Assembly (NCBI GenBank): GCA_963728125.1
Contig: CAVSIZ010000017.1
Coordinates: forward strand, 15,923 to 79,922
Direction of reading: 5' to 3'
Length of the DNA: 64,000 nt
From: an uncultured Actinomycetota bacterium
GTDB lineage: Bacteria; Actinomycetota; Actinomycetes; CAWDCV01
In this document: positions 1 through 64,000 of the stretch, one piece after another
Layout of the letters: every line of letters starts with the position of its first letter
Position numbering within the stretch: the stretch's first letter is position 1
Position numbers and translations under genes: made by a program
The notes under the pieces: generated by a model
Seen by the model: only the letters and a program-made list of their open reading frames with translations
Told to the model about the DNA's origin: nothing
The model's database searches: none

Positions 1-265
1 GTTCGCCTGGTCATGGAGCGACCAGACTGAGTACCACTACCAACCGCGACGGCTACGCAGACCGCTGCACTTCCTCCCGAATGCGGCGATCGTCGGGTTT
101 GACCGACTGGTGCTCGCGCGGCTGTACGGCAACGAGCCGCCCCGCCTCGACCCCGAACTCGCAGCACGACTACGCGCCGTTTACCGCGACGACCTCGGTG
201 TTCTCGAGGAGCTGCTCGGACGCGACTTCAGCAACTGGCAAGCCGTCAGCGATAGCCGGGCGTGA
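1..265 (+). CDS. partial CDS, C-terminal fragment of a protein whose 5' end lies outside the window; hypothetical
   Basis: Open frame runs from the window edge to TGA at 263-265 (...LDPELAARLRAVYRDDLGVLEELLGRDFSNWQAVSDSRA). Amino-acid composition is plausible and it sits convergent with the next gene. No diagnostic motif recognised. Confidence 0.35.
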   Translation, partial: FAWSWSDQTEYHYQPRRLRRPLHFLPNAAIVGFDRLVLARLYGNEPPRLDPELAARLRAVYRDDLGVLEELLGRDFSNWQAVSDSRA

Positions 266-2363
266 CGTAGAGCGGCAACACGATGCGCTCGTCGCCCTGA
301 TCGTTCGTCAGCGTCACCAGGTCGTCGGCGTACAGGTTCGTCTGCCCCGAGGGGTAGGTGTCGCGCAGCACGTACCCCCACTCTCCGCCGTTGCGCAGCG
401 TCCCCGGAATGACCACGGAGAAGAAGGAATTCGTGACGTCGACCGGCGGACCCTGGGCGACGTCGTAGACCTCGCCGAGGTTGTCGATAGCGCCGCCGAT
501 GATCTCCGTCTTGCTGCCGTTGGTCAGGCTCGACGGACTCCACCGCGTCTCGATGTTGCTCGCCGCGAGCCACAGCGTGCCGCCGCTGTTCAGCCAGTCG
601 GTGCGCGCTCTGTCGACCGACCGACCCCACACGCTGATCGGTTGGGTGAGTGTGAGTTTGGCGTGTGCGCCCGCGTTCTCGATGAACAGGTCGCCGGTCG
701 CGTTCGGGCCGGTGGCGAACTCGCCCTCGGACGGGTTGAGGTTGCGGATCACTACAGCGTCCGGGCCGTTTTGCTCGAAGACGAGGTTGCTCGAGACGTT
801 CTCGATGATGACGGTGTCGCCGTCAGCATCCTCGACCGACATCTTCCCGTTCGGACCGCCGCTCTCCACCCGAGAGAACATGAAGTCGATCCGCTTCACC
901 GCCCCGCGCACGATCACTGGCGTACGAATCGTGTACGTCCCGTACGGGAAGTAGACCGTCTCCTTGCCCGAGTCGATGGCCTGCTGGATCGCGGGGCCAT
1001 CGTCGTCACCACCTGCTGCAGGAGCCGCGGGCTGCTCAGGAGCCGCCGACTGCCCGCGCCCCGGCGGCTGCCTGGCTCCCTGGCCGCCACCCCCGCGCTG
1101 CGGAGCGACAGCGGTGTCCGCGGTCGCACCGAAGTCGGTGACGTTGGCCCAGGTGGAGAAGTCAGCGTTGAAGAACTCCGGCGCTTGCTTCACCGGAAGG
1201 TTCAAGCCGACGTTGTCGTTGCCCTCGGTCCAGCTGCGCTGCTCGTTGCCGACGCGGTACTCGTGGCTGCTCCACTCGACCACCGAGTTCTTGCCGACGA
1301 ACAAGTCTTGCCCAGCCACGGTGACGACGTTGCCGAACTGCTCAGCCGTGATGTTGCGGGCGTAGACGAAGCCCTCTTGCTGCACATCGATCGCCGTCCC
1401 GGATCCTTGCCCGGACAGCGCCGAGTCGAAGATCATGACGGTTGCCGCGGCATCGGTGGTGGCGATGGCTGTCGGCACGTTCTGCGTCGTGAGTCCCTCG
1501 ACCACGATGTTCTTGGTCGCATTGGTGATGCCGGCAACGGTCTGGTTGCTGAGCACGATGTCCTGGAACATCAGATCGTTGACGATCTTGTCGTCGAGGT
1601 AGATGCCGCTCTCGAAGCCATCGATGCTGACGTGCTGCACGAGTGCCGGCCCCGGGCTGCTGGTGAAGAACAATCCATACTTGCCGCGTCGTTCGTCGTC
1701 ACCCGTCGTGATGCCCACGTGCTGCATCGCGCCGCTGTTGGCTACGTCGAAGCGGATACCGATGGCACCGGGGTTGTCGGCGCCGGTGTCGAGGGTGAAG
1801 TGCTGGTAGTAGTTGCTGAAGCCGGTGTTCGCACGATTCGCGTTGGGATTCTTGTCCACCGACGGGTCGCTCGAGGTGAGGTTGCCGCTCTGCAGCACGA
1901 TCTTGGGATCGCCGGGATTGTCGAAGCCCGCGGCTGAGTCGTCGAGGCGCAGGATCGTCTGGTCCTGGCCCGCGCCGACAAGTCGCACGCCGCAGTTGTC
2001 CGCCGCCACGCTGTCGGTGATGCGGTAGGTGCCCGCCGGCACGTACACCGTCTTGGGTGCCGATCGGAAGACCGCCGTCTCGCAATCGTTGTCCTGGATC
2101 GCGCGGTTCAGTGCTGCGGTGTCATCGGTGCTGCCGTCGCCCTTGGCGTTGTAGGGCTCGTCCTGGACGTTGACGATGTTGGCGTCGTCGGGAAACGCGA
2201 TCGTGCCGAGCTCCGACGTCGACGGCGGCAGGTTCGCGGAACGTCCCGCGGATGTTCCGCCCGGTGAGTCGTTGTCGCGGAGCAGGAAGAAGCTAGCGGC
2301 GCCGAGAACGAGCAGCCCGACCGCCGCAATGATGACGAGCGGGGAGCGCAGTAGGTCCTTCAC
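246..2363 (-). CDS. secreted or membrane-anchored right-handed beta-helix protein (pectate-lyase superfamily / GH55-like glycoside hydrolase)
   Basis: 705 aa ORF. N-terminal signal anchor (MKDLLRSPLVIIAAVGLLVLGAASFFLL). Motif NAKGDGSTDDTAALNRAIQ is typical of pectate-lyase-superfamily beta-helix enzymes. Two repeated beta-helix-like halves. Confidence 0.55.
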   Translation of the reverse strand: MKDLLRSPLVIIAAVGLLVLGAASFFLLRDNDSPGGTSAGRSANLPPSTSELGTIAFPDDANIVNVQDEPYNAKGDGSTDDTAALNRAIQDNDCETAVFRSAPKTVYVPAGTYRITDSVAADNCGVRLVGAGQDQTILRLDDSAAGFDNPGDPKIVLQSGNLTSSDPSVDKNPNANRANTGFSNYYQHFTLDTGADNPGAIGIRFDVANSGAMQHVGITTGDDERRGKYGLFFTSSPGPALVQHVSIDGFESGIYLDDKIVNDLMFQDIVLSNQTVAGITNATKNIVVEGLTTQNVPTAIATTDAAATVMIFDSALSGQGSGTAIDVQQEGFVYARNITAEQFGNVVTVAGQDLFVGKNSVVEWSSHEYRVGNEQRSWTEGNDNVGLNLPVKQAPEFFNADFSTWANVTDFGATADTAVAPQRGGGGQGARQPPGRGQSAAPEQPAAPAAGGDDDGPAIQQAIDSGKETVYFPYGTYTIRTPVIVRGAVKRIDFMFSRVESGGPNGKMSVEDADGDTVIIENVSSNLVFEQNGPDAVVIRNLNPSEGEFATGPNATGDLFIENAGAHAKLTLTQPISVWGRSVDRARTDWLNSGGTLWLAASNIETRWSPSSLTNGSKTEIIGGAIDNLGEVYDVAQGPPVDVTNSFFSVVIPGTLRNGGEWGYVLRDTYPSGQTNLYADDLVTLTNDQGDERIVLPLYVTPGYR

Positions 2364-2549
2364 ACTCTCCCCCGGCAGCTCATGGAACGGACCACGTCGG
2401 CGCGCACCGTCGTCAGCGACGAGCCTTCTGGCATGCTATGACACCGATGTTTCTGCGCGGCCGTTTCCTCCCGACGTGCCACGTGGTCTTACCAACTCCA
2501 TACATTCCGCGGGCACCCGCCAGAAAGTTGTCACTGGGCTTCTGGCAGC

Positions 2550-3641
2550 ATGTGCACCTCGGAAACGGCGCCCGGGGAGGGGCACGTGGGGGATCGTCTA
2601 CGCGCTGCGCAGACTTACGGGGACGAACTCGATCGATCGACGCCGACATTGGTGGCCGGAGCCGGTGGTTTCATCGGTGGTCATCTTGTCGGTTGGCTGA
2701 ACGCGAAGGGCTTCGAGCGAATTCGAGCGGTCGACGTCAAACCGCTCGAATATTGGTACCAGCGCCATCCCGGTGTAGAGAGTGCGCAACTCGACCTCTC
2801 CACCCTGGACGGTTGCCGCGCGGCTGCCCAAGACATGGGGTACGTGTTCAATCTGGCCGCCGACATGGGCGGGATGGGCTTCATCACTGCCGAACGCGCC
2901 CGGTGCATGCTCACGGTTCTGACAACCACTCATCTGCTGATGGCAGCGAATGATGTCGGCGCTGAACGGTATTTCTACGCCTCCTCCGCCTGCGTGTATC
3001 CGGATTACAAGCAGGACACGTCCAACGTCCAAGCATTGCGTGAAGAGGACGCGTATCCCGCCATGCCCGAGGACGGTTATGGCTGGGAGAAGCTGTTCGG
3101 TGAGCGGCTAGCCAGGCACTTCACCGAGGACTTCGGCCTGAATACCCGGGTCGCGCGCTATCACAACGTCTATGGTCCGTGGGGGACGTACGACGGGGGC
3201 CGCGAGAAGGCGCCGGCCGCAATCTGCCGCAAGGTGGCGCAGGCGGTCATCTCCGGTGTCCCCGAGATCGAGATCTGGGGTGATGGGGAGCAAACCCGCA
3301 GCTTCATGTACGTGGACGACTGCATCGAGGGCACCGTGCGGCTCTTCGCCTCCGATCACGCCACGCCGATCAATATCGGCAGCAGTGAGCTCGTCACCAT
3401 CAACGAGATGGTGTCGATCTGCGAGAGCTTCGCTGACGTGACGCTCAAGCGGACCTACGTGCTCGACGCTCCGCAAGGGGTTCGGGGTCGCAACAGCGAC
3501 AACACCACCATCTCCGCCACGCTCGGGTGGGAGCCGTCCACCTCGCTCGTCGAGGGGCTGGAGATCACCTACCGCTGGATCTACGACCAGCTGGTGTCCG
3601 GCAAGCCCAACCAGCGCGCACCTGCGCTCACATCTGTCTGA
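2550..3641 (+). CDS. NAD-dependent sugar-nucleotide epimerase, GDP-mannose 3,5-epimerase-like
   Basis: Rossmann motif VAGAGGFIGGHL. Signatures DMGGMGFI, YASSACVYP and GGREKAPAAICRK are characteristic of the GDP-mannose 3,5-epimerase family. Its stop overlaps the next start (TGATG at 3641). Confidence 0.75.
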   Translation: MCTSETAPGEGHVGDRLRAAQTYGDELDRSTPTLVAGAGGFIGGHLVGWLNAKGFERIRAVDVKPLEYWYQRHPGVESAQLDLSTLDGCRAAAQDMGYVFNLAADMGGMGFITAERARCMLTVLTTTHLLMAANDVGAERYFYASSACVYPDYKQDTSNVQALREEDAYPAMPEDGYGWEKLFGERLARHFTEDFGLNTRVARYHNVYGPWGTYDGGREKAPAAICRKVAQAVISGVPEIEIWGDGEQTRSFMYVDDCIEGTVRLFASDHATPINIGSSELVTINEMVSICESFADVTLKRTYVLDAPQGVRGRNSDNTTISATLGWEPSTSLVEGLEITYRWIYDQLVSGKPNQRAPALTSV

Positions 3642-4543
3642 TGGGGTTTCGGGCGCACGAGAACGGGGTCGTTCGGCCCGTCATCCTGCTCGGCGCACCT
3701 CGGTCGGGGACGTCGCTCCTCGCCGACATTCTCGGCAGCCACCCGGATGTGGCGCTGTTGCGTGAGCCGCGGCTGGTCTGGCGGTACGGCAACGACGGTC
3801 GCTCCGACCAACTCGGTCCGCAGCACGCCACCCCGAAGGTCGTTGAGCACATCCATCGCTGCTTCGCGGCGGTCCTCACGGAAGAGGGTGCGGATCGGAT
3901 CGTCGAGAAAACGCCGGCCAACTCGGTCCGTCCCCGGTTCGTGGAAGCGGTGTTCCCGGACGCCCGCTACGTCCACATCACGCGCAACGGCTGGGCGACC
4001 GTGCCGGCCATCCGATCGTTCTGGGAGCGGCGCGGCACCGGTCTCGACCGGCGACAGCTGCGCAAGGCGCGCCGACGGTTCTCCGAGGCGAGCCTGCGAC
4101 AGGTGCCTCACTACGCGCTGGAAGCCGCGCGACGGGTGACAAGGAGCCGACGTACCGCGCTGTACGGCCCGCGGCTAGCGGGGATGCAGGACGTGGTCGA
4201 CGAGCTGGGCCGCCTCGAAGCTGCGGCCCAGCAGTGGCGTACCTGCGTCGACCAGGTGACGGTGTTCGGACGCGATGTCGGACCGGGGCGCTACACGGAG
4301 ATCCAGCTCGAGACGCTCGACCTCAAGGTGCTCGAGTCGGTCCTCGACTTCTGCGACCTATCGCGCTCACCGCAGGTCCTCGACCGGTTCACCGAGCGGT
4401 ACCGGCTCGAGGAGGGGACCAGCCGGCAACCGCTCAGCGCCAGCGAAGAAGCAGTCATTGCGCCGTACGTCGAACCGGCCAATGCCTGGCTGGGGTACCC
4501 GGCCGCGAGCCCGTCCCGCCTCGATGACGGCGACCGGCGATGA
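3641..4543 (+). CDS. sulfotransferase family protein (PAPS-dependent)
   Basis: 5'-phosphosulfate-binding loop LLGAPRSGTSLLADIL and an EKTPANS region. Start MGFRAHEN overlaps the upstream stop. Confidence 0.7.
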   Translation: MGFRAHENGVVRPVILLGAPRSGTSLLADILGSHPDVALLREPRLVWRYGNDGRSDQLGPQHATPKVVEHIHRCFAAVLTEEGADRIVEKTPANSVRPRFVEAVFPDARYVHITRNGWATVPAIRSFWERRGTGLDRRQLRKARRRFSEASLRQVPHYALEAARRVTRSRRTALYGPRLAGMQDVVDELGRLEAAAQQWRTCVDQVTVFGRDVGPGRYTEIQLETLDLKVLESVLDFCDLSRSPQVLDRFTERYRLEEGTSRQPLSASEEAVIAPYVEPANAWLGYPAASPSRLDDGDRR

Positions 4544-5463
4544 CGCTCACCGTCGTGTACATCGTCGGCGCCCGAAATTGCGGGTCGACGATGCTGGACG
4601 CCCTGCTGGGCGCGGCACCCGGTGCGCGCAGCCTGGGCGAGGTCGGCGGATTCCAGCGGTACGAGCCGGATCGCCCGTGCGCGTGTCAACAGCCGCAGCC
4701 CTGCGCGGCGTGCACATCCGCCCTCGCCACGATCGAGACGAGGGGATCCTTCGCGGCATACCGGGAGCGCGCCAATGCTCCACTCAAGGAGCGCCGCTTC
4801 TTCTGGGCCCTGTGGCGCACCCCTGGCCGGCGAGCGTACGCACGAGACGCCGACAGCATCTTCGACGCGGTCGCCGCGACCACGGGCAGCCGCATCCTCA
4901 TCGATTCGTCGAAGAACATTTCCCGAGCAGCTGCCCTTGCCGGAGACAGTCGCCACGACATCCGCGTGCTGCATCTCGTCCGCGATGGCCGTGGGGTGCT
5001 GCGGTCGCGCCGTAAGCGCGCCGAAGTCGACGGTCGGCCTTATCGCGAGACTGCTTCGCTGGCCGAGTGGCTCGGGAAGAATCTGATGATCTCCTGGCTG
5101 CTCGCTCGCCGGCTGCCGGCCGACCGCTTCCTCCTCGCCCGCTACGAGGACCTGCTCGCCGATCCCGGGAAGGAGCTGACCAGGATCGGTGCGTTCGCCG
5201 ACCTGGACCTCGCTGCCGTTGTCGAGGCAGCGATGACGACCGGCGTCGAACGACTGCACCTCTTCGAGCCGATGCGCCGCACCGACTACCGGCTGGTCAC
5301 ACTCGACCCCACCCGGCTGGCCGGGCAGCGACAGAGCCCGCGCGAGAACCGCCGCTATTGGCGAGGCGGCGGCTTCCTGTCGGCTCGCTGGGGCTACGAC
5401 AGGGACCAGAGCTACCTCGACCAGCTGCCGACCGCTGTGTCGACAACGAGCTCGACCGGGTGA
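4540..5463 (+). CDS. sulfotransferase family protein (second, divergent paralog) with a Cys-rich insert
   Basis: P-loop-like VGARNCGSTMLDALLG and an LHLVRDGRGV region typical of Stf-type sulfotransferases. Insert CACQQPQPCAAC (CxCx5CxxC). Start ATG overlaps the upstream stop (ATGA at 4540). Confidence 0.65.
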   Translation: MTLTVVYIVGARNCGSTMLDALLGAAPGARSLGEVGGFQRYEPDRPCACQQPQPCAACTSALATIETRGSFAAYRERANAPLKERRFFWALWRTPGRRAYARDADSIFDAVAATTGSRILIDSSKNISRAAALAGDSRHDIRVLHLVRDGRGVLRSRRKRAEVDGRPYRETASLAEWLGKNLMISWLLARRLPADRFLLARYEDLLADPGKELTRIGAFADLDLAAVVEAAMTTGVERLHLFEPMRRTDYRLVTLDPTRLAGQRQSPRENRRYWRGGGFLSARWGYDRDQSYLDQLPTAVSTTSSTG

Positions 5464-5477
5464 CTCGGCGATCAGTC

Positions 5478-6610
5478 ATGCGCGTCGCCCTCGTCCACAA
5501 CTTTCACACGCGGGGCATCCCGAGCGGTGAGGACGTCGTGGTCCTGGCCGAGGCGGCAGCACTGCAGCGCGCCGGCGTCGACGTTCAGATCGTCGGGACC
5601 AGTAACGATGAGATGGCAAAGCAGCCGGCCGCGCCCCTGCGAGCAGCCTGGGCAGTCACCACCGGGATCGGCGTCTCACCTGAGTCTGACCTGCAGCGCT
5701 TCGACCCGGACGTGGTCCACATTCACGGGACGTTTCCGTACCTCGACCGACGCTGGCTGCGTCGGCTGAACGTGCCCATCGTGGTCACGTCGCACAACTA
5801 CCGGCCGATGTGCGCGAACGGCTACCTGTTCCGCGACGGCCACGTCTGCACGCGCTGCCTTGACGGGCAGCCCTGGTCGGGCGTGCGCTACGGCTGCTAC
5901 CGCGGCTCGCGGGTGGCTTCCGTGCCCCTCGCGGTTGGCTCGATGAGGGGAGCAGCCCGCGATCCGGTTTTGCGTGCCGCCGACCGGGTGCTGGCCCTGT
6001 CCGATCGAGCGAAGTCGGTGCTGGTGCGCGCTGGCGTCCCCGAGAATCGACTCGTGCTCGACCACCACTTCCTGCCCGACGACCTCGACGCGGGCGTCAG
6101 CCCCGCGCGCGATGACTCGTGGATCTTCGTCGGGAGGCTGAGCCCGGAAAAGGGCATCGACCGAGCTCATCGCGCAGTGGCCGGACGACGAGCCGCTCCG
6201 AGTGGTCGGCGACGGCGAACTCCGCGCACAACTCGAGCGGGATGCGGCAGCGAAACCGATCCGGTTCCTGGGAAACTTGCCTCGACACGACGTCATCGAC
6301 GCAGGTAAAGGGGTCGTTCGGGGTGATCTTCCCGAGCCGGTGGTACGAGACGTTCGGCCTCGTCTACATCGAGGGGCTGGCCTGTGGCGTGCCGACGGTC
6401 GCGTTCGACCCCAACGTCGTCGCCGATGCCGTCGCACGTGAGGGAACCGGACAGCTTGCTCACTGGGATGCCGTGGGTGATGCCCTGACAGCTGCTCGCG
6501 GTCGCTTCAATGATCTGCGCGCTCACTGCCGGCGCGTCTTCGAGGAGCGCTACACCGAGAAGGCGTTCGTCGAGCGACGACTCGCCCTGTATGCCGGGCT
6601 GATCGAATGA
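5478..6610 (+). pseudogene. GT4 family glycosyltransferase, interrupted by two frameshifts
   Basis: N-terminal part (MRVALVHNF...HNYRPMCANGY...SWIFVGRLSPEKGID) is in frame 0. The middle part (LIAQWPDDEPLRVVGDGELRAQLE...IRFLGNLPRHDV) is in frame +1 from about 6163. The C-terminal EX7E region (GSFGVIFPSRWYETFGLVYIEGLACGVPTV) is in frame +2 from about 6305. Confidence 0.7.
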
Positions 6611-7968
6611 CCATTCAGCTGAGTCCCCGATCGCCCGCAGCCCCGCCCGCCCGACCGGCGCGCGACTCGCGGCGGCTGCCGCTGCTCGCCTTGCTCGTCT
6701 TCCTTGCCGTCCTGCCGCTGGAGTGGATCACCTTCGCCGGCGTGCAGGAGGGATTCGTCAAGCCGTTCCACGTCGCGGCCCTCGTCTTGATCGTCGTGGC
6801 GCTGGCCCGCTGGCGGCCGCGGCGGCTGATCGGGCCCATCCTGAGCCGCTACTCAGTGGTGTACGTCGGGTACACCCTCGCCCTCGCGGCGACGTTCTTC
6901 GGCGGCCTCACCTACGCCGACCCCTACCTGTCGCGCGCTGAGACCTTCCGCAACGGCTTCTACCTGGTCACGTCGGTGGTGATCGCGGGCGTCGTCGTCG
7001 CGTTGATGGCCCGCCCGCCGCGGTCCGGGCTGGCCTGGGCCGGCGTGCTCACCCTGGGCACCCTGCTGTTCGCGCTGGTCACGGCCCTGGCAGCGCAGCG
7101 ACTCAACCCCTTCGCCATCATCGGCGACGCGTTGGTCCAGCAGGATCCTGACATCATCTCCCGCCAATTGCTGCGGACCGCGTTCCGCACCGATGCCGGG
7201 CTCGACGACGCTGCTCCGAACCTGCGCCACAAGGTGTTCGGCGGCCTTCTCGTTGCGGTATTCCTCGGGCTGGCCTGCCGGTCGCTGGTCGACCGACGCC
7301 GCACCGTGCTGCGCACCGTGCTGGCGATTGGTGGTGCAGTGGGCTGCCTGGTGGTCGTGCTCTCGCTCAGCCGCTCGATCACCGTATGCGTCGTCATCAC
7401 GCTAGCCCTGTTTCCGCTGCGCAGCCTGGTGATGAATCGCGTCCGGCCACTGCGGGCTGCCGTGGCCGCGATGATCGTCCTGGTGATTGGCGTGCTAGCC
7501 GTGTCGCCGGTGGGGCAGCTGGTCTTCGCCCGTTTCGGCGAGACAGGGTCGTACGAAGCGCGGCTGCAGGCGGCGGGGCCATCGTTCCTCGAAGAAGCCC
7601 TTCCTGCTGCAGTTGTCGGGACGACCAATACGGCGGTGGAGACGGCCCCGCACAACCAGATCCTGAACGCCTGGCTGGCGGGCGGTGTGATCGCCGCGAT
7701 TGCCGTCGGCCTCATGCTCTTCTTCCTGCTCCGGCTGTGGGTGCAGCTGGCGTTGCGTTACCTCACCGGCCGCCCGGGCTGGGTGCTCCCGGTGAGTCAG
7801 GCCTGGGTGCTCGGCGTCGGAATCATCCCGCTCGTGCGGTCAGTAACGTCCGGCAGCCTGTTTCACATGGTCGAGTGGACGGCCATCGGGATCTTCCTCG
7901 GCGTGCTCCTCGCCAACGAGCGGGCAGCGAGATCGCTCAATGCCGGGCCGGATGGAGGGAGTCGATGA
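6607..7968 (+). CDS. O-antigen ligase / Wzy-like polymerase family integral membrane protein
   Basis: About 10-12 predicted TM helices. Wzy_C-type motifs LSRSITVCVV and ETAPHNQILNAWLAGGVIA (HNxxL). Start overlaps the stop of the upstream GT4. Confidence 0.65.
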   Translation: MTIQLSPRSPAAPPARPARDSRRLPLLALLVFLAVLPLEWITFAGVQEGFVKPFHVAALVLIVVALARWRPRRLIGPILSRYSVVYVGYTLALAATFFGGLTYADPYLSRAETFRNGFYLVTSVVIAGVVVALMARPPRSGLAWAGVLTLGTLLFALVTALAAQRLNPFAIIGDALVQQDPDIISRQLLRTAFRTDAGLDDAAPNLRHKVFGGLLVAVFLGLACRSLVDRRRTVLRTVLAIGGAVGCLVVVLSLSRSITVCVVITLALFPLRSLVMNRVRPLRAAVAAMIVLVIGVLAVSPVGQLVFARFGETGSYEARLQAAGPSFLEEALPAAVVGTTNTAVETAPHNQILNAWLAGGVIAAIAVGLMLFFLLRLWVQLALRYLTGRPGWVLPVSQAWVLGVGIIPLVRSVTSGSLFHMVEWTAIGIFLGVLLANERAARSLNAGPDGGSR

Positions 7969-8534
7969 CGGAGTTGTCGTCGGCTTCGCCTGCAATCGGG
8001 GATCCGCGGAGCACGCCGTTCGAGGTCACGAGCGTGTCGCTGATGTCGTGGCGCGCGATCGCTGACCCTCCCGTGCTGTCGCTCGGCGATCACGAGATAC
8101 GCATCGACACAGGTGTCATGTCTGCCACCTTGGCCTACCGGCCCTGGCCCGGCCTGCCGCCGGCGCTGCCAACCGGCACGTGGAAGGGCGTCCTGCAGAG
8201 CCTCGACGCCGTGCCGGATCACAGGGAAGCCGGTGCCGGGCTGCTGCGCTTCGGCTTCCTCGGCGCACCGCTGCACACGGCGCTGCATCAGGTCGTGGAT
8301 ACGAGTGCGCTGGACATGTCGTACTGCTCGATTCACCGGCATCCCGACGAGGGCGAGTTCAACCTCATGCTGCCGGCCGAGAACGCGACGTTGGACTACG
8401 AGGTGTACGAGACCACCTGGACCACTGTCCGCGCGCCGACGCAGCTGTGGTTCTCGCGCGGTGTCGCCCACGGCGCGAGGGCGGTATCGGGAATCGGATT
8501 CTTCTTTGTCCTCCGATTGCCCGAGGATCCTTAG
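7965..8534 (+). CDS. hypothetical soluble protein
   Basis: 189 aa ORF starting MTELSSASPAIG, with ATGA overlap to the upstream stop. Composition is balanced rather than Arg/Ala/Pro-biased. No motif recognised. Confidence 0.4.
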   Translation: MTELSSASPAIGDPRSTPFEVTSVSLMSWRAIADPPVLSLGDHEIRIDTGVMSATLAYRPWPGLPPALPTGTWKGVLQSLDAVPDHREAGAGLLRFGFLGAPLHTALHQVVDTSALDMSYCSIHRHPDEGEFNLMLPAENATLDYEVYETTWTTVRAPTQLWFSRGVAHGARAVSGIGFFFVLRLPEDP

Positions 8535-10339
8535 CTCTTCCCCGATACATGCTCCAAGCGCGCGAGCTCGACCAACCGCGCGAACTCCGGCTCCACGTCG
8601 CACAGCGTCGCGAACGTTCCGACCGACGCGATCTGCCCGTCGCGGAGGAAGAAGATGCGGTCGCAATGCCGCAGCGTGCTGAGCCGGTGGGACACCGTGA
8701 TGATGGTCAGCTGCCCGCGCAGGTCGGCGATGGTCTCCATGATCTTCGCCTCGGTGCTCGAGTCGAGCGATGACGTCGCCTCGTCGAGTATGAGCACGGC
8801 GGGATGGTGATAGAGCGCTCGGGCAAGCCCGATGCGTTGCCGCTGGCCCCCCGACAGCCGCACACCGTGCTCTCCCACGACGGTGCTGAGACTGTCAGGC
8901 AAGGAGGCGATGAAACCGTCGACCTGGGCGAGGCGTAGCGCGTCCCACACTCTCTCGTCGTCGATCTTGTCGCCCGCGATCCCAAAGGCGACGTTGGCGC
9001 GGATGTCATCGTCGATCAGGACGATCTCCTGTGGCACATAGCCAATGGACCGCTGCCACGCCGTCCGGCATTCGGCGATCGGCGTGCCGGAGATCTCCAC
9101 CGCACCGGACGTGGCATTGAGCAGACCGAGGAGGATCGACAGCAACGTCGTCTTCCCGGCGCCGGTGCTCCCAACGATGGCAACGTCGTCGCCGTACCGG
9201 ATGAGCAGCGACACGTTCCGCAGCACATCGGGCAGGTTCGGCTCGTACCTGAACCGCACGTCCTTCATCTCGATGGTGGCCGCGCTGACCTGCTCGGCGT
9301 CGACCTCGTCGGGGGCCAGTGAGTACTGACCAAGCTCCCGCAGATCGTCCATCACCTGATTGATCGCCGGCGTGGCCGTCCGCGCGACCGTGGATGCGCC
9401 CATCACGCGGTTGAGCGGCGCGGCGAGACGGAAGCTGACGGTGAGGAAGAGGGCGATGCTCGCCAGCGCCTCGGTCGGCGAGCGGGTGAGGAACGCGAAC
9501 GCCGACACGACTGCGGCACCGAAAACCAGGGCCAGGTCGAGGAACTGGCGGGGCAGCAGCTGGAAGAACACCAGCAACTCCTGCGAGTGGGCCAGCTCCA
9601 CCTTCGTCCGGTAGAAGTTGCCGACGAAGTGATCGTGCCGGTGCAGCACCGCGAGTTCCTTCGCAGCGCGCAATGCCTCCTGCACCTGCTTGTACCGCGT
9701 TGCCGTGTCGGCGTGGGCCCGCCGAGCGGCCAGCTTGTTCCTGCCACCGATCCAACGCTGGTAGATCACCGCCACCAGCAGGAAATAGCCACAGGCAATC
9801 AGCGCGATATCGGGATCGCTGATCAGCACCACCAGCGCCACAGCAGCGAGGGTGAATGCGTCGGCCGCGGCAGCCAGGACGTAGGGCACCCCCCGACGGA
9901 ACGTCGTCAGCAGGGACTCGTTGAGAGTGCGCTGGAATTCACTCGTGTTGTGCGCGAGGTGATAGGTCACGGGCGCGGCGAGGTAGCCGGCGAACAATCG
10001 AGTCGAAATCCGCGTGTCCTCCTGCAGCGAGACGCGGATTCCCCACCGAAGCAGGGAGATCGCGGCAACCGCCTTCACGCTCAGTGCCACGACCACGATG
10101 AGCGCCAAGATGATCGTCACCTGGTTGCGCGACTCGACGTCGAACACATTGGCAATGGCATTGGCGACCGGTGGAAAGTCTCGGCCCCGATTGAGCAGCA
10201 TTTCCGTCAGCGGAACGATGAGATACAGGCTCACCCCCTCCAGTGCGGCGACCAGTATCGAACCGATGGCGAACGCGATGAAGCGTCGCCGGGCGTACCG
10301 ATCCAGCACGCTGAAGGTGCCGCGAAGAAAGGGAATCAC
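8531..10339 (-). CDS. ABC exporter with fused permease and ATP-binding domains (type I exporter)
   Basis: Six N-terminal TM helices. Walker A GSTGAGKTTLLSILLG, ABC signature LSGGQRQRIGLARAL and Walker B VLILDEATSSLD. Confidence 0.85.
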   Translation of the reverse strand: MIPFLRGTFSVLDRYARRRFIAFAIGSILVAALEGVSLYLIVPLTEMLLNRGRDFPPVANAIANVFDVESRNQVTIILALIVVVALSVKAVAAISLLRWGIRVSLQEDTRISTRLFAGYLAAPVTYHLAHNTSEFQRTLNESLLTTFRRGVPYVLAAAADAFTLAAVALVVLISDPDIALIACGYFLLVAVIYQRWIGGRNKLAARRAHADTATRYKQVQEALRAAKELAVLHRHDHFVGNFYRTKVELAHSQELLVFFQLLPRQFLDLALVFGAAVVSAFAFLTRSPTEALASIALFLTVSFRLAAPLNRVMGASTVARTATPAINQVMDDLRELGQYSLAPDEVDAEQVSAATIEMKDVRFRYEPNLPDVLRNVSLLIRYGDDVAIVGSTGAGKTTLLSILLGLLNATSGAVEISGTPIAECRTAWQRSIGYVPQEIVLIDDDIRANVAFGIAGDKIDDERVWDALRLAQVDGFIASLPDSLSTVVGEHGVRLSGGQRQRIGLARALYHHPAVLILDEATSSLDSSTEAKIMETIADLRGQLTIITVSHRLSTLRHCDRIFFLRDGQIASVGTFATLCDVEPEFARLVELARLEHVSGKS

Positions 10340-10347
10340 GCCGCGTC

Positions 10348-11550
10348 CTATGCCTGCACGGCTCTGGACAGAACCGTCTCGAAACGACCTGCGATCCTAT
10401 CGATATCAAATGCCCACTCTGCGTAGCGGCGGGCATTCTCACCGTGGAAACAGCGCAGGCTCTCATCGGAGACGAGCTTCTCCGCGGCCGCCAAGAAGCC
10501 TTCCCGGTCGTCGGTGGCAACCACAACGCCGGCGTTCGCCTGGTCGAGCGTGCGCGCCGCCAGGTTCATGGGCGGGATGGCGGCGAGAATCGGTCGCCGC
10601 GCGCACAGGTAGCTGAGGACCTTGGACGGCACCGAGAACACGCCCGCGTCAGGTGACAGGAGAGCAATTAGCACATCGGCGGAACCGAAGACCTCGGGCA
10701 GCTGCTCGTACGGCTGGTAGGGCAGGACGTGCAGGTTGCCGACGCCGTGCTCGGCGACCTGCTCCTCGAGCCATTCCGCGCCCGCGCCCTCGGAGACGAC
10801 GACCACGCGTACGTCGCCTCGGGGCTCGAACCGGCGCGCGAGGTCGAGCAGCAGGCTGGGATCGTGCTTCAGGCCGAGGGTCCCGGCGTATAGCAGCACC
10901 GTGTCGCCGGAAAGGCCCGCAGCTCGTGACCACGGGTTGTCGTGCGGGTGCGGCGGCAGCTCGTCGAGTGGCGCCCAGTTCTCGATGACCTCACACTGCT
11001 CCGGCGGGATGCGCATCGAGCGCAGGACCGGGTCGAAGTCGTCCGTGATCGACACCACGGCAGCGGTTTGGCGAAGCAGCGACGACTCCAGCGCGCGAAG
11101 CCCCGTGCCGATGGTTGCGCCGACGCGCCCCAGCTTGTTGGTGGCGTACCGCGTCATCGCCACGCTGTACACGTCCTGCAGCCAGAACACCCACGGCGTG
11201 CGGCTGACACGACACCATGCTGCTGACACCGTCTTGGCGACGAGGGGATCGTTGGACGACAAGATCACGTCCGGCTGGTGCCTGCGCGCAGCGCGGACGA
11301 AGCGGGCGCCGTAGCGCAGCTCCTGCGGAATCCGGCGGTGAACCGTGTAGCGATTGAAGACGGTGTCGAGGCTGATCGACTCGAAGGACAGCGACGGCGG
11401 GTCGTCGTCCTGCCACGACAGCGCTCCCTTACCGCTTTGGTACGAGTCGCAGTGGACGTGGCAGACGTCGTGACCTCGCCGGGCAAGCGCTCGACTCAGC
11501 TGTGCCTGGAAGGGATGCCCGGAGAAGTCATGGACGAGAATCCGCATCAC
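10348..11550 (-). CDS. GT4 glycosyltransferase, WcaI/WbuB-like
   Basis: N-terminus MRILVHDFSGHPFQAQLSRALARRGHDV is typical of WcaI-like GT4 enzymes. C-terminal GT4 domain with an EX7E-type region. Confidence 0.8.
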   Translation of the reverse strand: MMRILVHDFSGHPFQAQLSRALARRGHDVCHVHCDSYQSGKGALSWQDDDPPSLSFESISLDTVFNRYTVHRRIPQELRYGARFVRAARRHQPDVILSSNDPLVAKTVSAAWCRVSRTPWVFWLQDVYSVAMTRYATNKLGRVGATIGTGLRALESSLLRQTAAVVSITDDFDPVLRSMRIPPEQCEVIENWAPLDELPPHPHDNPWSRAAGLSGDTVLLYAGTLGLKHDPSLLLDLARRFEPRGDVRVVVVSEGAGAEWLEEQVAEHGVGNLHVLPYQPYEQLPEVFGSADVLIALLSPDAGVFSVPSKVLSYLCARRPILAAIPPMNLAARTLDQANAGVVVATDDREGFLAAAEKLVSDESLRCFHGENARRYAEWAFDIDRIAGRFETVLSRAVQA

Positions 11551-13367
11551 TTCTCCGGCCGAGAGGACGACTCGGCCGTGGTGCGTTCGAGCTCGGGTGG
11601 CGCCTTTGCTGCCTTCCCCCCGTTGATCCCGTTGAGGCTCACCCGAGGAATGGCGACCTTGGCCGCCCCGATCTTCGGGCGGCTGTCCTCGTAGGGAGCA
11701 GCCACCGAGCGCGAGCTGACACCGTTCAGGACCGCGCCCAACATGGGCGCCCTGGCGTCCCTCAGCAGATCCATGGCCGCATTGATGTGCGATGTCCTGG
11801 TACGACCCGAACGCGCGACCAGCACCACGCCGTCCACCATCTGGGCGAGCAGGACGCCGTCGGACACAGGCAGCAGCGGTGGGCCGTCGATGATGAGGTA
11901 GTCGACCTCGCGCGCGAGGGTGTTGAGCACCTCCTGCATCGCCGATCCCGACAGCAGCGATGCCGGGTCGGCGACGGGTGGTCCCGCGGTCAGCACCGCC
12001 AGCGTGGGATACAGCGACTGCACCGCATCGCTGAGCGACGCGCTACCGGACAGCACCGAACTGAGGCCGATGTCATTGGAGATGCTGAAGACTTCGTACA
12101 GCCACGGCCGGCGTAGGTTGCCGTCGATGACGACGACGGTGCAATCGGCTGCCGCCAGCGTCACGGCGAGGTTCGCCGCCGTCATCGTCCGACCATCGCG
12201 GGCGTCGGCGCTGGCGATCAGCATCTCGCCCGTACCGCTCTCGCCCAAGGCGAGCTGGACGGACGTGCGTAGGCGGCGGAACGCCTCGACCGCTGTCGGC
12301 GAGCCGGGCAGCTCGGCCACGACGCCGGCGCCACGCTCCATTCCGCGAACGCGCGGCAGCATGCCAATCACCGGGACGCCGGACGCGGCCTCGAAGGACT
12401 GCTTGGAGACCAGCCGGTCGTCGAAGTGCTCGCGGACGAAGGCGATAACGAGTCCGAGCAGGAAACCAAGCCCTGCGCCGGCAACGGCGAAGCCGACGCG
12501 TCCGGGACCGCCCAATTTCTCCGGCTCCGACGCCGGCCCGAGCACCTGCACCCCGAACGTCGGGTTCACCGTCTGAGCCAGCCTGAGGAGGTCCAGCCGC
12601 TCGATCAGGGTGGTGCGCCGGCTGTTGAGGCTGTCCCGCTGCGTGATCAACTGCTGGCGCTGGTTCTCGAGGCCATTGCGGATCACGGAGTCGTACGTCA
12701 CTCCGATCTCCGCGTCGAACTCCGCGATCGGTGTCGCCAGCTCGTTGATCTGCGTGTCGATCGCGGCGATGTCGTTCTGTACCTGTGTGGTGCCGGCTGC
12801 CATCAGCGCTGCGAGCTGACCCTGCCGCAGCTGCACGTAGGTTTCCGCGTACGCCTGCGCGTCCTGCTGCACTTGCTCGGGGTTCTCGCCCTCGACCGTC
12901 AGGCGGCTCACCCGCGAATCGGGATCGGTTTCGATCGCGACCTCGACGTCGTGGCCCACCCGATTGCGGACCTCGGTCCGCACCGCTTCTGAGCCCATCA
13001 CGGCGACCTCGGTCGCGGTCTCGGACGCTCCCGCACCTTCGCCCCCGACCGCCAGGACGCTCGCGGGTGACGTCACCTGGGCGATCACTTCCGCGGTGGA
13101 GGTGTACGTGGCGGGAGTCATCCCACCGATCAGGATGCCGAGTGCCAGGCCGATCAGCGTCGGAATCGCGATGGCGAGCGGGCGGCGCCGGACCACCGAC
13201 AGGTAGTGCCGCAGCTCATACCCGTCGCGATCGGGGTCGACATCCGCCGCCCGCCGAACTCCTGAATCGGCAGTGGCGGGAACCGATGAGTCATTCATGC
13301 CGTCGTTGCCTCTCCCCCGACTCCCCGGAGTGTCCCCGAGAGGCCCCAGGAAGCGCGAACCCCTCAC
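11547..13367 (-). CDS. polysaccharide co-polymerase / Wzc-like protein (Wzz domain plus CpsD-like ATPase domain with degenerate Walker A)
   Basis: N-terminal TM and chain-length-determinant region with a coiled coil. C-terminal domain has Walker A' VVVIDGNLRRP and Walker B DYLIIDGPPLL. The Walker A position reads ASADARDGRTMTAANLA, with Lys replaced by Arg. No C-terminal tyrosine cluster. Confidence 0.65.
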   Translation of the reverse strand: MRGSRFLGPLGDTPGSRGRGNDGMNDSSVPATADSGVRRAADVDPDRDGYELRHYLSVVRRRPLAIAIPTLIGLALGILIGGMTPATYTSTAEVIAQVTSPASVLAVGGEGAGASETATEVAVMGSEAVRTEVRNRVGHDVEVAIETDPDSRVSRLTVEGENPEQVQQDAQAYAETYVQLRQGQLAALMAAGTTQVQNDIAAIDTQINELATPIAEFDAEIGVTYDSVIRNGLENQRQQLITQRDSLNSRRTTLIERLDLLRLAQTVNPTFGVQVLGPASEPEKLGGPGRVGFAVAGAGLGFLLGLVIAFVREHFDDRLVSKQSFEAASGVPVIGMLPRVRGMERGAGVVAELPGSPTAVEAFRRLRTSVQLALGESGTGEMLIASADARDGRTMTAANLAVTLAAADCTVVVIDGNLRRPWLYEVFSISNDIGLSSVLSGSASLSDAVQSLYPTLAVLTAGPPVADPASLLSGSAMQEVLNTLAREVDYLIIDGPPLLPVSDGVLLAQMVDGVVLVARSGRTRTSHINAAMDLLRDARAPMLGAVLNGVSSRSVAAPYEDSRPKIGAAKVAIPRVSLNGINGGKAAKAPPELERTTAESSSRPEK

Positions 13368-13669
13368 CCGTGCCGATCCGCGCCAGAGCCGACCTGCGCG
13401 GCGGCTCCGACATTCTCGGCGGACTTACGGTCCACCATGCCGGCAATAGCGGCCAGCGTCTCGAAGTTCTCCGGAACCAAGTCCTCGTCGTCGATCTCGA
13501 TGTCATATGTCGATTCGAGGAACGCGACAAGCTGGTGCATACCGAGCGAGTCGATGACACCACGCTCGAGCAGCGGGTAGTCGTCCGCGAGGTCCGCGCT
13601 GTCCCCCGGCCACGTGAACTCGGTGACAATGAGCTGGCGAACGCTCTCTCTGGTGCTGCCTACCGCCAT
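13364..13669 (-). CDS. acyl carrier protein (phosphopantetheine-binding)
   Basis: 101 aa. Motif LLERGVIDSLGMHQLVAFLE with the conserved DSLG serine. Acidic helix II-III. An AGGGGGA-like RBS lies upstream of the ATG at 13667-13669. Confidence 0.7.
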   Translation of the reverse strand: MAVGSTRESVRQLIVTEFTWPGDSADLADDYPLLERGVIDSLGMHQLVAFLESTYDIEIDDEDLVPENFETLAAIAGMVDRKSAENVGAAAQVGSGADRHG

Positions 13670-13677
13670 GGTTCCCC

Positions 13678-14619
13678 CTATGACATCCCCGCTGACGCTG
13701 ACATCCCCGCTGACGCGTTCAGCCGACTGCTGCCGACAACACTGTCGGTGCGCACGAGGGTATCGAGCCATGACGCCAAGGTGTCCACCGCAAGGCCCTG
13801 CGTCGACACCTCGTGCATTCCACCGAGCCGCGCGTCCACGACGCTTACGGTGAGCAGGTCGCCAGCCGAGTCGGCGATCTTGCCCATCGCACCGGCGCGG
13901 ACGCGCGCGAACTCCGGGTAGAAGTCGTCCGCGCTGCCGTACAGAAAGAGCACCGGGACGCCCCTGCGCAGCGCGGATTGCAGCGCCTCGAGGAACCCCG
14001 GGCTGGCCCCGCCCGGCGACCGCGGCGGACGCGAACCGGTCAGGATGCGGGTCAGCTTGCGCAGCAGGGCCCGGCGCACCTTTCCAGTGGCTTTCCAGGC
14101 GATCGCCACATTCTGCCGGCGCAGCGTTGCCGCCTTCTTGACGTACCACGACAGCGGCCGGCTGAGGATGGCTTCCTGATGGGTCACGTCGCTCACCGGG
14201 GGCGCGATCAGGGCGAGGCCGACGAGCCCATCGACCTGATCCGCAATGGCCATGCCGTTGCGCGCCCCCCAGCACTGGCCGATCATCGCGATCTGGCGAT
14301 GCCCCTGCGACTCCAGCCAGCGGATCGCGCCGAGCGCGTCGTCGGTCCACGGCTTGTCGAACTCGACCTCGCGCATGCTGCCGCTGCTCTCGGCCACGCC
14401 CTGATAGTTGACACGAAGGACCGAGAACCCGCGATCGGCAAGCTCCAGCGCCAACCGCCGGCGCATCTGGTTCTTGCCGAACGTCGGGTCGGTGCCACCG
14501 CCGGCGAGCAGGAGCACGCTCACCCCGTTCGGACGTCCCGACGGCTCGGTGAAGACGCCGAAGAGCTCTTCGGAGCCCGCCGGGAAGAACACCGGGGTGT
14601 TCATCACGGTCCTCCCCAC
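13678..14619 (-). CDS. alpha/beta-hydrolase fold protein with Cys nucleophile (GxCxG), paralog 1
   Basis: Nucleophile elbow MIGQCWGA. Putative acid GSADDF and His GGMHEV. C-terminal SAGMSASAGMS is encoded by an 18-bp tandem duplication. Confidence 0.6.
   Translation of the reverse strand: MGRTVMNTPVFFPAGSEELFGVFTEPSGRPNGVSVLLLAGGGTDPTFGKNQMRRRLALELADRGFSVLRVNYQGVAESSGSMREVEFDKPWTDDALGAIRWLESQGHRQIAMIGQCWGARNGMAIADQVDGLVGLALIAPPVSDVTHQEAILSRPLSWYVKKAATLRRQNVAIAWKATGKVRRALLRKLTRILTGSRPPRSPGGASPGFLEALQSALRRGVPVLFLYGSADDFYPEFARVRAGAMGKIADSAGDLLTVSVVDARLGGMHEVSTQGLAVDTLASWLDTLVRTDSVVGSSRLNASAGMSASAGMS
13681..13716. repeat. perfect 18-bp tandem duplication (TGACATCCCCGCTGACGC x2) at the 3' end of alpha/beta-hydrolase paralog 1
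   Basis: Read directly in the sequence. It encodes the C-terminal SAGMS-A-SAGMS and lies 11 nt upstream of the ACP start. Confidence 0.8.
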
Positions 14620-15521
14620 ATCAGGTGGGCTGTGTCAAGCGAATGTCCGGGACCGTACCCCAGATCTCTGGATACCAAGAAAGCGAAAAGGGCATGTCGC
14701 TCGCCAGCATCCGGGGAAATTCTGCCGAACTCGTGTGCGTCGCGTTCGGCGGATACGGCTGGGATTGTGCCAGCGCACGCTATTGCGCGGGCATACTGAA
14801 CGGCGCCGCTCGTCAACGAGACAGATACGTCGCGGCGGACATTCGGCTCGCAAGCGAATTGTTGGGCGGTCGACGAAATGTTCCGATACGCCACCTCGAC
14901 GCGAAGCCTCCCGCGCTCGACGTTGATGGTGGTGAGCGTGACGTCCCAGGTGCCGTCGTTCTTGATGGGGCGATCGACGACGTAGGTCCCTGGAGCGATG
15001 CGATCAGCCACGGTGCTCGCTGGCGAGGGGCTCGTCAACGACGCGCTGGTGGCTGGGCTGGCAGCTACCGAGGCGTCTCGCTCGGAGTCGTCTTGCGACG
15101 TGACGAGGAAGAACCCCGCGAGCAGGAAGCTCGCCACGACGAGGGCAACGACAAAGACCCGGCGACGCCGATGTTTGCGGCGCTGCGTGTTCCGTTCCGC
15201 TGCCTGCTCGTGCAATGCCTGACGTAGCTTCGCTTCACGTTCACCGGCGAGCCTGAGCTGCGCCTCGCGCGCGCGGGCCTGGTCTTCGCGAGCCTGATCC
15301 GGCTCCTTGGTGAGAACCCGGTAGGCCTCGTTCACCTGACGCAGGTGGCGCTCCGCCTCCTCGATGACCTTGGTGGGGGCGGATTGGTGCCGATCCGGAT
15401 GCAGCAGGTTGGCAAGGACGCGGTAGCGGTCACGGATCTCGGCCTGCGACGCCCCAGGCGCCACCCCGAGCACGGCGTAGGGATCGAAGCGTGGCTGGGG
15501 CATGGTGGGGATGCGTGCCAC
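14604..15521 (-). CDS. J-domain (DnaJ-like) single-pass membrane protein
   Basis: J domain DPYAVLGVAPGASQAEIRDRYRVLANLLHPDRH with an HPD motif. Charged coiled-coil linker. TM helix FVVALVVASFLLAGFFLV. Extracytoplasmic domain of about 160 aa. Confidence 0.65.
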   Translation of the reverse strand: MARIPTMPQPRFDPYAVLGVAPGASQAEIRDRYRVLANLLHPDRHQSAPTKVIEEAERHLRQVNEAYRVLTKEPDQAREDQARAREAQLRLAGEREAKLRQALHEQAAERNTQRRKHRRRRVFVVALVVASFLLAGFFLVTSQDDSERDASVAASPATSASLTSPSPASTVADRIAPGTYVVDRPIKNDGTWDVTLTTINVERGRLRVEVAYRNISSTAQQFACEPNVRRDVSVSLTSGAVQYARAIACAGTIPAVSAERDAHEFGRISPDAGERHALFAFLVSRDLGYGPGHSLDTAHLMWGGP

Positions 15522-15558
15522 TTACGACCGGGAGCTCGTCGGGATCCGGATGCGATCC

Positions 15559-16464
15559 TCAGCCGACTGCTCGCCCTCCCCGGCGGGAATGTCCAACGTG
15601 GCGAATCCACGCCAGCACCGTGCGCAGAAAGGTTTCCTGCACGGCGACCGAGCCGAGCCCGTCGAGGCGACCATCGACGACCTCGACGGCCACCTGCGCG
15701 GACCGCCGATCGATCGCGCGACCGAGCGCATCGTCGCGTGCCCGGTCGAACTGGGACGCGAAGTCGTCATCGAGTCCGTACAGGAACAGCACCGGCGTCC
15801 CCGAGTCGAGGACATGCTCGACCTGCGGGAGGAACCGTCGCGGCGGTGTGCCCGCCCGGCCGCGGCGGCCGAGCAGAACCCGCCGGAGCTTCCCCCTGAG
15901 CACAGCCCGGCGCCGCTTCGCCTTCTCGCCGCGGACGAGGAGCAGCAACGAGCGGGGCGACGTCAGCCGTCGCAAGTACCACGACAGCGGTGAATCGAGG
16001 ACCCCCTCGCGATGCCCTCCGTCGCCCAGCGGGCACGACACCAGGGCCAACCCGGCGAGCGCGCCTACCTGGGGAGCGGCGGCGAGCGCTGCGCGACCGC
16101 CGGCGCACAAGCCGATCACGACGATGCGCTGGAAGCCGCGGGACTCGAGCCAGCGCAGGGCGGCGACGGTGTCGTCGACCCACTCGTTGCCGATATCGGG
16201 GTCGCGGACCAGGCCGCCGCTCTCGCCGACGCCGGTGTAGCTGAAGCGCAGTGCGTGGAAGCCGCGCGCGGCCAGCTCGCGGGACAGCCGTACCCGGGCC
16301 TGGTTCTTCCCGAACGCCGGCACGCCCCCGCCGCCCCACAGGCTCAACACCGCGGCGCCGTTGGCGTTGCCGTTCGGGGCGGTGAGGATGCCGACCAGGT
16401 CCTCGTCAGTCACGTCCGTCGCCGGAATGACGACAGGCGTCTCATTGCTAGACGTGATGGTCAT
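15559..16464 (-). CDS. alpha/beta-hydrolase fold protein, paralog 2 (Cys elbow retained, His not evident)
   Basis: Elbow VIGLCAGG and acid GLDDDF. Clear paralog of 13678-14619. Start ATG at 16462-16464 overlaps the stop of paralog 3 (ATGA). Confidence 0.55.
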   Translation of the reverse strand: MTITSSNETPVVIPATDVTDEDLVGILTAPNGNANGAAVLSLWGGGGVPAFGKNQARVRLSRELAARGFHALRFSYTGVGESGGLVRDPDIGNEWVDDTVAALRWLESRGFQRIVVIGLCAGGRAALAAAPQVGALAGLALVSCPLGDGGHREGVLDSPLSWYLRRLTSPRSLLLLVRGEKAKRRRAVLRGKLRRVLLGRRGRAGTPPRRFLPQVEHVLDSGTPVLFLYGLDDDFASQFDRARDDALGRAIDRRSAQVAVEVVDGRLDGLGSVAVQETFLRTVLAWIRHVGHSRRGGRAVG

Positions 16465-17345
16465 CGACCGGTTCCCGAACCGTTGAGGCGACTCGCCAAC
16501 CACGTCGCTACCTGCTCATTCAACTCCGGATGCAGGACGACCTTCGGTCCGGACCGGAACCACCAGCTCTCCTCGACGTCGACGATGCTGGTGTCGACGG
16601 ACGCACCATTCGCGCGTAGCCGTTCGACGATGGCCCGGTGATCGGGACGGAGCTCACGGCCTTGGAACTGCACGAGCAGGACATCGCCAGAGATGTCATC
16701 GAACTCGGCCAGGGCATCGTGCTCGATCACGCTGTCGTACAGGGAGGCATGGATGACATTGCCGACTACATCAGCCCAGCCCTGAGCAGAGAGCACGTCC
16801 TGCAGCTTCTGTTTCTTGCCGACGGCACTGTCGCTTGCGGTGAGGGCACTCATCGCCCGACTGCGCCATGCCTCGCGAAAGTACCGACGAAAGTCCGTGA
16901 CCGGCTCGACGAGCACCATGGGGGGGCGTTCGTCTGCCCGCGCCCGGGCCGCAGAGGCGGCCGCTAGCGCACCCCAGCGCATGCCGACGAAGCCCATGGG
17001 AACGTCGCCGGCAGAGGCAGCGAGCAGCTGCGTTGCCCACGCGGCGTCGTCCTCGAGGGTCCGCAGGGTCATCTGGCCCGGGTCGCCGTCGCTATCTCCC
17101 ATGCCGGACGGGTGATAGCGCAACGTCATCAGCCCGGCCTCGGAGAGCCGGCGCGCGAGGTAGACCTCGCGTTGATAGTTGGAGACGAAGTCGGCCAGCA
17201 CCGACGAGAAGAGCGCGACGGCGCCCACCGCGGTGCTGCGCGGTTCATGGAGACACGTGAAGAGCGAGACGTCGTCGTCGCGTGCGACGAAGGCAATGCG
17301 TTCGCGCGTGCCAGAGGTGCGATCCGTACGCACACAGTCAGGCAT
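16461..17345 (-). CDS. alpha/beta-hydrolase fold protein, paralog 3 (nucleophile position Cys replaced by Arg)
   Basis: Elbow reads FVGMRWGA instead of GxCxG. Start likely at MPDCVRTD; the ORF could extend to 17417. Confidence 0.5.
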   Translation of the reverse strand: MPDCVRTDRTSGTRERIAFVARDDDVSLFTCLHEPRSTAVGAVALFSSVLADFVSNYQREVYLARRLSEAGLMTLRYHPSGMGDSDGDPGQMTLRTLEDDAAWATQLLAASAGDVPMGFVGMRWGALAAASAARARADERPPMVLVEPVTDFRRYFREAWRSRAMSALTASDSAVGKKQKLQDVLSAQGWADVVGNVIHASLYDSVIEHDALAEFDDISGDVLLVQFQGRELRPDHRAIVERLRANGASVDTSIVDVEESWWFRSGPKVVLHPELNEQVATWLASRLNGSGTGR

Positions 17346-17478
17346 AACCCCCCCTGCAGTTGGTGCACCGTAACCGACACACGGGGGCTCTGCCCCCCGT
17401 GTTCCCCCCGACCCCAAAACCTACCCACGGCTGGTTGCCCCACGTAGGGAATCGGGCCTGCGATAGCCTCAATTCGGG
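17346..17478. promoter_or_regulatory. divergent intergenic region between alpha/beta-hydrolase paralog 3 (-) and DAHP synthase (+), containing a 9-bp-stem hairpin at about 17379-17402
   Basis: Perfect inverted repeat ACACGGGGG / CCCCCGTGT with a short loop. GGGGAGGGGAAG RBS-like stretch lies before the DAHPS start. Confidence 0.3.
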
Positions 17479-18303
17479 TTGGGGAGGGGAAGCCTAGTGA
17501 GCCCGAAATTGATCGAGCACGCTCAGGCACGCGTCGAAGTCGGGGGAATTGCGCTGGGGAGCGCCCACCCGATCCGCGTGATCGCCGGACCGTGCTCCGT
17601 GGAGAGCTTGGAGCAATTCCGCACGACGGCGCAGGCCGTGCACGCGGCCGGCGCTGTACTGCTGCGTGGCGGCGCATTCAAACCGCGAACCTCGCCGTAC
17701 AGCTTTCAGGGGCTCGGCGTCCGCGGCCTGGAGATCATGCGCGAGGTGGCGGACGAGCTCGGGATGGGCGTCGCCACCGAGGCCATGTCGGCGGAGGAGG
17801 TGGTCCTCGTCGCGCGCTACGCCGACATGGTGCAGATCGGCGCGCGAAACATGGACAATCGGCCGCTGCTCGAGGCCGCTGCCGCATCGGGACGACCGAT
17901 CCTGTTGAAGCGAGGAATCACCGCCACCGTCGAGGAAGTCCTCACGGCGGCGGAATACATCGTGGTCCGCGGCAACGACCAGGTAGTGATCTGCGAGCGC
18001 GGCAGTCGGACATTCGAACCGTCCACCAGGAACAGTCTCGACATCGCTGCGGTGTCCGAGCTGAAACTGCGCAGCGACCTGCCGGTCATCGTCGATCCTT
18101 CTCATGGCACCGGTGTTCGCGACCTGGTCGCGCCGGTCGCTCTCGCCGGCATCGCCGCTGGCGCCGACGGCGTGATGGTCGAGGTACATCCGCAGCCCGA
18201 TGCCGCGCTGTCCGATGGCTTCCAGTCCCTCGAGGCGGCCACCTTCCCTGCCTTCATGAGTCGCGTGCGAGCGATGGCGATGGCCATGGGGAGGGCGGTG
18301 TAG
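17479..18303 (+). CDS. 3-deoxy-7-phosphoheptulonate (DAHP) synthase, class I beta (AroG/AroA-type, no chorismate-mutase domain)
   Basis: All catalytic and metal motifs present: [37 protein letters not shown] and MVEVHPQPD. Confidence 0.85.
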
Positions 18304-19941
18304 GTGGCCGCTGCGGCCCCCAACGTGCTGCTGCTCGATCCCGAAGCCACGGAGTCCGAGCTCGCGTCCGTCCTGTCGGCCGCCGGGAGTGCGGTGTCCG
18401 GTCCCCAGGTGACACGTGGGGACGGGTGGGCCGCGATGCCCCTGCTGGGCGACGGAATGCGGTCGGTGGACACCGACCAGTTCGCCGAGCTGCCACCGGT
18501 ACGCCGACTCGTGCAGGTCACGTCGCCGTACCGACTGGCCAGTCGGGAGCTGTTCGACCGCGACGTGGCGGTTCAGGTTCCGCTCCGCGATGACGAGACG
18601 GAATTGTCGGCGGGTCCCGCCTTCGGCGGCCGGTCAGCGCTCGGCATCATCGCGAGCTCCCGCTGGGCGTCGGCGAGCGAGACGCGGCTACAGCATCTCG
18701 CGCCCATGCTGCGTGCGGCCGGCTGCAGCGTCTACCACGCCGGTCGGTTGACGCCCGGGTACGAACGCGCGGGCTCGGGCAGCCTCACCATCGATGCGCT
18801 GCGCCGGCTACGTGAGATCGCCCATGACAGCGACCTGGCGGTCTGCGTCGAGGTGGTGGAGGCGAGCCAGATCGCGTCCGCCGTCGAGCTCGCGGACGTT
18901 TTGCAGGTCGGCAGCGGCAACATGCAGGACTTCAGCCTGCTGCGCGAGATCGGCCGTACGAAGCGGCCAATCATCCTGCGCCGCGGGGTGAGCGCCACGG
19001 TCGAAGAGTTCCTGCTCGCCGCCGAGTACGTCCTCGTGCACGGGAACGGGAAGGTGATCCTCTGCGAGTCGGGGATCCGCACCTTCGCGGCCCTGCAACG
19101 TCCTCGGTTCGAAATCAACGCCATCCCGCTGATCCAGAGCCTGAGCCACCTGCCTCTTATCGCCGACCCGTCGCAGACCGCGCTGCATGCCACCGCAGTC
19201 CCCGCGATGGCGCGCGCCGCGATCGCCGCTGGGGCCGACGGGCTCGTGCTCGAAGTCGGCACGGAGGCGGGGCACGACGCCGAGGGTGCAGCCATCGACC
19301 TGGACAGCATGCGCCGGCTGATGTCGGAGCTTCGACCCATCGCTCGAGCAGTCGGGCGGACCTTCACCGGACGGGGCGTCGATGATTCGTCCCCGCCGTC
19401 CGACGCCATGACCGTCCTGGAACGCACCGACTGCTCCCTGGCCGAGAACATTGAGTCCTACACCGATATGCCCCCACGCCTGGACGTGGTTGGGCAATGG
19501 CGGCTGGTGCCACCCGTACCGTGGTTGAGCCCGCCGCTCGCGCGGGACAGCGAGATCCTCGCGCGCTGCACGAGCTACCTCATGGGGTCGGTGCGGCTGG
19601 CTTGCATGCTGTCGTACGTCGACCTCGGCCGCATCGACTCCACCCTGGCCTCCCTGCTCGAGACCGAGCAGGTGAGTCTCGGCCAGCTGTTCGTGGACCC
19701 GCGGATCGAGCAGCTCGACTACGAGTTCGGGTACAGCGACGCGGAGGGTCCGCTCGACGAGGCCCTGCGGCGGTTCCTGCCCGACGAGCTGCCAATCCTT
19801 TCCCCATATGTATGGCGCAGGTACGAAGCGACCACCCACGGCCAGGTCGCCTTCGTGGTCATCGAGATGCTCCCCATATCGGTGTGGCAGTACCTGCTGA
19901 CCTCGACCCCCGCACCGCCAGTCCGGGAAGGAACAGCCTGA
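18304..19941 (+). CDS. DAHP-synthase-like pseudo-enzyme domain fused to N- and C-terminal domains of unknown function
   Basis: Residues about 100-340 align with the upstream DAHPS (KRPIILRRGVSATVEEFLLAAEYVLVHGNGKVILCESGIRTF versus [42 protein letters not shown]). Catalytic motifs are replaced: GPCS to ASSR, KPRTS to GRLTP, IGARN to VGSGN, DPSH to DPSQ, and EVH to EVG. A C-terminal extension of about 200 aa follows. Start immediately follows the upstream stop. Confidence 0.6.
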   Translation: MAAAAPNVLLLDPEATESELASVLSAAGSAVSGPQVTRGDGWAAMPLLGDGMRSVDTDQFAELPPVRRLVQVTSPYRLASRELFDRDVAVQVPLRDDETELSAGPAFGGRSALGIIASSRWASASETRLQHLAPMLRAAGCSVYHAGRLTPGYERAGSGSLTIDALRRLREIAHDSDLAVCVEVVEASQIASAVELADVLQVGSGNMQDFSLLREIGRTKRPIILRRGVSATVEEFLLAAEYVLVHGNGKVILCESGIRTFAALQRPRFEINAIPLIQSLSHLPLIADPSQTALHATAVPAMARAAIAAGADGLVLEVGTEAGHDAEGAAIDLDSMRRLMSELRPIARAVGRTFTGRGVDDSSPPSDAMTVLERTDCSLAENIESYTDMPPRLDVVGQWRLVPPVPWLSPPLARDSEILARCTSYLMGSVRLACMLSYVDLGRIDSTLASLLETEQVSLGQLFVDPRIEQLDYEFGYSDAEGPLDEALRRFLPDELPILSPYVWRRYEATTHGQVAFVVIEMLPISVWQYLLTSTPAPPVREGTA

Positions 19942-21501
19942 TGACCGACATGCCTCCCGCGTCGGAGAACGGCTCCCGCCTTTACAACGCCGCCGTCGAT
20001 CTGCTCGGACGCAACGCCACCGTGGACCGCCCGTACCTGCTGGCGTCGCAGCGGACATGGAGCTATCCCGAGGTGATTGCGGCCGCCGATGCTGCCGGTG
20101 CGGGTCTGCTCGACCTCGGGCTGGAACCCGGTGACCGGGTCATCCTCACGACGCGGGACCGGCCGGAGTTCGTCATCTCGTTCTGGGGCGCCATCAAGGC
20201 AGGGCTCGTGCCGGTGCCGGTCGCGCCGATGCTGACGGCGGCCGACCTGCACTTCATCCTCACCGACAGCGAGGCTCGGGCGCTGGTCTGCGACGGCTCG
20301 TCGTGTCGCTGCCGCCCAGGTCGCCGCGGACGGCACGGCGGCGACCTGCCTCATGGCCGGCGACGACCCGCCGGCGGGAGTCCGCTCCTGGTCCGACGTG
20401 TGCGCCAAACCGGCGTCGCTCGACGTGGCCCCAACGACTGGCGACGACATCGTGCTGTGGCTGTACACGTCCGGGACGACCGGGTTGCCCAAGGCCACGA
20501 TGCACCGGCATCGCAGCATGCAGGCGGTCAGCGATGGCATGCCGCATCAGATCCTGAAGATGAACGAGGACGATGTCGTGCTGTCGGTGTCGCGGATGTT
20601 CTTCGCGTACGGCCTCGGCAACTCGGTGTACGTGCCGGCCATCTTCGGGTCGTCGGTCATCGTGCGGGAGAACCCCGGCGTACCGGCGATGGTGCAGAAC
20701 CTGTTGAAGAAGACTGAGCCGACGCTGCTGTTCGGCGTGCCGGCGTTCTACCGCGGGTTTGTCGGCCTCGCGAATCCGCAGTTGCCGGCGTCGGTGCGCG
20801 CTGCGGTCAGCGCCGGCGAGGCGCTCGACGTCGAGCTGTTCGAGCGCTTCCGCGCGGCGTTCGGCATTCCTCTGATCGATGCCCTCGGTTCGACCGAGGC
20901 GCTGCACTTCGTCACCTCGAACCGGCCGGACGACGTGGTCCCGGGCAGCGCTGGGCGACCGATGGACGGCTTCCGCATCGAGGCGCGTGATCGCGACGGC
21001 AGGTCCCTGCCCGAAGGCGAGAGCGGCGAGCTGTGGATCAACGGCCCGACGACGTTCGCGGGATACTGGCGTCGCCCAGAGCTCACCGAGCGCGCGTACG
21101 AGGGCTCGTGGATGCGTACCGGCGACCGGGTACGGATCGTCGACGGCCGGCTGTACCACGAGGGTCGCCTCGACGACATGGTCAAGCTCGGCGGGATCTG
21201 GGTCGCCCCGGCCGAGATCGAGGACGTACTGCGCAGCCATGCCGACGTCAGCGACGCGGCCGTCGTGGCGATCGACGACGGGTCGGGCGTGCCCGTGCTC
21301 AAGGCGTACGTGGTGTCGGAGCAGGGTGGTCCCGAGCTGGCGCAGGTGCTGCTGCGCCTGTGCCGCAGCCGGCTCGCCGGGTTCAAGGTGCCGCAGTCGT
21401 ACGACTTCCTCGACGAGTTGCCGCGAACGCCCTCCGGCAAGGTCCGGCGCTTCCTGCTGCGCGACCAGGCCACCGCATCCGCAGGAGCCGCGCGCACCTA
21501 G
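19941..21501 (+). CDS. aryl-CoA ligase (benzoate / 4-hydroxybenzoate-CoA ligase family, AMP-binding), apparent frameshift near 20296
   Basis: N-terminal MTDMPPASENGSRLYNAAVDLLGRN...RDRPEFVISFWGAIKAGLVPVPV in one frame. The remainder (AMP-binding motif LYTSGTTGLPKATMHRH, hinge DDMVKLGGIWVAPAEIE, and C-terminal PRTPSGKVRRFLLRDQ) is in the +1 frame. ATGA overlap with the upstream gene. Confidence 0.7.
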
Positions 21502-22316
21502 TCGCCGGCGCGGGCGCCCTGGGCGGCCGACGCCCGGACGGGCTGGGCCTGACTGGCGAGCCAGGCGCGCCACGACGAGCTGTCGATGTCCGGGCCGACC
21601 GCTACGTGAGCGCCGACCCAGGCACTCACGTAGCGAATGCCGTGCAGCGCGTTCACGATCCACACGGTCCGGCCCGCGAACTCGTCCAGCCGGCAGCAGA
21701 CCTCGCGTACCTCGATCCCACACTCGCGCGCGTGCTGCTGGAGCAGCCGCGTAGTGACGCCCGACAGCGTCGGCAGCGACGACGACGGCAGGCACAACGC
21801 GCCATCCGCCCACCACAGCAGGTTGGACGTCGCCGTCTCCACTACGTGACCAGACGTGCTCCGCAACAGGACATCATCGGCGCCCGCTGCGGCAGCCGCC
21901 TGCCGCCAGTCAGCGAGCACGCCGAGATCGGGACCCTTCCGCCGGGGGACGCGGCGCGGATCCACCGAGTCCGAGACCCGCACGCGGGCCTGCTGGAAGC
22001 GCGGTGGCGCCGACCGCAGGCGCAGCGCCAGCCGACCGCGCGGACGGCTCGCGAGCTCTACCCGCGGGAACCACGTTCCCGTGGACGGCAGCTGGTCGAC
22101 GGCGGCCGCCCAGAACGCCGCCACCGTGGCAGCCGACACGCCGCCGACCTCGGCACATGCCGTGGCAAAGCGCGCTGCATGCAGGTCGAGTCCGCGCACC
22201 GCCCCGTCGTGGAGCAACCACGAGTCAGCAGCGAGCAGCGGCGCATGCGCCGATTCCTGCTCAGGGGCGCTCATGAGGCCAGCAGCCTCGGACCACACGA
22301 GCAGCGAATCAGCCAA
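21498..22316 (-). CDS. class IV aminotransferase-fold protein, aminodeoxychorismate lyase (PabC)-like
   Basis: 272 aa, matching the length of fold-type IV PLP enzymes. ETATSNLL motif. Start overlaps the end of the PabAB gene. Confidence 0.6.
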   Translation of the reverse strand: MADSLLVWSEAAGLMSAPEQESAHAPLLAADSWLLHDGAVRGLDLHAARFATACAEVGGVSAATVAAFWAAAVDQLPSTGTWFPRVELASRPRGRLALRLRSAPPRFQQARVRVSDSVDPRRVPRRKGPDLGVLADWRQAAAAAGADDVLLRSTSGHVVETATSNLLWWADGALCLPSSSLPTLSGVTTRLLQQHARECGIEVREVCCRLDEFAGRTVWIVNALHGIRYVSAWVGAHVAVGPDIDSSSWRAWLASQAQPVRASAAQGARAGD

Positions 22317-24399
22317 GACGCGAAGCCTGCTGTTCGCGTCCGGGGAATGTCGCGCCGAGCAGGCGCAGCAACGGCGCGGCCTTGACCGCGGTCTCCTCGA
22401 ACTCTTCGGCCGGATCGGATAGGGCGACGATCGCGCCGCCGACGCCGTACGTCACCCGCTCCGGCTCGACCACGGTCGTCCTGATCACGATGCTCAGGTC
22501 AGCGGCACCGGACAGCGAGAAGTACCCGATGGCACCGGAGTAGACCCCGCGCGGCCCCGCCTCGAGCGAGTCGATGATCTTCATGGTGCGGATCTTCGGC
22601 GCTCCGGTCATCGAGCCGCCGGGGAACGCCGCGCGCACGCACGCCACCGCCGACGTGTCAGAGCGCAGCGTCGACTGAACGGTGCTCACCAGCTGGTGAA
22701 CGGTCGCGTACGTCTCTACATCGAACAGCTTCGGCACCCGCACCGTGCCGATCTCGGCCGTACGTCCGAGGTCGTTGCGCACCAGGTCGACGATCATCAG
22801 ATTTTCTGAGCGATCCTTTTCGCTCGCGACCAGGTCGTGCCGGAGCAGCTCGTCGGCTTGCGTGGTCTTCCCCCGCGGCCGAGTGCCCTTGATCGGTTTG
22901 GACTCCACCACGGCATCCCTGCCGACGCGCAGGAAGCGCTCGGGCGACGTACTGAGTACCGAGAACCAGCCGCAGCGCAGCAGCGCGCCGAACGGTGTCG
23001 GGTTGACCGCTCGCAGCGCCCGGTAGCTCCGCCACGGGTCGACGGTGCCGCGGGCCTCGATCATGTTGGTGAGGCAGACCTCGTAGGTCTCCCCCGCGAC
23101 GATGGCCTCGTTGCAAGCATCGATCAGCTTCAGGTACTGCTCGCGGTCATGTCGGATGTGGACGTCGGGAAGCGCGGGCAAGTCTTCGGCCGGCGCGGGC
23201 AGCTGACCGACGAGAGAGGTCAGCACCTCCGCCGTGTCGCGCAGCCAGGAACGGGCGGCTTCGTCGTCATCGCCTGAGAGGGCCAGCAGGTACGTCGTCC
23301 ACGACCCGTGATCGAACACGACGGCGCGGTCCGCGAACAGCATCATCGCGTCAGGCTGAGGGGACGTGTGGACGCGATCGCCGCCGCACTCGGACTTGAG
23401 CTCGTAGCCGAGATAGCCCACCCAGCCAAGAGCGAAGTCGAAGGGAAGGCTTGGTACGTCCACATCCAAGCCGCGCAGGTCACGGTCGAGCCAGTCGAGG
23501 AACTCGCTCTGGATGACGTCACCTCCATCCGAGCCCTGCACCGTGACTATGCCCCGCTGGGTGTCAGCGACCACCGTCCGTGCCAGCGGCCCGTCGGCGC
23601 AGCCCATCACCGAATAGCGACCGATGCCGTGGTCCTGCCGACTGCTGTCCAACCAGAACGAAACGTCGCGGTCGCCGAACAGCCTCGCGAAGACGACCTC
23701 GTCGTCCCAGCGCGTCTGCAGCGTCTCGACGTGCACCCGCAGCCGGGTCCGCGACTCCTGCTTCTCCACCCGTGCTGGCGAGGTCGCGGGCTCGGTCCGG
23801 GCGGTCGCCCGCGTCCGGCCCTGATGGCTCCTTGTGAGGTCAGCGAAGTTCGCGAGCAGCCGATGTCCATGCTCGGTGCTGATCGATTCGGGATGGAATT
23901 GCACGCCCCACAGCGGCCGCTGCCGATGCCGCAGCCCCATCAGCACGCCGTCCGGGGTCCAGGCGATGGGTTCGAGATCGTCAGGGAGGTCGGTAGCTGC
24001 TAGCGAGTGATAGCGCACCGCTTCGAATGGCGAGGGCAACCCGGCGAACACGTCGACCTGCTTGTGCAGGACCGGAGATACGCGGCCGTGCCGCGGCTCG
24101 GGGGCCCGACCCACGACACCGCCGAGCAGGTGGGCGATGGCCTGGTGACCGAGGCAGACACCAAGCACCGGCAGGTCGCCCTGCTCGATGATCTCCCGGC
24201 ATAGCCCGATGTCACTGGCGCGCGCTGGCGTTCCCGGGCCGGGCGAGATCACCACGTTGTCGAAGCTGTCGAGCCAGTCGAGTCGCCACGCCGGATCGTC
24301 GTTGCTGATGACCTCCGGCGGGGTCTCGTTCACCTCAGCCAAGTAGTGGAACAGGTTGTACGTGAACGAGTCGTAGTTGTCGACGAGAAGCGTGCGCAT
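22309..24399 (-). CDS. pabAB: aminodeoxychorismate synthase, fused glutamine amidotransferase (PabA) and component I (PabB)
   Basis: N-terminal GATase (MRTLLVDNYDSFTYNLFHYL, GVCLGHQAI with catalytic Cys). C-terminal chorismate-binding domain (KPIKGTRPRGKT, AAFPGGSMTGAPKIRTMKIID, GVYSGAIGYF). Start overlaps the stop of the upstream phosphotransferase (TGATG). Confidence 0.85.
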   Translation of the reverse strand: MRTLLVDNYDSFTYNLFHYLAEVNETPPEVISNDDPAWRLDWLDSFDNVVISPGPGTPARASDIGLCREIIEQGDLPVLGVCLGHQAIAHLLGGVVGRAPEPRHGRVSPVLHKQVDVFAGLPSPFEAVRYHSLAATDLPDDLEPIAWTPDGVLMGLRHRQRPLWGVQFHPESISTEHGHRLLANFADLTRSHQGRTRATARTEPATSPARVEKQESRTRLRVHVETLQTRWDDEVVFARLFGDRDVSFWLDSSRQDHGIGRYSVMGCADGPLARTVVADTQRGIVTVQGSDGGDVIQSEFLDWLDRDLRGLDVDVPSLPFDFALGWVGYLGYELKSECGGDRVHTSPQPDAMMLFADRAVVFDHGSWTTYLLALSGDDDEAARSWLRDTAEVLTSLVGQLPAPAEDLPALPDVHIRHDREQYLKLIDACNEAIVAGETYEVCLTNMIEARGTVDPWRSYRALRAVNPTPFGALLRCGWFSVLSTSPERFLRVGRDAVVESKPIKGTRPRGKTTQADELLRHDLVASEKDRSENLMIVDLVRNDLGRTAEIGTVRVPKLFDVETYATVHQLVSTVQSTLRSDTSAVACVRAAFPGGSMTGAPKIRTMKIIDSLEAGPRGVYSGAIGYFSLSGAADLSIVIRTTVVEPERVTYGVGGAIVALSDPAEEFEETAVKAAPLLRLLGATFPGREQQASRLG

Positions 24400-25853
24400 C
24401 AGTGCGCCCCGACGCCGCGGATGACGGCGCGCCCGGTCTTCCACAAGATGTGCAGGTCGAGCGGCAGCGACCAGTTCTCGACGTACCGCAGGTCGATGAG
24501 CACCGAGTCCTCCCACGACAGGCTGGCCCGGCCACTCACCTGCCACAGACCCGTGAGCCCCGGCTTCACCAGCAACCGCCGTCGTACGTCGTCGCCGTAC
24601 TGCGCGACCTCGCAGGGCAGCGGCGGGCGCGGGCCCACGAGCGACATCTGGCCCAGCAACACGTTGACCAGCTGCGGCAGCTCATCCAGTGACCAGCGGC
24701 GCAGGAACCGCCCAACCGGCGTGATGCGCGGATCGTGGCGCATCTTGAAGAGCACGCCGTCGTGATCGTTGCGATCGAGGAGGTAGTCCCGCTGGCGCTC
24801 CGCACCGACGACCATCGTGCGGAACTTGTAGATGGTGAACGTTCGGGAGTTGATGCCGACCCGGGTCTGCCGGAACAGCGGTGGGCCGCCGTCGGCCAGC
24901 CAGATCCAGCACCCGATCGCCACCATCACCGGGGCCAGCAGGACAAGCCCCACGGCCGCAACCGACCGGTCGTAGACGGCCTTGGTGACCTTGCCCGCTC
25001 CGGACAGCCGCGGGCGCTCGACGTGCAGGAGCGGGAGTCCAGCGACCGGTCGAACCGTGATGCGCGGTCCCGCGACCTCGATCAGTCCCGATCCGACGAC
25101 CAGGTCTGTCTCGGATGTCTCGAGCGACCAGGCGAGACGGCGCAGTGCAGCGCCGGACAGTTCCGCGTTGGACAGCACCGCGACCGTATCCGCGTGGACG
25201 TCGCGCACGGCTTGGGCAACCGTGCTGAAGGTCCCGACGACCGGAACGCTGGGATCGAGATCGGTGGGCCGCTCGGCGTTCTCCGGCAGACACACGCCGG
25301 CGACAGACAAGCCGTGCGCCTTCTCCCGGCGCAGCTGCCGAACGCAGTCGGACACCGCCCACGGCGCGCCCACCACGATGGTGCGATGCACGCACTGCCC
25401 GGCTCGGCGTTGCCGCCGCAGCCGGATTCGTAGTGCCCAGCGAGCAAGCAGGTCGAGAACGATGACGAGTGGGATCGCGACCAGGACGTAGCCACGCGCG
25501 ATCTCGGCGTCGGTCGCGTACGAGACGAACGCCACCACGGCCATGAGCGCCACGCCGGCGTGGAGCACGCGACGCAACTCCTCGGTGCCGACGCCCATGT
25601 ATCGCCGCTCGTACGCCCGATTCGCGGCGACGATGGCCACCCACACCAGGGGAAAGAGCGCCGATCCGATGAGGTACGCCGGCTGCAGCGGGGCATCGCC
25701 GGATCTCGATGACAGCGCGACGATCGCGGCAATGCCCGCAACGACCGCATCAGCCGCGACCGCGTTCGCGATGTAGGAGACCTGCCAGTCGCGGGTGTCG
25801 GCATCGGCAGGGGACGTGGCCACGCTCGAGTCAGGCAGGCCGAGGATCGACAT
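24399..25853 (-). CDS. polyprenyl-phosphate sugar phosphotransferase (WbaP/CpsE-like initiating glycosylphosphotransferase), copy 1
   Basis: Five N-terminal TM helices. C-terminal catalytic domain RTFTIYKFRTM...HDPRITPVGRFLRRWSLDELPQL...GQMSLVGPRP...KPGLTGLWQV. Confidence 0.85.
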   Translation of the reverse strand: MSILGLPDSSVATSPADADTRDWQVSYIANAVAADAVVAGIAAIVALSSRSGDAPLQPAYLIGSALFPLVWVAIVAANRAYERRYMGVGTEELRRVLHAGVALMAVVAFVSYATDAEIARGYVLVAIPLVIVLDLLARWALRIRLRRQRRAGQCVHRTIVVGAPWAVSDCVRQLRREKAHGLSVAGVCLPENAERPTDLDPSVPVVGTFSTVAQAVRDVHADTVAVLSNAELSGAALRRLAWSLETSETDLVVGSGLIEVAGPRITVRPVAGLPLLHVERPRLSGAGKVTKAVYDRSVAAVGLVLLAPVMVAIGCWIWLADGGPPLFRQTRVGINSRTFTIYKFRTMVVGAERQRDYLLDRNDHDGVLFKMRHDPRITPVGRFLRRWSLDELPQLVNVLLGQMSLVGPRPPLPCEVAQYGDDVRRRLLVKPGLTGLWQVSGRASLSWEDSVLIDLRYVENWSLPLDLHILWKTGRAVIRGVGAH

Positions 25854-25987
25854 GACCCCATCCCCCCACGACGTGGCCTCTCCCCCCGAAGAAGCTTGCC
25901 CGGCGTTGGCTTGCCCAGGGCCAACGTGATGTCTGAATTCAAGCAGATGTGCCGCTCGGACCAGTGGGCGGCCGGTTGCGGCGCGTC

Positions 25988-27259
25988 CTAGCCCGAGCCG
26001 AGGCTGCTGTCCCCGTCGACGATCATGCCGGCGCCGACGGTGACGTTCGTTGCCTCGTCGATGACGATGAATCCGCCGGTGGTGCGGCTGCGGACGTACG
26101 GGTCGGCGAACAGCGGTGCCTGGGTGCGCAGTCGCACCCGACCGACCTCGTTGAGGTGGAGTCCGGTGGCGTCGGACTGGCGGTGCAACGTGTTGACGTC
26201 GAGCCGGTACTGCAGCTCCTTGACGATGGCCTTCACCGAGCGGGTGGTGTGCTTGATCGTGTACTTCTTGCCCGGGATCAGCGCCGCGCGATCGTCCATC
26301 CAGCACAGCATCGCGTCGATGTCCTGGTTCATCGCTGGCCGGTTGTGCGGGCGGCAGATCATGTCACCCCGCGAGACGTCGATCTCGTCCTCGAGGCGCA
26401 GCGTCACCGACATCGTGGGGAACGCCTCCTCCAGCGGACCGTCGAGACCGTCGATGGCGGCGATGCGGCTGGTGAAGCCGCTCGGCAAGACGACGACCTC
26501 ATCGCCCACTCGCAGCACCCCGCCGGCGACCATGCCGGCATAGCCGCGGTAGTCCTGACCGCGACTCGACATCGGACGCAGCACGTACTGCACCGGGAAG
26601 CGCACATCGACGAGGTTGCGGTCGCTGGCGACGTGCACGTTCTCCAGGTGATGCAGCAGCGTCGGTCCCTCGTACCACGGAGATCGCGTCGAACGCTGCA
26701 CGACGTTGTCGCCGTGCAGCGCCGAAATGGGGATGAACGACAGGTCCGGAGCGCTGAGCTTCGTTGAGAACGCGCTGAACTCCGACCGGATCGACTCGAA
26801 GACGTCCTCGGACCAGTCGACGAGGTCCATCTTGTTGACGACGAGCAGCAGGTGCGGCACCCGCAGCAGGGACACGAGGAACGCGTGCCGGCGACTCTGC
26901 TCGACGATGCCCTTGCGGGCGTCGATGAGGACGAGCGCGAGGTCCGCGGTGGACGCGCCAGTCACCATGTTGCGCGTGTACTGGATGTGCCCCGGCGTAT
27001 CAGCAATGACGAACTTGCGTCGCGGCGTCGCGAAGTAGCGGTACGCCACATCGATCGTGATGCCCTGCTCGCGTTCGGCGCGCAGCCCATCCGTGAGCAG
27101 CGCCAGGTTGGTGTACTCGTCGCCGCGGTCGCGACTGGTGCGTTCGACGCTCTCCAGCTGATCCTCGAAGATCGCCTTGCTGTCGTAGAGCAACCGACCG
27201 ATCAGCGTGCTCTTGCCGTCGTCGACGGAGCCCGCGGTCGCCAGGCGCAGGATGTCCAC
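25988..27259 (-). CDS. cysN: sulfate adenylyltransferase subunit 1 (GTPase), no fused APS-kinase domain
   Basis: GTP-binding motifs GSVDDGKSTL, DTPGH and NKMD. 423 aa, so no CysC domain is fused. Confidence 0.9.
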   Translation of the reverse strand: MDILRLATAGSVDDGKSTLIGRLLYDSKAIFEDQLESVERTSRDRGDEYTNLALLTDGLRAEREQGITIDVAYRYFATPRRKFVIADTPGHIQYTRNMVTGASTADLALVLIDARKGIVEQSRRHAFLVSLLRVPHLLLVVNKMDLVDWSEDVFESIRSEFSAFSTKLSAPDLSFIPISALHGDNVVQRSTRSPWYEGPTLLHHLENVHVASDRNLVDVRFPVQYVLRPMSSRGQDYRGYAGMVAGGVLRVGDEVVVLPSGFTSRIAAIDGLDGPLEEAFPTMSVTLRLEDEIDVSRGDMICRPHNRPAMNQDIDAMLCWMDDRAALIPGKKYTIKHTTRSVKAIVKELQYRLDVNTLHRQSDATGLHLNEVGRVRLRTQAPLFADPYVRSRTTGGFIVIDEATNVTVGAGMIVDGDSSLGSG

Positions 27260-28167
27260 TAGAAATAGCCCTCTCGCTTACGGTCCTCCATCGCGGCCTC
27301 GCTGAACTTGTCGTCCCCGCGAGTCGCGCCGCGCTCGGTGACACGCGTGGCTGCGACCTCGGCAATCACCTTCTCGACCGTGTCGGCGTCCGACTGCACG
27401 GCGGCGGTCAACGTAGCGTCGCCCACGGTCCGGTAGCGCACTCGCGCCGTGAACACCGGCTCGTCGGCCCGTGGCTGGCAGAACTCGTTCGCGGCGAACA
27501 GCATCCCTTGCCGCAGGAACACGTCGCGGTCGTGCGCGTAGTAGATGTTCGGCAGCGCGAGCCGTTCCTGCGCGATGTACGACCACACGTCGAGCTCGGT
27601 CCAGTTCGACAGCGGGAACACGCGCAGGCTCTCGCCGAGATGAATGCGCCCGTTGTAGAGGCTCCACAGCTCGGGACGCTGATTCTTCGGATCCCACTGA
27701 CCGAACTCGTCCCGGAAGGAGAAGATGCGCTCCTTCGCGCGCGCCTTTTCCTCGTCTCGCCGCGCGCCGCCGAAGAGTGCGGTGAAGCGATGCTTCTCCA
27801 CGGCTTCGAGCAGCACCGGCGTCTGAATGCGGTTACGCGAACCGTTTGGCTCCGGCGTGACCAGACCGCGCTCGATCGCATCCTCGACCGAGGCGACGAG
27901 GAGCTGAACGCCGAGCTCGGTTACCCGCCGATCGCGGAACTCGAGCACCTCGGGGAAGTTGTGCCCGGTGTCGACGTGCATCACCGGGAACGGGATCGGT
28001 GCGGGTCGGAACGCCTTCTCCGCCAACCGCAGCATGACGATGGAATCCTTGCCACCGGAGAACAGGAGTACCGGTCGCTCGAGCTCCGCGGCCACCTCGC
28101 GGATGATGTAGGTCGCCTCCGACTCGAGGACCGCGAGCTGATCCAGGCGGTAATCAGGTGGGCTCAT
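27259..28167 (-). CDS. cysD: sulfate adenylyltransferase subunit 2
   Basis: PAPS-reductase-like fold LLFSGGKDSIVMLRLA, plus HVDTGHNFPE. Its stop overlaps the start of cysN. Confidence 0.9.
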   Translation of the reverse strand: MSPPDYRLDQLAVLESEATYIIREVAAELERPVLLFSGGKDSIVMLRLAEKAFRPAPIPFPVMHVDTGHNFPEVLEFRDRRVTELGVQLLVASVEDAIERGLVTPEPNGSRNRIQTPVLLEAVEKHRFTALFGGARRDEEKARAKERIFSFRDEFGQWDPKNQRPELWSLYNGRIHLGESLRVFPLSNWTELDVWSYIAQERLALPNIYYAHDRDVFLRQGMLFAANEFCQPRADEPVFTARVRYRTVGDATLTAAVQSDADTVEKVIAEVAATRVTERGATRGDDKFSEAAMEDRKREGYF

Positions 28168-28934
28168 CGGAGGGCCTCGATCGAGGTGGCGGAGTCGAGT
28201 GCCACGAGGAGCTCGACGGCGAGCTCGGGTCGACAGACGACGAGGTCGGGCAGGTACGGATTCGCCGCATTGTAGGTAAGCGGGGAGCCGTCGAGGCGAC
28301 TGCAGTACAACCCGGCAGCGCGCGCCACCGCTACCGGCGCGGCGGAATCCCACTCATATTGACCGCCGGCGTGAACATAAGCGTCCATTTCGCCGAGCAG
28401 CACCGTCGCCACCTTGAAGCCCGCCGATCCCCACGGCACCACATCGGCGGACAGGTCGGCCAACGCGGCGAGGACACCGGCATCTGCGCGAGATCGGCTC
28501 ACCGTCGCCCGCCAGGGACCGGCGTTGCGTGGTGGTACGGCCGGCGGTGAATCTGTAGCCAGCGTCATCGATCGGCCCGGTAGCGCAACCGCGCCGGCAA
28601 CGAGTTCACCACGTTCCCACAGCGCGACGTGCACGCCCCAGTCCTGCCGGCCCTCGGCGTACTCGCGGGTGCCGTCGAGCGGATCGACGATCCAGACCCG
28701 ATCGGCGTGCAGTCGAGCTGCGTCGTCGGCTGCCTCCTCGCTCAGCACGGCGTCGTCGGGACGCAGCCGGTGCAGCTCGTCGGCCAGGAACGCCTGCGCA
28801 GCGCTGTCGCCAGCTGCGCGCAGGTCCTCGCCAGCGGTCAAATCGCGACGCAGCCGCAGCAGCAGGTCGCCGGTCTGCTCCGCAAGACGGCGCGCCAGTG
28901 CCGCGTCGACACCAGCGGATCGGGACGCAGCCAT
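28164..28934 (-). CDS. cysQ: 3'(2'),5'-bisphosphate nucleotidase (PAP phosphatase), inositol-monophosphatase family
   Basis: Motifs WIVDPLDGTREY and WDSAAPVAVARAAG. Its stop overlaps the start of cysD. Confidence 0.8.
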   Translation of the reverse strand: MAASRSAGVDAALARRLAEQTGDLLLRLRRDLTAGEDLRAAGDSAAQAFLADELHRLRPDDAVLSEEAADDAARLHADRVWIVDPLDGTREYAEGRQDWGVHVALWERGELVAGAVALPGRSMTLATDSPPAVPPRNAGPWRATVSRSRADAGVLAALADLSADVVPWGSAGFKVATVLLGEMDAYVHAGGQYEWDSAAPVAVARAAGLYCSRLDGSPLTYNAANPYLPDLVVCRPELAVELLVALDSATSIEALR

Positions 28935-28938
28935 AAAG

Positions 28939-30354
28939 TCAGTAGGCCCCTTTGCCGCTGAGGACGGCGCGGGCGGTCTTCCAGAGGATGACCGCGTCGA
29001 GGGTCAGCGACCAGTTCTCGACGTACCGCAGGTCGAGCTCGATCGTCCGTTCCCAGGACAGGTCGCTGCGGCCGCTGACCTGCCACAGGCCTGTCAGGCC
29101 AGGCCGGACGTTGAGCCGGCGCAGCTCGTGCGGGAGGTACGCCCCGACCTCGGACGCCATCGGCGGCCGCGGACCGATGAGCGACATCTGGCCGCGCACC
29201 ACGTGCCACAGTTGCGGCAGTTCGTCCAGCGAAAAGCGGCGAAGGAACCGGCCGACCGGAGTGATCCGGGGATCATGGCGGATCTTGAACATGTGTCCGT
29301 CGTGCTCGTTGAACTGTTCCAGTCCGGCGCTGCGCACCTGCTCGGCGTCCTGGATCATCGTCCGAAATTTGTAGCACGTGAACGGTCGGCCGTTGTAGCC
29401 CATCCGCGTCTGCGCGAAGAACACCGGGCCGGGGCTCGTCACCCTGACGAGGATCCCGATGACAAGCAGCACCGGCGACAGCACGATCAGGCCGGCGGCC
29501 GCCGCGGTCCACTCCAGCACCCGCTTGATCTGTCGACGCACACCCCGATACGCGGGTTGGGCGACCTCGAGCAGAGGCAACGACCCGGCGGGCCGAACGA
29601 TGACGCGGTGCGGCATCACCTCGCGCAGATCAGGGGCAACGAGCACCCGAACGCAAGATTGCTCCAGGTCCCAGGACAGCCGGCGCAGCACCTCACCGTC
29701 GAAGGCGGGCCCCGGCACGAACAGCACGACGTCGATGTCGTGCTCCGCCACGACGGCCCCCACGCGCTCAGGGGCCGCGAGTCGAAGCACGCCGGACATG
29801 GACGCGACGTCGTCTGGCTCCGGAGTGCACGCGCCCACGACGTTCCAGCCCAGGCGCGGGTCGACGCTGAGTGCGCCGGCGATGGAGACCGTCGCGTTCG
29901 CATCACCGACGATCAGCACGCGGTTAGCGCCCTGACCGGTCGTCCACTCGCGCTGCACCGCTCGGCGCAGCATCAGGCGTCCCAGGAGAGACACCGTCAC
30001 CGTCGCCGGGACGAGCAGCGCGATCTTCGCCGCCACGGGAATCCCCAGGACGGCCGAGCCCACGGCCGCGAGACCGAGCGACCACGCCCCGGCCATCAAG
30101 ACGCGACGGAACTCCGCCCAGCCACCGCCCAGCAGCGCGCAGTCGTATCCACCTGCTGCTGTCAACAGGAGCGGCCAGAGCACGATCGCAGCCGCCGCCA
30201 CCGGACCGGGACGGACGAACAAGAGAACGATCGACGCCGCCAGGATGTCGACCGCAACGACCGGCAGCCGTCCCGCCAGCTGCTTGGCCAGTCGCCCGCG
30301 AGCCACGGGGGTCGCCCGTGTGGCAGGCGAAACTGCCCTTTCGAACACTGTCAT
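28939..30354 (-). CDS. polyprenyl-phosphate sugar phosphotransferase (WbaP/CpsE-like), copy 2
   Basis: Paralog of 24399-25853 with the same catalytic motifs: FTCYKFRTM...HDPRITPVGRFLRRFSLDELPQL...GQMSLIGPRP...RPGLTGLWQV. Confidence 0.85.
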   Translation of the reverse strand: MTVFERAVSPATRATPVARGRLAKQLAGRLPVVAVDILAASIVLLFVRPGPVAAAAIVLWPLLLTAAGGYDCALLGGGWAEFRRVLMAGAWSLGLAAVGSAVLGIPVAAKIALLVPATVTVSLLGRLMLRRAVQREWTTGQGANRVLIVGDANATVSIAGALSVDPRLGWNVVGACTPEPDDVASMSGVLRLAAPERVGAVVAEHDIDVVLFVPGPAFDGEVLRRLSWDLEQSCVRVLVAPDLREVMPHRVIVRPAGSLPLLEVAQPAYRGVRRQIKRVLEWTAAAAGLIVLSPVLLVIGILVRVTSPGPVFFAQTRMGYNGRPFTCYKFRTMIQDAEQVRSAGLEQFNEHDGHMFKIRHDPRITPVGRFLRRFSLDELPQLWHVVRGQMSLIGPRPPMASEVGAYLPHELRRLNVRPGLTGLWQVSGRSDLSWERTIELDLRYVENWSLTLDAVILWKTARAVLSGKGAY

Positions 30355-30737
30355 TCCGTGTTGCCCCCCCGGCGCATGTCGTCACTGTGAGTGATGTACG
30401 CGCCACCAAAATCGCGTCGCCCGAAGAGCGCCCCCACGCTTTCTTCGTGCCGCCGTTACGCTACGCGACACATGACCTGTGTAAAGGCTGTATTCGCCTT
30501 TCTGTAACACCTTCGTTCGTTCGGCGGCCGAATCGAACCGGGTCGTTGTTCGCAGATCGTTCTTTCGACCGATAGCCGGTCGTGACCTGCCCTGCTCTGT
30601 CACGGCGCTGTCACGATCTGCATGCGGCGACCAGCGCTGCTTGGCAGCGAGCAGGCGCATACGCTGGCCATCTGGGACACCGTTGTCCGTGTCGTTGGCT
30701 GCCGTTGCGCTGAACTACGCCCTGGACAGGGAGTCCG
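30355..30737. promoter_or_regulatory. divergent intergenic region (glycosylphosphotransferase on -, ppc on +) with an imperfect palindrome GTTCGTTCGGCGGCCGAATCGAAC (30516-30539) and an AAAGGC-N7-GCCTTT hairpin (30484-30502)
   Basis: GC content is locally lower. The inverted repeats were seen directly in the sequence. No promoter consensus can be assigned with confidence. Confidence 0.3.
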
Positions 30738-33491
30738 ATGACCGCCGCTGTGACCTCGCTGCCGGGTCCGGTGCCCGAGCCGCTCCCAGACAAGGAGCAG
30801 GCAGCGCTGCGCGCGGACATCCGCCGACTGGGGAATCTGCTCGGCGAGTCGCTGGTCCGCCAGGAGGGTCAGGGGCTGCTCGACCTCGTCGAAGAGGTTC
30901 GCCGCCTCACGAAGGAGGACGGCGAGCAAGCGGCGGCGCTGCTCGCCGACATCAACGTCGAGACCGGCATCAAGCTCGTTCGAGCGTTCGCGCTGTACTT
31001 CTACCTAGCGAATGTCACGGAGCAGGTGCATCGCGGCCGCGACCTGCAAGTTCGGCGAGAGTCGACCGGCGGATGGCTCAACCAGGCCGTCGACCGGATC
31101 GACGCGTCAGCGCTGTCACCCCGGCTGATCGACGACGCGGCCCACCGACTAGCAGTACGCCCGGTGTTCACGGCACACCCCACCGAGGCTGCGCGACGCA
31201 GCACGCTCACCAAGCTGCGCCGGGTCGCGGATTTGCTGGATGGACCGGACGACGAGCGCAGGCAGCAACGGCTCGCCGAGGTCGTCGACCTACTGTGGCA
31301 GACCGACGAGTTGCGCGTCGTGCGTCCCGATCCCACCGACGAGGCCCGCAATGCCATGTACTACCTCGACGACCTATTCCGTGACGCGGTGCCGGATGTG
31401 GTCGACGATCTCGCTCGCGAGCTGCAGCGCGTCGGCGTGGAGCTCGAGCCCACCGCTCGGCCGCTGAGATTCGGCACCTGGATCGGCGGTGACCGTGACG
31501 GCAACCCCAACGTCTCGGCGCAGGTGACGCAGGACGTCCTCGTCATGCAGCACGAGTACGCGATTCGCGACCTGCTCGCGGTGATGGAGGAGCTGCGCAA
31601 TGACTTGTCGACGTCGACGCGCATCGTCGAGCCGCCGGCAGAGCTCCTCGACAGTGTCGAGCGTGACCTCCGTGCGCTGCCGGAGATCGAACCGCGCTAC
31701 CGCCGGCTCAACGCCGAGGAGCCGTACCGCCTGAAGGTCACCTGCATCCGGCAGAAGCTGCTCAACACACGGGCACGCGTGGCAGACGATGGCCGACATC
31801 GGCCAGGACGTGACTATCTCGGAACTGATGAGCTGCTCGACGACCTGACACTGCTGCGGGATGCCTTGCTGACGACCCGCGGCGGCGAGCTCATTGCCCG
31901 CGGTCGGTTGGCGCGTGCCGTTCGTACGGTCGCGGCCTTTGGGTTGCCGTTCGCAACGATGGACGTACGCGAGCATGCCGACGCACACCATCACGTACTC
32001 GCGCAGCTGCTGAACCAGCTGCAGGAGCTGTCCTGGCGGTACGAGGACCTGCCCCGGCCCTATCGGCAGCAGCTTCTCGGCAAGGAGCTGGCTGGGCGAC
32101 GACCCCTTGCCCAGACACCGCCGCCACTCGACGACGAGGGACACAAGACGTTCGACGTCTTCACCACCATCCGGCGCTGCCTCGATCGTTTCGGGCCCGA
32201 CGTCATCGAGTCCTACATCGTGTCCATGACGCAGGGCGCCGACGACGTCCTCGCAGCGGCACTGGTCGCCCGGGAGGCCGGACTCATCGATGTGCACGCG
32301 GGCGTTGCGCGCATCGGCTTCGTGCCACTGCTGGAGACGACCGAAGAGCTGCGCGCAGCCGACGAGGTCATCGAGGCGCTGCTGTCCGACGCGTCGTACC
32401 GCAGCATCGTTGCCGCACGCGGCAACGTGCAGGAAGTGATGCTCGGTTATAGCGACTCCAACAAGCAAGCGGGTGTCACAACGTCACAGTGGGAGATTCA
32501 CAAGGCGCAACGCCGCCTGCGCGACGTGTGTCGCCGGCACGGCGTGCGGCTGCGGCTGTTCCATGGTCGAGGTGGCACCGTCGGTCGCGGCGGCGGCCCC
32601 ACACACGGCGCAATCCTGGCCCAGCCGTACGGGACCCTCGAGGGGGAGATCAAGGTGACCGAGCAGGGCGAGGTCATCAGCGACAAGTACCTCTTGCCGT
32701 CACTTGCGCGAGAGAACCTCGAGCTCGTCCTCGCGGCCACCCTCGAAGCGACGCTGCTGCACATCACCTCGCGGCACACCGACGAGGCATTGCAGCGTTG
32801 GGACGAGTGCATGAACGCCGTTTCCGAGGCAGCGCACACGGCATACCGCTCGCTCATCGAGCTTCCGGATCTGTCCGACTACTTCTTCACGTCCACACCC
32901 GTTGATCAGCTGGGCGCTCTGAACATCGGGTCGCGTCCGGCGCGGCGACCGGGCAGCGGCAGCGGACTCGACGGGTTGCGCGCCATTCCCTGGGTGTTCG
33001 GATGGACGCAGTCGCGACAGATCGTTCCCGGCTGGTACGGCGTGGGCAGCGGATTGCTCGCTGCGCGCAAGGCCGGTCTCGGCGACGTGCTCGAGGAGAT
33101 GTACGGCGAGTGGCACTTCCTGCGTAACTTCCTCGCCAACGTGTCGATGACGCTGGCGAAGACGGACCTGCGAATCGCGCGGCACTACGTCGAGTCGCTC
33201 GTGCCGGAGCACTTGCACCATGTGTTCGATCGCATCACCGAGGAGCACGACCGGACTGTCGAGGAGCTGCTGCGCATCACCGGGGAGAAGGAGCTGCTGG
33301 GAGCGAATCCGGTGCTTCAGCGAACGCTGCAGGTGCGCGACGCCTACCTCGACCCGATCAGCTATCTCCAGGTCTCACTACTGCGTCGATTGCGCGCGAC
33401 ACCCGAAGATGAAGAGCACGATTCGCAACTGCAGCGAGCGCTGCTGCTGACCGTCAACGGCGTCGCCGCGGGGTTGCGCAACACCGGATGA
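30738..33491 (+). CDS. ppc: phosphoenolpyruvate carboxylase
   Basis: 917 aa. Motif [14 protein letters not shown]-terminal ...[16 protein letters not shown] is typical of PEPC. Confidence 0.9.
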
Positions 33492-33503
33492 CAGGATCTG
33501 CCC

Positions 33504-34478
33504 ATGAGGGCAGTCGTATACGAATCCCTGGGTGCGAGCGACGTGCTGCGGCTCGTCGACATCGACACTCCGGAACCCGGTCCAGGCGAGGTCCGTGTCC
33601 GCGTCCACGTGTCAGCGGTGAATCCGACCGACTGGAAGCAGCGGTCCGGCAGCACGATGGCAACGATGCCGTTTCCGCGGATGGTGCCGAACCAGGACGG
33701 CGCGGGGGTGATCGATGCCGTCGGAACCGGTGTCGATCCGGGCCGGGTTGGCGAGCGCGTGTGGATGCTGATGGCGATGGTGCGCCATGGCCTCGGCACC
33801 GCCGAAGAATTCGTCTGCCTGCCCGAACGACATGTCGTCCGCCTGCCGGACAACGCGTCCTTCGACCTGGGTGCCTCACTCGGGGTGCCCGCGGTGACGG
33901 CCGCGGTGGCGCTCTTCGGTGACGGGCGGTTGTCGGGACAGACCGTGCTGGTGGCGGGTGGTGCCGGTGCGGTCGGGCACTATGCCATCGAGCTTGCCAA
34001 ACGCGACGGCGCGCGCGTGATCACAACGGTGAGCTCGGCCGAGAAGGCCGAGTTGGCCGAGGCCGCTGGAGCGGACGTTGTCGTCAACTATCGCGACGAC
34101 GATGCTGCGGCGGCCATTCGCGCGGCGGCACCCGTTGGCGTCGAGCGGATCGTGGAAGTGGCCCTGCCGCAGAACTTGTCGCTCGACCTGGACGTGATCA
34201 GGCTGCGCGGAACCATCGTCACGTACGCCGGCGGCGGCGAAGAACCGCAGATCCCGGTCCGCCGGCTGATGACTGCGAACCTGTCGCTGAGGTTCCTGTT
34301 GCTCTACAACGTCGCGGACGATGTGTTGAACGCGGCAGTGCGAGAGGTGTCGTCCGCCCTCCACGAGGGTGTGTTGACCGAACTGCCGGTGCATCGGTTC
34401 TCGCTCGCAGAGTACTGCTGCCGCTCACGATGCCGTCGAGGGCGGCGCCGTCGGCAAGGTGCTCATCGACGTTGCTGA
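33504..34478 (+). CDS. NADPH:quinone oxidoreductase / zinc-type alcohol dehydrogenase superfamily (MDR)
   Basis: N-terminus MRAVVYESLGASDVLRLVDIDTPEPGPGEVRVRV. Rossmann motif VLVAGGAGAVGHYAIELAK. Confidence 0.75.
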   Translation: MRAVVYESLGASDVLRLVDIDTPEPGPGEVRVRVHVSAVNPTDWKQRSGSTMATMPFPRMVPNQDGAGVIDAVGTGVDPGRVGERVWMLMAMVRHGLGTAEEFVCLPERHVVRLPDNASFDLGASLGVPAVTAAVALFGDGRLSGQTVLVAGGAGAVGHYAIELAKRDGARVITTVSSAEKAELAEAAGADVVVNYRDDDAAAAIRAAAPVGVERIVEVALPQNLSLDLDVIRLRGTIVTYAGGGEEPQIPVRRLMTANLSLRFLLLYNVADDVLNAAVREVSSALHEGVLTELPVHRFSLAEYCCRSRCRRGRRRRQGAHRRC

Positions 34479-35105
34479 CTAGCTGTTGAACTCGTTCTGC
34501 GCGCGTACTAGCCCGTCGGTGACGAGCGCCTCCACGGCATCGGCAGCGCGGTCGACGTGGAACGGCAATTCCTTGCGTTCCGCCGTACCAAAGTCCTTGA
34601 GGACGAACGCCGCCGGATCCATCCGTCCTGGCGGCCGGCCGATGCCGAGGCGTACCCGGGTGAACTCGCCGGTGCCCAGCGAGCGACGCAGCGACTTGAG
34701 ACCGTTGTGCCCGTTGTCGCCGCCGCCGAGCTTGAGCCGAAGGTCACCGTACGGCAGGTCCAGCTCGTCGTGGACGGCGACGATGCGCTCCGGCGCCACC
34801 TTGTAGTAGTCACTGAGCGCTGTGACTGTGCTGCCGGAATCGTTCATGTAGGTGCGGGTCTTGGCGAGCACCACACGCGTTGTGCCGATGCGCCCCTCGA
34901 CAACGTCCGCGCGTCCCTTGTGTGCCTTGAACCGGCCGCCGATCCGCTCGGCAAGCAGGTCGACGACCATCCGGCCGACGTTGTGCCGGTTCGCCGAATA
35001 CTCCTGGCCGGGATTACCCAGCCCGACGATGAGCCAGCTGTCGATCGCCCGGCGATCGGTCACCTCGGTCGAAGGGCGGCGCAGTCGTTGCAGCAGCGAC
35101 GCCAC
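34479..35105 (-). CDS. pth: peptidyl-tRNA hydrolase
   Basis: Motifs LIVGLGNPGQEYSANRHNVG and GHNGLKS. Confidence 0.9.
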   Translation of the reverse strand: MASLLQRLRRPSTEVTDRRAIDSWLIVGLGNPGQEYSANRHNVGRMVVDLLAERIGGRFKAHKGRADVVEGRIGTTRVVLAKTRTYMNDSGSTVTALSDYYKVAPERIVAVHDELDLPYGDLRLKLGGGDNGHNGLKSLRRSLGTGEFTRVRLGIGRPPGRMDPAAFVLKDFGTAERKELPFHVDRAADAVEALVTDGLVRAQNEFNS

Positions 35106-35114
35106 CGTCGCCGA

Positions 35115-35774
35115 CTACTCGGTCGGGGCGGCGGCAGGCGGAGCCTCGCCAGCCGGCTCGGATGTTGTCGGCGCCTCGTGCTCGATGCCAGCGTCGGCCT
35201 CGGCCTCGGCCAGCTCGGCCTCGATCTGCTCAGCGGTCGGTGCCGCCATCACGTTCAACACGGGGGTCTCGGGGTCGATCGCCAGCGTCGTGCCCTCGGG
35301 AAGCTTCACATCCCCGGCATGGACAGACGTGCCGATCGCCATGTCGGTGACGTCGATGTCCAGCTGGGCGGGGATCGTCGTCGCCTCCGCCTCGACCGAC
35401 AGTGTGTTCATTTCACTGTTGAGCAGTCCGCCGGACGCGACCTCGCCGACGATGTGGAGCGGGACGTCAACGGTGACCTTTTCACCGCGACGGACGACGA
35501 CGAGGTCGACGTGCTCGAGGTAGCCCCGGATCGGGTCGCGCTGGACGTGCTTGGGCAGCGTCAGCTCGCGGCCCTCGCCGTCGATGTCGAGCTCGAGGAG
35601 CACGTTCGACGTCTTCAACGCCATCATCAGTGCGTGGCCGGGCAGGCTCACGTGGCGCGGCTGCGTGCCGTGGCCGTACACGACGGCCGGGACCAGGTTG
35701 GCCCGGCGGATGCGGCGGGCGGCGCCCTTGCCGAACTCAGTGCGCTGCTCGGCCTTGAGGCGTACCTCGGACAC
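35115..35774 (-). CDS. rplY: 50S ribosomal protein L25 / general stress protein Ctc
   Basis: N-terminus LKAEQRTEFGKGAARRIRRANLVPAVVYGHG. Acidic C-terminal tail. Confidence 0.85.
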   Translation of the reverse strand: MSEVRLKAEQRTEFGKGAARRIRRANLVPAVVYGHGTQPRHVSLPGHALMMALKTSNVLLELDIDGEGRELTLPKHVQRDPIRGYLEHVDLVVVRRGEKVTVDVPLHIVGEVASGGLLNSEMNTLSVEAEATTIPAQLDIDVTDMAIGTSVHAGDVKLPEGTTLAIDPETPVLNVMAAPTAEQIEAELAEAEADAGIEHEAPTTSEPAGEAPPAAAPTE

Positions 35775-36010
35775 GGCGGAAACTCCTCGACTGTTCTCGC
35801 GGGTGGGACGGACCTCGATGAGAGTGCGTCACCGACACCCGCGTCGAATCACGGAGCGCAGTGGCGTCCCTCGCCGAGGCAACTGCGCAAGTGTAGCGAG
35901 CCGCACACGACGCTCCGCCCCCAGTCCAAATGATCACGTCTACGTGATCATTGAGGCCGATACGCCTGCTGTAGGACGCGTATCGCCCTGAGTCGTCGCG
36001 TATCGCGGTG

Positions 36011-36994
36011 CTAGCTAGCGTCGCCGCCGAACAGACTCGTCACCGATCCGTCAGCGAACACCTCGTGGATGGCGCGAGCGATGAGCGGAGCGATCGACAG
36101 CACGGTCAGCTTGTCGAACTGCTTCTCCGGGGGGATCGGCAGCGTATTGGTCATGATGACCTCGCCGATGATGCTGTTCTTGAGCCGATCGGTCGCCGGA
36201 TCGGAGAGCACGCCGTGCGTCGCGGCGGTGATCACCTCGCTCGCGCCGGCATCCATGAGCGCGTCGGCAGCCTTCACCACCGTGCTGCCGGTGTCGATCA
36301 TGTCGTCGACGATGATGCAGCAGCGTCCCTCGACCTCGCCGACCACGCGGTTGGCGACGACCTCGTTCGGGCGCTGGGTGTCGCGCGTCTTGTGGATGAA
36401 CGCCAGCGGGCAGCCACCGAGGCGATCGGTCCATCGCTCGGCGACCCGCACGCGACCGGAGTCGGGCGCGACGATGGTGAAGTCGCGGCCGGCGTACCTG
36501 GTGCTCACGTGCTCGGCGAGGAGCGGCAGCGCGAACAGGTGGTCGACCGGTCCGTCGAAGAACCCCTGGATTTGTGCGGTGTGCAGGTCGACGGCCATGA
36601 GGCGGTCGGCACCGGCGGTCTTGAAGAGGTCGGCGACGAGGCGCGCGGTGATGGGCTCACGACCGCGGTGCTTCTTGTCCTGGCGGGCATAGCCGTAGAA
36701 CGGTGTCACGACGGTGATGCGCTTGGCGGACGCGCGCTTCAGCGCGTCGACCATGATCAGCTGTTCCATGATCCACTTGTTGATGTCGGCTGCGTGACTC
36801 TGGATCACGAACGCGTCGCTGCCACGGACCGACTCCTGGAAGCGGGCGAAGATCTCGCCGTTGGCGAAGTCGTACGCTGTCGTCGGCGTGGGTTCGACGC
36901 CGAGATGCGTACCGACCTCTGCCGCAAGTTCGGGGTGGGCGCGACCGGAGAAGAGCATGAGCGTCTTCTCGCCCATCGTCTTGATGCCGCTCAC
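36011..36994 (-). CDS. prs: ribose-phosphate pyrophosphokinase
   Basis: N-terminus [25 protein letters not shown]-binding site [14 protein letters not shown]. Confidence 0.9.
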
Positions 36995-38472
36995 TGGTCC
37001 GCTCCCTGGCTCGTGCCGGCGTCTGCGACATCGTCGTCGTTGCCAGTCTCTCTCGCCTCGGCCGCAGCCGCAGCGGACGCGGTCCCCGCGCGTCGCCGCT
37101 CGACCCAGCCGGCGACGTTGCGCTGCTTTCCGCGGGCCACAGCCATGGCGCCGGGCGGGACGTCATCGGTGATGACCGATCCGGCGGCGGTGTAGGCCCC
37201 ATCGCCGACCTCGACGGGCGCGACGAACATGTTGTCGGCGCCCGTCCGGGCATGGCGACCGATCGTGGTGCGGTGCTTCTCGACCCCGTCATAGTTGACG
37301 AACACCGTGGCGGCACCGATGTTCGTGTGCTCGCCGATGGTGGCGTCGCCGACGTACGACAGGTGCGGGACTTTCGCGCCCTCTCCGACGTCGGCGTTCT
37401 TCATCTCGACAAAAGCGCCGGCCTTGACGCTGCGCTCCAGCCGCGTGCCGGGACGTAAATAGGTGAACGGGCCAACGTGTGCGCCAGCCCCGATGATTGC
37501 GCTGGTGGCGACCGTTCGATCGACGTGCGCGTCGGGCCCGATCGTCGTGTCGGTGAGGGTGCTGTCGGGGCCGACAACCGCCCCCTCGTGGATGTGGGTG
37601 CGTCCGAGCAGTTGGACGTTGGGCTTGAGGACGACGTCGCGCTCGAGGGTCACGTCGACGTCGAGCCACGTGGTCGAGGGATCGACCACGGTGACGCCGT
37701 CGCGCATGGCTGCCCCGACGAGCCGGTCGCGCAGGATGCGTCCAAGCTCGGCCAGCTGCGCCCGATCGTTCACGCCGAGCACCTCGTGCGGATCGTCGGT
37801 GCTCACCGCGACGACCCGGTGGCCGTCGTTCCTCAGCAGAGCGAGGACATCGGTGAGGTATTCCTCGCCCTGGACATTGTCGGTGGTGAGTTGGGATAGC
37901 GCTGTGCGCAGGAGCTGCCCGTCGAAGACGTAGACGCCGGCATTCGTTTCTTTAATTGCCCGCTCGTCGGGCGTGGCGTCCTTCTGCTCGACAATGGCGA
38001 CGACGTCCTTCGTCTCGTCATTGCGAATGATCCGGCCGTACCCGGTGGGATCGTCGAGAACGACTGACAGCAGGGTCATTGCAGCGTGTTCGGACATGTG
38101 CCGCTGTAGCAGCGCGTCGAGAGTGGCGGCGCTGAGAAGCGGCACGTCGCCGTACGTCACCACAACCGATCCGTCGAGCTCGCCGACGGCGTCGAGCGCA
38201 ACGCGAACCGCGTGGCCCGTACCGTTGGGGCTGGCCTGGACGACGGGCTTCGCGGCCGGATCGATCTCGGCAAGGTGCGCCTCGACGCGGTCGCGGCCGT
38301 GCCCGACGACGACGATCAGGTGCTCGGGGTCGAGGGCTCTCGCAGCGGTCAGCGCGTGGCCCAGAAGGCTGCGGCCGGCAATCTCGTGCAGCACCTTTGG
38401 CGTTGCGGAACGCATCCGGGTGCCTTCACCGGCGGCGAGCACGATGACGGCAGCCGGCCTGCTTGAGGTCAC
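36991..38472 (-). CDS. glmU: bifunctional UDP-N-acetylglucosamine pyrophosphorylase / glucosamine-1-phosphate N-acetyltransferase
   Basis: N-terminal [15 protein letters not shown]-terminal left-handed beta-helix hexapeptide repeats. GTG start. Confidence 0.9.
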
Positions 38473-38516
38473 GGGAGGCGCTCCCTGGAAATTCGTATGT
38501 TGCTTCTAATTCTTTG

Positions 38517-38589
38517 CTCCCGGGACAGGATTTGAACCTGTATTAGGTGGGTCAAAGCCACCCGTCCTGCCTGATTAGACGACCCGGGA
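38517..38589 (-). tRNA. tRNA-Gln (anticodon UUG)
   Basis: The reverse complement folds as a cloverleaf. Acceptor stem UCCCGGG / CCCGGGA. Anticodon loop CUUUGAC. T-arm GGTTCAAATCC. Confidence 0.8.
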
Positions 38590-38788
38590 TCGCATTCTCC
38601 AGTTGTAAATCCGTGAAGTCTCAGCGAACTGGAGCCGAGCGGCTCCCGAGCACTAGACCCTTCCACGTCGCGTGCATCCGGCAGTACGAGTCCGCAGAGT
38701 CGAGCATGTACACCAGTAGACAGCCATGGTAGGTGTCCCAGACGTTAGGCCGCGTCGTCGGTGGGCTGTCGGGCCTCGGCGAGCTTCG

Positions 38789-39703
38789 TCAGCTGGCGTT
38801 CACTCCCCCGTTGACGAGCAGAGTCGGCGCGCGACGGAGGGGACGGCCTTGGAGGATGGACGGCTCGTTGAGACGATCGATGCCTAGCACGATGCCTCGC
38901 CACCATCCTTCGACCTGTCGATACAGGCTGCTGCTCTTGCGCACGGTGATTGTCAAGCAGCCGTGATATCTGTCGCCGACATTTGCCCGTCGGGTCCGCG
39001 CCTGATGATGCTTGAGTGTCGTTCTCTGGAAGCGCTCGCTATCAACATTCACGACGTGCGCCCAGTACCTGACAGCCGTAATGACGTCTGCGCTGTCATG
39101 GATCATCACCCGGTAGGCGCGATCTTCGCGCGGCACCGACATCAAGTCCAACCACGCCTCGAAGAGACGAATCATCGATTCGTCGCTGTTCACAAACTTG
39201 ATGCTCTCGGTATGCCTCGACCCAAAGTCGAACTTGTCCTTGGCGCCTTCGGCCCAGTAGGCCACAACACCGGCCAGGAACAGCTCGCGCGACGACAGGC
39301 GCCCGATCTCGAGTCCGGCAGCAAGCTTCTCCTGCTGCCTGGCGATCCGAGTGGCACGACTACGCACTTCTGACGCGTGCTTAGCACGACCCGCCTGGTC
39401 GTACCGTTCGGGAGGTGAGGGCAGGTCTCGAACCCACAGGGACACGGAACCCTTGGCCACGCCTAGTTCGCTGACGATCTGTCGGTACGTCCACCCCTTG
39501 AGCCGCAGCTCGCGCGCCCGCTCCCGTAGTTCGTCCTTCGACCTTGGCCTCGCGGTCCAGTCGGGCGGAGGCTCACCTTCGAGCAACCTGCACAGCATGC
39601 GCTGACTGACATTGAGCGCTTCCCGAATCTGAGCACGTGTACGTCCGTACCGCCGAAGCTGGATGGCGCGCAGCCGGAGTGCCTCGAACTCGTCCTGTTT
39701 CAT
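38789..39703 (-). CDS. hypothetical protein with two N-terminal helix-turn-helix motifs and a C-terminal domain of unknown function
   Basis: Two HTH-like stretches: RAQIREALNVSQRMLCRLL and YRQIVSELGVAKGSVSLWVR. Lies immediately next to tRNA-Gln. Confidence 0.45.
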   Translation of the reverse strand: MKQDEFEALRLRAIQLRRYGRTRAQIREALNVSQRMLCRLLEGEPPPDWTARPRSKDELRERARELRLKGWTYRQIVSELGVAKGSVSLWVRDLPSPPERYDQAGRAKHASEVRSRATRIARQQEKLAAGLEIGRLSSRELFLAGVVAYWAEGAKDKFDFGSRHTESIKFVNSDESMIRLFEAWLDLMSVPREDRAYRVMIHDSADVITAVRYWAHVVNVDSERFQRTTLKHHQARTRRANVGDRYHGCLTITVRKSSSLYRQVEGWWRGIVLGIDRLNEPSILQGRPLRRAPTLLVNGGVNAS

Positions 39704-39833
39704 GGCACACGGTCTCGCTGACCACCGACAGGTTCATCACTCGTCCGCGGCGGGTAGAAGCGGGTTGACGTGACCTACGGTGGCGTAGGTTACGGTTGCG
39801 TAGGAAACGCACCCCTGCCCCTGTGAGGTTCGC

Positions 39834-40811
39834 ATGACCGCTCCCCCGCTCGAGGCCCCCGTCACCGCGATGAGACCGATCGCCGACGACCCCGCTGAGG
39901 GAACCCTGGGACCCGAACGGAAGCGCCCGTGGGAACAGGTCGCGCTCGCACTCTTCATCGGGGTGCCGTTCCTCGCATTGGTTGCCGCCATCCCGATCGC
40001 CTGGGGCTGGGGTCTCGGCTGGCGCGACGTGGTCATCGCCGTGGGCATGTACGCGATTGCCGGTCACGGCATCACTGTCGGGTTCCATCGCTACTTCACC
40101 CACGGATCGTTCAAGGCGAAGCGACCGCTGCGGATCGCGCTCGCTATCGCCGGCAGCCTCGCGATCGAAGGCCCGGTCATCCGGTGGGTCTCCGACCATC
40201 GAAAGCACCACAAGTTCAGCGACAAGGAGGGTGACCCGCACTCGCCCTGGCGGTACGGCGAGACGGTTCCCGCGCTGATGAAGGGACTGTTCTACGCCCA
40301 CATGGGCTGGCTGTTCGACGTGGAGCAGACCTCGCAGAAGCAGTACGCCCCCGACCTGCTGCGCGACCGCGACATCGTCCGCGTCTCCCGCTCGTTCCTC
40401 GCACTCGTCGCCGTGTCGCTGTTTCTCCCCGCCCTCATCGGCGGTCTGTGGAGCTGGTCATGGCAAGGCGCGGTCACCGCCTTCTTCTGGGCCAGCCTCG
40501 TCCGCATCGGGCTGCTGCACCACGTGACCTGGTCCATCAATTCCATCTGCCACGCCGTCGGCGAGAAGCCGTTCAAGACGCGCGACCGTTCCGGCAACGT
40601 GTGGTGGCTCGCCGTGCTGTCGATGGGCGAGTCGTGGCACAACTTGCACCACGCCGACCCGACGTGCGCGCGCCATGGGGTGCTGCGCGGGCAGGTCGAT
40701 AGCAGCGCTCGCCTCATCTGGCTTTTCGAGAAGCTGCACTGGGTGTACGACGTGCGCTGGCCCACGCCCGAGCGCCTTGCGGCGCGCCGCACCGAGGAAG
40801 CTGCAGCCTGA
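39834..40811 (+). CDS. acyl-CoA (stearoyl-CoA-type) membrane fatty-acid desaturase
   Basis: Three His boxes: HRYFTH, HRKHH and HNLHH. Four TM segments. Confidence 0.85.
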   Translation: MTAPPLEAPVTAMRPIADDPAEGTLGPERKRPWEQVALALFIGVPFLALVAAIPIAWGWGLGWRDVVIAVGMYAIAGHGITVGFHRYFTHGSFKAKRPLRIALAIAGSLAIEGPVIRWVSDHRKHHKFSDKEGDPHSPWRYGETVPALMKGLFYAHMGWLFDVEQTSQKQYAPDLLRDRDIVRVSRSFLALVAVSLFLPALIGGLWSWSWQGAVTAFFWASLVRIGLLHHVTWSINSICHAVGEKPFKTRDRSGNVWWLAVLSMGESWHNLHHADPTCARHGVLRGQVDSSARLIWLFEKLHWVYDVRWPTPERLAARRTEEAAA

Positions 40812-40834
40812 CGCGTCGCCCACGCAGGCAGGAT

Positions 40835-41503
40835 GTGCCAGTGACCATGCCAGTGGACAAGGCAGGAACCCGTCGCGCTGGTCGCGTCCGCATGAGCGGC
40901 AAGGAGCGGCGTGAGCAGCTGCTCGACGTCAGTCGCAGCCTTTTCGCCGAGCGCGGCTTCGAAGGCACATCCATCGAGGAGATCGCCGCCCGCGCGAACG
41001 TGTCCAAGCCCGTTGTCTACGAGCATTTCGGCGGCAAGGAGGGCATCTATGCCGTCGTAGTCGATCGAGAGATGCAGCGACTGCTCGATATGGTCACCGG
41101 CGCGCTGTCCGGTGGCCACCCCCGCGAACTGCTTGAGCAAGCAGCGCTCGCGCTCCTCGACTACGTCGAGCAGTACAGCGACGGCTTCCGCATCCTGGTG
41201 CGTGATTCTCCGGTCGCGCAGTCCACCGGCACGTTCGCCAGCCTCATCAGTGACATCGCGAGCCAGGTCGAGCACATCCTCGGCCAGGAATTCCGCAACC
41301 GCTCGTTCGACAGCAAGCTCGCACCGATGTACTCGCAGATGCTCGTCGGCATGGTCGCCCTGACCGGTCAGTGGTGGCTCGACGTGCGCAAGCCGAAGAA
41401 GACCGAGGTGGCCGCCCACCTCGTCAATCTCGCCTGGAACGGCTTGTCGGGACTCGAGCAGAAACCCCAGCCGGTCGCTCGGCGTGGCCGCCCGCACCGA
41501 TAG
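40835..41503 (+). CDS. TetR family transcriptional regulator
   Basis: HTH region LFAERGFEGTSIEEIAARANVSKPVVYEHFGGKEGIY. Confidence 0.8.
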   Translation: MPVTMPVDKAGTRRAGRVRMSGKERREQLLDVSRSLFAERGFEGTSIEEIAARANVSKPVVYEHFGGKEGIYAVVVDREMQRLLDMVTGALSGGHPRELLEQAALALLDYVEQYSDGFRILVRDSPVAQSTGTFASLISDIASQVEHILGQEFRNRSFDSKLAPMYSQMLVGMVALTGQWWLDVRKPKKTEVAAHLVNLAWNGLSGLEQKPQPVARRGRPHR

Positions 41504-41513
41504 CGTGGGGCCC

Positions 41514-42185
41514 ATGACGCAGCCAAGCGATCCGCCTGACGAGCAGGGCCGCCCTCGCGATCCGGCGCCGTCGGGGGACCCCACTCCTCCACCACCGACT
41601 ACCCCCACTCCGTCGACTCCCCCGGCAAGCGACGAGCCGACCGCTCAGATGCCGCCGCCCGCCGGCGCTACCCGCAGCGACCTCCCGCCCGCGGCGCCGT
41701 CGTACCAATCCGCGTCCCAGCCACCGCCCGCCGACCGCCCGGCCTTCGGGCCGCAGTACGCCTACCAGTACGGGCAGCAGTACGGCGGCGCCGCACCAGG
41801 TCCGGGGTGGCCGGGCGAGGCGCCGACGCAGGCACGCAACGGCGTCGGCATCACCGCCCTGATCCTCGGCATCCTCACGATCATCGCGTTCTGGATCCCG
41901 TTCGTGAGCATCCTGCTCGCCCTGGCCGCCATCATTTTCGGCATCGTCGGTCTGCGCCGCGTCAGCAAGCGCATCGCGAACAACCGAGCGATGCCGATCA
42001 TCGGCATCGTTCTCGGCGTCATCGGCGGAATACTCGGCACCCTGCTGACGATCGTGGTCGTCGTCTCAGCCCGCTGGACAAGCGACTGCATCAACGCGAA
42101 CCCGAATGCGTCGGACGAGGTCATCGAGCAGTGCCTCACCGATCGGATCGAAGAGCGTTTCGGCGCAGACCTGCGGCCGGGCTGA
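41514..42185 (+). CDS. Pro-rich membrane protein, DUF4190-like
   Basis: Pro/Thr-rich N-terminal region, then two TM helices (GITALILGILTIIAFWIPFVSILLALAAIIFGIVGL). The ORF track starts at 41484, but the probable start is M at 41514. Confidence 0.5.
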   Translation: MTQPSDPPDEQGRPRDPAPSGDPTPPPPTTPTPSTPPASDEPTAQMPPPAGATRSDLPPAAPSYQSASQPPPADRPAFGPQYAYQYGQQYGGAAPGPGWPGEAPTQARNGVGITALILGILTIIAFWIPFVSILLALAAIIFGIVGLRRVSKRIANNRAMPIIGIVLGVIGGILGTLLTIVVVVSARWTSDCINANPNASDEVIEQCLTDRIEERFGADLRPG

Positions 42186-42969
42186 TCCGCGCGACGACGA
42201 AGATCCGGCGGAACGGAAAGACCGTCCCGTACGGATGGCGCGGGTACGCCGCCCGCAACGCGGCGGCGTACTCCGCGACAAACGCCGCCTGATCCTCTCC
42301 CTCCCCGAGCGCGTCGAGGACCGGACGCAGCGCCGTTCCCTTCACCCAGTCGAGGACGGCATCCTCGCCGGGCAGCACGTGCAGGTACGTCGTCTCCCAC
42401 GCGTCGACGCTGCAGCCGAGATCGACCAGCCGCGCCAGGTACTCCGCCGGAGCGGCCGATCCCGCCCCAGGCACGCGATCGTCGCCTACCAGCGGCCGCC
42501 ATCGGCTGCGGTTGCGCAAGTCATGCAGCAACGTATGGCTGGGCGAGTCGAAGTTGCCGGGCACCTGAAAGGCGAGCCAGCCGCCGGGAACGATCCCCTC
42601 GATCAGTCGCGGCAGCAGCTCGAGATGGCCGGGCACCCACTGCAGTGCGGCATTGCTCATCAGAACATCGACCGGCCGCCGCGGCGTCCATGCCGCGATG
42701 TCACCCAGCTCGAACGACAGTCCCGGCCGAACGAATTCCTGCGCCGCGCGGATCATCTCCGGTGACGAGTCGATGCCTTCGATCGTCGCAGTGGGCCACC
42801 TGCCGAGCAGGATCTTTGTCAGGGCGCCTGGTCCGCAGCCGAGATCCACGACGTACGACGGCGCAACGGCATCAATGCGGTTGAGCAGCTCGAGGAACGG
42901 GCGGCGACGCTCGTCGGCGTAATGCCGGTACTGCTCAGGGCTCCACACCCAAACGAGCCTTGCTGGCAC
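42136..42969 (-). CDS. SAM-dependent methyltransferase, trans-aconitate 2-methyltransferase-like
   Basis: SAM motif VVDLGCGPGALT. N-terminus WSPEQYRHYADERRRPF is typical of Tam. Confidence 0.7.
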   Translation of the reverse strand: MPARLVWVWSPEQYRHYADERRRPFLELLNRIDAVAPSYVVDLGCGPGALTKILLGRWPTATIEGIDSSPEMIRAAQEFVRPGLSFELGDIAAWTPRRPVDVLMSNAALQWVPGHLELLPRLIEGIVPGGWLAFQVPGNFDSPSHTLLHDLRNRSRWRPLVGDDRVPGAGSAAPAEYLARLVDLGCSVDAWETTYLHVLPGEDAVLDWVKGTALRPVLDALGEGEDQAAFVAEYAAALRAAYPRHPYGTVFPFRRIFVVARISPAAGLRRNALRSDR

Positions 42970-43003
42970 GGTCTCTCGACGTCAAGAGATCTAGACTCGC
43001 GAC

Positions 43004-43501
43004 GTGCGGGATGACGTAGACGGCCTGGTGCAGGCGTGGCAGCGGGAACGTCCGGATCTGGACGTCACCCCGCTCGAAGTCCTCAGCCGCGTGCTGCGGC
43101 TGGCCCGCCACCTCGACCTCGCCCGCGGCGCCGCATTCGACGGACACGGACTAGAGGTCTGGGAGTTCGACGTTCTGGCCGCGCTGCGGCGGGCCGGTCC
43201 CCCGTACGCGATGTCACCGGGGCAGCTGCTGACGCAGACGCTCGTGAGCAGTGGCACGATGACGAATCGCATCGACCGCCTTGCCGCGCGACGGCTCGTG
43301 CAGCGGCTACCGGATCCCATCGACGGACGCGGCATCCAGGTGCGGCTGACTTCGGCCGGCCGAACCCGCATCGACGATGCGATGTCCGATCTGCTCGAAC
43401 GCGAGCGGGAGATCCTGGCGCCGCTGACCGATCGTCAGCGCGCCACCCTTGCCACACTGCTCCGCTCGCTGGTCGCGCCCTTCGACCACAGCGCTGTCTG
43501 A
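43004..43501 (+). CDS. MarR family transcriptional regulator
   Basis: Winged-HTH region GQLLTQTLVSSGTMTNRIDRLAARRLVQR. Confidence 0.8.
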   Translation: MRDDVDGLVQAWQRERPDLDVTPLEVLSRVLRLARHLDLARGAAFDGHGLEVWEFDVLAALRRAGPPYAMSPGQLLTQTLVSSGTMTNRIDRLAARRLVQRLPDPIDGRGIQVRLTSAGRTRIDDAMSDLLEREREILAPLTDRQRATLATLLRSLVAPFDHSAV

Positions 43502-43507
43502 AGCAGC

Positions 43508-44404
43508 TCAGCCATCGTTCACCACTCGCGCCCCGCTGACCGGACCGGTCGCGCGAAGCACCGTCGCCGCCACCCCGGAAGCAGACAGCCCGACGGCCAC
43601 GTCGAGGCCGTGCTCCGCATCCCGCACGAGGAACGCGCAGGTCGGACCCGAGCCGCTGACCACGGCGCCGAGCGCCCCGCACTCCTCACCGACGTCCAAC
43701 GCCAGCCGCACTGAGTGCCGCAGGGAGCACGCCGCCCGCTGCAAGTCGTTCGAGAGAGCCCGTCCCAATGCATGGGCATCGCCGCTGCGCAGCGCGCTCA
43801 TCACCGCATCCGGCACCGTCGGTGCCGGCACTCGCTCACCGCTGCGCAGCCGATCGATCTCCGCATAGACGGCCGGGGTCGACAACCCGCGGTCGGCCAC
43901 GGCGAAGACCCAGTGGAAGGTGCCTCGGGTGAGCGCCGGCGTGACCTGCTCGCCGCGGCCGATGCCCACCGCCGTACCCCCGACAAGGGCGAACGGAACG
44001 TCGCTACCGAGCCGCGCCGCGACCTGCAGCAGCTCCGCGCGGCTCAGCCGCAGCCCCCATAACGCGTCGCAGGCGACCAGCGCTGCTGCAGCGTCGGCGC
44101 TGCCGCCGGCCATACCCGCCGCGACCGGAATGCCCTTGCGCACATGTAAGGCAACGTCGGCAGGTACTCCTGCCCATTGGGCCAGCGCGATCGCGGCACG
44201 GTACGCCAGGTTGTCGCGACCGCGCGGGATGTCTTGTGCGCCTTCGATATCAAGCGTCACGCCCACGCCGGGGCGTGCCGTGACCTCGTCGTACACCGAC
44301 ACTGCGTGGAACACCGTCGCCAGGTCGTGATAGCCATCGGCGCGACGCGGTCCGACCGACAGGTGCAGGTTCACCTTCCCCGGCGCGCGCACCAGCACCG
44401 TCAC
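43508..44404 (-). CDS. ispE: 4-(cytidine 5'-diphospho)-2-C-methyl-D-erythritol kinase
   Basis: GHMP kinase motifs: KVNLHLSVG and PVAAGMAGGSADAAAAL. Confidence 0.85.
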   Translation of the reverse strand: MTVLVRAPGKVNLHLSVGPRRADGYHDLATVFHAVSVYDEVTARPGVGVTLDIEGAQDIPRGRDNLAYRAAIALAQWAGVPADVALHVRKGIPVAAGMAGGSADAAAALVACDALWGLRLSRAELLQVAARLGSDVPFALVGGTAVGIGRGEQVTPALTRGTFHWVFAVADRGLSTPAVYAEIDRLRSGERVPAPTVPDAVMSALRSGDAHALGRALSNDLQRAACSLRHSVRLALDVGEECGALGAVVSGSGPTCAFLVRDAEHGLDVAVGLSASGVAATVLRATGPVSGARVVNDG

Positions 44405-44432
44405 TCCCGTTCACCTCCCCCGTTCCGCTCGA

Positions 44433-45269
44433 TCATCGCTGCGCGAGGCGGGCGAAGTCGGTCACGTGGAGGGATTCACCACGAGCCGAGGGATCGATGC
44501 TCGCCGTTCGCAGCGCAGCTTCCGCCTCTGCCGGCGACCCCGCCCACCCGGCCAACGCGGCACGCAACGTCTTGCGTCGTTGCGCGAACGCAGCATCGAC
44601 GACGGCGAAGACTGCGTCCCGATCGGCCTCGGGCGGCCTTCTCCTCGTAAAGGCCACGAGTGCGGAGTCGACGTTCGGCGCCGGCCAGAAGACGGTGCGG
44701 CTGACCGCTCCGGCGCGGCGCGCTGCGGCGTACCACGCAAGCTTCACCGAAGGTACGCCGTACGTGCGGCTGCCCGGTTCCGCGACCAAGCGGTCGGCGA
44801 CCTCGGACTGCACCATGACGAGCCCATGCTGCAGTGTCGGCAGGACGGCAAGCAGGTGCAGCACCACCGGAACGGCGACGTTGTACGGGAGGTTCGCCAC
44901 CAGCGACGTCGGCGGCTCGGGAAGCTCCTCGGGTCGCAGCTGCAGGGCATCGGCGTGCAACACGGTGAGCCGATCCGCAAGCTCGGGCGCGCGCTCGCGC
45001 ACGGTCTCCGGCAGCGCCGAAGCCAGCACTGGATCGACCTCGACGGCGACGACGCAGCGTGCAACCTCCAGCAAACCCAGCGTCAGCGAGCCCAGTCCAG
45101 GACCCACTTCGAGGACGATGTCGTCATCGCTCAGGTTCGCGGTGCGCACGATGCGGCGCACGGTGTTGGCGTCGATGACGAAGTTCTGCCCGAGCATCTT
45201 CGTCGGACGCAGGTTGAGCCGGGTCGCCAATCCGCGCACGTCCGCCGGGCCGAGCAGCGGACTCGTCAC
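44433..45269 (-). CDS. rsmA: 16S rRNA (adenine1518/1519-N6)-dimethyltransferase
   Basis: Motifs [28 protein letters not shown] and NLPYNV. The N-terminal limit is uncertain; the ORF track extends to 45395. Confidence 0.85.
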
Positions 45270-45273
45270 GCCC

Positions 45274-46482
45274 CTAGGTGTACAGGCGCGGGCCACACGT
45301 CGGCCACTGGCCGACGCCGCTGCGCTCCAGCAGGAGCTGGGCGCGGTACGTCTGCTCGTCGGGTGAAGCCTCCGACGGCAAGCCCGAACCACCAACGCTT
45401 TGCCAGGTGGCCACCGAGAACTGGTAGAGGCCGTGGTAGCGACCGCTGCTGCTCACGGCTCTCGGATTCCCCCCCGACTCACACTGCGCGAGCGCCGCCC
45501 AGTTCAGCCCATCGGACGTTGAAGGCACGCCTCCTGCCGACACCGGGCCGGTCCCGACCGCGACCACCTGCGTCACCGGTTCGCGGGTCATCTCCTCGCT
45601 CACCAGCGTCTCGCCGGCGAGCTCCCCGTTGGCGTAGATGACGTCCAGCACCTGCGTCTTCAGCCCGACCCTGCCGCGCTGCGTCACCCGCTCCGAACCG
45701 GAGGCGAGACTTGCATCGTCGTTTCTTGTCGTTTCGAACGGCAGCTCGACGACGCGTTCCTCACGCTCGGTACGGATGCGCGTCACCGTCAATGTGGCGC
45801 CGTCCACGAGTCGATCGCCAGCTGCGGGCGCGACGGTGTCGGCTGCGCCCAGCGCAACGCCTGCCTCCGACAGCGCGTCATTGACGGTGACCGCCGTTGT
45901 CGAGAACGGACGCTGCGCGCCGTCCGCAACGATGGTGACGGACTTGGGCAGCCGAATCTCAAAGGCAAGACCGGATCGCGGAATCGCGCTGTTGCGAGAA
46001 ACCGAGAGAAACGCCCCCTCGGAGCGCATGCCGAGCTGTCTCAGCGCCTCGTCAACGTTCTTCGCGGTGACCCACACCTCACGCTGCTCACCATCCAGTG
46101 TCAGCGTGAGCAGACGCGCGTAGCGAACGGTCACCGTGTCGCCTTCGCTCACCGATTCGTCGGGCGAGGGCACGATGTCATCTCTGCTGCTGTACTCGAT
46201 GTCGGCGCTGTCGAGGACGTCGTCGACGGTGCGTGCGAAGCTGCGTACCTCTTGCTTCTCACCGTCGACCGACAAGGTGATGGTCTTGTCGAAACTGGCA
46301 AATGCGACGCTGCCGCCGATCAGCGCTGCCAGCACGACACCGCGCAACGCCAGCGCGCCAGGGGTGAAGCGCACAACTCTCCCATAGCTTGTCCGTTCCC
46401 CCGTGACGCGTCGCCAAGCTAGCCAACGCTGCTCAAGGCAGGCAAATCCGTCATTATCACAACGCGAAGATGCGCTCCGCAT
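45274..46482 (-). CDS. rpfB: resuscitation-promoting factor RpfB-like (DUF348 repeats, G5 domain, Rpf lysozyme-like domain)
   Basis: C-terminal Rpf domain [39 protein letters not shown]5-like region. N-terminal TM segment. The true start is probably internal, near 46380. Confidence 0.8.
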
Positions 46483-47179
46483 TGGCTGTCACCGTCGCGG
46501 CCAGTTCGTCCTCGTCGACGCCTCTGACCTGCGCCATCGCCCGCAGCGTGTACGGAATCATCGCCGGCGAGTTCGGTCGTCCGCGGTACGGCATCGGCGT
46601 AAGGAACGGCGAGTCGGTCTCCACGAGCAGCAGTTCCGGAGGAACCACAGCGAGTGCATCACGCAGCGGCTGCGCGTTCTTGAACGTCACCGTCCCAGCA
46701 AACGACATGATGTAGCCGCGCCGTGCGCATCGCTGCGCAAAGTCGGCATCGCCAGAGAAGCAGTGGAACACCGTCCGGTCGGGTGCACCTTCGTCGTCGA
46801 GAATACGTAATACGTCGTCGTGAGCGTCGCGATCGTGAATGACGAGAGCCTTGCCGTGCGCTTTCGCGATGGCGATGTGAGCGCGGAAGGACGCCGCCTG
46901 CACCATCGGCTCGACTCGTCCCCAGTAGTAGTCGAGTCCGGTCTCGCCAACGGCACGCACCTGCGGCAGGGATGCAAGGCGATCGATTGCCGCCAGTGCA
47001 GCATCATCGGCTGCGTCTGCGTGATTGGGATGTATCGCGACAGTGGCCCAAACATCGCTGTACACAGCGGCAGTGTCAGCGCACCACTGCGACGACTCGA
47101 TCGAGTCGCCGACGGTGATGAGTCGGGTGATGCCGACCGACCGCGCTGCCGCTACAGCATGGGCGACATCGACATCCAT
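46457..47179 (-). CDS. tatD: TatD family metal-dependent hydrolase (DNase)
   Basis: Motifs VGETGLDYYW, HCFSGD and VETDSPFL. Confidence 0.8.
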   Translation of the reverse strand: MDVDVAHAVAAARSVGITRLITVGDSIESSQWCADTAAVYSDVWATVAIHPNHADAADDAALAAIDRLASLPQVRAVGETGLDYYWGRVEPMVQAASFRAHIAIAKAHGKALVIHDRDAHDDVLRILDDEGAPDRTVFHCFSGDADFAQRCARRGYIMSFAGTVTFKNAQPLRDALAVVPPELLLVETDSPFLTPMPYRGRPNSPAMIPYTLRAMAQVRGVDEDELAATVTANAERIFAL

Positions 47180-47256
47180 CGCGTCGAGGTGACAGTGGCT
47201 GTCGACGCTGTCAACCCGCAGTGGCTCGGGAAGCGGCGGCGGGTCACCCTGACGAG

Positions 47257-49077
47257 TCAGCTCTGCCCCGCATCATCACTGGCGAGTCGATCCTCTTCCT
47301 CGGCCACGATGGACGGATCGAGCTTGCGGAACAGCGGCGTCGGCGGTTGCAGCTTCGCCCCGACCTTGAGCGGCACCGACGCCCAGCGAGCATCCGTGTC
47401 GTAGTCGCCGGTGAGGACCGAGTAGCTCGGAGATCCGGCAGCCGTGGGCTCGTCGACGTCGACCAGCTCGGGCATCCCTGACCAGCGACCGGTGCCGCCG
47501 AGCATCGAGTAGACCTTCTCGGACGACGTCGGCAGGAACGGCGTCAGCAGCGTCTTGCAGTCGTCGACAACCTGCAGTACCACGTGCAGCACTGTGGCGT
47601 ACCGCTCGGGATCCGACTCTCGCAGCTTCCATGGTGCTTGGTCCGAGAGATACTTGTTCGCCTCAGCAACGACACGCATCGCCTCGGTGATGGCAGCTTT
47701 TTGGCGCGACCGCTCAATGAGGCCGCCGACGTTGTCGAATGCTGCGCTCGAGGCAGCGAGCAGCTTGCGGTCGGCATCAGTGAGGTCGATCGCCGGCGGG
47801 ATCTCGCCAAGGTTCTTCGCGGCCATCGAGACTGACCGGTTGACAAGATTGCCCCAACCCGCAACGAGTTCGTCGTTATTACGACGTAGGAACTCCGCCC
47901 ACGTGAAGTTGACGTCAGACGTTTCCGGACCCGCGATCGCCAGGTAGTAGCGCAGCGCATCGGCGTCGTACCGCGCCAGGAAATCGCGGACGTAGACAGC
48001 GACGGACCGTGACGAGGAGAACTTCTGCCCCTCCATGGTGAGGTACTCGCTCGACACCACGTCGTACGGCAGCTCGAGCGCACCGAGATCGCCGGGACGT
48101 CCACCGCGGTCACCGCGGCCGGAGTAGCCGAGCAGCATCGCCGGCCAGATTTCGGCGTGAAAGACGATGTTGTCCTTGCCCATGAAGTAGTAGGACTGCG
48201 CATCGCCAGGTGTCTCCGGCTGCCACCACGCACGCCAGGCCTCGGGATCGCCGCTGCGCTGCGCCCACTCCATGGACGCCGACAAGTAGCCAACGACGGC
48301 ATCGAACCAGACGTAGAGACGCTTGTCCGGACGGTCGCGCCATCCCTCGAGTGGAACGGGGACGCCCCAGTCGAGGTCGCGCGTGATGGCGCGCGGCTTG
48401 AGGTCGTCCAGCAGGTTGAGTGAGAACTTCAGCACGTTGGGGCGCCACTGCGACTGCTGCTGCAGCCAACTGCCCAGTGCCTCGGTGAATGCCGGCAGGT
48501 CGAGGAAGTAGTGCTCCGACTCGACGAACTGTGGCGTCTCACCGTTGATGCGGCTGCGCGGATTGATGAGGTCGATCGGGTCCAGCTGGTTTCCGCAGTT
48601 GTCGCACTGGTCGCCGCGCGCCTCCGGGTAGCCACAGATCGGGCAAGTGCCCTCGATGTAGCGGTCCGGCAGCGTCCGACCGGTGGACGGTGAGATCGCA
48701 CCGAGCGTCGTACGCGGGAACACGTAGCCGTTGTCGAGCAGCCCGAGGAAGATGTCCTGCGAGGCGGCGTAGTGGTTTCGCGTCGTCGTGCGGGTGAACA
48801 GGTCGTACGACAGCCCGAGGTCGCGCAGGTCCTCGGCGATGAGGCGGTTGTAGTGGTCGGCCACGTCGCGCGGACTCTGACCGGCCCGATCGGCGGCCAC
48901 GAGGATCGGCGTACCGTGCTCGTCGGTTCCGCTCACCATGAGCACCCGCTTGCCAGCCATCCGCTGATAGCGGCTGAACACGTCGGACGGCACGCCGAAA
49001 CCGGCGACGTGACCGATGTGACGTGGGCCACTGGCGTACGGCCAAGCGACCGCGGTGAGCACGTGACGGGCAGACAT
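47257..49077 (-). CDS. metG: methionine--tRNA ligase
   Basis: HIGH-type motif [14 protein letters not shown]. Zinc knuckle [23 protein letters not shown]-like FSSSRS. Confidence 0.9.
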
Positions 49078-49185
49078 GTCTTAAATCCTAGGTAAAGCCT
49101 GCATAGGACACGCTCGCCCGGGTTTGACGCTGCTCATGTCCGGTTGGTTACCCTCCCGACCCATGTTCCACGGGATCACTAGGTA

Positions 49186-50028
49186 GTGGGACGACATGCA
49201 CGGGGGCCTGTCGTCGTCGAATCGCCCGTTCGGGCAGCAACAGCTCGTGATCGAAGGAGAACACACGCTCGTCGTAAGCAACGTCGCGGGGCTACGCCCG
49301 TTGCGGCTGTCATAGTCGCTGCCGGCGCCGGACTCGGCGTCGTCGGACAGCCCGTCCTCAGTGCCGCGAAGACCGCAACCGACCCCGAGACCACCGCATC
49401 TGCCACACCTTCGCGCACCTCTACTCCCACTCCGTCGGCGACGCCGACGCCACCCCCCGTGGAGGCCGCGCCGGCAACGCCGGCCGTACCGCCGCCACCG
49501 GTGGAGATGACGCCGAGTCCAGAGGAGCTCGCTGCCATCGCCGCTCGGGAAGCCGAAGCGGAACGCGCTGCGCGGGAAGCCGAGCGAGCAGCCCTTCTTC
49601 CCGGCTGCGAGGCGTCACCCGACGCCACCGAGGATTACGCCAACGGTCGCATCCCGGAGAGCGCGCTGTGCGCGCTGCCGAGTGGTGACCTGCTTCGTGC
49701 GGATGCAGCGTTCGCGTTCGCCTCGATGAACGCGGCGTTCAACGAGGCGTTCGGCGAGGACATCTGCGTCGGCAATACGTACCGCAGCTACTCCGAGCAG
49801 GTTTCTCTCCACAGCCAGAAGCCGAGCATGACCGCGGAGCCGGGCACGAGCAACCATGGCTGGGGCACCGCGGTTGATCTGTGCGGTGACGGCGCCAGCT
49901 TCGGCACGAGCGTCTACAAGTGGCTCATCGCGAACGGCCCCGACTACGGCTGGGACAACCCCGATTGGGCGCGCGCCGGCGGCAGTCGTCCCGAGCCGTG
50001 GCACTGGGAGTTCGAAGGCGCCAGCTAG
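49186..50028 (+). CDS. membrane-anchored M15 family peptidase (D-alanyl-D-alanine carboxypeptidase, VanY-like)
   Basis: Basic N-terminus and a TM segment. Pro/Thr-rich linker. Catalytic motifs SYSEQ, SNHGWGTAVD and EPWHWEF. Confidence 0.7.
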   Translation: MGRHARGPVVVESPVRAATARDRRRTHARRKQRRGATPVAAVIVAAGAGLGVVGQPVLSAAKTATDPETTASATPSRTSTPTPSATPTPPPVEAAPATPAVPPPPVEMTPSPEELAAIAAREAEAERAAREAERAALLPGCEASPDATEDYANGRIPESALCALPSGDLLRADAAFAFASMNAAFNEAFGEDICVGNTYRSYSEQVSLHSQKPSMTAEPGTSNHGWGTAVDLCGDGASFGTSVYKWLIANGPDYGWDNPDWARAGGSRPEPWHWEFEGAS

Positions 50029-50119
50029 TCACGTCGCCTCGCGCACCCTCCCAAGTTGTCCGAACGTCCTCGCGTCCGCACGCGGTCGGCGGTCGGACAA
50101 GTCGCGGGGAGGCCGCCGC

Positions 50120-50962
50120 TCACGAGCGCTTGGCGGCGAGCACGGCGTCATAGACGCGACGCTTGGGGACACCGGCACCGAGGGCAACCGCGGCGATCGC
50201 CGCCTTGCGTGGTTCACCGGCTCGTTCCCGATCCGCGACGTGTCGGGCGAGTTCGTCCTCGGTCACGACCACCTGCGAGACAGGTGCGCCCTCGACGACG
50301 ACGGTGATCTCTCCGCGCACCCCGTCGCGGGCCCACTCAGCGAGCTCCGCGAGCGTTCCCCGCCGTACCTCCTCGTGGGTTTTGGTCAGCTCTCGGCACA
50401 CGGCAACCCGCCGCTCACCCCCGAACGCCTCGGCGAGGGCCGTCAGCGACGCCGAAAGCCGGTGGGGCGCCTCGAACAGCACGATCGTCCGCTCGTCGCC
50501 TGACAGCGCGCTCAACCGCGCCGCCCGCTCCCCGGCCTTGCGAGGCAGGAAGCCCTCGAAGCAGAACCTGTCGACCGGCAGGCCTGAGACGGCAAGTGCG
50601 GTGAGCACGGCCGACGGGCCGGGTACGGCCGTGACCCGGATCCCGTCGGCGACGGCCGCCGCTACGAGTCGGTACCCGGGATCGGACACCGTTGGCATGC
50701 CCGCATCGGTGACCACGACGACGCGCTGCCCAGAGCGCAGGGCGTCGAGCAGCGACTCGGTACGCGCGGCCTCGTTGGCGTCGTAGTACGAGACGACCCG
50801 CCCGCGAAGCGTCACGTCCAAGGCCTGGAGCAGCCAGCGCAGGCGCCGGGTGTCTTCCGCCGCCACCACATCCGCGGCCTCCAGCTCCTCGCGAAGGCGT
50901 GGGGACGCGTCCGACACATCTCCGATCGGCGTGGCCGCAAGCACGAGAACGCCGGCATCCAT
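50120..50962 (-). CDS. rsmI: 16S rRNA (cytidine1402-2'-O)-methyltransferase
   Basis: Tetrapyrrole-methylase fold: LVLAATPIGDVSDASPR and AEDTRRLRWLLQ. Start ambiguous between 50962 and 50998; the ORF track extends to 51190. Confidence 0.8.
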   Translation of the reverse strand: MDAGVLVLAATPIGDVSDASPRLREELEAADVVAAEDTRRLRWLLQALDVTLRGRVVSYYDANEAARTESLLDALRSGQRVVVVTDAGMPTVSDPGYRLVAAAVADGIRVTAVPGPSAVLTALAVSGLPVDRFCFEGFLPRKAGERAARLSALSGDERTIVLFEAPHRLSASLTALAEAFGGERRVAVCRELTKTHEEVRRGTLAELAEWARDGVRGEITVVVEGAPVSQVVVTEDELARHVADRERAGEPRKAAIAAVALGAGVPKRRVYDAVLAAKRS

Positions 50963-51004
50963 GTCGCCATCTTCGCGGCTCAGGACGGCACCTAGCATGG
51001 CCGG

Positions 51005-52585
51005 GTGGCGACGGCCGAGCTCGCGCGCACGGACGACGACGCGTCCGGCGAGATGTCGGCGTCGCCGCCAGCGGAGATCGATCCACGACAGCGACTGCGT
51101 GATCGGCTGGTTCCCCCCATGCCGGCGACCGCCTGGGGCTGGACCGGACCGATCCTGGTCACCGCCATCGCCGGTGTGCTGCGCTTCCACCGGCTCGGGA
51201 TTCCCCGTGCGTTCGTCTTCGACGAGACCTATTACGCCAAGGACGCCTGGTCACTGCTGCAGTACGGACACGAGCGGAACTGGCGGCCGGCCGACGAGGC
51301 GGACGCACTCGTCGTCGATGGCGTGCTCCAGGACGTGTGGGGCGAGGGACCGGCGTACGTCGTACATCCACCATTCGGCAAGTGGATGATCGCGGCGGGC
51401 GAGTGGGTGTTCGGTTTGACGCCGTTCGGCTGGCGTTTCATCGTCGCGCTGCTTGGCACGCTGTCGGTGCTGATGGTGGCCCGCATTGCCCGTCGCATGT
51501 TCCGCTCGACGCTGCTCGGGTGCATCGCCGGTCTGCTCCTCGCTCTCGAGGGGCTGCACTACGTCGTCTCGCGCACCGCTCTGCTCGACGGCGTCCTCAT
51601 GTTCTGGGTACTCGCCGCGTTCGGCTGTCTCATCGTCGACCGTGACCGGGCCCGCTCACTGCTCGCGGCCGGACGGATGAACCTCGGCTTGCGGCCGTGG
51701 CGAATTGCCGCCGGCCTGTGCCTTGGCGCGGCATGCGCAACGAAGTGGAGCGGTCTCTACTACGTCGCCGCATTCGGGCTGCTCACGGTGCTGTGGGACG
51801 TTGGCGCGCGACGCTCGGCGGGAGCGCAGCATCCGTGGAACGCCATGCTGCGACGGGATGCGATACCCGCCTTTGTCTCGATCGTCGTCGTCACCGTCGT
51901 GACGTACCTCGTCTCGTGGATCGGCTGGTTCGCCACCGGCGACGGCTGGGATCGGCAGTGGGCAGCCGGCAGGGAGTCCGCTTGGGCGTTCGTGCCCGGC
52001 CCGCTGCGCAGCCTCTGGCACTACCACGCCACGATGCTCGATTTCCACACCGGTCTCGACTCCGAGCATCCGTACGACTCGGATGCCTGGGGCTGGCTGC
52101 TCATGATGCGGCCGGTGTCGTTCTTCTACTCGACGATCGATCGAGGCGAGCTCGGTTGCACAGCGGATCAGTGCTCTCGCGAGGTCCTCGGACTCGGTTC
52201 GCCGCCGCTGTGGTGGGCCGGCGCAGCGTCGCTTCTCGTGCTCGTGTGGCTATGGATCGGGCGCCGCGACTGGCGCGCCGGAGCCATTTTGTGTGCGGTC
52301 GCGGCGGGCTACCTGCCCTGGTTCCTGTACGACGAGCGCACGATTTTCTCCTTCTACGCCGTCGTTTTCTCGCCGTTCATCGTGCTAGCGGTCACGATGG
52401 TCCTGGGTGTCGTCCTCGGCCCTGTCGGTGCATCCGCCACCCGTCGTAGGAATGGCGCTGTCATCGCCGGCGCGTACGTGCTCGTCGTCGTCGCTTCCTT
52501 TGCGTACTTCTATCCGGTGTACGCCGCACGCGTAATGCCCTACGCCGACTGGATCCAGCACATGTGGCTGCGCAGCTGGATCTGA
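51005..52585 (+). CDS. pmt: dolichyl/polyprenyl-phosphate-mannose--protein mannosyltransferase (GT39)
   Basis: Motif FVFDETYYAKDAWSLL. Multiple TM helices. Confidence 0.85.
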   Translation: MATAELARTDDDASGEMSASPPAEIDPRQRLRDRLVPPMPATAWGWTGPILVTAIAGVLRFHRLGIPRAFVFDETYYAKDAWSLLQYGHERNWRPADEADALVVDGVLQDVWGEGPAYVVHPPFGKWMIAAGEWVFGLTPFGWRFIVALLGTLSVLMVARIARRMFRSTLLGCIAGLLLALEGLHYVVSRTALLDGVLMFWVLAAFGCLIVDRDRARSLLAAGRMNLGLRPWRIAAGLCLGAACATKWSGLYYVAAFGLLTVLWDVGARRSAGAQHPWNAMLRRDAIPAFVSIVVVTVVTYLVSWIGWFATGDGWDRQWAAGRESAWAFVPGPLRSLWHYHATMLDFHTGLDSEHPYDSDAWGWLLMMRPVSFFYSTIDRGELGCTADQCSREVLGLGSPPLWWAGAASLLVLVWLWIGRRDWRAGAILCAVAAGYLPWFLYDERTIFSFYAVVFSPFIVLAVTMVLGVVLGPVGASATRRRNGAVIAGAYVLVVVASFAYFYPVYAARVMPYADWIQHMWLRSWI

Positions 52586-52594
52586 CACAGACGT

Positions 52595-53806
52595 CTAGCC
52601 GGGTGAACCGTCCTGGAAGACAGCCAGCGTTCCGCCGTACGTCGCGACCCAGATCTGCCGCGTCTCTGCGTCGTGCGTGATGCCGATCGGGTGGTAGCCC
52701 ACGCCTTCGGTCTGCAGCACCGCCATGTCGCTCGTGCGCACTTTCGCCACGGTGCTCGAGTTGTAGTTGACGACGTAGAGCGACTCACCATCGTCGGCGA
52801 TGGCCATGCTGCGCGGGGCAGACCCGGTGCTGACGCGGCTGACGACTGTGGCAGTCGGAATGTCGACCTTGGCCACCTGCCCGTCGCGGTTCAGCGTCAC
52901 GTAGAGCTGCGTGCCGTCGGGCGAGATGTTGAGGTGGCGCGGCCCGCCACCGACGCCCTCGATTGCGCCGACCTCGAACGTCGTGAGGTCAACCGTCGCA
53001 ACAGACGTGCCACCCATGACGGCGACGTACGCGACGCGCGAGTCGGGTGACACAGCTAGACCACGTGGATAAGCACCGATCGGTATGCGCTGAATCTCAG
53101 CGCCACCTGCAGCATCAATGATGCTGAGGTCGTACGTGCACCAGTTCGTGACCAGAATGCGCTTGTTGTCCGGCGTGACCGCTACGAACTTCGGCACCGC
53201 ACCGACGCGGATCACCTGGTCGATTTGCAGCGTGGATGTGTTGATGCGGTAGACGAAGCTGTCGGGATAGTTCGATGCCGGCGAGCAGCTGTCCGCTCCC
53301 TCGCGGAAACCCGGACCGTACATCGAGTAGTTCGAGACGTACGCGTAGCGGCCATCGGAGGTGAATGCTGCCTCGACAGGTGCACCTTGGAACTCGCCCT
53401 GGAACTCTGCGTGACCGAAGTTCGACAGCACCACCGTGTCGGGAATGGTGGCGACGAGCTGGAACGAGCGGTCGTACACCGTCACCGTGTGCCGGTACAT
53501 CATGTTCTGCGCGAAGAAGAGTCCCTTGCCGGATGCGACGACCGACTTCGGCGAGATGTCGCCGCCAATCTCCGCGACCTGCACCATCCGCCCCTCCGAC
53601 GACGGCGGGCGAGGTGGCGGGCTCGGGGTGACCTGCGGCGGCTCAGGCGTGGGGGTGATGGGCGCGGTGCTCGGGGGCGCCGGTGCGGCGGTGTCCGCTG
53701 GCGTCGGCGGAGCTTCTGCTCCACTGGCACACGCGGTCAGCAGCGCCGCGGCAGCGACACCACTCGCGAGCAACTGACAACGACGAGCCGTGCTCTGCGA
53801 CGCCAC
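52595..53806 (-). CDS. lipoprotein with YVTN-type beta-propeller repeats
   Basis: Signal peptide plus lipobox LLTAC. Pro-rich linker. Repeated YV.N / SPDG motifs. Confidence 0.6.
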   Translation of the reverse strand: MASQSTARRCQLLASGVAAAALLTACASGAEAPPTPADTAAPAPPSTAPITPTPEPPQVTPSPPPRPPSSEGRMVQVAEIGGDISPKSVVASGKGLFFAQNMMYRHTVTVYDRSFQLVATIPDTVVLSNFGHAEFQGEFQGAPVEAAFTSDGRYAYVSNYSMYGPGFREGADSCSPASNYPDSFVYRINTSTLQIDQVIRVGAVPKFVAVTPDNKRILVTNWCTYDLSIIDAAGGAEIQRIPIGAYPRGLAVSPDSRVAYVAVMGGTSVATVDLTTFEVGAIEGVGGGPRHLNISPDGTQLYVTLNRDGQVAKVDIPTATVVSRVSTGSAPRSMAIADDGESLYVVNYNSSTVAKVRTSDMAVLQTEGVGYHPIGITHDAETRQIWVATYGGTLAVFQDGSPG

Positions 53807-53886
53807 CTGACCCCCTTCAGTCGCTCACACGGTAGCCGCTGCACGCCGATCGACAATTCATACGAACGATCGTGCTATTGTGCGCT

Positions 53887-54475
53887 CATGAGCAGGGGCG
53901 CCATGACCCGAGACGCCATCCTGCACCATGGCGTCGAGGTGGCTTACCGCGTCGGGCTCGGCGGGCTGTCCATCGGCAGCCTGGCCGCCGGCACCGGTAT
54001 GTCGAAGAGCGGATTGTTCGCCCATTTCGGCTCCAAGGAGTCGCTGCAGCTCGAGGTGCTCGACCGCGCTCGCACCGAATTCACCGACGCCGTCATCCGT
54101 CCCGCACTCGCTGCGCCGCGCGGGGAGCCGCGCGTCCGCGCCCTGTTCGAGCACTGGATGATCAGTGGCCGGGTGCGCATGCCGGGGGGATGCCTTTTCG
54201 TCAAGGCAGCAACGGAATTCGACGAGCAGGCCGGACCGGTACGCGACCAGCTGGTTCGCGGTCACCGCGACCTCCAGGACGCAATCGCGCAGATGTTCCG
54301 TACGGGCATCAGTGAAGGACACTTCCGGGCGGACGCTGATCCCGAACAATTCGCGAGCGACCTCAACGGCGTGATGCTCGCGTTCTACCAGGCCAACCGG
54401 CTGCTCTCGGACCCGACGGCTGAGACCCGCGCCCGGACGGCTGTCGACGCGCTGCTGCGCGCAGCGCGCGCCTGA
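53887..54475 (+). CDS. TetR family transcriptional regulator
   Basis: HTH region LSIGSLAAGTGMSKSGLFAHFGSKESL. Embedded in a longer spurious ORF that begins at 53225. Confidence 0.75.
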
Positions 54476-54493
54476 CCTACCCAAGGAGCCGAG

Positions 54494-55393
54494 ATGGCAA
54501 CATCGACACACTCGTTAAATAGCACGATCGTTCGTTCTCACTTCTCCGCGCCGCGGTCGGTGCGCACGGCGTTCTCTGTCCTGGAACACATCGCGCCGTC
54601 GCTCGGAGCTCGATGGGCTACGCGGCTGTGGTGCACCGTTCCGACGGCACTCCGAAATGGACAGCGCTCGCGCATCGACGGTCCCGCCGGTACGGGATCG
54701 CTCGGTGCGGTCGACTTGCCCGGTGAAGGGTCGGTCGTAACGGAGAGCTGGGGAGTCGGTCCTGCGGTTTACCTCGTCCATGGTTGGGGTGGGTGGCGCG
54801 GCCAGCTCGGCTCATTCGTCGACCCGCTCGTCTCGCGTGGCTATCGCGCGATCGCGTTCGACATGCCCAGCCATGGCGACTCTGCCCCCGGCGCATTGGG
54901 ACCGCGGCAATCCCACCTGGCCGAGTTCGCCGACACCCTGACTGCGGTCATCGCCCACTACGGACCGCCAGCGGGAGTCGTCGGGCATTCGCTGGGCTGC
55001 GCCGCAACGGCGGTTGCGGTTCGCGACGGTGTGTCGGTGCCTCGGCTCGCGTTCGTTTCCCCGACCGTGCAGCCGATCTCCATGACGTCCGCCATGGCGG
55101 AGGGGTTCGGTTTCGGAACGCGGACCCACACGCGGATGATCCGCCGGCTCGAATCGCTCGTCGGTCGGCCGATGTCGGACTTCGATCTGCTGGCCATGGC
55201 GGACGAGGTGCCGATGCCACGAACGCTTGTCGTCCACGACCGCGGTGACCGTGACGTCCCCTACGAAGACGCCGATCTGCTGGTTGCGACGTGGCCGCAG
55301 GCCGACCTCGTCTCCACGTCAGGTCTCGGACATCGCCGCATCCTTCGCGACTCCGACGTCGTGGAACTGGTCGCCGGCTTCGTCGCCCCCTGA
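54494..55393 (+). CDS. alpha/beta hydrolase
   Basis: Oxyanion region LVHGWGG. Ser nucleophile elbow GHSLG. Confidence 0.75.
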   Translation: MATSTHSLNSTIVRSHFSAPRSVRTAFSVLEHIAPSLGARWATRLWCTVPTALRNGQRSRIDGPAGTGSLGAVDLPGEGSVVTESWGVGPAVYLVHGWGGWRGQLGSFVDPLVSRGYRAIAFDMPSHGDSAPGALGPRQSHLAEFADTLTAVIAHYGPPAGVVGHSLGCAATAVAVRDGVSVPRLAFVSPTVQPISMTSAMAEGFGFGTRTHTRMIRRLESLVGRPMSDFDLLAMADEVPMPRTLVVHDRGDRDVPYEDADLLVATWPQADLVSTSGLGHRRILRDSDVVELVAGFVAP

Positions 55394-55643
55394 TCAGGCG
55401 GCCGGCCACGCTCGGCGCTTCCCGCCGAGGACCCCGCACCTCACCCCCCATCAGCTGGTTCCCCGGGCACACCCGCACCGGCGTGTCGCGTGCCGGCGGA
55501 ACCAGTCGACGTCCCCGGGGCTGGCGCCTCCCCGGAAGTAGAACGCGGGACGCTGGATCGTCGCGCGCTGCTAGCGCCGGTACGGGCCTATCCGGGCGCT
55601 ATGCCGGCGGCGCGTGTCACCGGACTCCTCGAGCGAAACCGGA

Positions 55644-56090
55644 TCAGCGAGTGACAAGGACCGGGCAGGGTGCGTGATGCAGCACCCGGTAAGCGACGCT
55701 GCCCAGCAGGATCGCCTCTACCGCGCCCTTGCCGCTACCGCCGATCACGATGAGGTCGACATCGAGCTCATTGGCGGCGCGAACGATCTCCTGGGCTGGC
55801 GTGCCAGCCCGGACGAACGACTGCACCTTCGCCGAGGTCTCGTTGAACACCTCCGAGATCCGATCCACGGCCTCCTGAGCCGCTGCCCGGAAGGAGACCT
55901 CGGTCGGCTCTAGATCGCGAGCTGCTTGATCCTCCTCACCGAAGTCGCTGGCGAAGGGGACGGCGGCAAGCGGCCGGATCACTGCCACCACGCTGACCTG
56001 CTCGAGCCCGGAGCCGAGCAGGGAGGCCACGTAGCGCGCTGCTTTGAGCGACTGCCCGGAGCCGTCGGTGGCGACAAGGACGTGGGTCAT
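55644..56090 (-). CDS. universal stress protein (UspA family)
   Basis: N-terminus HVLVATDGSGQS. C-terminal GGSGKGAVEAILLGSVAYRVLHHAPCPVLV. Embedded in a longer ORF in the six-frame track. Confidence 0.75.
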   Translation of the reverse strand: MTHVLVATDGSGQSLKAARYVASLLGSGLEQVSVVAVIRPLAAVPFASDFGEEDQAARDLEPTEVSFRAAAQEAVDRISEVFNETSAKVQSFVRAGTPAQEIVRAANELDVDLIVIGGSGKGAVEAILLGSVAYRVLHHAPCPVLVTR

Positions 56091-56116
56091 GACTGCCTCC
56101 TGAATAGCGGTCGCCG

Positions 56117-57542
56117 TCAGCGTCCGAGGGTTTCCGACGGGTCCAGCCTGCGCTGGGAGATGTTGTTCACGATGTAGAGCACCAGCCCGATCGCGAGGAG
56201 CAGGCCACACACGACCGTGGTGCTCTGCAGCGGCTCCAGGTCGCCCCGGGCCAGATCCTGGATGTCGGTGACGAGCACGTAGGCCAGCAGCGCCAGGTTC
56301 ACCACGATCCCGATCCCTAGCACCGCCGTGGGCGCTCGGTAGTGCTCGTGATCGACCGGCGTCGCGGCGCAGGACCAGGCCACTGAGGCACACCATGGCG
56401 AACACCGCCAAGAGGAACGCCACCGTGGCGTTCGCGAATGTGTTGACGCCGCCCTCCCCGACGATGACGATCAGCGCCAAGACGACGAGCGTGGTGCCGA
56501 CGATTGCCACCCACGGCGTCCGGCGCGACTGGTGGGTGCGCGAGAAGATCCGCGGGACGACATGTTCGCGACCCATGCCGTACATGATTCGCGACATCGT
56601 GATCGACTGGACCAGGCACGTGTTGGCGATCGCGATGCAGGCGATGATCGCGAACAGCCACGACGGGAAAGCCGGCAACCCAGTGCGCACCACCTCGAGC
56701 AGCGCCACATCGGAGTCGGCGAGGCGGTCGGTCGGAGTCACGATGGAGGCAAGGAAGGAGATCACCAGGTAGATCACACCCGCGGTCACCATGCCGCCCA
56801 GCAGCGAGCGCGGGAAGACCCGGGACGGGTTCTGCACCTCCTCGGCGACGTTCGCCGAGTTCTCGAACCCCGACATGGCGAAGAACGCGAGGACGGCGCC
56901 GGTCAGCGCGAGCAGCGCCGGGTTTCCGTCGTCGTTGAACTCGAAGGGCCGACTGAAGTCGGGGTCCCCTCCTCCGAGGATCACGTACAGGCAGATGACC
57001 AGGACGATCACCAGGCCGGTCACTTCGGTGAGCGTCATGGCGATGTTGGCCTTGACCGACTCGTTGATGCCTCTGAAGTTGATGTACGCCAGCAGGATCG
57101 AGAAGACGAGGGCGGTGATGAGCACGGGGATGGCGACTACCGGCTCCAGCAGCTCGACGAAGTAACCACTGAACGCCAGTGCTAGCGCCCCCCCGGCTGA
57201 CAGGCTGGCAGCGACCATGGCGAAGGTCACGAGGAACGTGATGGTGCGGTTGTGGAAAGCGCGGTGCGCGAAGGTCGACGCGCCGCCGGCCCGGGGGTAC
57301 TTCGTAATCAACTCCGCGTACGCCAACCCAGTGAGCATCGCCGCCGCGACGCCGATCGCGAACGAGGTCCAGAAAGCCCCGCCCACCTGCAGGGCCATCA
57401 CCCCGACCAGCGCATAGATGCCCGAACCCAGGACGTCACCGAGGACATAGAAGTACAGGCCCCTGCCGGTGATGGCGCGATTGAGCTCTTCGGACTGGTG
57501 CGCGGTCTTTTCTGCGATCGACTCGCGGTGGGTGTCAGCCAT
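56117..57542 (-). CDS. APC-family amino-acid permease, apparent frameshift near 56350
   Basis: Twelve TM-helix pattern starting MADTHRESIAEK. The last helices and the C-terminus (...AVLGIGIVVNLALLAYVL...LLLAIGLVLYIVNNISQRRLD) are in a different frame, represented by ORF 56117-56383. Confidence 0.6.
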
Positions 57543-57759
57543 GTCGCCTCGATCCTTCGCCGTGAACCCCGGTAGGTGGGCAACCTCGTGACGGTCCAGC
57601 CTGCTGCCGATGCTTCCTCGGGGCAAGTCCCGGGGTCGGTCTGAGCGACAGGCACGAGCGGACGACGCCGCGAACTGCATGGCGCCGGCGGCACGGCCGC
57701 GTCATTGCACGTCGGCGGCCCATCCGGTTACGCCGACGACGCGGAGTACCAGCACCTTG

Positions 57760-58065
57760 AAGATGCCGCCCCTGCTGCTGGCAAAGGATTCGGACGAGGC
57801 GTTCGTGGACCGGGCGGAGGACACCTACGAGAGCGCTCTCGATGAGGCGATGGCCGACCTGCCGTCGGGGATCGAGGCGACTGCGCAGATCCTGCCCGGG
57901 TCACCCGTCGATGTCCTCGCGGAACTCGACGATGACGACGTCGATCTGCTGGTGTGTGGCTCGCGCGGCTACGGACCGGTGCGCCACGTCCTCCTCGGCG
58001 GCGTGTCGTCGCGGCTGGTCAGGCGGGCGGCGAGCCCGGTGCTGGTCGTACCGCGCAGCGACTGA
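57760..58065 (+). CDS. universal-stress-protein-like C-terminal half domain (possibly truncated or frameshifted)
   Basis: Only the C-terminal USP consensus is present: DVDLLVCGSRGYGPVRHVLLGGVSSRLVRRAASPVLVV. Confidence 0.35.
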   Translation, partial: KMPPLLLAKDSDEAFVDRAEDTYESALDEAMADLPSGIEATAQILPGSPVDVLAELDDDDVDLLVCGSRGYGPVRHVLLGGVSSRLVRRAASPVLVVPRSD

Positions 58066-58204
58066 GCAAGTGGCTCAACTGGCCTGATCGCGCAGGTGGG
58101 CGACGAAGTCCGCCAGGCTGGCGCCGAGACCCGCGGACGCCTCCGCGGACAGCAGTCCGGCAGGCAGCAGCCGCAGCGTGCCGCCCACCGGCGGAAGTGC
58201 GGTG

Positions 58205-59348
58205 CTAACGCTGTAGGACAGTCGCTCGATCCCGTTCATGTCGCTTCTCCCCCGTGTCCGTGGCCTGCGATGGATCCGAAGGTAAGCGTGATCCCAAGAT
58301 CCCCGAGGGCGAAGTGGCGAAGGCGGCCACATCCCGACTGATCGGCGTTAGCTGGCTCATCCGAACGGCTGAGGTGGCATGGCGGCGATGCGCGGGGTAA
58401 GAACAGCGGTGTGGAGCTGGGCGACGACGGCACGCGTGGTGCTTTCCCAACCTGGCAACCTCGATCGGCCGCTGCCGGTCGTACATCGTCGCTCGGCCGC
58501 CCGCCATCTGCGCCTCCTCAGCACCGGTCCCCTGCGCCACGATCGACGGGATACCGCGCGCCAGCGCTTCGACCACGACCATCCCGTATGCCTCCGCGCG
58601 GGACGTCAGGACGAGTAAGTCGGCGGCATCCCACTCGGCCTCGAGCGCGTTCCCCGTCCGCGGGCCGACCACGAGACGCAATCGGCGAGGCCCAGCCGTG
58701 TTGCCTCAACCGGACGCTGTCGGCGTATGCGGCCTCGATCTCGACGGCGCCGACGATGCGCGCCGTCCAGGGCTGATCGGCAACGTCGGCCAGGGCGCGG
58801 ACGAGGCTCAGCTGATCCTTGCGCGCGCACACTGTCCCCAGGGCGAGGCCGCGCGGCGGCTCACCCGGTCTCGTGCCGGCAGCAATCGGCGCCGGATCAC
58901 TGCCGGGGCGCGCGACCGACGCGTCACTACGCCGTGCAGGGCGCCACCCGATCCGCCGACCAGCGGCTCGTGCAGATCACGCCGCTCGCGGCACGCAGGA
59001 TCGTGCGCTCAGCTTCCTCGTACGCCCGCAGCTCGGCCGTCGAGCTCCAGACGTCATCGGACATGAAGGAGTGCACAAGGACGACAACCGGACGACCGGC
59101 GCCGACCGCGGCTGTCACTACCTCGGGCGCGCCGCATGCCACGATCGCGTCGATCGCCACTGCGGCTCGCGCGTCAGCAGGTCAGCCAACTCGTCGCGCT
59201 CGACCGCGGAGACGCGCGGCCAGGTCCCGTCCACGCGGTGTTCGTGCAGGTCGACGCCGCGTGCGAGCAGCTCGGCGATCAGCCGCCGGTCGTACACGTT
59301 CCCGCCGGTCGGGGCGTCGCTCATCCAGGTGGCGAAGCCCCATCTCAT
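58205..59348 (-). pseudogene. GT4 glycosyltransferase (MshA/PimB-like N-terminus), fragmented into four reading frames
   Basis: Successive pieces in different frames. N-terminal GGNVYDRRLIAELLARGVDLHEH in ORF 59118-59348. VVVLVHSFM in ORF 58927-59160. KDQLSLVRALADV in ORF 58518-58832. C-terminal TSRAEAYGMVVVEALARGIPSIVA in ORF 58205-58681. Confidence 0.6.
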
Positions 59349-59468
59349 AGCGGACCGAGGCTACTCACCCTGCCGACCCGCGTGCTGCACGTACCGTCGT
59401 GACACACACCTAGCCAACGTTGTGGCGGCGGCCTAGGGGCCAGCCTGAGAGAGAAGATCGGCGCGACA

Positions 59469-60314
59469 ATGCAGGCGTCAGAGGCCCAACGTGCGATAGC
59501 TGCGGCCACGTCGATCGCCCTCTCACGTGGCCTGACAGTCGATGAGGCGATCGTTCTTCATGATTCGAACAAGCTCACCCTGCGCCTGCTGCCCTGTGAC
59601 GTCCTCGCCCGGGTGGCACCCGTGGCGGATCAGGTCGCATCGTTCGAACTCGAGCTTGCTCAACGGCTCGCCGAATCCGGATGTCCGGTAGCTGCTCTTG
59701 ATCCACGAGTGGAGCCACGCGTCTATGAGCGCGATGACTTCGTGGTCACGTTGTGGACTTACTACGAAACGGCGACACCCCGAGGGGTTTCACCAGCCGA
59801 CTACGCGACTGCGCTCGAGCGGCTGCATGCCGGCATGCGCAAGCTCGATGTCCCTGCGCCGCATTTCACCGATCGCGTCGACCAGGCCCAGCACCTCGTG
59901 GCGAGCCGCGACCGCACGCCGGGGCTTGCCGACGCCGACCGGGCCCTGCTCGGCGACACGTTACGAGGCTTGAGACGCAGAATCAGCGAACGCGGCGGTG
60001 ATGAGCAGCTGCTGCACGGCGAGCCGCACCCGGGCAATGTCCTCACCACGAAGACAGGGCTGTTGTTCATCGACCTCGAGACGTGTTGTCGTGGACCCGT
60101 CGAATTCGATCTCGCCCACGCGCCCGAAGAAGTCGGCGAACACTATCCGGGGGTCAATCAAGACGTGCTGCGTGAGTGCCGGATTCTCGTCCTGGCGATG
60201 ATCACTACATGGCGCTGGGATCGAGGCGACCAACTCCCGGGCGGGCGCCAGCTCGGCGCAGAGTGGCTCAGAAACATCCGAGCTGCAACTCAACGCGCGA
60301 GCACGGCAGGATGA
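59469..60314 (+). CDS. phosphotransferase enzyme family protein (aminoglycoside-phosphotransferase-like kinase fold)
   Basis: Motifs LLHGEPHPGNVL and LFIDLE (Brenner and DFG-equivalent). Confidence 0.65.
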   Translation: MQASEAQRAIAAATSIALSRGLTVDEAIVLHDSNKLTLRLLPCDVLARVAPVADQVASFELELAQRLAESGCPVAALDPRVEPRVYERDDFVVTLWTYYETATPRGVSPADYATALERLHAGMRKLDVPAPHFTDRVDQAQHLVASRDRTPGLADADRALLGDTLRGLRRRISERGGDEQLLHGEPHPGNVLTTKTGLLFIDLETCCRGPVEFDLAHAPEEVGEHYPGVNQDVLRECRILVLAMITTWRWDRGDQLPGGRQLGAEWLRNIRAATQRASTAG

Positions 60315-61009
60315 AGAACGGGACGCCCTTCCTCCGAGAGGATCGGAGACGACTTGAATCCCCAGACCAGCGGGTAGACGCCAAGCGAGAGCTCCCAGAT
60401 GATCTCCGGGATCGTCGCGATGCCCTGCACCAGCCCACCCGCGTCGAAGACGCCGAACAGCACGCCGATCCCCGCAAGGCTCTGGAGCGGACCTCCGATC
60501 ATTCCCAGCCAGGTGAGTCCCCGTGGCATCAGGCCGGAGCGGTACATCAGGTAGCCCAGGATCAGCCCATTGCCGATGCCCACGACGAAGCCGGGCCCGA
60601 GCTTGAACGTCCAGTCCTTGATGGCGGCCAGTGACTCGGCCAGCCCGCCGAGTGCGGCGGCTTCCGCGCCGGCATCCTGCCGCAGCGTCACTATGGCAAG
60701 GACCGCGACGATGCCGACAAGGATGAAGACGCATTCCATGATCCGAGCAGCGACATAGCTGAACGTGAGGATCTCGTGCTGCCTCTTGAGAAGCGGGATC
60801 AGCACAATCGCGGTGCCGATGTTCGCGGCGATCAGGGTGAGTTCCAGGAGCACTCCGAGGTAGATGCGATTGTCGGCACCGTCGCCCGCGATGTAACCCT
60901 GGGGATCATCGAGAACAGGCTGAAAAAGCAAGGCCGCAGAAATTGAGGTAGCGAAGGTAATGAGGTACAGCGCCCCAAATGCCAGGGAAATCCGCCTTTG
61001 TGGGCTCAC
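60290..61009 (-). CDS. DUF4386-family integral membrane protein
   Basis: Six TM helices. GTG start preceded by an AAAGGAG RBS. The longer ORF in the track (to 61339) is an Arg/Pro-rich extension and is unlikely to be real. Confidence 0.5.
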   Translation of the reverse strand: MSPQRRISLAFGALYLITFATSISAALLFQPVLDDPQGYIAGDGADNRIYLGVLLELTLIAANIGTAIVLIPLLKRQHEILTFSYVAARIMECVFILVGIVAVLAIVTLRQDAGAEAAALGGLAESLAAIKDWTFKLGPGFVVGIGNGLILGYLMYRSGLMPRGLTWLGMIGGPLQSLAGIGVLFGVFDAGGLVQGIATIPEIIWELSLGVYPLVWGFKSSPILSEEGRPVLHPAVLAR

Positions 61010-61043
61010 ATCGACTCCTTTCGATACGTGACGGCGAGGAGAG

Positions 61044-62426
61044 TTAGTCGGTTGCCCAGGGATCGGGCGGGACGCCGCCCGGGATGGGGGCGTCGGGGTC
61101 GTACGGCTGGCGGGTGAAGATGAACGTGCCGACGTCGAGGTGGCTGACCGAGCCGTTGCTACGGCGCGCGAGCGCCAGCGGTTCGCCCGCCCAGTAGCCG
61201 GAGGTCCCGACCCAGGCACCGTCGCGCCGCACGAAGGAGGACGACCTCGCCGCGCCGGTCGCTGAGCCGAGCTCCAGCCGGTCCGCACCCACGAGGCGGA
61301 CGTGGAACGCCGCCGGACCCCAATGCCACAGCCCGGCAAGGTCGGCCCAGTCGGCGGTTACCCCCATGGCAGGCGCCCACGCCAAGGGCACGGTCGGCTC
61401 ATGCTGCTCGAGGATCGCGAGCAGTTCAGCGCCGCAGAACGGCCGGCCGGCGGTGGCGTTCGCGAGCTCGATCGCTGCGACGCCACGCTCGATGTCGATC
61501 ACCAGCGACGCGAGGAACCCGGGAACCGATCCACCATGGCCCACCAGCTCACGATCATCTAGATGGAACACCTGCAGCCCGAGCCCGTACCCGTCGAACG
61601 GCGCCTCCTGCTCGAGCACCTGCGGCTGACGCATCTCCACAATCGTCTCGGCTGCGAGCACGTCGTCGGTGTCGCCGCCAAGGAACGAGGCCCAGCGCAT
61701 GAGATCACCCACCGTCGACCAGAGCTGGCCGGCCGGTGCCATCGCAACGTGATCGTGAACCGCTTCGGCCATGGTTACGTCGGCGAAAGGATGCACCGCA
61801 AGACCGGGTGCGTACGGCGGCTGCGGTGCGTACGTGGTCCGGGTCATGCCAAGCGGGTCGAGCACGAACGCGCGGAGCGCGTCGTACCAGGGCATACTGC
61901 GCAGCCGAGCGACCAGCTCACCAAGCAGGGCGTAGCCGACGTTGGAGTAGTGGAAGCGGCCCCCGCTGTCTAACCGCCGGCCGGCGTCGAACGTCGAGGC
62001 AAGATCGGCCCATGGGACGCCCGGTTCGCGCTCCCACCACGACCCCGGCGGTTCGGCGGCGAGACCCGCGGCGTGGGCGAGGAGATCCCGCAGGCGCGCA
62101 TCCCCAAACGGCGTTCCCCCGACGTAGTCGCCGAGCCGATCGTTGAGGTCAACCTGGCCGTCATCACGCAGTTGCAGGACCAGCGCGGCTGTGAACGTCT
62201 TGGTGATCGAACCGATCCGGTACTGGGTGTCGGGCGTCGGCTCCGCACCCTCGCGACTCCCGTCGAGCGTGCCGCGCCCGGTGTGCCACACGAGCACGCC
62301 GTTGCGACCAACTCCCACCGACGTGGACGGCGCTCGCCCCTCGACTTGTGCCCTGGCCGCGCGGGCCAATAGAGCGCGCGCGGTATCAGGACGAACTCGG
62401 GCTGCAGAAGCTGGCACGTCGCCCAT
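61044..62426 (-). CDS. beta-lactamase-related serine hydrolase (class C beta-lactamase / esterase family)
   Basis: SxxK motif GSITKTFTA. YSN motif HYSNVGY. HGG-type motif GHGGSVPG. Confidence 0.8.
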   Translation of the reverse strand: MGDVPASAARVRPDTARALLARAARAQVEGRAPSTSVGVGRNGVLVWHTGRGTLDGSREGAEPTPDTQYRIGSITKTFTAALVLQLRDDGQVDLNDRLGDYVGGTPFGDARLRDLLAHAAGLAAEPPGSWWEREPGVPWADLASTFDAGRRLDSGGRFHYSNVGYALLGELVARLRSMPWYDALRAFVLDPLGMTRTTYAPQPPYAPGLAVHPFADVTMAEAVHDHVAMAPAGQLWSTVGDLMRWASFLGGDTDDVLAAETIVEMRQPQVLEQEAPFDGYGLGLQVFHLDDRELVGHGGSVPGFLASLVIDIERGVAAIELANATAGRPFCGAELLAILEQHEPTVPLAWAPAMGVTADWADLAGLWHWGPAAFHVRLVGADRLELGSATGAARSSSFVRRDGAWVGTSGYWAGEPLALARRSNGSVSHLDVGTFIFTRQPYDPDAPIPGGVPPDPWATD

Positions 62427-62516
62427 GGCGGCGAGCCTCCCATGATCGACGACAGATCCCGGTGGCCGGTGGCGACGTGTGGAACGTCGACGGGGACGTG
62501 GTTAGCTCGCTGCATG

Positions 62517-63188
62517 CGCAGTGAGCTGTTCGCCCAGACCGAGGCCGACGTTCAGCCTGGCGCGTTCGCGCTGCAGAACGCACGGATGCTCAAGGTCCAC
62601 CTGGCCGGCACCGGCGGCTCCTTCCTTGCGAAGCAGGGGTCCATGGTCGCCTACCAGGGCGACGTCGACTTCGCCTACGAGGGCAGTGGCGGCATGGCGA
62701 AGATGTTCAAGAAGGCCCTCACCGGTGAAGGCATGTCTCTCATGCGTGTGAGTGGGTCCGGTGACGTCTTCCTCGCACAGAGGGCCGACGAGATTCACCT
62801 GCTCTCGCTCGAGGACGAGTCGATCACCGTCAACGGACCCAATGTGCTGGCCTTCGAGGCCTCGCTTGCCTGGGACATCCGGCGCGTCGAGGGTGCGACG
62901 ATGATGAGCGGTGGCGTGTTCAACACGACCTTCACCGGTCGCGGCGTCATTGCCATCACGGTGCATGGCACCCCCGTTGTGCTGAACGTCGACCAGCCGA
63001 CATTCGTCGACATTCAGAGTGCGGTTCTTTGGTCGACGACTTTGCAGTCGGGTCTACGCCGTACGGCCAAGGCGGGAGCGCTGATCGGTCGCGGCTCAGG
63101 CGAGGCCTATCAGCTCGCCCTCACCGGGCAGGGGTTCGTCATCGTCCAGGCATCGGAGGGCCACGTCGTCGAAGCGCATTCGCATTGA
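62517..63188 (+). CDS. AIM24 family protein (DUF124)
   Basis: Double-psi-like beta-sandwich consensus: VHLAGTGGSFLAKQGSMVAYQGDVDF ... VFNTTFTGRGVIAI. Confidence 0.6.
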   Translation, partial: RSELFAQTEADVQPGAFALQNARMLKVHLAGTGGSFLAKQGSMVAYQGDVDFAYEGSGGMAKMFKKALTGEGMSLMRVSGSGDVFLAQRADEIHLLSLEDESITVNGPNVLAFEASLAWDIRRVEGATMMSGGVFNTTFTGRGVIAITVHGTPVVLNVDQPTFVDIQSAVLWSTTLQSGLRRTAKAGALIGRGSGEAYQLALTGQGFVIVQASEGHVVEAHSH

Positions 63189-63222
63189 GCACACCAGCAT
63201 GGAAGGTGGATTGAGGATCCGC

Positions 63223-63798
63223 ATGGCCGAGGTACTGCTGTTCCATCATTCGCAAGGTCAGACACCAGGCTTCCTGGCCTTCGCTGACGAGCTTCGACAA
63301 GCGGGCCATACCGTGCATACGCCGGACCTGTTCGACGGGAAGACGTTCGGCAGCATCGATGACGGGATGGCTCACATTCGCGATGCCGGCTTCGACGCCC
63401 TGATCGAGCGAGGCGCCCAGGCCGCGGACACATTGCCGGCCGACCTCGTCTACGCCGGCTTCTCGTTCGGCGTCATGACGGCACAGAAGCTGGCGCAGAC
63501 GCGGCCGGGCGCCCGCGGAGCTCTGCTCTTCGAGTCGGCCGCCCCGCCCGACTACTACGCAGCGTCCTGGCCAGCGGATGTGCCAGTGCAGATTCACGGC
63601 AAGGACGCAGATCCGTTCTTCGTGGGCGAGGGCGACATCGAATACGCTCGCGCGATCGTCGCCTCCGCAGAGCATGGCGAGTTGTTCCTCTATCCCGGCG
63701 ATCAGCACTTGTTCGCCGATTCGAGCCTGTCCTCGTACGACGCGGATGCAACCGCCCAGCTGACTCGTCGCGTTCTCGAGTTCCTCGCCGCCCGCTAG
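63223..63798 (+). CDS. dienelactone hydrolase family protein
   Basis: Motifs MAEVLLFHHSQGQTPGFLAFADEL and AGFSFGV. C-terminal H in DQHLF. Confidence 0.7.
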   Translation: MAEVLLFHHSQGQTPGFLAFADELRQAGHTVHTPDLFDGKTFGSIDDGMAHIRDAGFDALIERGAQAADTLPADLVYAGFSFGVMTAQKLAQTRPGARGALLFESAAPPDYYAASWPADVPVQIHGKDADPFFVGEGDIEYARAIVASAEHGELFLYPGDQHLFADSSLSSYDADATAQLTRRVLEFLAAR

Positions 63799-63832
63799 TC
63801 GATGCCGCAGGCTGGCAGCCGCACGTCGAACT

Positions 63833-64000
63833 CAGCTCCGGCGGGCGCGATACGCGGCCACGGCGACACGGTTGCCGCATGTCGTGCTGCAGAAGCGTCG
63901 GGAACGGTTGCGGGACAGGTCGACGACGATCCCGTTACAGGTCGGCTCGGCGCACACCGATAGCCGGCTGAGCTCATCGGCGCGGATGACGTCGATCATC
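63833..64000 (-). CDS. partial CDS, C-terminal CGNR zinc-finger domain (ABATE family putative regulator); 5' end lies outside the window
   Basis: The reverse strand reads ...CAEPTCNGIVVDLSRNRSRRFCSTTCGNRVAVAAYRARRS, stop at 63833-63835, matching the zf-CGNR consensus. Confidence 0.55.

Follow-up and report, generated by a model that had tools for sequence, protein, structure and literature searches.

Dedicated sulfate activation for surface molecules is found in the rhizobial nodPQ/NodH, Xanthomonas raxPQ/RaxST and Mycobacterium tuberculosis cysDNC/cysQ systems, the last acting with Stf0. All three link CysD/CysN-type enzymes and an APS kinase, genetically or functionally, with PAPS-dependent sulfotransferases to produce a sulfated molecule that is secreted or on the surface, and the kinase is carried on a CysN-CysC fusion (NodQ, RaxQ and M. 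tuberculosis CysNC). The acceptors are a lipo-oligosaccharide, a peptide and trehalose, not a Wzy-type polymer.

Similar in gene content is the synechan (xss) cluster of Synechocystis sp. PCC 6803, the product of which has been chemically shown to be sulfated; it encodes two sulfotransferases, each from its own subfamily, alongside a polymerase, a co-polymerase and several glycosyltransferases, and the text of the paper makes no mention of PAPS, cysC or APS kinase and describes no PAPS-supply genes (Maeda et al. 2021, PMC8205485). Among actinomycetes, the Wzx/Wzy-type cluster wps-1 of Actinoplanes missouriensis carries two sulfotransferases of different families. Next to it lies AMIS_7390, from the sulfate adenylyltransferase/APS kinase family; deleting this gene gave the same phenotype, and the authors propose a sulfated polysaccharide in actinomycetes, without chemical verification of sulfation (Appl Environ Microbiol 2026, PMC13390465).

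The locus described here is a new member of this known kind. It was examined in a 64-kb stretch of DNA (the window), which contains two adjacent sulfotransferase genes, ST-A and ST-B (Table 1). The most probable explanation is that the pair belongs to a set of four genes for PAPS-dependent sulfotransferases within a locus of about 35 kb, probably for a sulfated extracellular polysaccharide of an uncultured soil actinomycete, and that the separation of the pair from its PAPS supply, like the missing kinase, comes from the way the window was cut. The likeness to xss drawn here is one of gene content; xss is cyanobacterial and plasmid-borne, and has two sulfotransferases and a Wzx flippase where four sulfotransferases and an ABC exporter are seen here. 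The likeness to wps-1 likewise refers to gene content: the two wps-1 enzymes have Gal/GlcNAc-type and heparan-sulfate-type sulfotransferase domains, again against four enzymes here, and no cysDN/cysQ operon is described for that cluster.

Table 1. Positions of the sulfotransferase, polysaccharide and sulfate-activation genes in the window, with the supporting matches.
Feature	Position (nt)	Strand	Evidence or remark
ST4, 3′ end (last 87 codons; full ST4 310 aa)	2..265	+	gene cut by window edge
Beta-helix (pectate-lyase-like) protein, 705 aa, N-terminal hydrophobic segment	246..2363	-	PF12708, E 2.6e-28
NAD-dependent sugar epimerase/dehydratase	2550..3641	+	PF01370, E 1.2e-38
ST-A, predicted PAPS-type sulfotransferase, 300 aa	3641..4543	+	PF13469, E 9.4e-21
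ST-A 5′-PSB, GAPRSGTS	3692-3715	+	aa 18-25
ST-A 3′-PB, HITRNG	3974-3991	+	
ST-B, predicted PAPS-type sulfotransferase, 307 aa	4540..5463	+	PF13469, E 8.6e-16; PF00685
ST-B 5′-PSB, GARNCGST	4567-4590	+	aa 10-17
ST-B CxCx5Cx2C	4678-4713	+	
ST-B 3′-PB, VRDGRG	4978-4995	+	DSSK motif also present
GT4 glycosyltransferase, frame broken	5478..6610	+	two GT4 domains in different frames
Multi-pass membrane protein, 453 aa, candidate Wzy-type polymerase	6607..7968	+	about 10-11 hydrophobic segments
Fused TMD-NBD ABC exporter (HepA/PglK/MsbA-like), candidate flippase/exporter	8531..10339	-	PF00005, PF00664
Second GT4 glycosyltransferase	10348..11550	-	Glyco_transf_4, Glycos_transf_1
Wzz-type co-polymerase fused to tyrosine autokinase (PCP2/BY-kinase)	11547..13367	-	TIGR01007, 132.5 bits vs 108
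PGT1, polyprenyl-phosphate glycosylphosphotransferase, downstream of cysN	24399..25853	-	TIGR03025, 400.6 bits vs 295.55
cysN, ATP sulfurylase GTPase subunit, 423 aa	25988..27259	-	TIGR02034, 572.2 bits vs 336.1
cysD, adenylyltransferase subunit	27259..28167	-	TIGR02039, 428.9 bits vs 396.6
CysQ-like inositol-monophosphatase-family protein, candidate PAP phosphatase	28164..28934	-	PF00459, E 1.5e-34
PGT2, first gene of PGT2-cysQ-cysD-cysN operon	28939..30354	-	TIGR03025, 391.4 bits vs 295.55

An earlier note on this DNA had described ST-A and ST-B as divergent back-to-back sulfotransferase genes with P-loop-like 5′-PSB motifs, and this description was borne out. The two genes are co-directional with a 4-nt overlap, both products lie above the gathering cut-off of 27 bits for PF13469 (Sulfotransfer_3; 75.5 bits for ST-A, 59.3 for ST-B), and ST-B matches PF00685 as well (22.8 bits against a threshold of 22). 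Both 5′-PSB motifs are present, and the best BLASTP alignment between the proteins (E 0.013) covers only the surroundings of the P-loop. The 3′-phosphate-binding motif, singled out in that note as a check, was also found in both, with an arginine that is invariant in each family (R115 of ST-A; R148 of ST-B, in VRDGRGVLRS), so the PAPS-type reading stands. Further invariant residues are G18, R21, G23, T24, E89 and K90 in the ST-A family (47 sequences) and G15, T17, S123 and S124 in the ST-B family (45 sequences), while D149, R151 and S156 of ST-B are invariant in its close orthologs. Two details count against the preferred explanation: the 5′-PSB of the ST-B subfamily has Asn at the usual Lys/Arg position, and the ST-A of the window has Ala at the consensus Ser position of the 3′-PB, eight residues further on.

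The AF2 models (pLDDT 91.9 for ST-A, 90.5 for ST-B) have as their top PDB fold matches exclusively PAP(S)-binding sulfotransferases: TPST2 with PAP, the OLS/CurM sulfotransferases, Stf1/Stf9 and 3-OST for ST-A, and the CurM sulfotransferase, TPST1/2 and the OLS sulfotransferase for ST-B. The Foldseek probability of these matches is 1.00, but their TM-scores are only 0.45-0.6. Taken together, motifs, HMM matches and fold indicate that both proteins are PAPS-type sulfotransferases, for which the use of PAPS is predicted.

The earlier note had further remarked that the cluster has no APS kinase. This is true of the window, where a six-frame tblastn search of the 64 kb with E. coli CysC gave a best E-value of 2.4. 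However, the window begins inside ST4, so the cluster is cut by its left edge: translated in frame 2, bases 2-265 give exactly the C-terminal residues of ST4 (310 aa) as found in a conspecific contig, L002. Three conspecific contigs reach further left: L002 (the same as L005/L013; ENA ERZ25039576), L003 (ERZ25039591) and L006 (the same as L015; ERZ25039565). The first two match the first 14.8-15.5 kb of the window at about 99.3% identity, L006 encodes proteins identical to the 705-aa protein and ST-A of the window, and the 88,850-bp contig of L002 also carries a CysN from the same 90% cluster. All three show the order [ATP-sulfurylase-like domain + APS kinase]-ST3-ST4. The kinase gene, which ends about 1.5 kb before the first base of the window, is closely spaced with ST3-ST4 and runs in the same direction. 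Full-length ST4 matches Sulfotransfer_3 and Sulfotransfer_1 and has the motifs GAQRAASS and LRDPVQRAVS.

The APS-kinase reading frame contains the P-loop GLSGSGKST in each of the three contigs, and E. coli CysC aligns to L002 3370-3939 with 43% identity (E 3e-38). The 461-aa product matches PF01583 (E 7e-53) and PUA_2 (E 2e-16), and its top PDB match (E 4e-76) is the two-domain APS kinase of Thiobacillus denitrificans (3CR8; Gay, Segel & Fisher 2009, as cited in PMC13213808). Like 3CR8, it combines an N-terminal ATP-sulfurylase-like domain without catalytic motifs with an active-looking APS kinase (P-loop GLSGxGKST), but the sulfurylase-like domain is shorter (about 230 against about 360 residues) and more degenerate. 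It scores 23.2 bits with the ATP-sulfurylase profile, under the cut-off of 24.3, and the equivalent of QxRNPxHRAH reads LTHAPDHDFI, compared with QTRNPMHRAH in fungal ATP sulfurylase. These features point to a two-domain APS kinase of the T. denitrificans/E. histolytica type, in which the degenerate sulfurylase-like domain is probably inactive. In contrast to NodQ, RaxQ and M. tuberculosis CysNC, the kinase is here fused to a sulfurylase-like domain and lies about 27 kb from cysN.

A relative with about 70% identity shows the same kinase-ST3-ST4 layout. Only the related locus L008 and the conspecific contigs were found to have an APS kinase at most 10 kb from the sulfotransferase pair, and six other loci were without one. 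L016, the closest GTDB species representative (93% identical), lacks the gene at this site except for its last 17 codons, indicating that the kinase is not fixed at this position. Nevertheless, the apparent lack of the kinase is very likely an artefact of the window edge; the gene is seen in the conspecific contigs and would have the same place in the genome of the window. The suggestions that the kinase must be encoded elsewhere, or that the sulfotransferases may not need PAPS, find no support, given the kinase just beyond the edge in the conspecific contigs. Both its absence from the window and the distance between the sulfotransferases and their PAPS supply can be attributed to where the window was cut and, with ST3-ST4 off the left edge, the cluster holds four sulfotransferases and not two.

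The remaining sulfate-activation genes lie where the earlier note had placed them, between two glycosylphosphotransferase paralogs (both matching TIGR03025, PGT1 also Bac_transf with E 4.6e-65); cysN lies 20.5 kb from ST-B. CysD and CysN are adjacent, both score above curated cut-offs, and together are predicted to form a sulfate adenylyltransferase. CysN was correctly described as lacking a fused CysC: it aligns to positions 23-432 of the 632-position bifunctional CysN/CysC model and stops after residue 423, showing that the kinase part is absent. Its closest homologs are also stand-alone proteins (412-439 aa, 76-87% identical, without PF01583). The CysQ-like protein scores 102.7 bits with TIGR01331, under the cut-off of 228.8, but its gene occupies the same place, between a PGT gene and cysD, in two loci of another actinomycete (L023/L024; CysN 80% identical), which supports a role as PAP phosphatase.

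It could be argued that cysD-cysN is a housekeeping pair for cysteine synthesis via APS reductase, needing no APS kinase, and that its polysaccharide neighbours are incidental or its role dual. The closest CysN homologs include those of the cultured actinomycetes Jiangella, Pseudokineococcus and Phytoactinopolyspora, as expected of a vertically inherited single-copy gene. However, cysDN is translationally coupled to the priming glycosylphosphotransferase and the CysQ-like phosphatase (PGT2 and cysQ are 4 nt apart, cysQ-cysD-cysN are joined by overlaps, and the cysD stop overlaps the cysN start as TAGTG), and a scan of roughly 60 ORFs of the window revealed no cysH, sulfite reductase or cysteine synthase. 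The L023/L024 block, glmU-prs-rplY-pth-PGT-cysQ-cysD-cysN-APS kinase-TauE, runs straight into an APS kinase (440 aa, 48% identical to the L008 protein) and TauE, a PAPS-making rather than an assimilatory set. The housekeeping role is accordingly considered unlikely, though it is the strongest of the competing explanations. Because the cysQDN genes lie within a polysaccharide operon, the product of the cluster is best read as sulfated; this part of the earlier proposal was retained, while its figure of two sulfated positions or substrates is an undercount, as four sulfotransferase genes travel together.

The epimerase gene is the first of an epimerase-STA-STB-GT4-membrane protein operon, in which start and stop codons overlap from the epimerase to ST-B and again between the GT4 and membrane protein genes. 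The 453-aa membrane protein had no Pfam or NCBIfam match even at E 1, and is a candidate Wzy-type polymerase by its position. No Wzx was found in the window; instead there is the ABC exporter, with NCBIfam matches to HepA_fam_ABC (E 7.6e-72) and PglK (E 4.6e-65) that are both under curated cut-offs. The co-polymerase protein also gives Wzz and ParA-type matches. Two PGTs, two GT4 enzymes and the BY-kinase are consistent with a cluster of Wzx/Wzy type. Genes for DAHP synthases, PabAB, a PabC-like protein and an aryl-CoA ligase are also located inside the locus.

Eight other loci, all from uncultured genomes, have a relative of ST-B of at least 54% identity. ST-A is directly upstream of ST-B in all eight, and ST4 is found in all eight also. 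ST3 was not detected in two (L017 and L018), nor the epimerase in one (L019); the epimerase gene directly precedes ST-A in L008, L011, L016, L017 and L018, and L009 and L020 have it at another place in the locus. In every locus with gene calls, ST-B is followed by a GT4 gene. The membrane protein was detected in six of the eight, in four of them right after the GT4 gene. In L008 (ST-A 76% and ST-B 68% identical to those of the window) the order is APS kinase-TauE-PPTase-ST3-ST4-beta-helix-epimerase-STA-STB-GT4-membrane protein-ABC-GT4-Wzz.

These neighbours bear on whether the pair might instead sulfate something other than a polysaccharide. Candidates would be a tyrosine in a peptide or protein that is secreted, as with RaxST/TPST, a glycolipid, as with the mycobacterial Stf enzymes, or what the adjoining aminobenzoate-type pathway produces. 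The best solved-structure matches by sequence and fold are tyrosylprotein and CurM/OLS polyketide sulfotransferases, with Stf1 and Stf9 as well, and the aromatic genes are at hand. Yet those matches are distant (14-24% identity), which reflects a shared fold; the aromatic genes are not conserved with the pair, whereas the epimerase (7/8), ST4 (8/8), ST3 (6/8), Wzy-like protein (6/8) and GT4 are; and no candidate gene for a sulfated peptide was seen. The resemblance to Stf1/Stf9 is at the level of fold only (E about 1e-5 to 1e-6): in the PDB sequence search ST-A reached Stf9 (2z6v) with an E-value of just 0.04 and ST-B gave no Stf match, so that close kinship to the mycobacterial enzymes does not appear from that search. 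A non-polysaccharide acceptor is considered improbable, and the mycobacterial glycolipid analogy drawn earlier is weaker than that with Wzy-type sulfated exopolysaccharides.

Several genes are interrupted. The GT4 gene of the window has two 1-nt insertions (6160 and 6299) and its aryl-CoA ligase gene is split, as are the kinase and ST3 in L002 and L003. An intact GT4 gene (376 aa) occurs in L002, L004 and L006 and an intact ST3 in L016; the kinase gene is uninterrupted in L008 and almost so in L006. That the locus is decaying through real frameshifts and yields no product is very improbable, since the sites vary from contig to contig, a pattern that fits long-read assembly errors, every gene has an uninterrupted copy in one or more conspecific contigs or close relatives, and no contig examined has a broken ST-A or ST-B, several of them encoding proteins identical to those of the window.

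Under the preferred explanation, a sulfated extracellular polysaccharide, genes for a full PAPS cycle would sit at the two ends of the locus and flank those for the four sulfotransferases, the glycosyltransferases, the polymerase-like membrane protein, the ABC exporter and the tyrosine-kinase co-polymerase. Sulfate would be converted to APS by CysD-CysN, which were assigned by family, and APS to PAPS by the two-domain protein left of the window. A priming glycosylphosphotransferase and the GT4 enzymes would assemble a lipid-linked repeat unit, the epimerase supplying or modifying a sugar. ST-A, ST-B, ST3 and ST4 may each sulfate a different position, because they are mutually divergent and conserved as a set. 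The inhibitory by-product PAP would be removed by the CysQ-like phosphatase, and flipping, polymerisation and export carried out by the ABC exporter, the Wzy-like membrane protein and the Wzz/tyrosine-kinase protein. An ancestral PGT-cysQ-cysD-cysN-cysC-tauE module would also have been split in this lineage, leaving PAPS genes at both ends. The sulfated polymer of this organism is a prediction from its genes.

More tentatively, it is quite possible that a polysulfated, glycosaminoglycan-like exopolysaccharide is made by uncultured soil Actinomycetota (Acidothermales-like, Acidimicrobiales, Egibacteraceae and others), with the conserved quartet of divergent sulfotransferases, including an ST-B family with a previously undescribed Cys4 insertion, adding as many as four sulfates to each repeat unit, and with the locus supplying its own PAPS cycle (CysDN, pseudo-sulfurylase-APS kinase, CysQ) in at least some lineages. 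If true, this would be a sulfated-polysaccharide system outside the cyanobacteria. The 705-aa beta-helix protein is a candidate glycanase or epimerase acting on the polymer, and its gene is kept at the same position in L008 and L016.

The left edge of the window cuts through the sulfotransferase cluster. Window bases 2–265 encode the last 87 residues of ST4, a 310-aa sulfotransferase, so the window starts inside the cluster. Exact-protein look-ups led to contigs from ENA ERZ25039576, ERZ25039591, ERZ25039541 and ERZ25039565, and three of these, when aligned, were ~99.3% identical to and colinear with the first 14.8–15.5 kb of the window (window position 1 is position 5462 of L002, the contig from ERZ25039576). 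Upstream of ST4 the conspecific contigs carry ST3, a Sulfotransfer_1-type gene with PKSGMTW and VRDGRDVALS motifs, which is intact (278 aa) in L016, the closest GTDB species representative. The product of the gene before ST3 is a fusion of a PUA_2/ATP-sulfurylase-like domain and an APS kinase (P-loop GLSGSGKST). E. coli CysC aligns to L002 3370–3939 (43% identity, E 3e-38), and the kinase gene ends ~1.5 kb before window base 1. It is present in all three conspecific contigs that reach that far, the fourth ending too early. The earlier note had seen an anomaly in a cluster with no APS kinase; to judge from the left flank in the conspecific contigs, the lack of a kinase very likely reflects where the window ends rather than biology.

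The best solved relative of this kinase is the two-domain APS kinase of T. denitrificans (3CR8, E 4e-76), the sulfurylase-like domain of which is described as catalytically inactive (PMC13213808). The corresponding domain here has LTHAPDHDFI at the position of the QTRNPMHRAH motif and matches the ATP-sulfurylase profile only below threshold; therefore, CysDN would still be needed for APS.

Features of the window around the sulfotransferase pair and the sulfate-activation genes
Feature	Position (nt)	Remarks
Epimerase/dehydratase	2550-3641	Stop overlaps ST-A start; same tightly packed run as ST-A and ST-B
ST-A	3641-4543	300 aa; co-directional with ST-B
ST-B	4540-5463	307 aa; co-directional with ST-A, 4-nt overlap
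GT4 glycosyltransferase	5478-6610	After ST-B, same packed run
Membrane protein	6607-7968	453 aa; same packed run; 10-11 hydrophobic segments
MsbA/PglK/HepA-like ABC exporter, then second GT4, then Wzz-tyrosine-kinase fusion		Strand opposite to the sulfotransferase run
Aromatic-acid set	17479-24546	Two DAHP synthases; aryl-CoA ligase; fused PabA/PabB aminodeoxychorismate synthase (745 aa); PabC-like class IV aminotransferase
cysN	25988-27259	Ends at the point at which bifunctional enzymes continue into the kinase domain
cysD	27259-28167	
CysQ-like phosphatase	28164-28934	Assigned only at family level or by position

Two observations run against an off-edge kinase. Homology with L016 (93% identical) ends precisely at the 3′ terminus of the kinase gene, of which only 17 codons are left, different Wzz/kinase/Wzy_C-like genes having replaced it, and in most distant loci no kinase lies within 10 kb of the sulfotransferase pair. 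Upstream of the kinase lies a stretch with different content in each contig (L002, L003, L006 and L016): dTDP-sugar isomerase and DegT aminotransferase genes in L002, an IS (rve transposase) and a GT2 in L003, and unrelated ORFs in L006. It looks like a recombination hot spot. The kinase gene itself is frameshifted at a different site in each conspecific contig (within the P-loop in L003, near the C-terminus in L006, between the domains in L002) and is fully intact in L008, a ~70%-identical relative, a pattern that suggests errors of long-read assembly, not decay.

The window has breaks of its own. Relative to L002, in which the first GT4 is intact (376 aa), this gene is broken by two single-base insertions, at 6160 and 6299, and two further 1-nt indels lie at 8412 and 14770. 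All four lie outside homopolymer runs; in three the extra base is an A following G, in two of these following CG. A benzoate-CoA-ligase-family (AMP-binding) gene at 19497–21501 is divided between two overlapping ORFs that lie in different frames, one matching profile positions 8–105 and the other 154–384, so another frameshift is placed near 20300–20420.

The cysD, cysN and cysQ genes (25988–28934) were confirmed, as was the lack of a fused CysC on CysN, which stops before the kinase domain and is not of the NodQ/CysNC type. PGT2, one of two polyprenyl glycosylphosphotransferase genes, forms a translationally coupled run with cysQ-cysD-cysN, and the other, PGT1, is next. A tblastn search of the 64 kb with E. 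coli CysC gave no match (best E 2.4), so no other frame of the window conceals an APS kinase. The window CysN is 76–87% identical to the ordinary stand-alone CysN of many actinomycetes, and the gene may be the only copy in the genome, also serving cysteine synthesis; among the ~60 window ORFs scanned there was no cysH, sulfite reductase or cysteine synthase.

The assignment of ST-A and ST-B in the earlier note to the sulfotransferase family, both with P-loop-like 5′-phosphosulfate-binding motifs, is borne out by matches to Pfam Sulfotransfer_3 far over threshold, by conserved residues and by predicted fold. Across a 47-sequence alignment of ST-A relatives, the P-loop residues G18, R21, G23 and T24 (GAPRSGT), E89-K90 and the 3′-phosphate-binding R115 (HITRNG) are invariant. 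Among 45 ST-B relatives the same is true of G15/T17 (GARNCGST), S123/S124 (DSSK) and R148, while conservation of D149, R151 and S156 (VRDGRGxxxS) reaches 90% or more, and is complete in close orthologs. The 3′-phosphate-binding motif, the lack of which would have spoken against the reading of the earlier note, is thus present in both proteins (R115 and R148). Each departs from the textbook motifs at one position: in the 5′-phosphosulfate-binding loop of ST-B, Asn takes the place of the Lys/Arg found in most enzymes, and the 3′-phosphate-binding motif of the window ST-A has Ala at a position that is usually serine in its family. The AlphaFold models are confident (pLDDT 91.9 for ST-A, 90.5 for ST-B), and their best PDB fold matches are all PAP(S)-binding sulfotransferases, namely TPST1/2, CurM and olefin-synthase sulfotransferase domains, Stf1/Stf9 and heparan-sulfate 3-OSTs. 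The suggestion that the pair may not need PAPS is therefore disfavoured, and PAPS-independent (arylsulfate-type) transfer was rejected. A recent tandem duplication was also rejected, as the pair is barely alignable (BLASTP, P-loop region only, E 0.013) and each has its own ortholog series (50–76% identity) on shared contigs. Sequence searches do not place either protein in the mycobacterial Stf set.

The ST-B family has a conserved CxCx5Cx2C insertion right after the P-loop (window 4678–4713, ST-B residues 47–58). C47 is invariant in the 45 sequences, and all four cysteines are so in close orthologs; this may be a metal site. Sulfotransferases are not known to carry a site of this type.

L008, from one of the same samples, belongs to a different species (ST-A 76%, ST-B 68% identity), and its order, APS kinase-TauE-PPTase-ST3-ST4-beta-helix protein-epimerase-ST-A-ST-B-GT4-membrane protein-ABC-GT4-Wzz-hydrolase-DnaJ, is that of the window plus the part beyond its left edge. 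Eight loci with an ST-B relative at least 54% identical were compared, labelled as MAGs of Acidimicrobiales, Egibacteraceae, Nocardioidaceae, Actinomycetota and one "Deltaproteobacteria". All eight have ST-A immediately upstream of ST-B, and ST4; the epimerase is found in seven (not L019), ST3 in six (not L017 or L018) and the 453-aa membrane protein in six. A genome-collection scan with close ST-B orthologs returned only six loci, all from MAGs and none from cultured organisms.

In another actinomycete (L023/L024), with a CysN 80% identical to that of the window, the gene order at the same chromosomal position is glmU-prs-rplY-pth-PGT-cysQ-cysD-cysN-APS kinase (440 aa)-TauE. On a conspecific 88,850-bp contig, ~27 kb separate cysQDN from the kinase, the two lying at opposite ends of the locus; this contig was the only match when a cysN-sulfotransferase cluster link in other species was sought through the CysN homolog list. 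The simplest history would be an ancestral PAPS-making module attached to the priming transferase and split in the window's lineage, where polysaccharide genes would have been inserted or rearranged, leaving cysQDN and the kinase apart.

In two relatives the gene right after the APS kinase encodes a TauE/SafE-family membrane protein (L008 2026–2532, L023 12610–13599); the conspecific contigs have no such gene there. The protein could serve the PAPS module as a transporter of sulfate or sulfo-compounds.

Among bacteria, sulfated polysaccharides are described as essentially confined to cyanobacteria (PMC8205485, PMC13390465). Of the characterised systems, the synechan xss cluster of Synechocystis comes closest; it has two sulfotransferases, and its polymer has been proven chemically to be sulfated (PMC8205485). 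Among actinomycetes the closest is wps-1 of Actinoplanes missouriensis, which has two sulfotransferases and, next to them, a gene of the sulfate adenylyltransferase/APS kinase family that is required for the same phenotype; its authors propose, without chemical proof, sulfated polysaccharides in actinomycetes (PMC13390465). The window locus is of the same kind; what sets it apart is four sulfotransferases together with an explicit set of PAPS-cycle genes. The gene content supports a sulfated product, as the earlier note had argued; its two positions or substrates were an undercount, ST3 and ST4 raising the sulfotransferases to four. Polymerase and flippase are candidate assignments, made only at family level or by position. 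Uncultured soil actinomycetes may thus make a polysulfated exopolysaccharide; a conserved four-sulfotransferase module with PAPS-cycle genes in their MAGs would strengthen the case for sulfated polymers outside cyanobacteria, and would provide defined enzymes with which sulfated glycans could be made.

The window (G+C 64–70%) contains the actinobacterial housekeeping block glmU-prs-rplY-pth, as well as ppc, metG, ksgA, ispE and an RpfB-like gene. Proteins identical to those of the window sit in 90%-identity clusters, the named members of which are labelled Acidothermales bacterium or Actinomycetes bacterium. The aromatic-acid set lies between the two halves of the polysaccharide locus, its PabA/PabB fusion and PabC-like gene being co-directional with PGT1, and may be the source of an aminobenzoyl substituent or of some unrelated metabolite. 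Next to the Wzz/tyrosine kinase gene, at 13678–17417, lie genes for three alpha/beta-hydrolases and a DnaJ-domain protein, and L008 has a hydrolase and a DnaJ-domain gene at the same position. A 692-bp insertion with a HicB-family antitoxin gene is found in L003 and L004, a further conspecific contig, at window 8513–8532 (L003 13975–14666); it is absent from the window and from L002, which has a longer ABC transporter (657 aa).

Follow-up and report, generated by a model that had tools for sequence, protein, structure and literature searches.

A decayed glycosyltransferase gene and probable single-base consensus errors in a genome segment of an uncultured soil actinobacterium

Interrupted genes in the window

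The DNA analysed here, referred to as the window, is a stretch of 64,000 nucleotides from an uncultured soil actinobacterium, of which one relative is named Acidothermales by one source. Six genes in it are interrupted by changes of reading frame (Table 1). The split genes were examined by three-frame translation, Pfam and frameshift-aware alignment to intact homologs. All four genes that the original prediction had listed as split, the two GT4 glycosyltransferases, the aryl-CoA ligase and the APC permease, were confirmed in this way, but the list was incomplete, since a DnaJ-domain gene and a hydrolase gene had been missed. The ppc, pabAB, glmU and metG genes are intact as predicted, being full length against their own Pfam models.

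Homologs were sought in a collection of 5.8 billion proteins that includes the sister assemblies, and 8000 candidates were scored. For nucleotide comparison 11 related assemblies at 94-99% identity were used, and the sister loci were retrieved with a 54-aa ORF adjoining the second glycosyltransferase as anchor. The JGI assemblies (n = 3) were taken as short-read. A SPAdes contig of 0.83x coverage (L037) was not used as a reference because it is itself full of deletions. Exact-protein look-ups of the window ORF at 18304-19941, of P0129 and of the universal stress protein (Usp) gave no match. Patterns across the sites 6160 and 20304 likewise had no match in a public collection of metagenome contigs that does not include the JGI samples concerned; the 20304 pattern did recognise the loci retrieved here. 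The full-length intact homologs of the broken genes carry source names that agree with the GT4, ligase and permease identities.

Table 1. Interrupted genes, inserted bases and adjoining features of the window.
Feature	Positions	Strand	Description
GT4 glycosyltransferase gene 1	5478-6610	+	Pfam Glyco_trans_4_4 and Glycos_transf_1 in separate frames
Extra A, CATCG[A]CCGAG	6160	+	shared with ENA contig_21446; absent from three other sisters
Extra A, CATCG[A]CGCAG	6299	+	private to the window; absent from L038, L039, L041 and L042
DnaJ-domain gene	14621-15503	-	one extra base at 14770/14771
Alpha/beta-hydrolase gene	15522-16464	-	one extra base at 15603
Benzoate-CoA-ligase-family (aryl-CoA ligase) gene	19941-21501	+	Pfam AMP-binding over two frames
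Universal stress protein (Usp) gene	55644-56090	-	downstream of the permease gene; 144/148 aa to JGI copy
APC-family amino-acid permease gene	56117-57542	-	AA_permease_2 (Pfam); 474 aa if repaired
54-aa ORF	58075-58239	-	conserved, adjoining the GT4 relic; identical protein indexed in 60 collection blocks
GT4 glycosyltransferase gene 2, decayed relic	58357-59347	-	intact homologs 347-348 aa
Relic segment	58404-59443		missing, or with a different deletion, in each relative

The first GT4 gene encodes a protein of 376 aa when its two extra bases are removed, whereas the present ORF stops after 276 aa. Alignment with an intact sister protein (370/376 aa) placed two +1 shifts at 6159/6160 and 6298/6299; two shifts had been predicted, at the slightly different positions 6163 and 6305. 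At least 14 of the 15 listed members of its 90% cluster are intact, with lengths of 376 or 382 aa, and one member of 276 aa is identical to the window ORF. The reassembled proteins of both GT4 genes have Glyco_trans_4_4 together with Glycos_transf_1 above the curated Pfam cut-off. In the ligase gene the expected +1 shift is present, at 20304 and not at 20296, in the form of an extra T (TCG TCG [T] GTC). The repaired protein of 519 aa matches an intact sister at 517 positions and has AMP-binding with AMP-binding_C, again above the curated cut-off. Its cluster has 11 members, nine of them intact at 519 aa and two truncated at 382 aa; the truncated pair comes from the window and from contig_21446 of another ENA analysis, in which the 20304 insertion is identical.

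The permease shift, also a +1, was located at 56357 and not at 56350 (GAC GCC [G] GTC on the coding strand). Apart from this single shift the protein matches intact JGI copies at 470/474 aa. The shifted frame stays open into the Usp gene, which produces a spurious 678-aa 'permease-Usp' ORF at 55644-57680. Upstream of the shift, 10 of the 12 substitutions fall on third codon positions (2/0/10 by position), the permease cassette being compared only with relatives at 97.7% identity. When species-representative genomes were scanned with the permease, only non-syntenic homologs of about 70% identity were found, in Rubrobacteraceae MAGs. The permease is colinear with homologs of this level across the junction; they located the indel but were of no help on whether it is real.

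The DnaJ-domain gene (280/293 aa to a sister protein) and the hydrolase gene (309/313 aa) each contain a single +1. In the former the conserved C-terminus can still be read in the old frame; in the latter the shift lies 27 codons ahead of the stop and the old frame is likewise conserved downstream. The insertion at 14770 is absent from all five relatives and that at 15603 from all relatives compared. The surrounding block 14200-16150 was considered as a chimeric consensus of two strains, and this argument was dropped because its 22 private substitutions, most of them at third positions, are in line with a real third lineage. An ABC transporter gene was also considered broken (stop at 8533, shift at 8412), but the defect is that of the sister contig_52519: three other relatives have the same sequence there as the window, whose gene is a normal one of the 602-aa type.

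The second GT4 gene and its hypervariable site

The second GT4 gene is damaged far more extensively. The original prediction of a broken gene was correct, but not the number of three shifts: frameshift-aware alignment gave four or more changes of frame (-1 at 59156, 58709 and 58674 and a further change at about 58927-58941) plus a 95-nt deletion at 58470-58475 relative to the 99% sisters L028 and L035. The remnant in these two sisters, whose flanks are about 99% identical, reads in one frame. Substitutions are spread evenly over the codon positions (7/4/5 and 5/2/3), in contrast to the third-position dominance in the permease and in the adjoining 54-aa ORF, where differences from relatives are nearly all at third positions (1/0/6). 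Purifying selection has thus been lost in this gene. Identity to the best-matching intact homologs is 61% and 59%, and no intact copy above 61%, let alone a near-identical one, was found among the 8000 candidates scored in the search of 5.8 billion proteins.

The locus is disrupted in independent assemblies as well, and all 11 relatives have deletion alleles, of which at least six are different. L033 and L034 lack 59443-58404, L028 and L035 lack 59373-58641, L027 lacks 58941-58404, and L029, L030 and L032 lack the whole relic segment. L031 and L036 have the same junction at 58403 as L027 and are internally deleted as well; the blastn alignment is confined to 59371-59148 in these two, but direct read-out shows that more of the gene is kept. 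The right breakpoint at 58403/58404 is common to all deletion alleles.

Judged from these sequence comparisons, the second GT4 gene is a genuine pseudogene, a non-functional remnant, because it has several inactivating lesions including a deletion too large for a consensus error, its substitutions are codon-neutral and the relatives have differing deletion alleles. The gene sits at a site where strains of the species differ by deletions and cassette replacements, and it has been drifting neutrally and losing DNA, through small deletions and the 95 nt in the window and through other large deletions in each relative. Pseudogene decay with a deletional bias is the textbook picture in bacteria, for example in Mycobacterium leprae. 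The relic resembles it in its combination of small and larger deletions, lost codon-position pattern and strain-specific remnants. It differs in that decay is limited to a single gene at a hypervariable spot instead of extending over the genome, and in that the deletion alleles all have nucleotide 58403 as their right-hand end, which would not be expected from simple random decay.

Single-base insertions across assemblies

Outside the relic all lesions of the window are +1 insertions, and five of seven add a base without duplicating a neighbouring one. The idea that the indels are concentrated in G/C-rich runs did not hold. At none of the sites does a homopolymer exceed 2 nt, so a homopolymer-type artefact, which was looked for, was not seen, and none of the six coding frameshift sites falls in the window's 83 runs of at least 5. 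Downstream of every shift the old frame of the broken gene has stayed conserved. The first GT4 gene, the ligase and the permease have 98-99% amino-acid identity to intact copies, and near-identical intact copies occur in many assemblies. Relaxed constraint was looked for in these three genes, the DnaJ-domain gene and the hydrolase gene and was not found, third-position changes being dominant.

Each of the six long-read sisters has comparable private 1-nt indels of its own, in other genes and numbering 3 to 29 per assembly; they break, for example, pabAB and priming transferases. In total these are 54 insertions versus 23 deletions, with insertions dominating in four of the six sisters. The three JGI assemblies have 0 to 1 private indels in 28 kb despite a divergence of 3-6%, and this difference between long-read sisters and JGI contigs is the one expected of an artefact. 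Private insertions were also found close to strain polymorphisms, 33 of 58 lying within 3 nt of a SNP among other assemblies versus 19.2 ± 3.8 expected. At 6160 the sequence GACCGAG is an exact merge of two protein alleles of the population, GIDQLI and GIAELI; the codons GCC GAG of the latter were read in L038 and L039, and for the former we infer GAC CAG.

In the first GT4 gene the window and contig_21446 each have two lesions, of which one is shared and the other private. According to the original prediction, frameshifts consistent across independent isolates would indicate true pseudogenes. Comparison with sister orthologs gave a divided picture in this respect: one of the five to six sisters, an independent assembly, also has the insertions at 6160 and 20304, which counts towards real alleles, and those at 6299, 14770, 15603 and 56357 occur in the window alone.

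Origin of the insertions

The choice between pseudogenes and assembly errors, which the original prediction had put for all four genes together, is on balance probably to be answered separately: the second GT4 gene is a real relic and the other insertions are probable consensus errors. The first GT4 gene, the ligase and the permease fit assembly error better than decay, and taken by themselves the single-base insertions are most likely consensus artefacts. The source would be a strain-mixed soil metagenome, sequenced with long reads and assembled and polished without short reads. A long-read platform is suggested for the window, and the Flye-style contig names fit. The added bases may arise by allele mixing: reads of co-occurring strains would differ by closely spaced SNPs, and the polisher would keep a base from both alleles, so that one base is added. 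Soil assemblies with this naming style, made from Nanopore reads alone with Flye and Medaka, are deposited at ENA (PMC12313526); no link between the ERZ250395xx assemblies and the Microflora Danica project was found. Frameshifting indels are known to persist in Nanopore MAGs of less than about 40x coverage (PMC9262707), and residual indels in Nanopore-only (Flye plus Medaka) genome and metagenome assemblies fragment gene calls, an IDEEL-type problem (Sereika et al. 2022, PMC9262707). The lesions of the window resemble these errors in being single-base, private to an assembly and located in otherwise conserved genes, and in that rates vary widely between assemblies of the same species while JGI relatives are almost free of them. 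They differ in lying outside homopolymers, in the excess of insertions over deletions among the sisters, in their enrichment beside strain polymorphisms and in the recurrence of two of them in a second assembly.

Three observations count against consensus error. Contig_21446 has identical insertions at 6160 and 20304, a recurrence that is not predicted by random error. A real shared pseudogene would give the pattern seen in the first GT4 gene, whose two copies have one lesion in common and one private lesion apiece. Furthermore, the published error mode of Nanopore data is homopolymer indels and not insertions at non-repetitive sites.

A possible but unlikely alternative is that two of the insertions, at 6160 and 20304, represent true null alleles segregating in the natural population, which the window strain and contig_21446 have both inherited; the second lesion of the first GT4 gene would then have arisen independently in each, and error may still explain the other, private insertions. 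The two assemblies differ by about 0.8% and in gene content and nevertheless have identical insertions, they have a common local haplotype around 6160, and the distribution of lesions in the first GT4 gene fits this explanation. Accessory surface-glycan and aryl-acyl clusters are a locus type that is often variable between strains, and the affected genes lie in such a cluster. However, the frameshifted forms of the first GT4 gene and the ligase occur only in two long-read assemblies and are absent from about 15 other cluster members from JGI, Logan and NCBI. Both sites coincide with allele pairs that can mis-align as indels, natural mutation seldom inserts a single base that duplicates no neighbour, and 370/376 and 517/519 identical residues leave no excess of amino-acid changes. 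An extended version, which we regard as rather doubtful, combines null alleles at 6160 and 20304 that circulate by recombination among co-existing strains with a site-specific cassette-exchange point at 58403. If true, a sulfated-glycan/aryl-acyl decoration cluster would be switched off strain by strain, and a glycosyltransferase, an APH-like kinase gene, an ADH/HTH module and the permease-Usp cassette would be swapped at 58403.

That all lesions are real, making six genes in 64 kb true pseudogenes and including part of the glycan cluster, is improbable. The lesions do stand in the deposited sequence, they lie in blocks imported from diverged lineages, and the relic shows that decay occurs in this genome. 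Under this explanation, however, six sister strains would each have to decay independently in different genes, some of them housekeeping-like, at rates that span about 15-fold and are unrelated to divergence, while the more distant JGI relatives show none. The insertion-biased, non-homopolymeric spectrum is the opposite of that of the deletion-rich relic in the same window, and every affected gene still bears the mark of purifying selection.

Phase variation is classically associated with frameshifted glycosyltransferases of surface-glycan loci, and GT4 genes are frameshifted in a cluster of that type here, the first GT4 gene among them. Functional shifts by programmed ribosomal frameshifting, transcriptional slippage or repeat-mediated phase variation are exceedingly improbable and were rejected because there is no homopolymer, short tandem repeat or slippery heptamer at any site; the shifts are absent from nearly all relatives and hence not conserved, and the first GT4 gene would require two separate recoding events. 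The phase-variable glycosyltransferases of Neisseria, Haemophilus and Campylobacter switch by slippage in simple sequence repeats, unlike the mostly non-duplicating bases inserted here with no repeat tract nearby. In programmed +1 frameshifting of the prfB type one extra base likewise stands within an otherwise continuous coding sequence, but the sites of the window have no in-frame stop or rare codon and no conservation, and the genes are mutually unrelated.

With consensus error as the preferred explanation of the single-base insertions, the value of the comparison is practical. Strain-mixed long-read metagenome assemblies can contain single-base insertions outside homopolymers, and a relic can be told from a consensus error without reads by the lesion spectrum, the codon-position pattern and the private or shared status of a lesion across sister assemblies. 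Annotation of the sequence as deposited risks that five working genes are called pseudogenes, that a spurious 678-aa permease-Usp fusion is reported and that the glycan cluster is declared to be decaying. From their conserved coding pattern, the first GT4 gene, the ligase, the permease, the DnaJ-domain gene and the hydrolase gene are most likely functional in the organism. The suggestion that the cluster is partly decaying is not upheld: the true relic is situated at a hypervariable spot and not within the glycan cluster, and the cluster should not be called decaying because there is one relic and the other lesions are isolated, probable consensus errors.

Frameshifted genes in the window

The window has a G+C content of 67%. 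The original prediction held that four genes are split across reading frames, namely two GT4 glycosyltransferases, an aryl-CoA ligase and an APC-family amino-acid permease. Three-frame translation and Pfam searches bore this out, and a purpose-written frameshift-aware protein-to-DNA aligner, guided by intact homologs, placed the lesions within a few bases of the predicted shifts. The ppc, pabAB, glmU and metG genes, predicted to be intact, matched their Pfam models end to end. Beyond the shift in the permease gene, the wrong frame has no stop before the downstream Usp gene, which it enters in frame to give a spurious 678-aa ORF. The C-terminal part of the second GT4 gene could be aligned only once a larger deletion was allowed.

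All proteins called on the closest sister contig were aligned to the window to find disrupted genes, with JGI copies serving for the permease. Outside the second GT4 gene only five genes were disrupted, each by isolated +1 insertions; a DnaJ-domain gene and a hydrolase gene among them had previously been missed. The five share 95.6-99.6% amino-acid identity with intact copies, and downstream of every such shift the old reading frame still codes for conserved protein. A stop and a shift in an ABC transporter gene were rejected as a window lesion because the defect belongs to the sister contig.

Positions of lesions and other features in the window
Feature	Position	Strand	Lesion
First GT4 glycosyltransferase	5478-6610	+	+1 at 6160, +1 at 6299
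Aryl-CoA ligase	19941-21501	+	+1 at 20304
APC permease	57542-56117	-	+1 at 56357
DnaJ-domain gene	14621-15503		+1 at 14770
Hydrolase	15522-16464		+1 at 15603
Second GT4 glycosyltransferase	59347-58357	-	-1 at 59156, change at about 58927-58941, -1 at 58709, -1 at 58674
Permease and Usp cassette	55525-57760
54-aa ORF	58075-58239	-
Divergent block	14200-16150
Spacer, ligase stop to class-IV aminotransferase	21513-21525
Site of HicB-type insert in sisters	8534
Intergenic hairpin	17378-17400
tRNA-Gln	38516-38589	-
304-aa ORF	38789-39703	-
tatD start region	47179-47260	-

Origin of the single-base insertions

The comparison set comprised 21 loci from 11 related assemblies, reached through the ligase and first GT4 proteins and the conserved 54-aa ORF, and covered window positions 1-31442 and 47862-64000. 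Seven were ENA assemblies with Flye-style names ('contig_N'; 96-99.3% identity), three were JGI assemblies (94-97.7%) and one was a low-coverage SPAdes contig; one relative is labelled 'Acidothermales bacterium' in one source. Single-base indels private to one assembly were counted wherever three or more assemblies cover the site.

Private single-base indels by assembly
Assembly	Insertions	Deletions	Compared (kb)
Window	3 (+2 common to contig_21446)	0	47.5
contig_21446	8	2	44.1
contig_52519	1	2	44.2
contig_107594	2	1	27.6
contig_116796	25	4	33.5
contig_30047	11	3	12.7
contig_98231	7	11	43.4
Three JGI assemblies together	0	1	28

Rates differed about 15-fold between assemblies without relation to divergence, and the JGI assemblies had almost no private indels despite 3-6% divergence. 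The long-read assemblies together had 54 insertions versus 23 deletions, about half without duplication of a neighbouring base. Such a spectrum is not expected of natural slippage, and it is the opposite of that in the deletion-rich second GT4 gene of the same window. The sisters' private indels hit different genes in each assembly: pabAB has three insertions in contig_21446 (L023 13487-14038, equivalent to window 23779-24328) and one in contig_52519, priming transferases are likewise broken, and contig_30047 has about a dozen broken genes, including PMT, methylase and VanY-type genes (whole of locus L030). A further broken-gene locus of a sister assembly lies at L024 14331-14519.

The idea that the indels concentrate in G/C-rich runs is wrong: the window has 83 runs of at least 5 nt, and none of these insertion sites is in a homopolymer of more than 2 nt. 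Private insertions are enriched next to strain polymorphisms; a SNP among the other assemblies is no more than 3 nt away for 33 of the 58 (expected 19.2 ± 3.8). All six coding insertions outside the second GT4 gene are in locally divergent sequence; five can be compared with the closest sister and are in blocks dense in SNPs, and the sixth is in the permease cassette, missing altogether from the 99% sisters. At 6160 the sequence GACCGAG is an exact merge of two population alleles, GAC CAG (deduced from the protein sequence GIDQLI) and GCC GAG (read from GIAELI), and the ligase site lies between the alleles GTC GTT and GTT GTC, which can be aligned as an indel pair. These observations are consistent with a polisher that, where two strains co-occur, would keep one base of each. 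One large soil project at ENA, to which the window may belong, has contig names in the same style and used Nanopore-only Flye assembly with one round of Medaka (PMC12313526). Nanopore MAGs under about 40x are reported to require polishing with short reads, since indels break up their genes (PMC9262707). As a class, the insertions are thus probably assembly artefacts.

The weak point of this reading is that the insertions at 6160 and 20304 occur identically in contig_21446, which stems from another ENA analysis, is about 0.8% divergent from the window and has neither the permease cassette nor the second GT4 gene. Such recurrence is what the original prediction had named as the mark of true pseudogenes. 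Each assembly also has a second, private insertion in the first GT4 gene (6299 in the window, the equivalent of 5698 in contig_21446), and one shared plus one private lesion is how a real shared pseudogene would be expected to look. However, intact forms prevail elsewhere. The frameshifted forms were seen in no assembly other than these two long-read ones, and about 15 JGI, Logan and NCBI members all lack them. The protein search returned an intact 519-aa protein 99% identical to the repaired ligase, whose 90% cluster has nine intact members and two cut to 382 aa, one being exactly the window's own ORF, on a contig of 110,878 bp found in both NCBI and ENA. Likewise, the repaired first GT4 protein has an intact 376-aa relative at 97% identity, in a cluster of at least 14 intact members (JGI, Logan, NCBI, ENA) plus the window's own truncated 276-aa ORF. 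Relaxed constraint is not visible in the affected genes, and both shared insertions are at allele-merge sites. We therefore lean slightly towards artefacts for these two as well.

Both insertions in the first GT4 gene are an A inside the same heptamer, CATCG^C, and the permease insertion follows ATCGAC. This may reflect a sequence context that the error process favours, or it may be chance, given how common the codon pair ATC-GAC is. The only homopolymer-length difference seen is in the intergenic hairpin, which reads GGGGG CTCTG CCCCCC in the window and forms a perfect G6/C6 stem in two sisters; it is likely a one-base undercall, or else a real variant.

The second GT4 gene and other variable sites

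The second GT4 gene is a dead gene that has been drifting. No intact protein above 61% identity was found among the 8000 candidates scored in a search of 5.8 billion proteins that included the sister assemblies, and the gene is deleted in each relative in differing ways. Two 99% sisters lack 59443-58404 entirely, two other relatives lack 59373-58641, and one JGI relative lacks 58941-58404 and has 1-nt and 2-nt deletions of its own; two further JGI relatives have the same junction plus an extra internal deletion near the 5' end, and three relatives lack everything. The 3' third is in a single frame in the two sisters that keep it, and the window lacks 95 nt there (at 58470-58475). With sizes of 95 to 1040 nt, these deletions are not consensus errors. 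Substitutions that separate the window from its relatives are distributed evenly across the codon positions (7/4/5 and 5/2/3), in contrast to the adjacent 54-aa ORF (1/0/6) and the permease (2/0/10), where almost all are third-position changes.

All deletion alleles have the right-hand nucleotide 58403 in common. At 58403/58404 at least three left-hand sequences, depending on the strain, join this one nucleotide (…|TTCTTACCCCGCGC): the continuous GT4 3' end, the junction 'GGCGTCGGA|' and the junction 'ATCACAAC|'. The site may be a hot spot of recombination or the edge of a cassette. In relatives of 94-99% identity the changes in the 54-aa ORF are nearly all synonymous. The ORF has no Pfam match, 60 indexed blocks of a public collection contain the identical protein, and it is a real small gene.

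The permease and Usp cassette is missing from all 99% ENA sisters, which have at this site another permease, of 493 aa, and a tandem Usp of 304 aa on the opposite strand. Two JGI assemblies (97.7% identity) are the only ones with the cassette. Among species representatives its nearest homologs come from Rubrobacteraceae MAGs, at about 70%, and it is probably a replacement by horizontal transfer or recombination. The divergent block, which holds both newly found frameshifts, shares 97.2% identity with the 99% sisters and 96.5% with the 96% lineage, with flanks 99.6-99.9% identical to the former. Its 22 private substitutions are mostly third-position changes, and the block appears to be an allele acquired from a third lineage.

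Behind the ligase stop the 99% sisters have about 63-75 nt extra (L024 11560-11650) with a perfect 19-nt inverted repeat (CCATGATCGTGTGATGCCA…TGGCATCACACGATCATGG). This extra sequence, perhaps a small palindromic element or a terminator, is missing from the window, and the spacer of the 96% lineage differs again. Between a 196-aa gene and the ABC transporter two sisters have a gene for a HicB-type antitoxin together with a small partner ORF (L041 13426-14626, L042 9479-10679); the window and contig_52519 lack both. The tRNA-Gln, the only RNA gene found in the window, is followed by a lower-GC 304-aa ORF, possibly left over from an element that integrated at the tRNA. In tatD the conserved N-terminal motif VDSHCHL lies upstream of the first ATG, GTG or TTG of its frame, with only CTG codons from the preceding stop to the motif; the gene has either an unusual start codon or lost its start.

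Consequences for the glycan / aryl-acyl cluster

The original prediction offered pseudogenes or indel errors for all four genes together, and they have to be separated. Large deletions and neutral substitutions identify the second GT4 gene as a pseudogene; for the first GT4, ligase and permease genes error is more likely. The proposed partial decay of the cluster was not upheld. The second GT4 gene, a true and ordinary relic, lies outside the cluster in a hypervariable spot. The findings involve no new kind of biology. Pending reads, the frameshifts in the cluster and the permease should be handled as unpolished consensus errors, and annotations of the sister public assemblies need equal caution. 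The glycan / aryl-acyl cluster itself is most likely intact.

Follow-up and report, generated by a model that had tools for sequence, protein, structure and literature searches.

Gene content of the locus

The window, the whole 64,000-nucleotide stretch of DNA analyzed here, comes from an uncultured Actinomycetota bacterium and holds a set of aryl-acid, carrier protein and hydrolase genes next to an operon for EPS priming and sulfate activation (Table 1). All genes named in an earlier note on this DNA were recovered at the positions it gave, and GC3 frame analysis backs the coding status of the ligase, PabC-like, PabAB, DAHP synthase (DAHPS), carrier protein (ACP) and hydrolase open reading frames. 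The earlier note did not comment on the 545-aa gene (18304–19941) or on the frameshift in the ligase.

Table 1. Features of the window discussed in the text
Feature	Position	Strand	Remarks
Small carrier protein (ACP/aryl carrier), 101 aa	13364–13669	-	GVIDSLGMHQL motif
hyd1a, α/β hydrolase	13678–14604	-	Cys nucleophile elbow GQCWGAR
J-domain membrane protein	14621–15503	-	Pfam DnaJ match; extra base at 14770, relative to L004 and L005, disturbs the frame in the window
hyd1b, second Cys-type α/β hydrolase	15522–16464	-	GLCAGGR; extra base at 15603 in the window
hyd2, α/β-hydrolase-fold partner protein	16461–17345	-	Arg at nucleophile position (GMRWG); ATGA overlap with hyd1b
Catalytic type Iβ DAHP synthase	17497–18303	+	Barrel only, without regulatory domain
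545-aa fusion (predicted)	18304–19941	+	Ferredoxin-like N-domain, dead DAHPS barrel and C-terminal chorismate-lyase-fold domain (about 19354–19938)
Benzoate-CoA-ligase-family aryl-acid adenylating enzyme	19941–21501	+	Start overlaps upstream stop (TGATG); frameshift at 20304
PabC-like fold-type-IV PLP enzyme, probable aminodeoxychorismate lyase	21498–22316	-	TTG start overlaps pabAB stop by 8 nt
Fused PabA-PabB aminodeoxychorismate synthase, 696 aa	22309–24399	-	ATG overlaps upstream sugar transferase stop by 1 nt
Polyprenyl glycosylphosphotransferase (EPS priming enzyme)	24399–25853	-	401 bits on TIGR03025; operon shared with pabAB
cysN, cysD, cysQ-like (sulfate activation and PAP phosphatase)	25988–28934	-	Same operon, upstream of pabAB
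Second polyprenyl glycosylphosphotransferase	28939–30354	-	391 bits on TIGR03025

The DAHPS gene, two genes upstream of the ligase, forms with the 545-aa gene and the ligase a translationally coupled trio whose stop and start codons abut or overlap. The pabAB/pabC-like pair converges on this trio with overlapping stop codons, and pabAB is itself translationally coupled to the EPS priming transferase. A conserved block (pmt-rsmI-metS-tatD-rpfB-ksgA-ispE...glmU-prsA-rplY-pth-ppc) occupies 30.7–52.6 kb; metS lies inside it, and neither there nor elsewhere in the window does pabB stand beside metS, in agreement with the earlier note.

A conserved DAHPS, 545-aa and ligase cassette

The trio recurs in the same order in six other contigs of uncultured Actinomycetota (L088, L089, L090, L172, L173 and L174). 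The 545-aa protein is 36–63% identical between the window and these six independent contigs, with none of the six contexts sampled exceeding 63% in this protein; against L088–L090, window identities are 68–83% for the DAHPS, 37–63% for the 545-aa protein and 59–69% for the ligase. Glycan genes surround the cassette at all six loci. A hyd2-hyd1 pair lies directly upstream of the trio at four of them and about 5 kb downstream in L090, while ACP homologues (L089, L090 and L174) and a CmlS-like flavin halogenase or monooxygenase each occur at three. Chorismate_bind, GATase-PabA and Aminotran_4 domains are found within 10 kb of the cassette at none of the six, and the pabAB/pabC-like pair is not a conserved part of it. 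The cassette is a conserved and apparently undescribed unit of uncultured actinobacteria.

The 545-aa protein and its DAHPS partner

The DAHPS exceeds the cutoffs of TIGR01361 (346 against 268) and NF006421 (375 against 335), and none of its Cys, KPRTS, GARN, His, Glu and Asp residues is missing. Over its whole length, N-terminal ferredoxin-like domain included, the 545-aa protein can be aligned with the T. maritima DAHPS, and it stays below the DAHPS cutoffs. Among 32 members of its family, the metal Cys and the KPRTS Arg are retained in none, the KPRTS Lys and the Asp in one each, and the His in six; all of these residues are kept in the partner DAHPS. The 545-aa protein is a predicted catalytically dead DAHPS paralogue fused to a chorismate pyruvate-lyase-fold domain of the Rv2949c/UbiC type. 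To our knowledge, no heteromeric DAHPS with a pseudo-enzyme subunit has been described, and a literature search for one found none.

Pfam gives no direct match for the C-terminal domain of the window protein. Its family profile matches PDB 2NWI (AF1396, DUF98; E 2e-4), and a Foldseek search with an AlphaFold model of the domain (pLDDT 85, pTM 0.80) returned 2NWI (E 1e-7, TM 0.75) along with E. coli UbiC (1FW9, 1G81 and 1G1B) and UTRA domains. Against 1.8 billion representatives, the profile retrieved 68 clusters, many of them stand-alone proteins of 170–195 aa; four distant relatives (P0297, P0298, P0301 and P0303) pass Pfam PF01947, “Chorismate pyruvate-lyase Rv2949c-like”, and in P0250 the domain is fused directly to a ligase orthologue (60% identical). 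An hhalign comparison with an approximate UbiC sequence gave no significant match. By our own reading rather than a computed superposition, the invariant Arg, Leu-Gly and Glu of the domain correspond to Arg76, Leu114 and Glu155 of UbiC.

Because the fold is common to the UTRA ligand-binding domains of GntR/HutC regulators, the role of the C-domain could be purely sensory. The 545-aa protein would then be a regulatory DAHPS pseudo-subunit with a UTRA-like ligand sensor, and the ligase would draw its aryl acid from another source (PABA in this organism, different ones in other lineages). Many of the Foldseek matches are indeed UTRA effector-binding domains, the ferredoxin-like regulatory domain and dead barrel are also kept, and a direct Pfam match to a lyase family is absent. 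We nevertheless regard a sensor-only role as decidedly unlikely, since the best match in both sequence and structure is the DUF98/Rv2949c lyase family and not UTRA, the domain also exists alone or joined directly to a ligase, the residues that we aligned to the product-binding Arg and Glu of UbiC are invariant, and the other cassettes have no alternative aryl-acid source within 10 kb. Given a chorismate pyruvate-lyase fold, the cognate substrate of the ligase would most likely be 4-hydroxybenzoate, by analogy with mycobacterial Rv2949c and FadD22.

An aryl-acid ligase with a frameshift

The ligase matches AMP-binding and AMP-binding_C; with the frame intact, as in the 519-aa copy of the sister contig L004, the score on TIGR02262 benz_CoA_lig is 412 bits (cutoff 375). 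Its best matches among solved structures are two benzoate-CoA ligases (2V7B and 4EAT) and an anthranilate-CoA ligase (4WV3), and the 4-hydroxybenzoate-AMP ligase FadD22 ranks with the higher-scoring NCBIfam models. The score of the L004 copy and these structures bear out the earlier proposal that the enzyme is of aryl rather than fatty-acyl type. Enzymes of the benzoate-CoA-ligase family often take several para-substituted benzoates, so PABA could be a co-substrate.

A single extra T at 20304 breaks the ligase frame in the window. Were the frameshift real, the cassette would be decaying in this strain, aryl acids would go unactivated, and function would be confined to the PABA and EPS genes; the extra base is common to the window and L005 and lies outside any homopolymer. 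Decay is nonetheless very improbable in our judgement: the frame is intact in L004, GC3 remains high in both halves of the gene, and each assembly has 1-nt indels of its own, scattered through genes that are conserved apart from these (at 14770 and 15603 in the window, and at 24214 in L004, where PabAB is broken). Flye-style contig names suggest long-read assembly noise.

Carrier protein and hydrolases

The ACP carries a DSL motif, is 100% identical to L004:5869–6174 and matches NCBIfam ACP models (OlsHI ACP, AmcB and DltC), all below cutoff. Two hydrolases, a pair of hyd1 paralogues, have a G-x-C-x-G nucleophile elbow, and the third, hyd2, has Arg at that position. The best NCBIfam match of hyd1a is TIGR03100 hydr1_PEP (50 bits, cutoff 168) and its G-x-C-x-G-x-R motif is kept in all 19 database homologues; that of hyd2 is TIGR03101 hydr2_PEP (76 bits, cutoff 203), with G-x-R-W/F-G conserved in L089, L090, L173 and L174. 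The ACP and Cys-type α/β hydrolases named in the earlier note are thus present.

The PabAB and PabC-like pair

PabAB comprises GATase, Anth_synt_I_N and Chorismate_bind domains, scores 382 on TIGR00553 pabB (cutoff 328) and retains the PIKGT lysine. The PabC-like protein matches Aminotran_4 (102 bits) and reaches just 44–68 bits on curated ADC-lyase models (cutoffs 177–273); its subfamily adjoins fused PabAB in 12 other actinomycete loci, and K127 of the KGPD motif is invariant in these 12 PabAB-linked homologues. PABA is the expected product because PabAB is an ADC synthase by a curated model, with the PIKGT lysine, and its partner belongs to a PabAB-linked KGPD subfamily. The two very probably make PABA, as the earlier note had suggested for PabAB and a fold-type-IV lyase.

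The same note had likened the gene arrangement to those in which PABA feeds secondary metabolism rather than folate, a reading that phylogeny does not favor. PabAB is 61–65% identical to Streptomyces copies in a conserved core context (PucR regulator, methyltransferase, PabAB, transaldolase), and in a neighbour-joining tree it falls within the clade holding these copies and outside the clearly cluster-dedicated clades. Its two nearest neighbours (L006 and L007) are yet located in biosynthetic clusters, one of which contains AurF, a ligase, a PabC-like gene and a DAHPS. In Brevibacterium the pair occurs in the order pheS-pheT-SDR-PabAB-PabC-like, which looks like a housekeeping context. The grouping of PabAB with core-genome copies from Streptomyces makes a folate role the favored interpretation: the pair is most likely the PABA source of the organism's folate pathway, co-transcribed with the EPS/cysDN operon, though it could have a dedicated or dual role.

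Two proposed systems side by side and a possible mechanism

The earlier note had joined the DAHPS, ligase and PabAB/PabC-like genes into one dedicated module, in which PABA would be made for the glycan cluster, activated by the ligase, loaded onto the ACP and transferred by the Cys-hydrolases, with the DAHPS feeding the PABA branch. The linkage is certainly tight, with overlaps at the pabAB/EPS transferase, pabC-like/pabAB and ligase/pabC-like junctions; the nearest cultured homologues of PabAB (65–67%) and the PabC-like protein (48%) reside in clusters with AMP-ligases, AurF and DAHPS; the top structural relatives of the aryl-type ligase include an anthranilate-CoA ligase; and the two hyd1 paralogues could serve two different aryl acids. 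Even so, we consider a single module unlikely. The cassette is found six times without PabAB or PabC-type genes within 10 kb and has its own Rv2949c/UbiC-fold domain, which one database protein fuses to the ligase; the window ligase is 59–69% identical to cassette ligases (L088–L090) and 37–41% identical to PabAB-adjacent ligases of Streptomyces clusters; and the clearly dedicated clades exclude PabAB.

On balance, we lean toward two systems lying back to back, an aryl-decoration cassette and a folate-type PABA pair, with the following mechanism as part of that reading. The DAHPS would increase flux into the shikimate pathway, with the dead DAHPS subunit probably regulating its catalytic partner, and the lyase-type domain would turn chorismate into 4-hydroxybenzoate or a closely related compound. 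The ligase would adenylate this hydroxybenzoate-type acid and load it onto the carrier protein, or possibly CoA. A Cys-hydrolase would accept the aryl acid as a thioester and pass it to the sugar polymer that the neighboring EPS and sulfation genes produce. In this way the cassette probably places a group of hydroxybenzoate type on a sugar polymer of the cell surface.

Comparison with known systems

In the mycobacterial p-hydroxybenzoate branch, the chorismate pyruvate-lyase Rv2949c and the 4-hydroxybenzoate-AMP ligase/carrier FadD22 lead to phenolic glycolipids and p-HBAD glycoconjugates. The window shares the Rv2949c-like lyase family (PF01947, reached by profile bridging and fold), and here too the gene for a putative lyase stands beside that for an aryl-acid adenylating enzyme, together with a carrier protein, at a locus for cell-envelope glycoconjugates of an actinobacterium. 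It differs in that the lyase-type domain, itself below the Pfam threshold, forms part of a predicted dead DAHPS paralogue that has a private DAHPS as its partner, a 101-aa protein of its own is the carrier, unlike in FadD22, and paired Cys/Arg α/β hydrolases are present instead of a Pks15/1-type polyketide synthase.

Dedicated PABA modules (candicidin/FR-008 pabAB-pabC, the aureothin AurG/AurF/AurE type, chloramphenicol, and L007 of S. netropsis) likewise place a PabC-like gene after fused PabAB, with the two overlapping, and have an aryl ligase and a pathway DAHPS nearby; the L007 PabC-like protein is 48% identical to that of the window. However, L007 has a class II DAHPS, a ligase sharing just about 28% identity with that of the window, and AurF alongside polyketide genes, whereas the window DAHPS and ligase belong to a cassette that lacks PabAB elsewhere. 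Housekeeping pabAB-pabC pairs of Actinomycetota (Brevibacterium L020 and Streptomyces core pabAB) resemble the window pair in domain architecture, at 52–65% identity, and in Brevibacterium a PabC-like subfamily member lies directly downstream of PabAB, as in the window, near pheST; the window pair instead sits inside an EPS/sulfate-activation operon, to which it is translationally coupled.

The exosortase-A (PEP-CTERM) EPS loci carry hydrolase 1 (TIGR03100), hydrolase 2 (TIGR03101) and an acyl-CoA ligase (TIGR03098), and also an ACP. The two hydrolase models are the best NCBIfam matches of the three window hydrolases, and in the window, too, an adjacent pair of hydrolases of two types accompanies an ACP and an AMP-ligase, in an EPS locus that includes a tyrosine kinase and a priming transferase. 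Nevertheless, the hydrolases score far below the cutoffs (50 and 76 bits vs 168 and 203), the ligase, a benzoate-CoA-type enzyme, reaches no more than 189 bits on TIGR03098 (cutoff 592), the host is actinobacterial, and no exosortase was seen among the annotated window genes. D-alanylation of teichoic acids by Dlt similarly uses a stand-alone adenylating enzyme (DltA) and a small dedicated carrier (DltC, whose models match the window ACP weakly) to decorate a surface polymer, but here the acyl group would be an aryl acid and not D-alanine, and transfer would fall to α/β hydrolases and not to MBOAT and DltD.

Finally, the 545-aa protein resembles regulated type Iβ DAHPS with a ferredoxin-like domain (T. 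maritima) end to end, and the chorismate-mutase DAHPS fusions of Bacillus/Listeria and Porphyromonas in having a putative chorismate-binding extra domain. Unlike these enzymes, its barrel lacks the catalytic residues, its extra domain has a predicted lyase rather than a mutase fold, and the catalytic barrel is encoded by a separate, translationally coupled gene.

Gene organization of the window

The window has a G+C content of 64–71%, and GC3 frame analysis separates its real genes from many spurious open reading frames. As the earlier note had stated, the stretch 19941–24399 holds three genes, for an AMP-binding enzyme (the ligase), a class-IV aminotransferase-fold protein (PabC-like) and a fused GATase/chorismate-binding protein (PabAB). 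The genes for a DAHP synthase (DAHPS), a 545-aa protein of the same family and the ligase are translationally coupled on the plus strand and converge on the minus-strand pabAB/pabC-like operon. The order on the minus strand is priming transferase, cysQ-like, cysD, cysN, second priming transferase, pabAB and pabC-like, with junctions that overlap or nearly abut save for a 134-nt gap after cysN. Divergent from DAHPS lie the α/β-hydrolase-fold genes hyd2 and hyd1b, a J-domain protein gene, hyd1a and a gene for a 101-aa carrier protein.

Coordinates of annotated features in the window
Feature	Position	Strand	Basis
Two Sulfotransfer_3 genes	3527-5463		
GT4/GT1-type glycosyltransferase	5476-6610		
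Carrier protein (ACP)	13364-13669	-	
hyd1a	13678-14604	-	
J-domain protein	14621-15503		
hyd1b	15522-16464	-	
hyd2	16461-17345	-	
Type Iβ DAHP synthase	17497-18303	+	
545-aa DAHPS-family protein	18304-19941	+	
AMP-binding enzyme (ligase)	19941-21501	+	domain match
PabC-like, class-IV aminotransferase fold	21498-22316	-	domain match
PabAB, fused GATase/chorismate-binding	22309-24399	-	domain match
cysD, cysN, cysQ-like	25988-28934		
tRNA gene	38517-38589	-	Rfam

The left flank is a polysaccharide/sulfation cluster with two sulfotransferases, an epimerase, glycosyltransferases, an ABC exporter and a Wzz/tyrosine-kinase protein. The Sulfotransfer_3 genes together with cysD, cysN and the cysQ-like gene indicate a sulfated polymer; APS kinase and halogenase genes are absent from the window, and an APS kinase gene adjoins the related cassette of another Actinomycetota contig (L172). 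The GT4/GT1-type glycosyltransferase is apparently divided over two reading frames. Encoded between the two hyd1 genes, the J-domain protein combines a C-terminal domain with a predicted membrane segment; the other cassette loci showed no such protein.

The right flank is a conserved actinobacterial block (ppc, pth, rplY, prsA, glmU ... ispE, ksgA, rpfB, tatD, metS, rsmI, pmt), and its annotation agrees with the earlier observation that pabB does not sit beside metS here. The tRNA gene just upstream of glmU is the sole Rfam match in the window, where no folate or other riboswitch was found.

An aryl-type ligase with an interrupted frame

The ligase copy on L004, which is intact and comes from a near-identical sister contig of the same species, scores 412 on TIGR02262 (benz_CoA_lig; cutoff 375); on the same model the window copy reaches 330 with its C-terminal 382 aa. 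Among solved structures, the nearest are those of benzoate-CoA ligases and of an anthranilate-CoA ligase. The aryl specificity proposed from the sequence alone is thus borne out by the passing model score and the nearest structures, and a fatty-acyl ligase identity was rejected on the same two grounds.

One extra T at 20304 interrupts the ligase reading frame in the window. Scattered 1-nt indels occur within genes, each near-identical metagenome assembly of the species having its own set, a pattern that looks like long-read assembly noise. Because of these assembly-specific indels, the ligase frameshift is probably an assembly error; it may alternatively be genuine, as the same extra T is common to two assemblies. 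Besides the ligase, such sites lie at 14770 (J-domain gene), at 15603 (hyd1b) and, in L004, at the equivalent of 24214 (PabAB). Where the ligase and pabC-like genes converge, both sister contigs (L004 and L005) have a 60-nt insert (around L004 14010–14085) that includes a perfect inverted repeat of 19 nt; the window has no insert there (corresponding site 21504–21524). The insert gives their PabC-like proteins a different tail that is 20 aa longer (292 vs 272 aa).

PabAB and the PabC-like protein

PabAB matches GATase (175 bits) and Chorismate_bind (290 bits) and passes the curated pabB model TIGR00553 (382 vs a cutoff of 328). Its translation contains the motifs SKPIKGTRPRG, GVCLGHQ and FHPES. 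The Lys of PIKGT (E. coli PabB K274) is a mark of ADC synthases, anthranilate synthases having Ala there, and the other two motifs contain the Cys-His-Glu triad of class-I GATases.

The PabC-like protein is a fold-type-IV PLP enzyme (PF01063, 102 bits vs a cutoff of 28.5) whose best PDB matches are the ADC lyases 26TB and 3LUL. It reaches none of the curated ADC-lyase thresholds (best such model 44 bits vs a cutoff of 273), and its best model overall is PRK09266, a "hypothetical protein" (68 vs 202). The PabAB-adjacent homologues in Brevibacterium and Streptomyces netropsis likewise fall below the ADC-lyase thresholds. All 12 PabAB-linked homologues share residue K127 (KGPD), and most keep a downstream Glu; K127 was aligned by eye to E. 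coli K140, the PDB alignments spanning only residues 138–235.

The pabC-like gene overlaps pabAB by 8 nt, and in 12 actinomycete loci a homologue (38–48% identical) adjoins PabAB or lies in its vicinity. The Brevibacterium locus (pheS-pheT-SDR-PabAB-PabC-like) is a housekeeping-looking setting, and the S. netropsis homologue lies within a cluster holding AurF, an enzyme that needs PABA. Given this linkage of the PabC-like subfamily to PabAB, including the Brevibacterium and AurF-bearing loci, PABA is on sequence grounds the likely product of the pair, in line with the synthesis that had been proposed.

A conserved cassette lacking PABA genes

The 545-aa family comprises about 100 full-length members, all from Actinomycetota metagenomes or MAGs. 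We read six independent contigs, in which the 545-aa protein is 36–63% identical to the window copy. The gene order DAHPS, 545-aa protein, ligase is kept in all six, each start codon abutting or overlapping the stop of the gene before it, and the setting is each time a glycan locus. Of the three proteins, the ligase varies least (59–69% identity across three loci compared). A hyd2-hyd1 pair lies directly upstream of the trio in four of the six loci and about 5 kb downstream in a fifth, and ACP homologues occur in three.

Three loci also encode a CmlS-like flavin halogenase/monooxygenase (L089 7840–9138, L173 7821–9137, L090 16998–18302), for which CmlS is the best model at 170–185 bits, far under its cutoff. 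The gene adjoins the hyd2-hyd1 pair in all three, and in two of them it lies between the pair and DAHPS, which suggests that the aryl group is halogenated or hydroxylated in these lineages.

Genes for a chorismate-binding/GATase protein or for a class-IV enzyme (Aminotran_4) are absent within 10 kb of the cassette in all six loci. PabAB and the PabC-like protein therefore stand outside the conserved unit that holds the "private" DAHPS and the ligase, and the expectation that all four would be co-conserved as one dedicated module failed. This conserved cassette, probably for hydroxybenzoate-type aryl decoration, has apparently not been described before. When the 545-aa family alignment was used to scan metagenomes, with patterns drawn from the DAHPS barrel, almost only ordinary DAHP synthases came back.

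Folate-type or dedicated PabAB

Beyond its own species, PabAB is 62–68% identical to hundreds of actinomycete copies. Some of these relatives lie in biosynthetic clusters (L006, L007) and others in a conserved Streptomyces core context of a GAF/PucR-type regulator, a PrmA-like methyltransferase, PabAB and a transaldolase. This context, found around position 10001 in five Streptomyces loci (L008, L009, L015, L027 and L064) and in a 3.5-Mb MAG (L091), with the transaldolase seen where the downstream gene was annotated (L008, L091), is a useful marker of housekeeping pabAB in Streptomyces-like genomes.

In a neighbor-joining tree without support values, the window PabAB groups in a star-like clade with Streptomyces core-context copies and a few that are cluster-borne. 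Two clearly dedicated clades, whose members are consistently linked to ligases with PabC-like proteins or to an ACP, a ligase and DAHPS, do not include it. The phylogeny that the earlier note had called for thus leans towards a folate-type copy: the window protein is absent from the dedicated clades, and its own mixed clade includes a few cluster-borne members.

Among the PabAB loci, the compact S. netropsis cluster (L007; CP147867.1, 4236411–4258528) encodes AurF, ketosynthases, an ACP, a PPTase, an AMP-ligase, PabAB, a PabC-like protein, MaoC and a class II DAHPS, and resembles a polyketide pathway primed with PABA or p-nitrobenzoate. Uncultured Actinomycetes/Thermoleophilaceae MAGs (L028, L035) hold a type Iβ DAHPS (53% identical), an ACP, an AMP-ligase, PabAB and a second AMP-ligase, which may be a true dedicated PABA module, separate from the cassette described here.

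A catalytically degenerate DAHPS paralogue with a lyase-fold domain

The first gene of the cassette encodes a type Iβ DAHPS (TIGR01361, 346 vs a cutoff of 268) with the metal-binding Cys/His/Glu/Asp, KPRTS and GARN all present. The 545-aa protein stays below the DAHPS cutoff (223 bits vs 335). Over its first 350 residues it can be aligned to the whole of Thermotoga maritima DAHPS, N-terminal ferredoxin-like regulatory domain included. In the window copy the Cys, the KPRTS Lys and Arg, the His and the Asp are replaced, and the loss of residues that the co-encoded true DAHPS retains runs through the family: among 32 members the metal-binding Cys and the KPRTS Arg are kept in none, the KPRTS Lys and the Asp in one each and the His in six. 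A KDO8P or NeuB-type role was rejected for both genes, those models scoring far under the DAHPS models. The public names of the 545-aa protein, "N-acetylneuraminate synthase family protein" at NCBI (HEY9351548.1, HET9900156.1, HJY26043.1) and "3-deoxy-7-phosphoheptulonate synthase" at JGI, are both misleading, as neither suits a dead barrel joined to a lyase-fold domain. A literature search for a DAHPS–chorismate-lyase fusion returned nothing relevant.

The last ~190 residues (C-domain) are strongly conserved across the family, and the window copy has no Pfam match even at E 10. A family profile of the domain matches PDB 2NWI (AF1396, Pfam DUF98; E 2e-4). Foldseek with the AlphaFold model (pLDDT 85, pTM 0.80) also ranks 2NWI best (E 1e-7, TM 0.75) and retrieves E. 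coli UbiC (TM 0.55–0.63) and related UTRA domains. Searching 1.8 billion representative proteins with the profile gave only 68 clusters, about half of them stand-alone proteins of 170–195 aa; four distant matches (P0297, P0298, P0301, P0303) pass the gathering score of PF01947, "Chorismate pyruvate-lyase Rv2949c-like". In a 709-aa database protein (P0250) the lyase-like domain is fused directly to a ligase orthologue (60% identical). Another (P0191, 890 aa) joins a ferredoxin-like domain and dead DAHPS barrel to the ligase, without the lyase domain. Both could be true fusions, or read-through from indels at overlapping stop/start codons.

The invariant residues R421, L459-G460 and E521 pair by manual reading with UbiC R76, L114 and E155; an hhalign comparison with a UbiC sequence gave no significant match. 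From the profile, Foldseek, the PF01947 relatives and the P0250 fusion, we conclude that the C-domain, as judged by sequence and predicted structure, belongs, as a divergent member, to the chorismate pyruvate-lyase superfamily. UTRA domains share the fold, and a role in ligand sensing alone is the rival reading; most probably the C-domain supplies the ligase with a product that we infer to be 4-hydroxybenzoate.

Paired hydrolases and a carrier protein

The hydrolases are of two conserved types found as adjacent pairs. The hyd1 type has a G-x-C-x-G-x-R elbow in every homologue examined, including 19/19 database matches, and hyd2 has G-x-R-W/F-G, with Arg at the expected nucleophile position. 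A homologue search with hyd1a returned only 19 proteins, all unnamed and metagenomic. The best curated relatives are exosortase-A-associated hydrolase 1 and hydrolase 2 (TIGR03100/TIGR03101), whose cutoffs of 168 and 203 are missed by a wide margin (50, 50 and 76 bits). The hyd1 Cys nucleophile would suit thioester-mediated acyl transfer from a carrier protein.

Discussion

The locus is better explained as two neighbours, a hydroxybenzoate-type decoration cassette and a PABA pair, than as a dedicated PABA module with a private DAHPS. Of that earlier proposal, likely PABA synthesis and the aryl ligase stand; the DAHPS and ligase belong to a cassette that elsewhere occurs without PabAB. If the cassette works as proposed, uncultured soil Actinomycetota put hydroxybenzoate-type groups on surface glycans, halogenated in some lineages, and a pseudo-enzyme subunit joins the known modes of DAHP synthase regulation. 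PabAB and the PabC-like protein are probably a housekeeping PABA pair co-transcribed with EPS genes, and the PABA genes themselves are probably ordinary. PABA may, alternatively, have a dual role in this lineage.

A more far-reaching scheme, which we regard as unlikely, would place both aryl acids on the glycan. An Acidothermales-like lineage would make a sulfated surface polysaccharide bearing para-substituted benzoyl groups, with 4-hydroxybenzoate from the lyase domain and also p-aminobenzoate from a recruited pabAB/pabC-like pair. A dedicated carrier protein would be loaded with both acids, and transfer would fall to heteromeric Cys/Arg α/β-hydrolase acyltransferases of a new class, with each hyd1 paralogue possibly serving one of the acids. 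Aromatic flux would be set by a DAHPS that has a dead, lyase-fused paralogue as its regulatory subunit.

Two known systems offer comparisons. As in exosortase-A EPS loci, the EPS locus here combines two unlike adjacent α/β hydrolases with an ACP and an AMP-ligase; no exosortase or PEP-CTERM system was noticed among the annotated genes of the window. The closest curated relatives of this hydrolase/ACP/ligase set are exosortase-associated EPS-locus families labelled "hypoth_equivalog" in NCBIfam, and a literature search for the function of such sets found no report; the cassette, if it works as proposed, would for the first time suggest a concrete substrate for the paired "hydrolase 1/hydrolase 2", ACP and ligase. 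The carrier-protein route would then be akin in logic to mycobacterial phenolic glycolipid synthesis, with other transfer enzymes, and the pairing of C-domain and ligase has a parallel in the chorismate pyruvate-lyase Rv2949c and the 4-hydroxybenzoate-AMP ligase FadD22 of M. tuberculosis.
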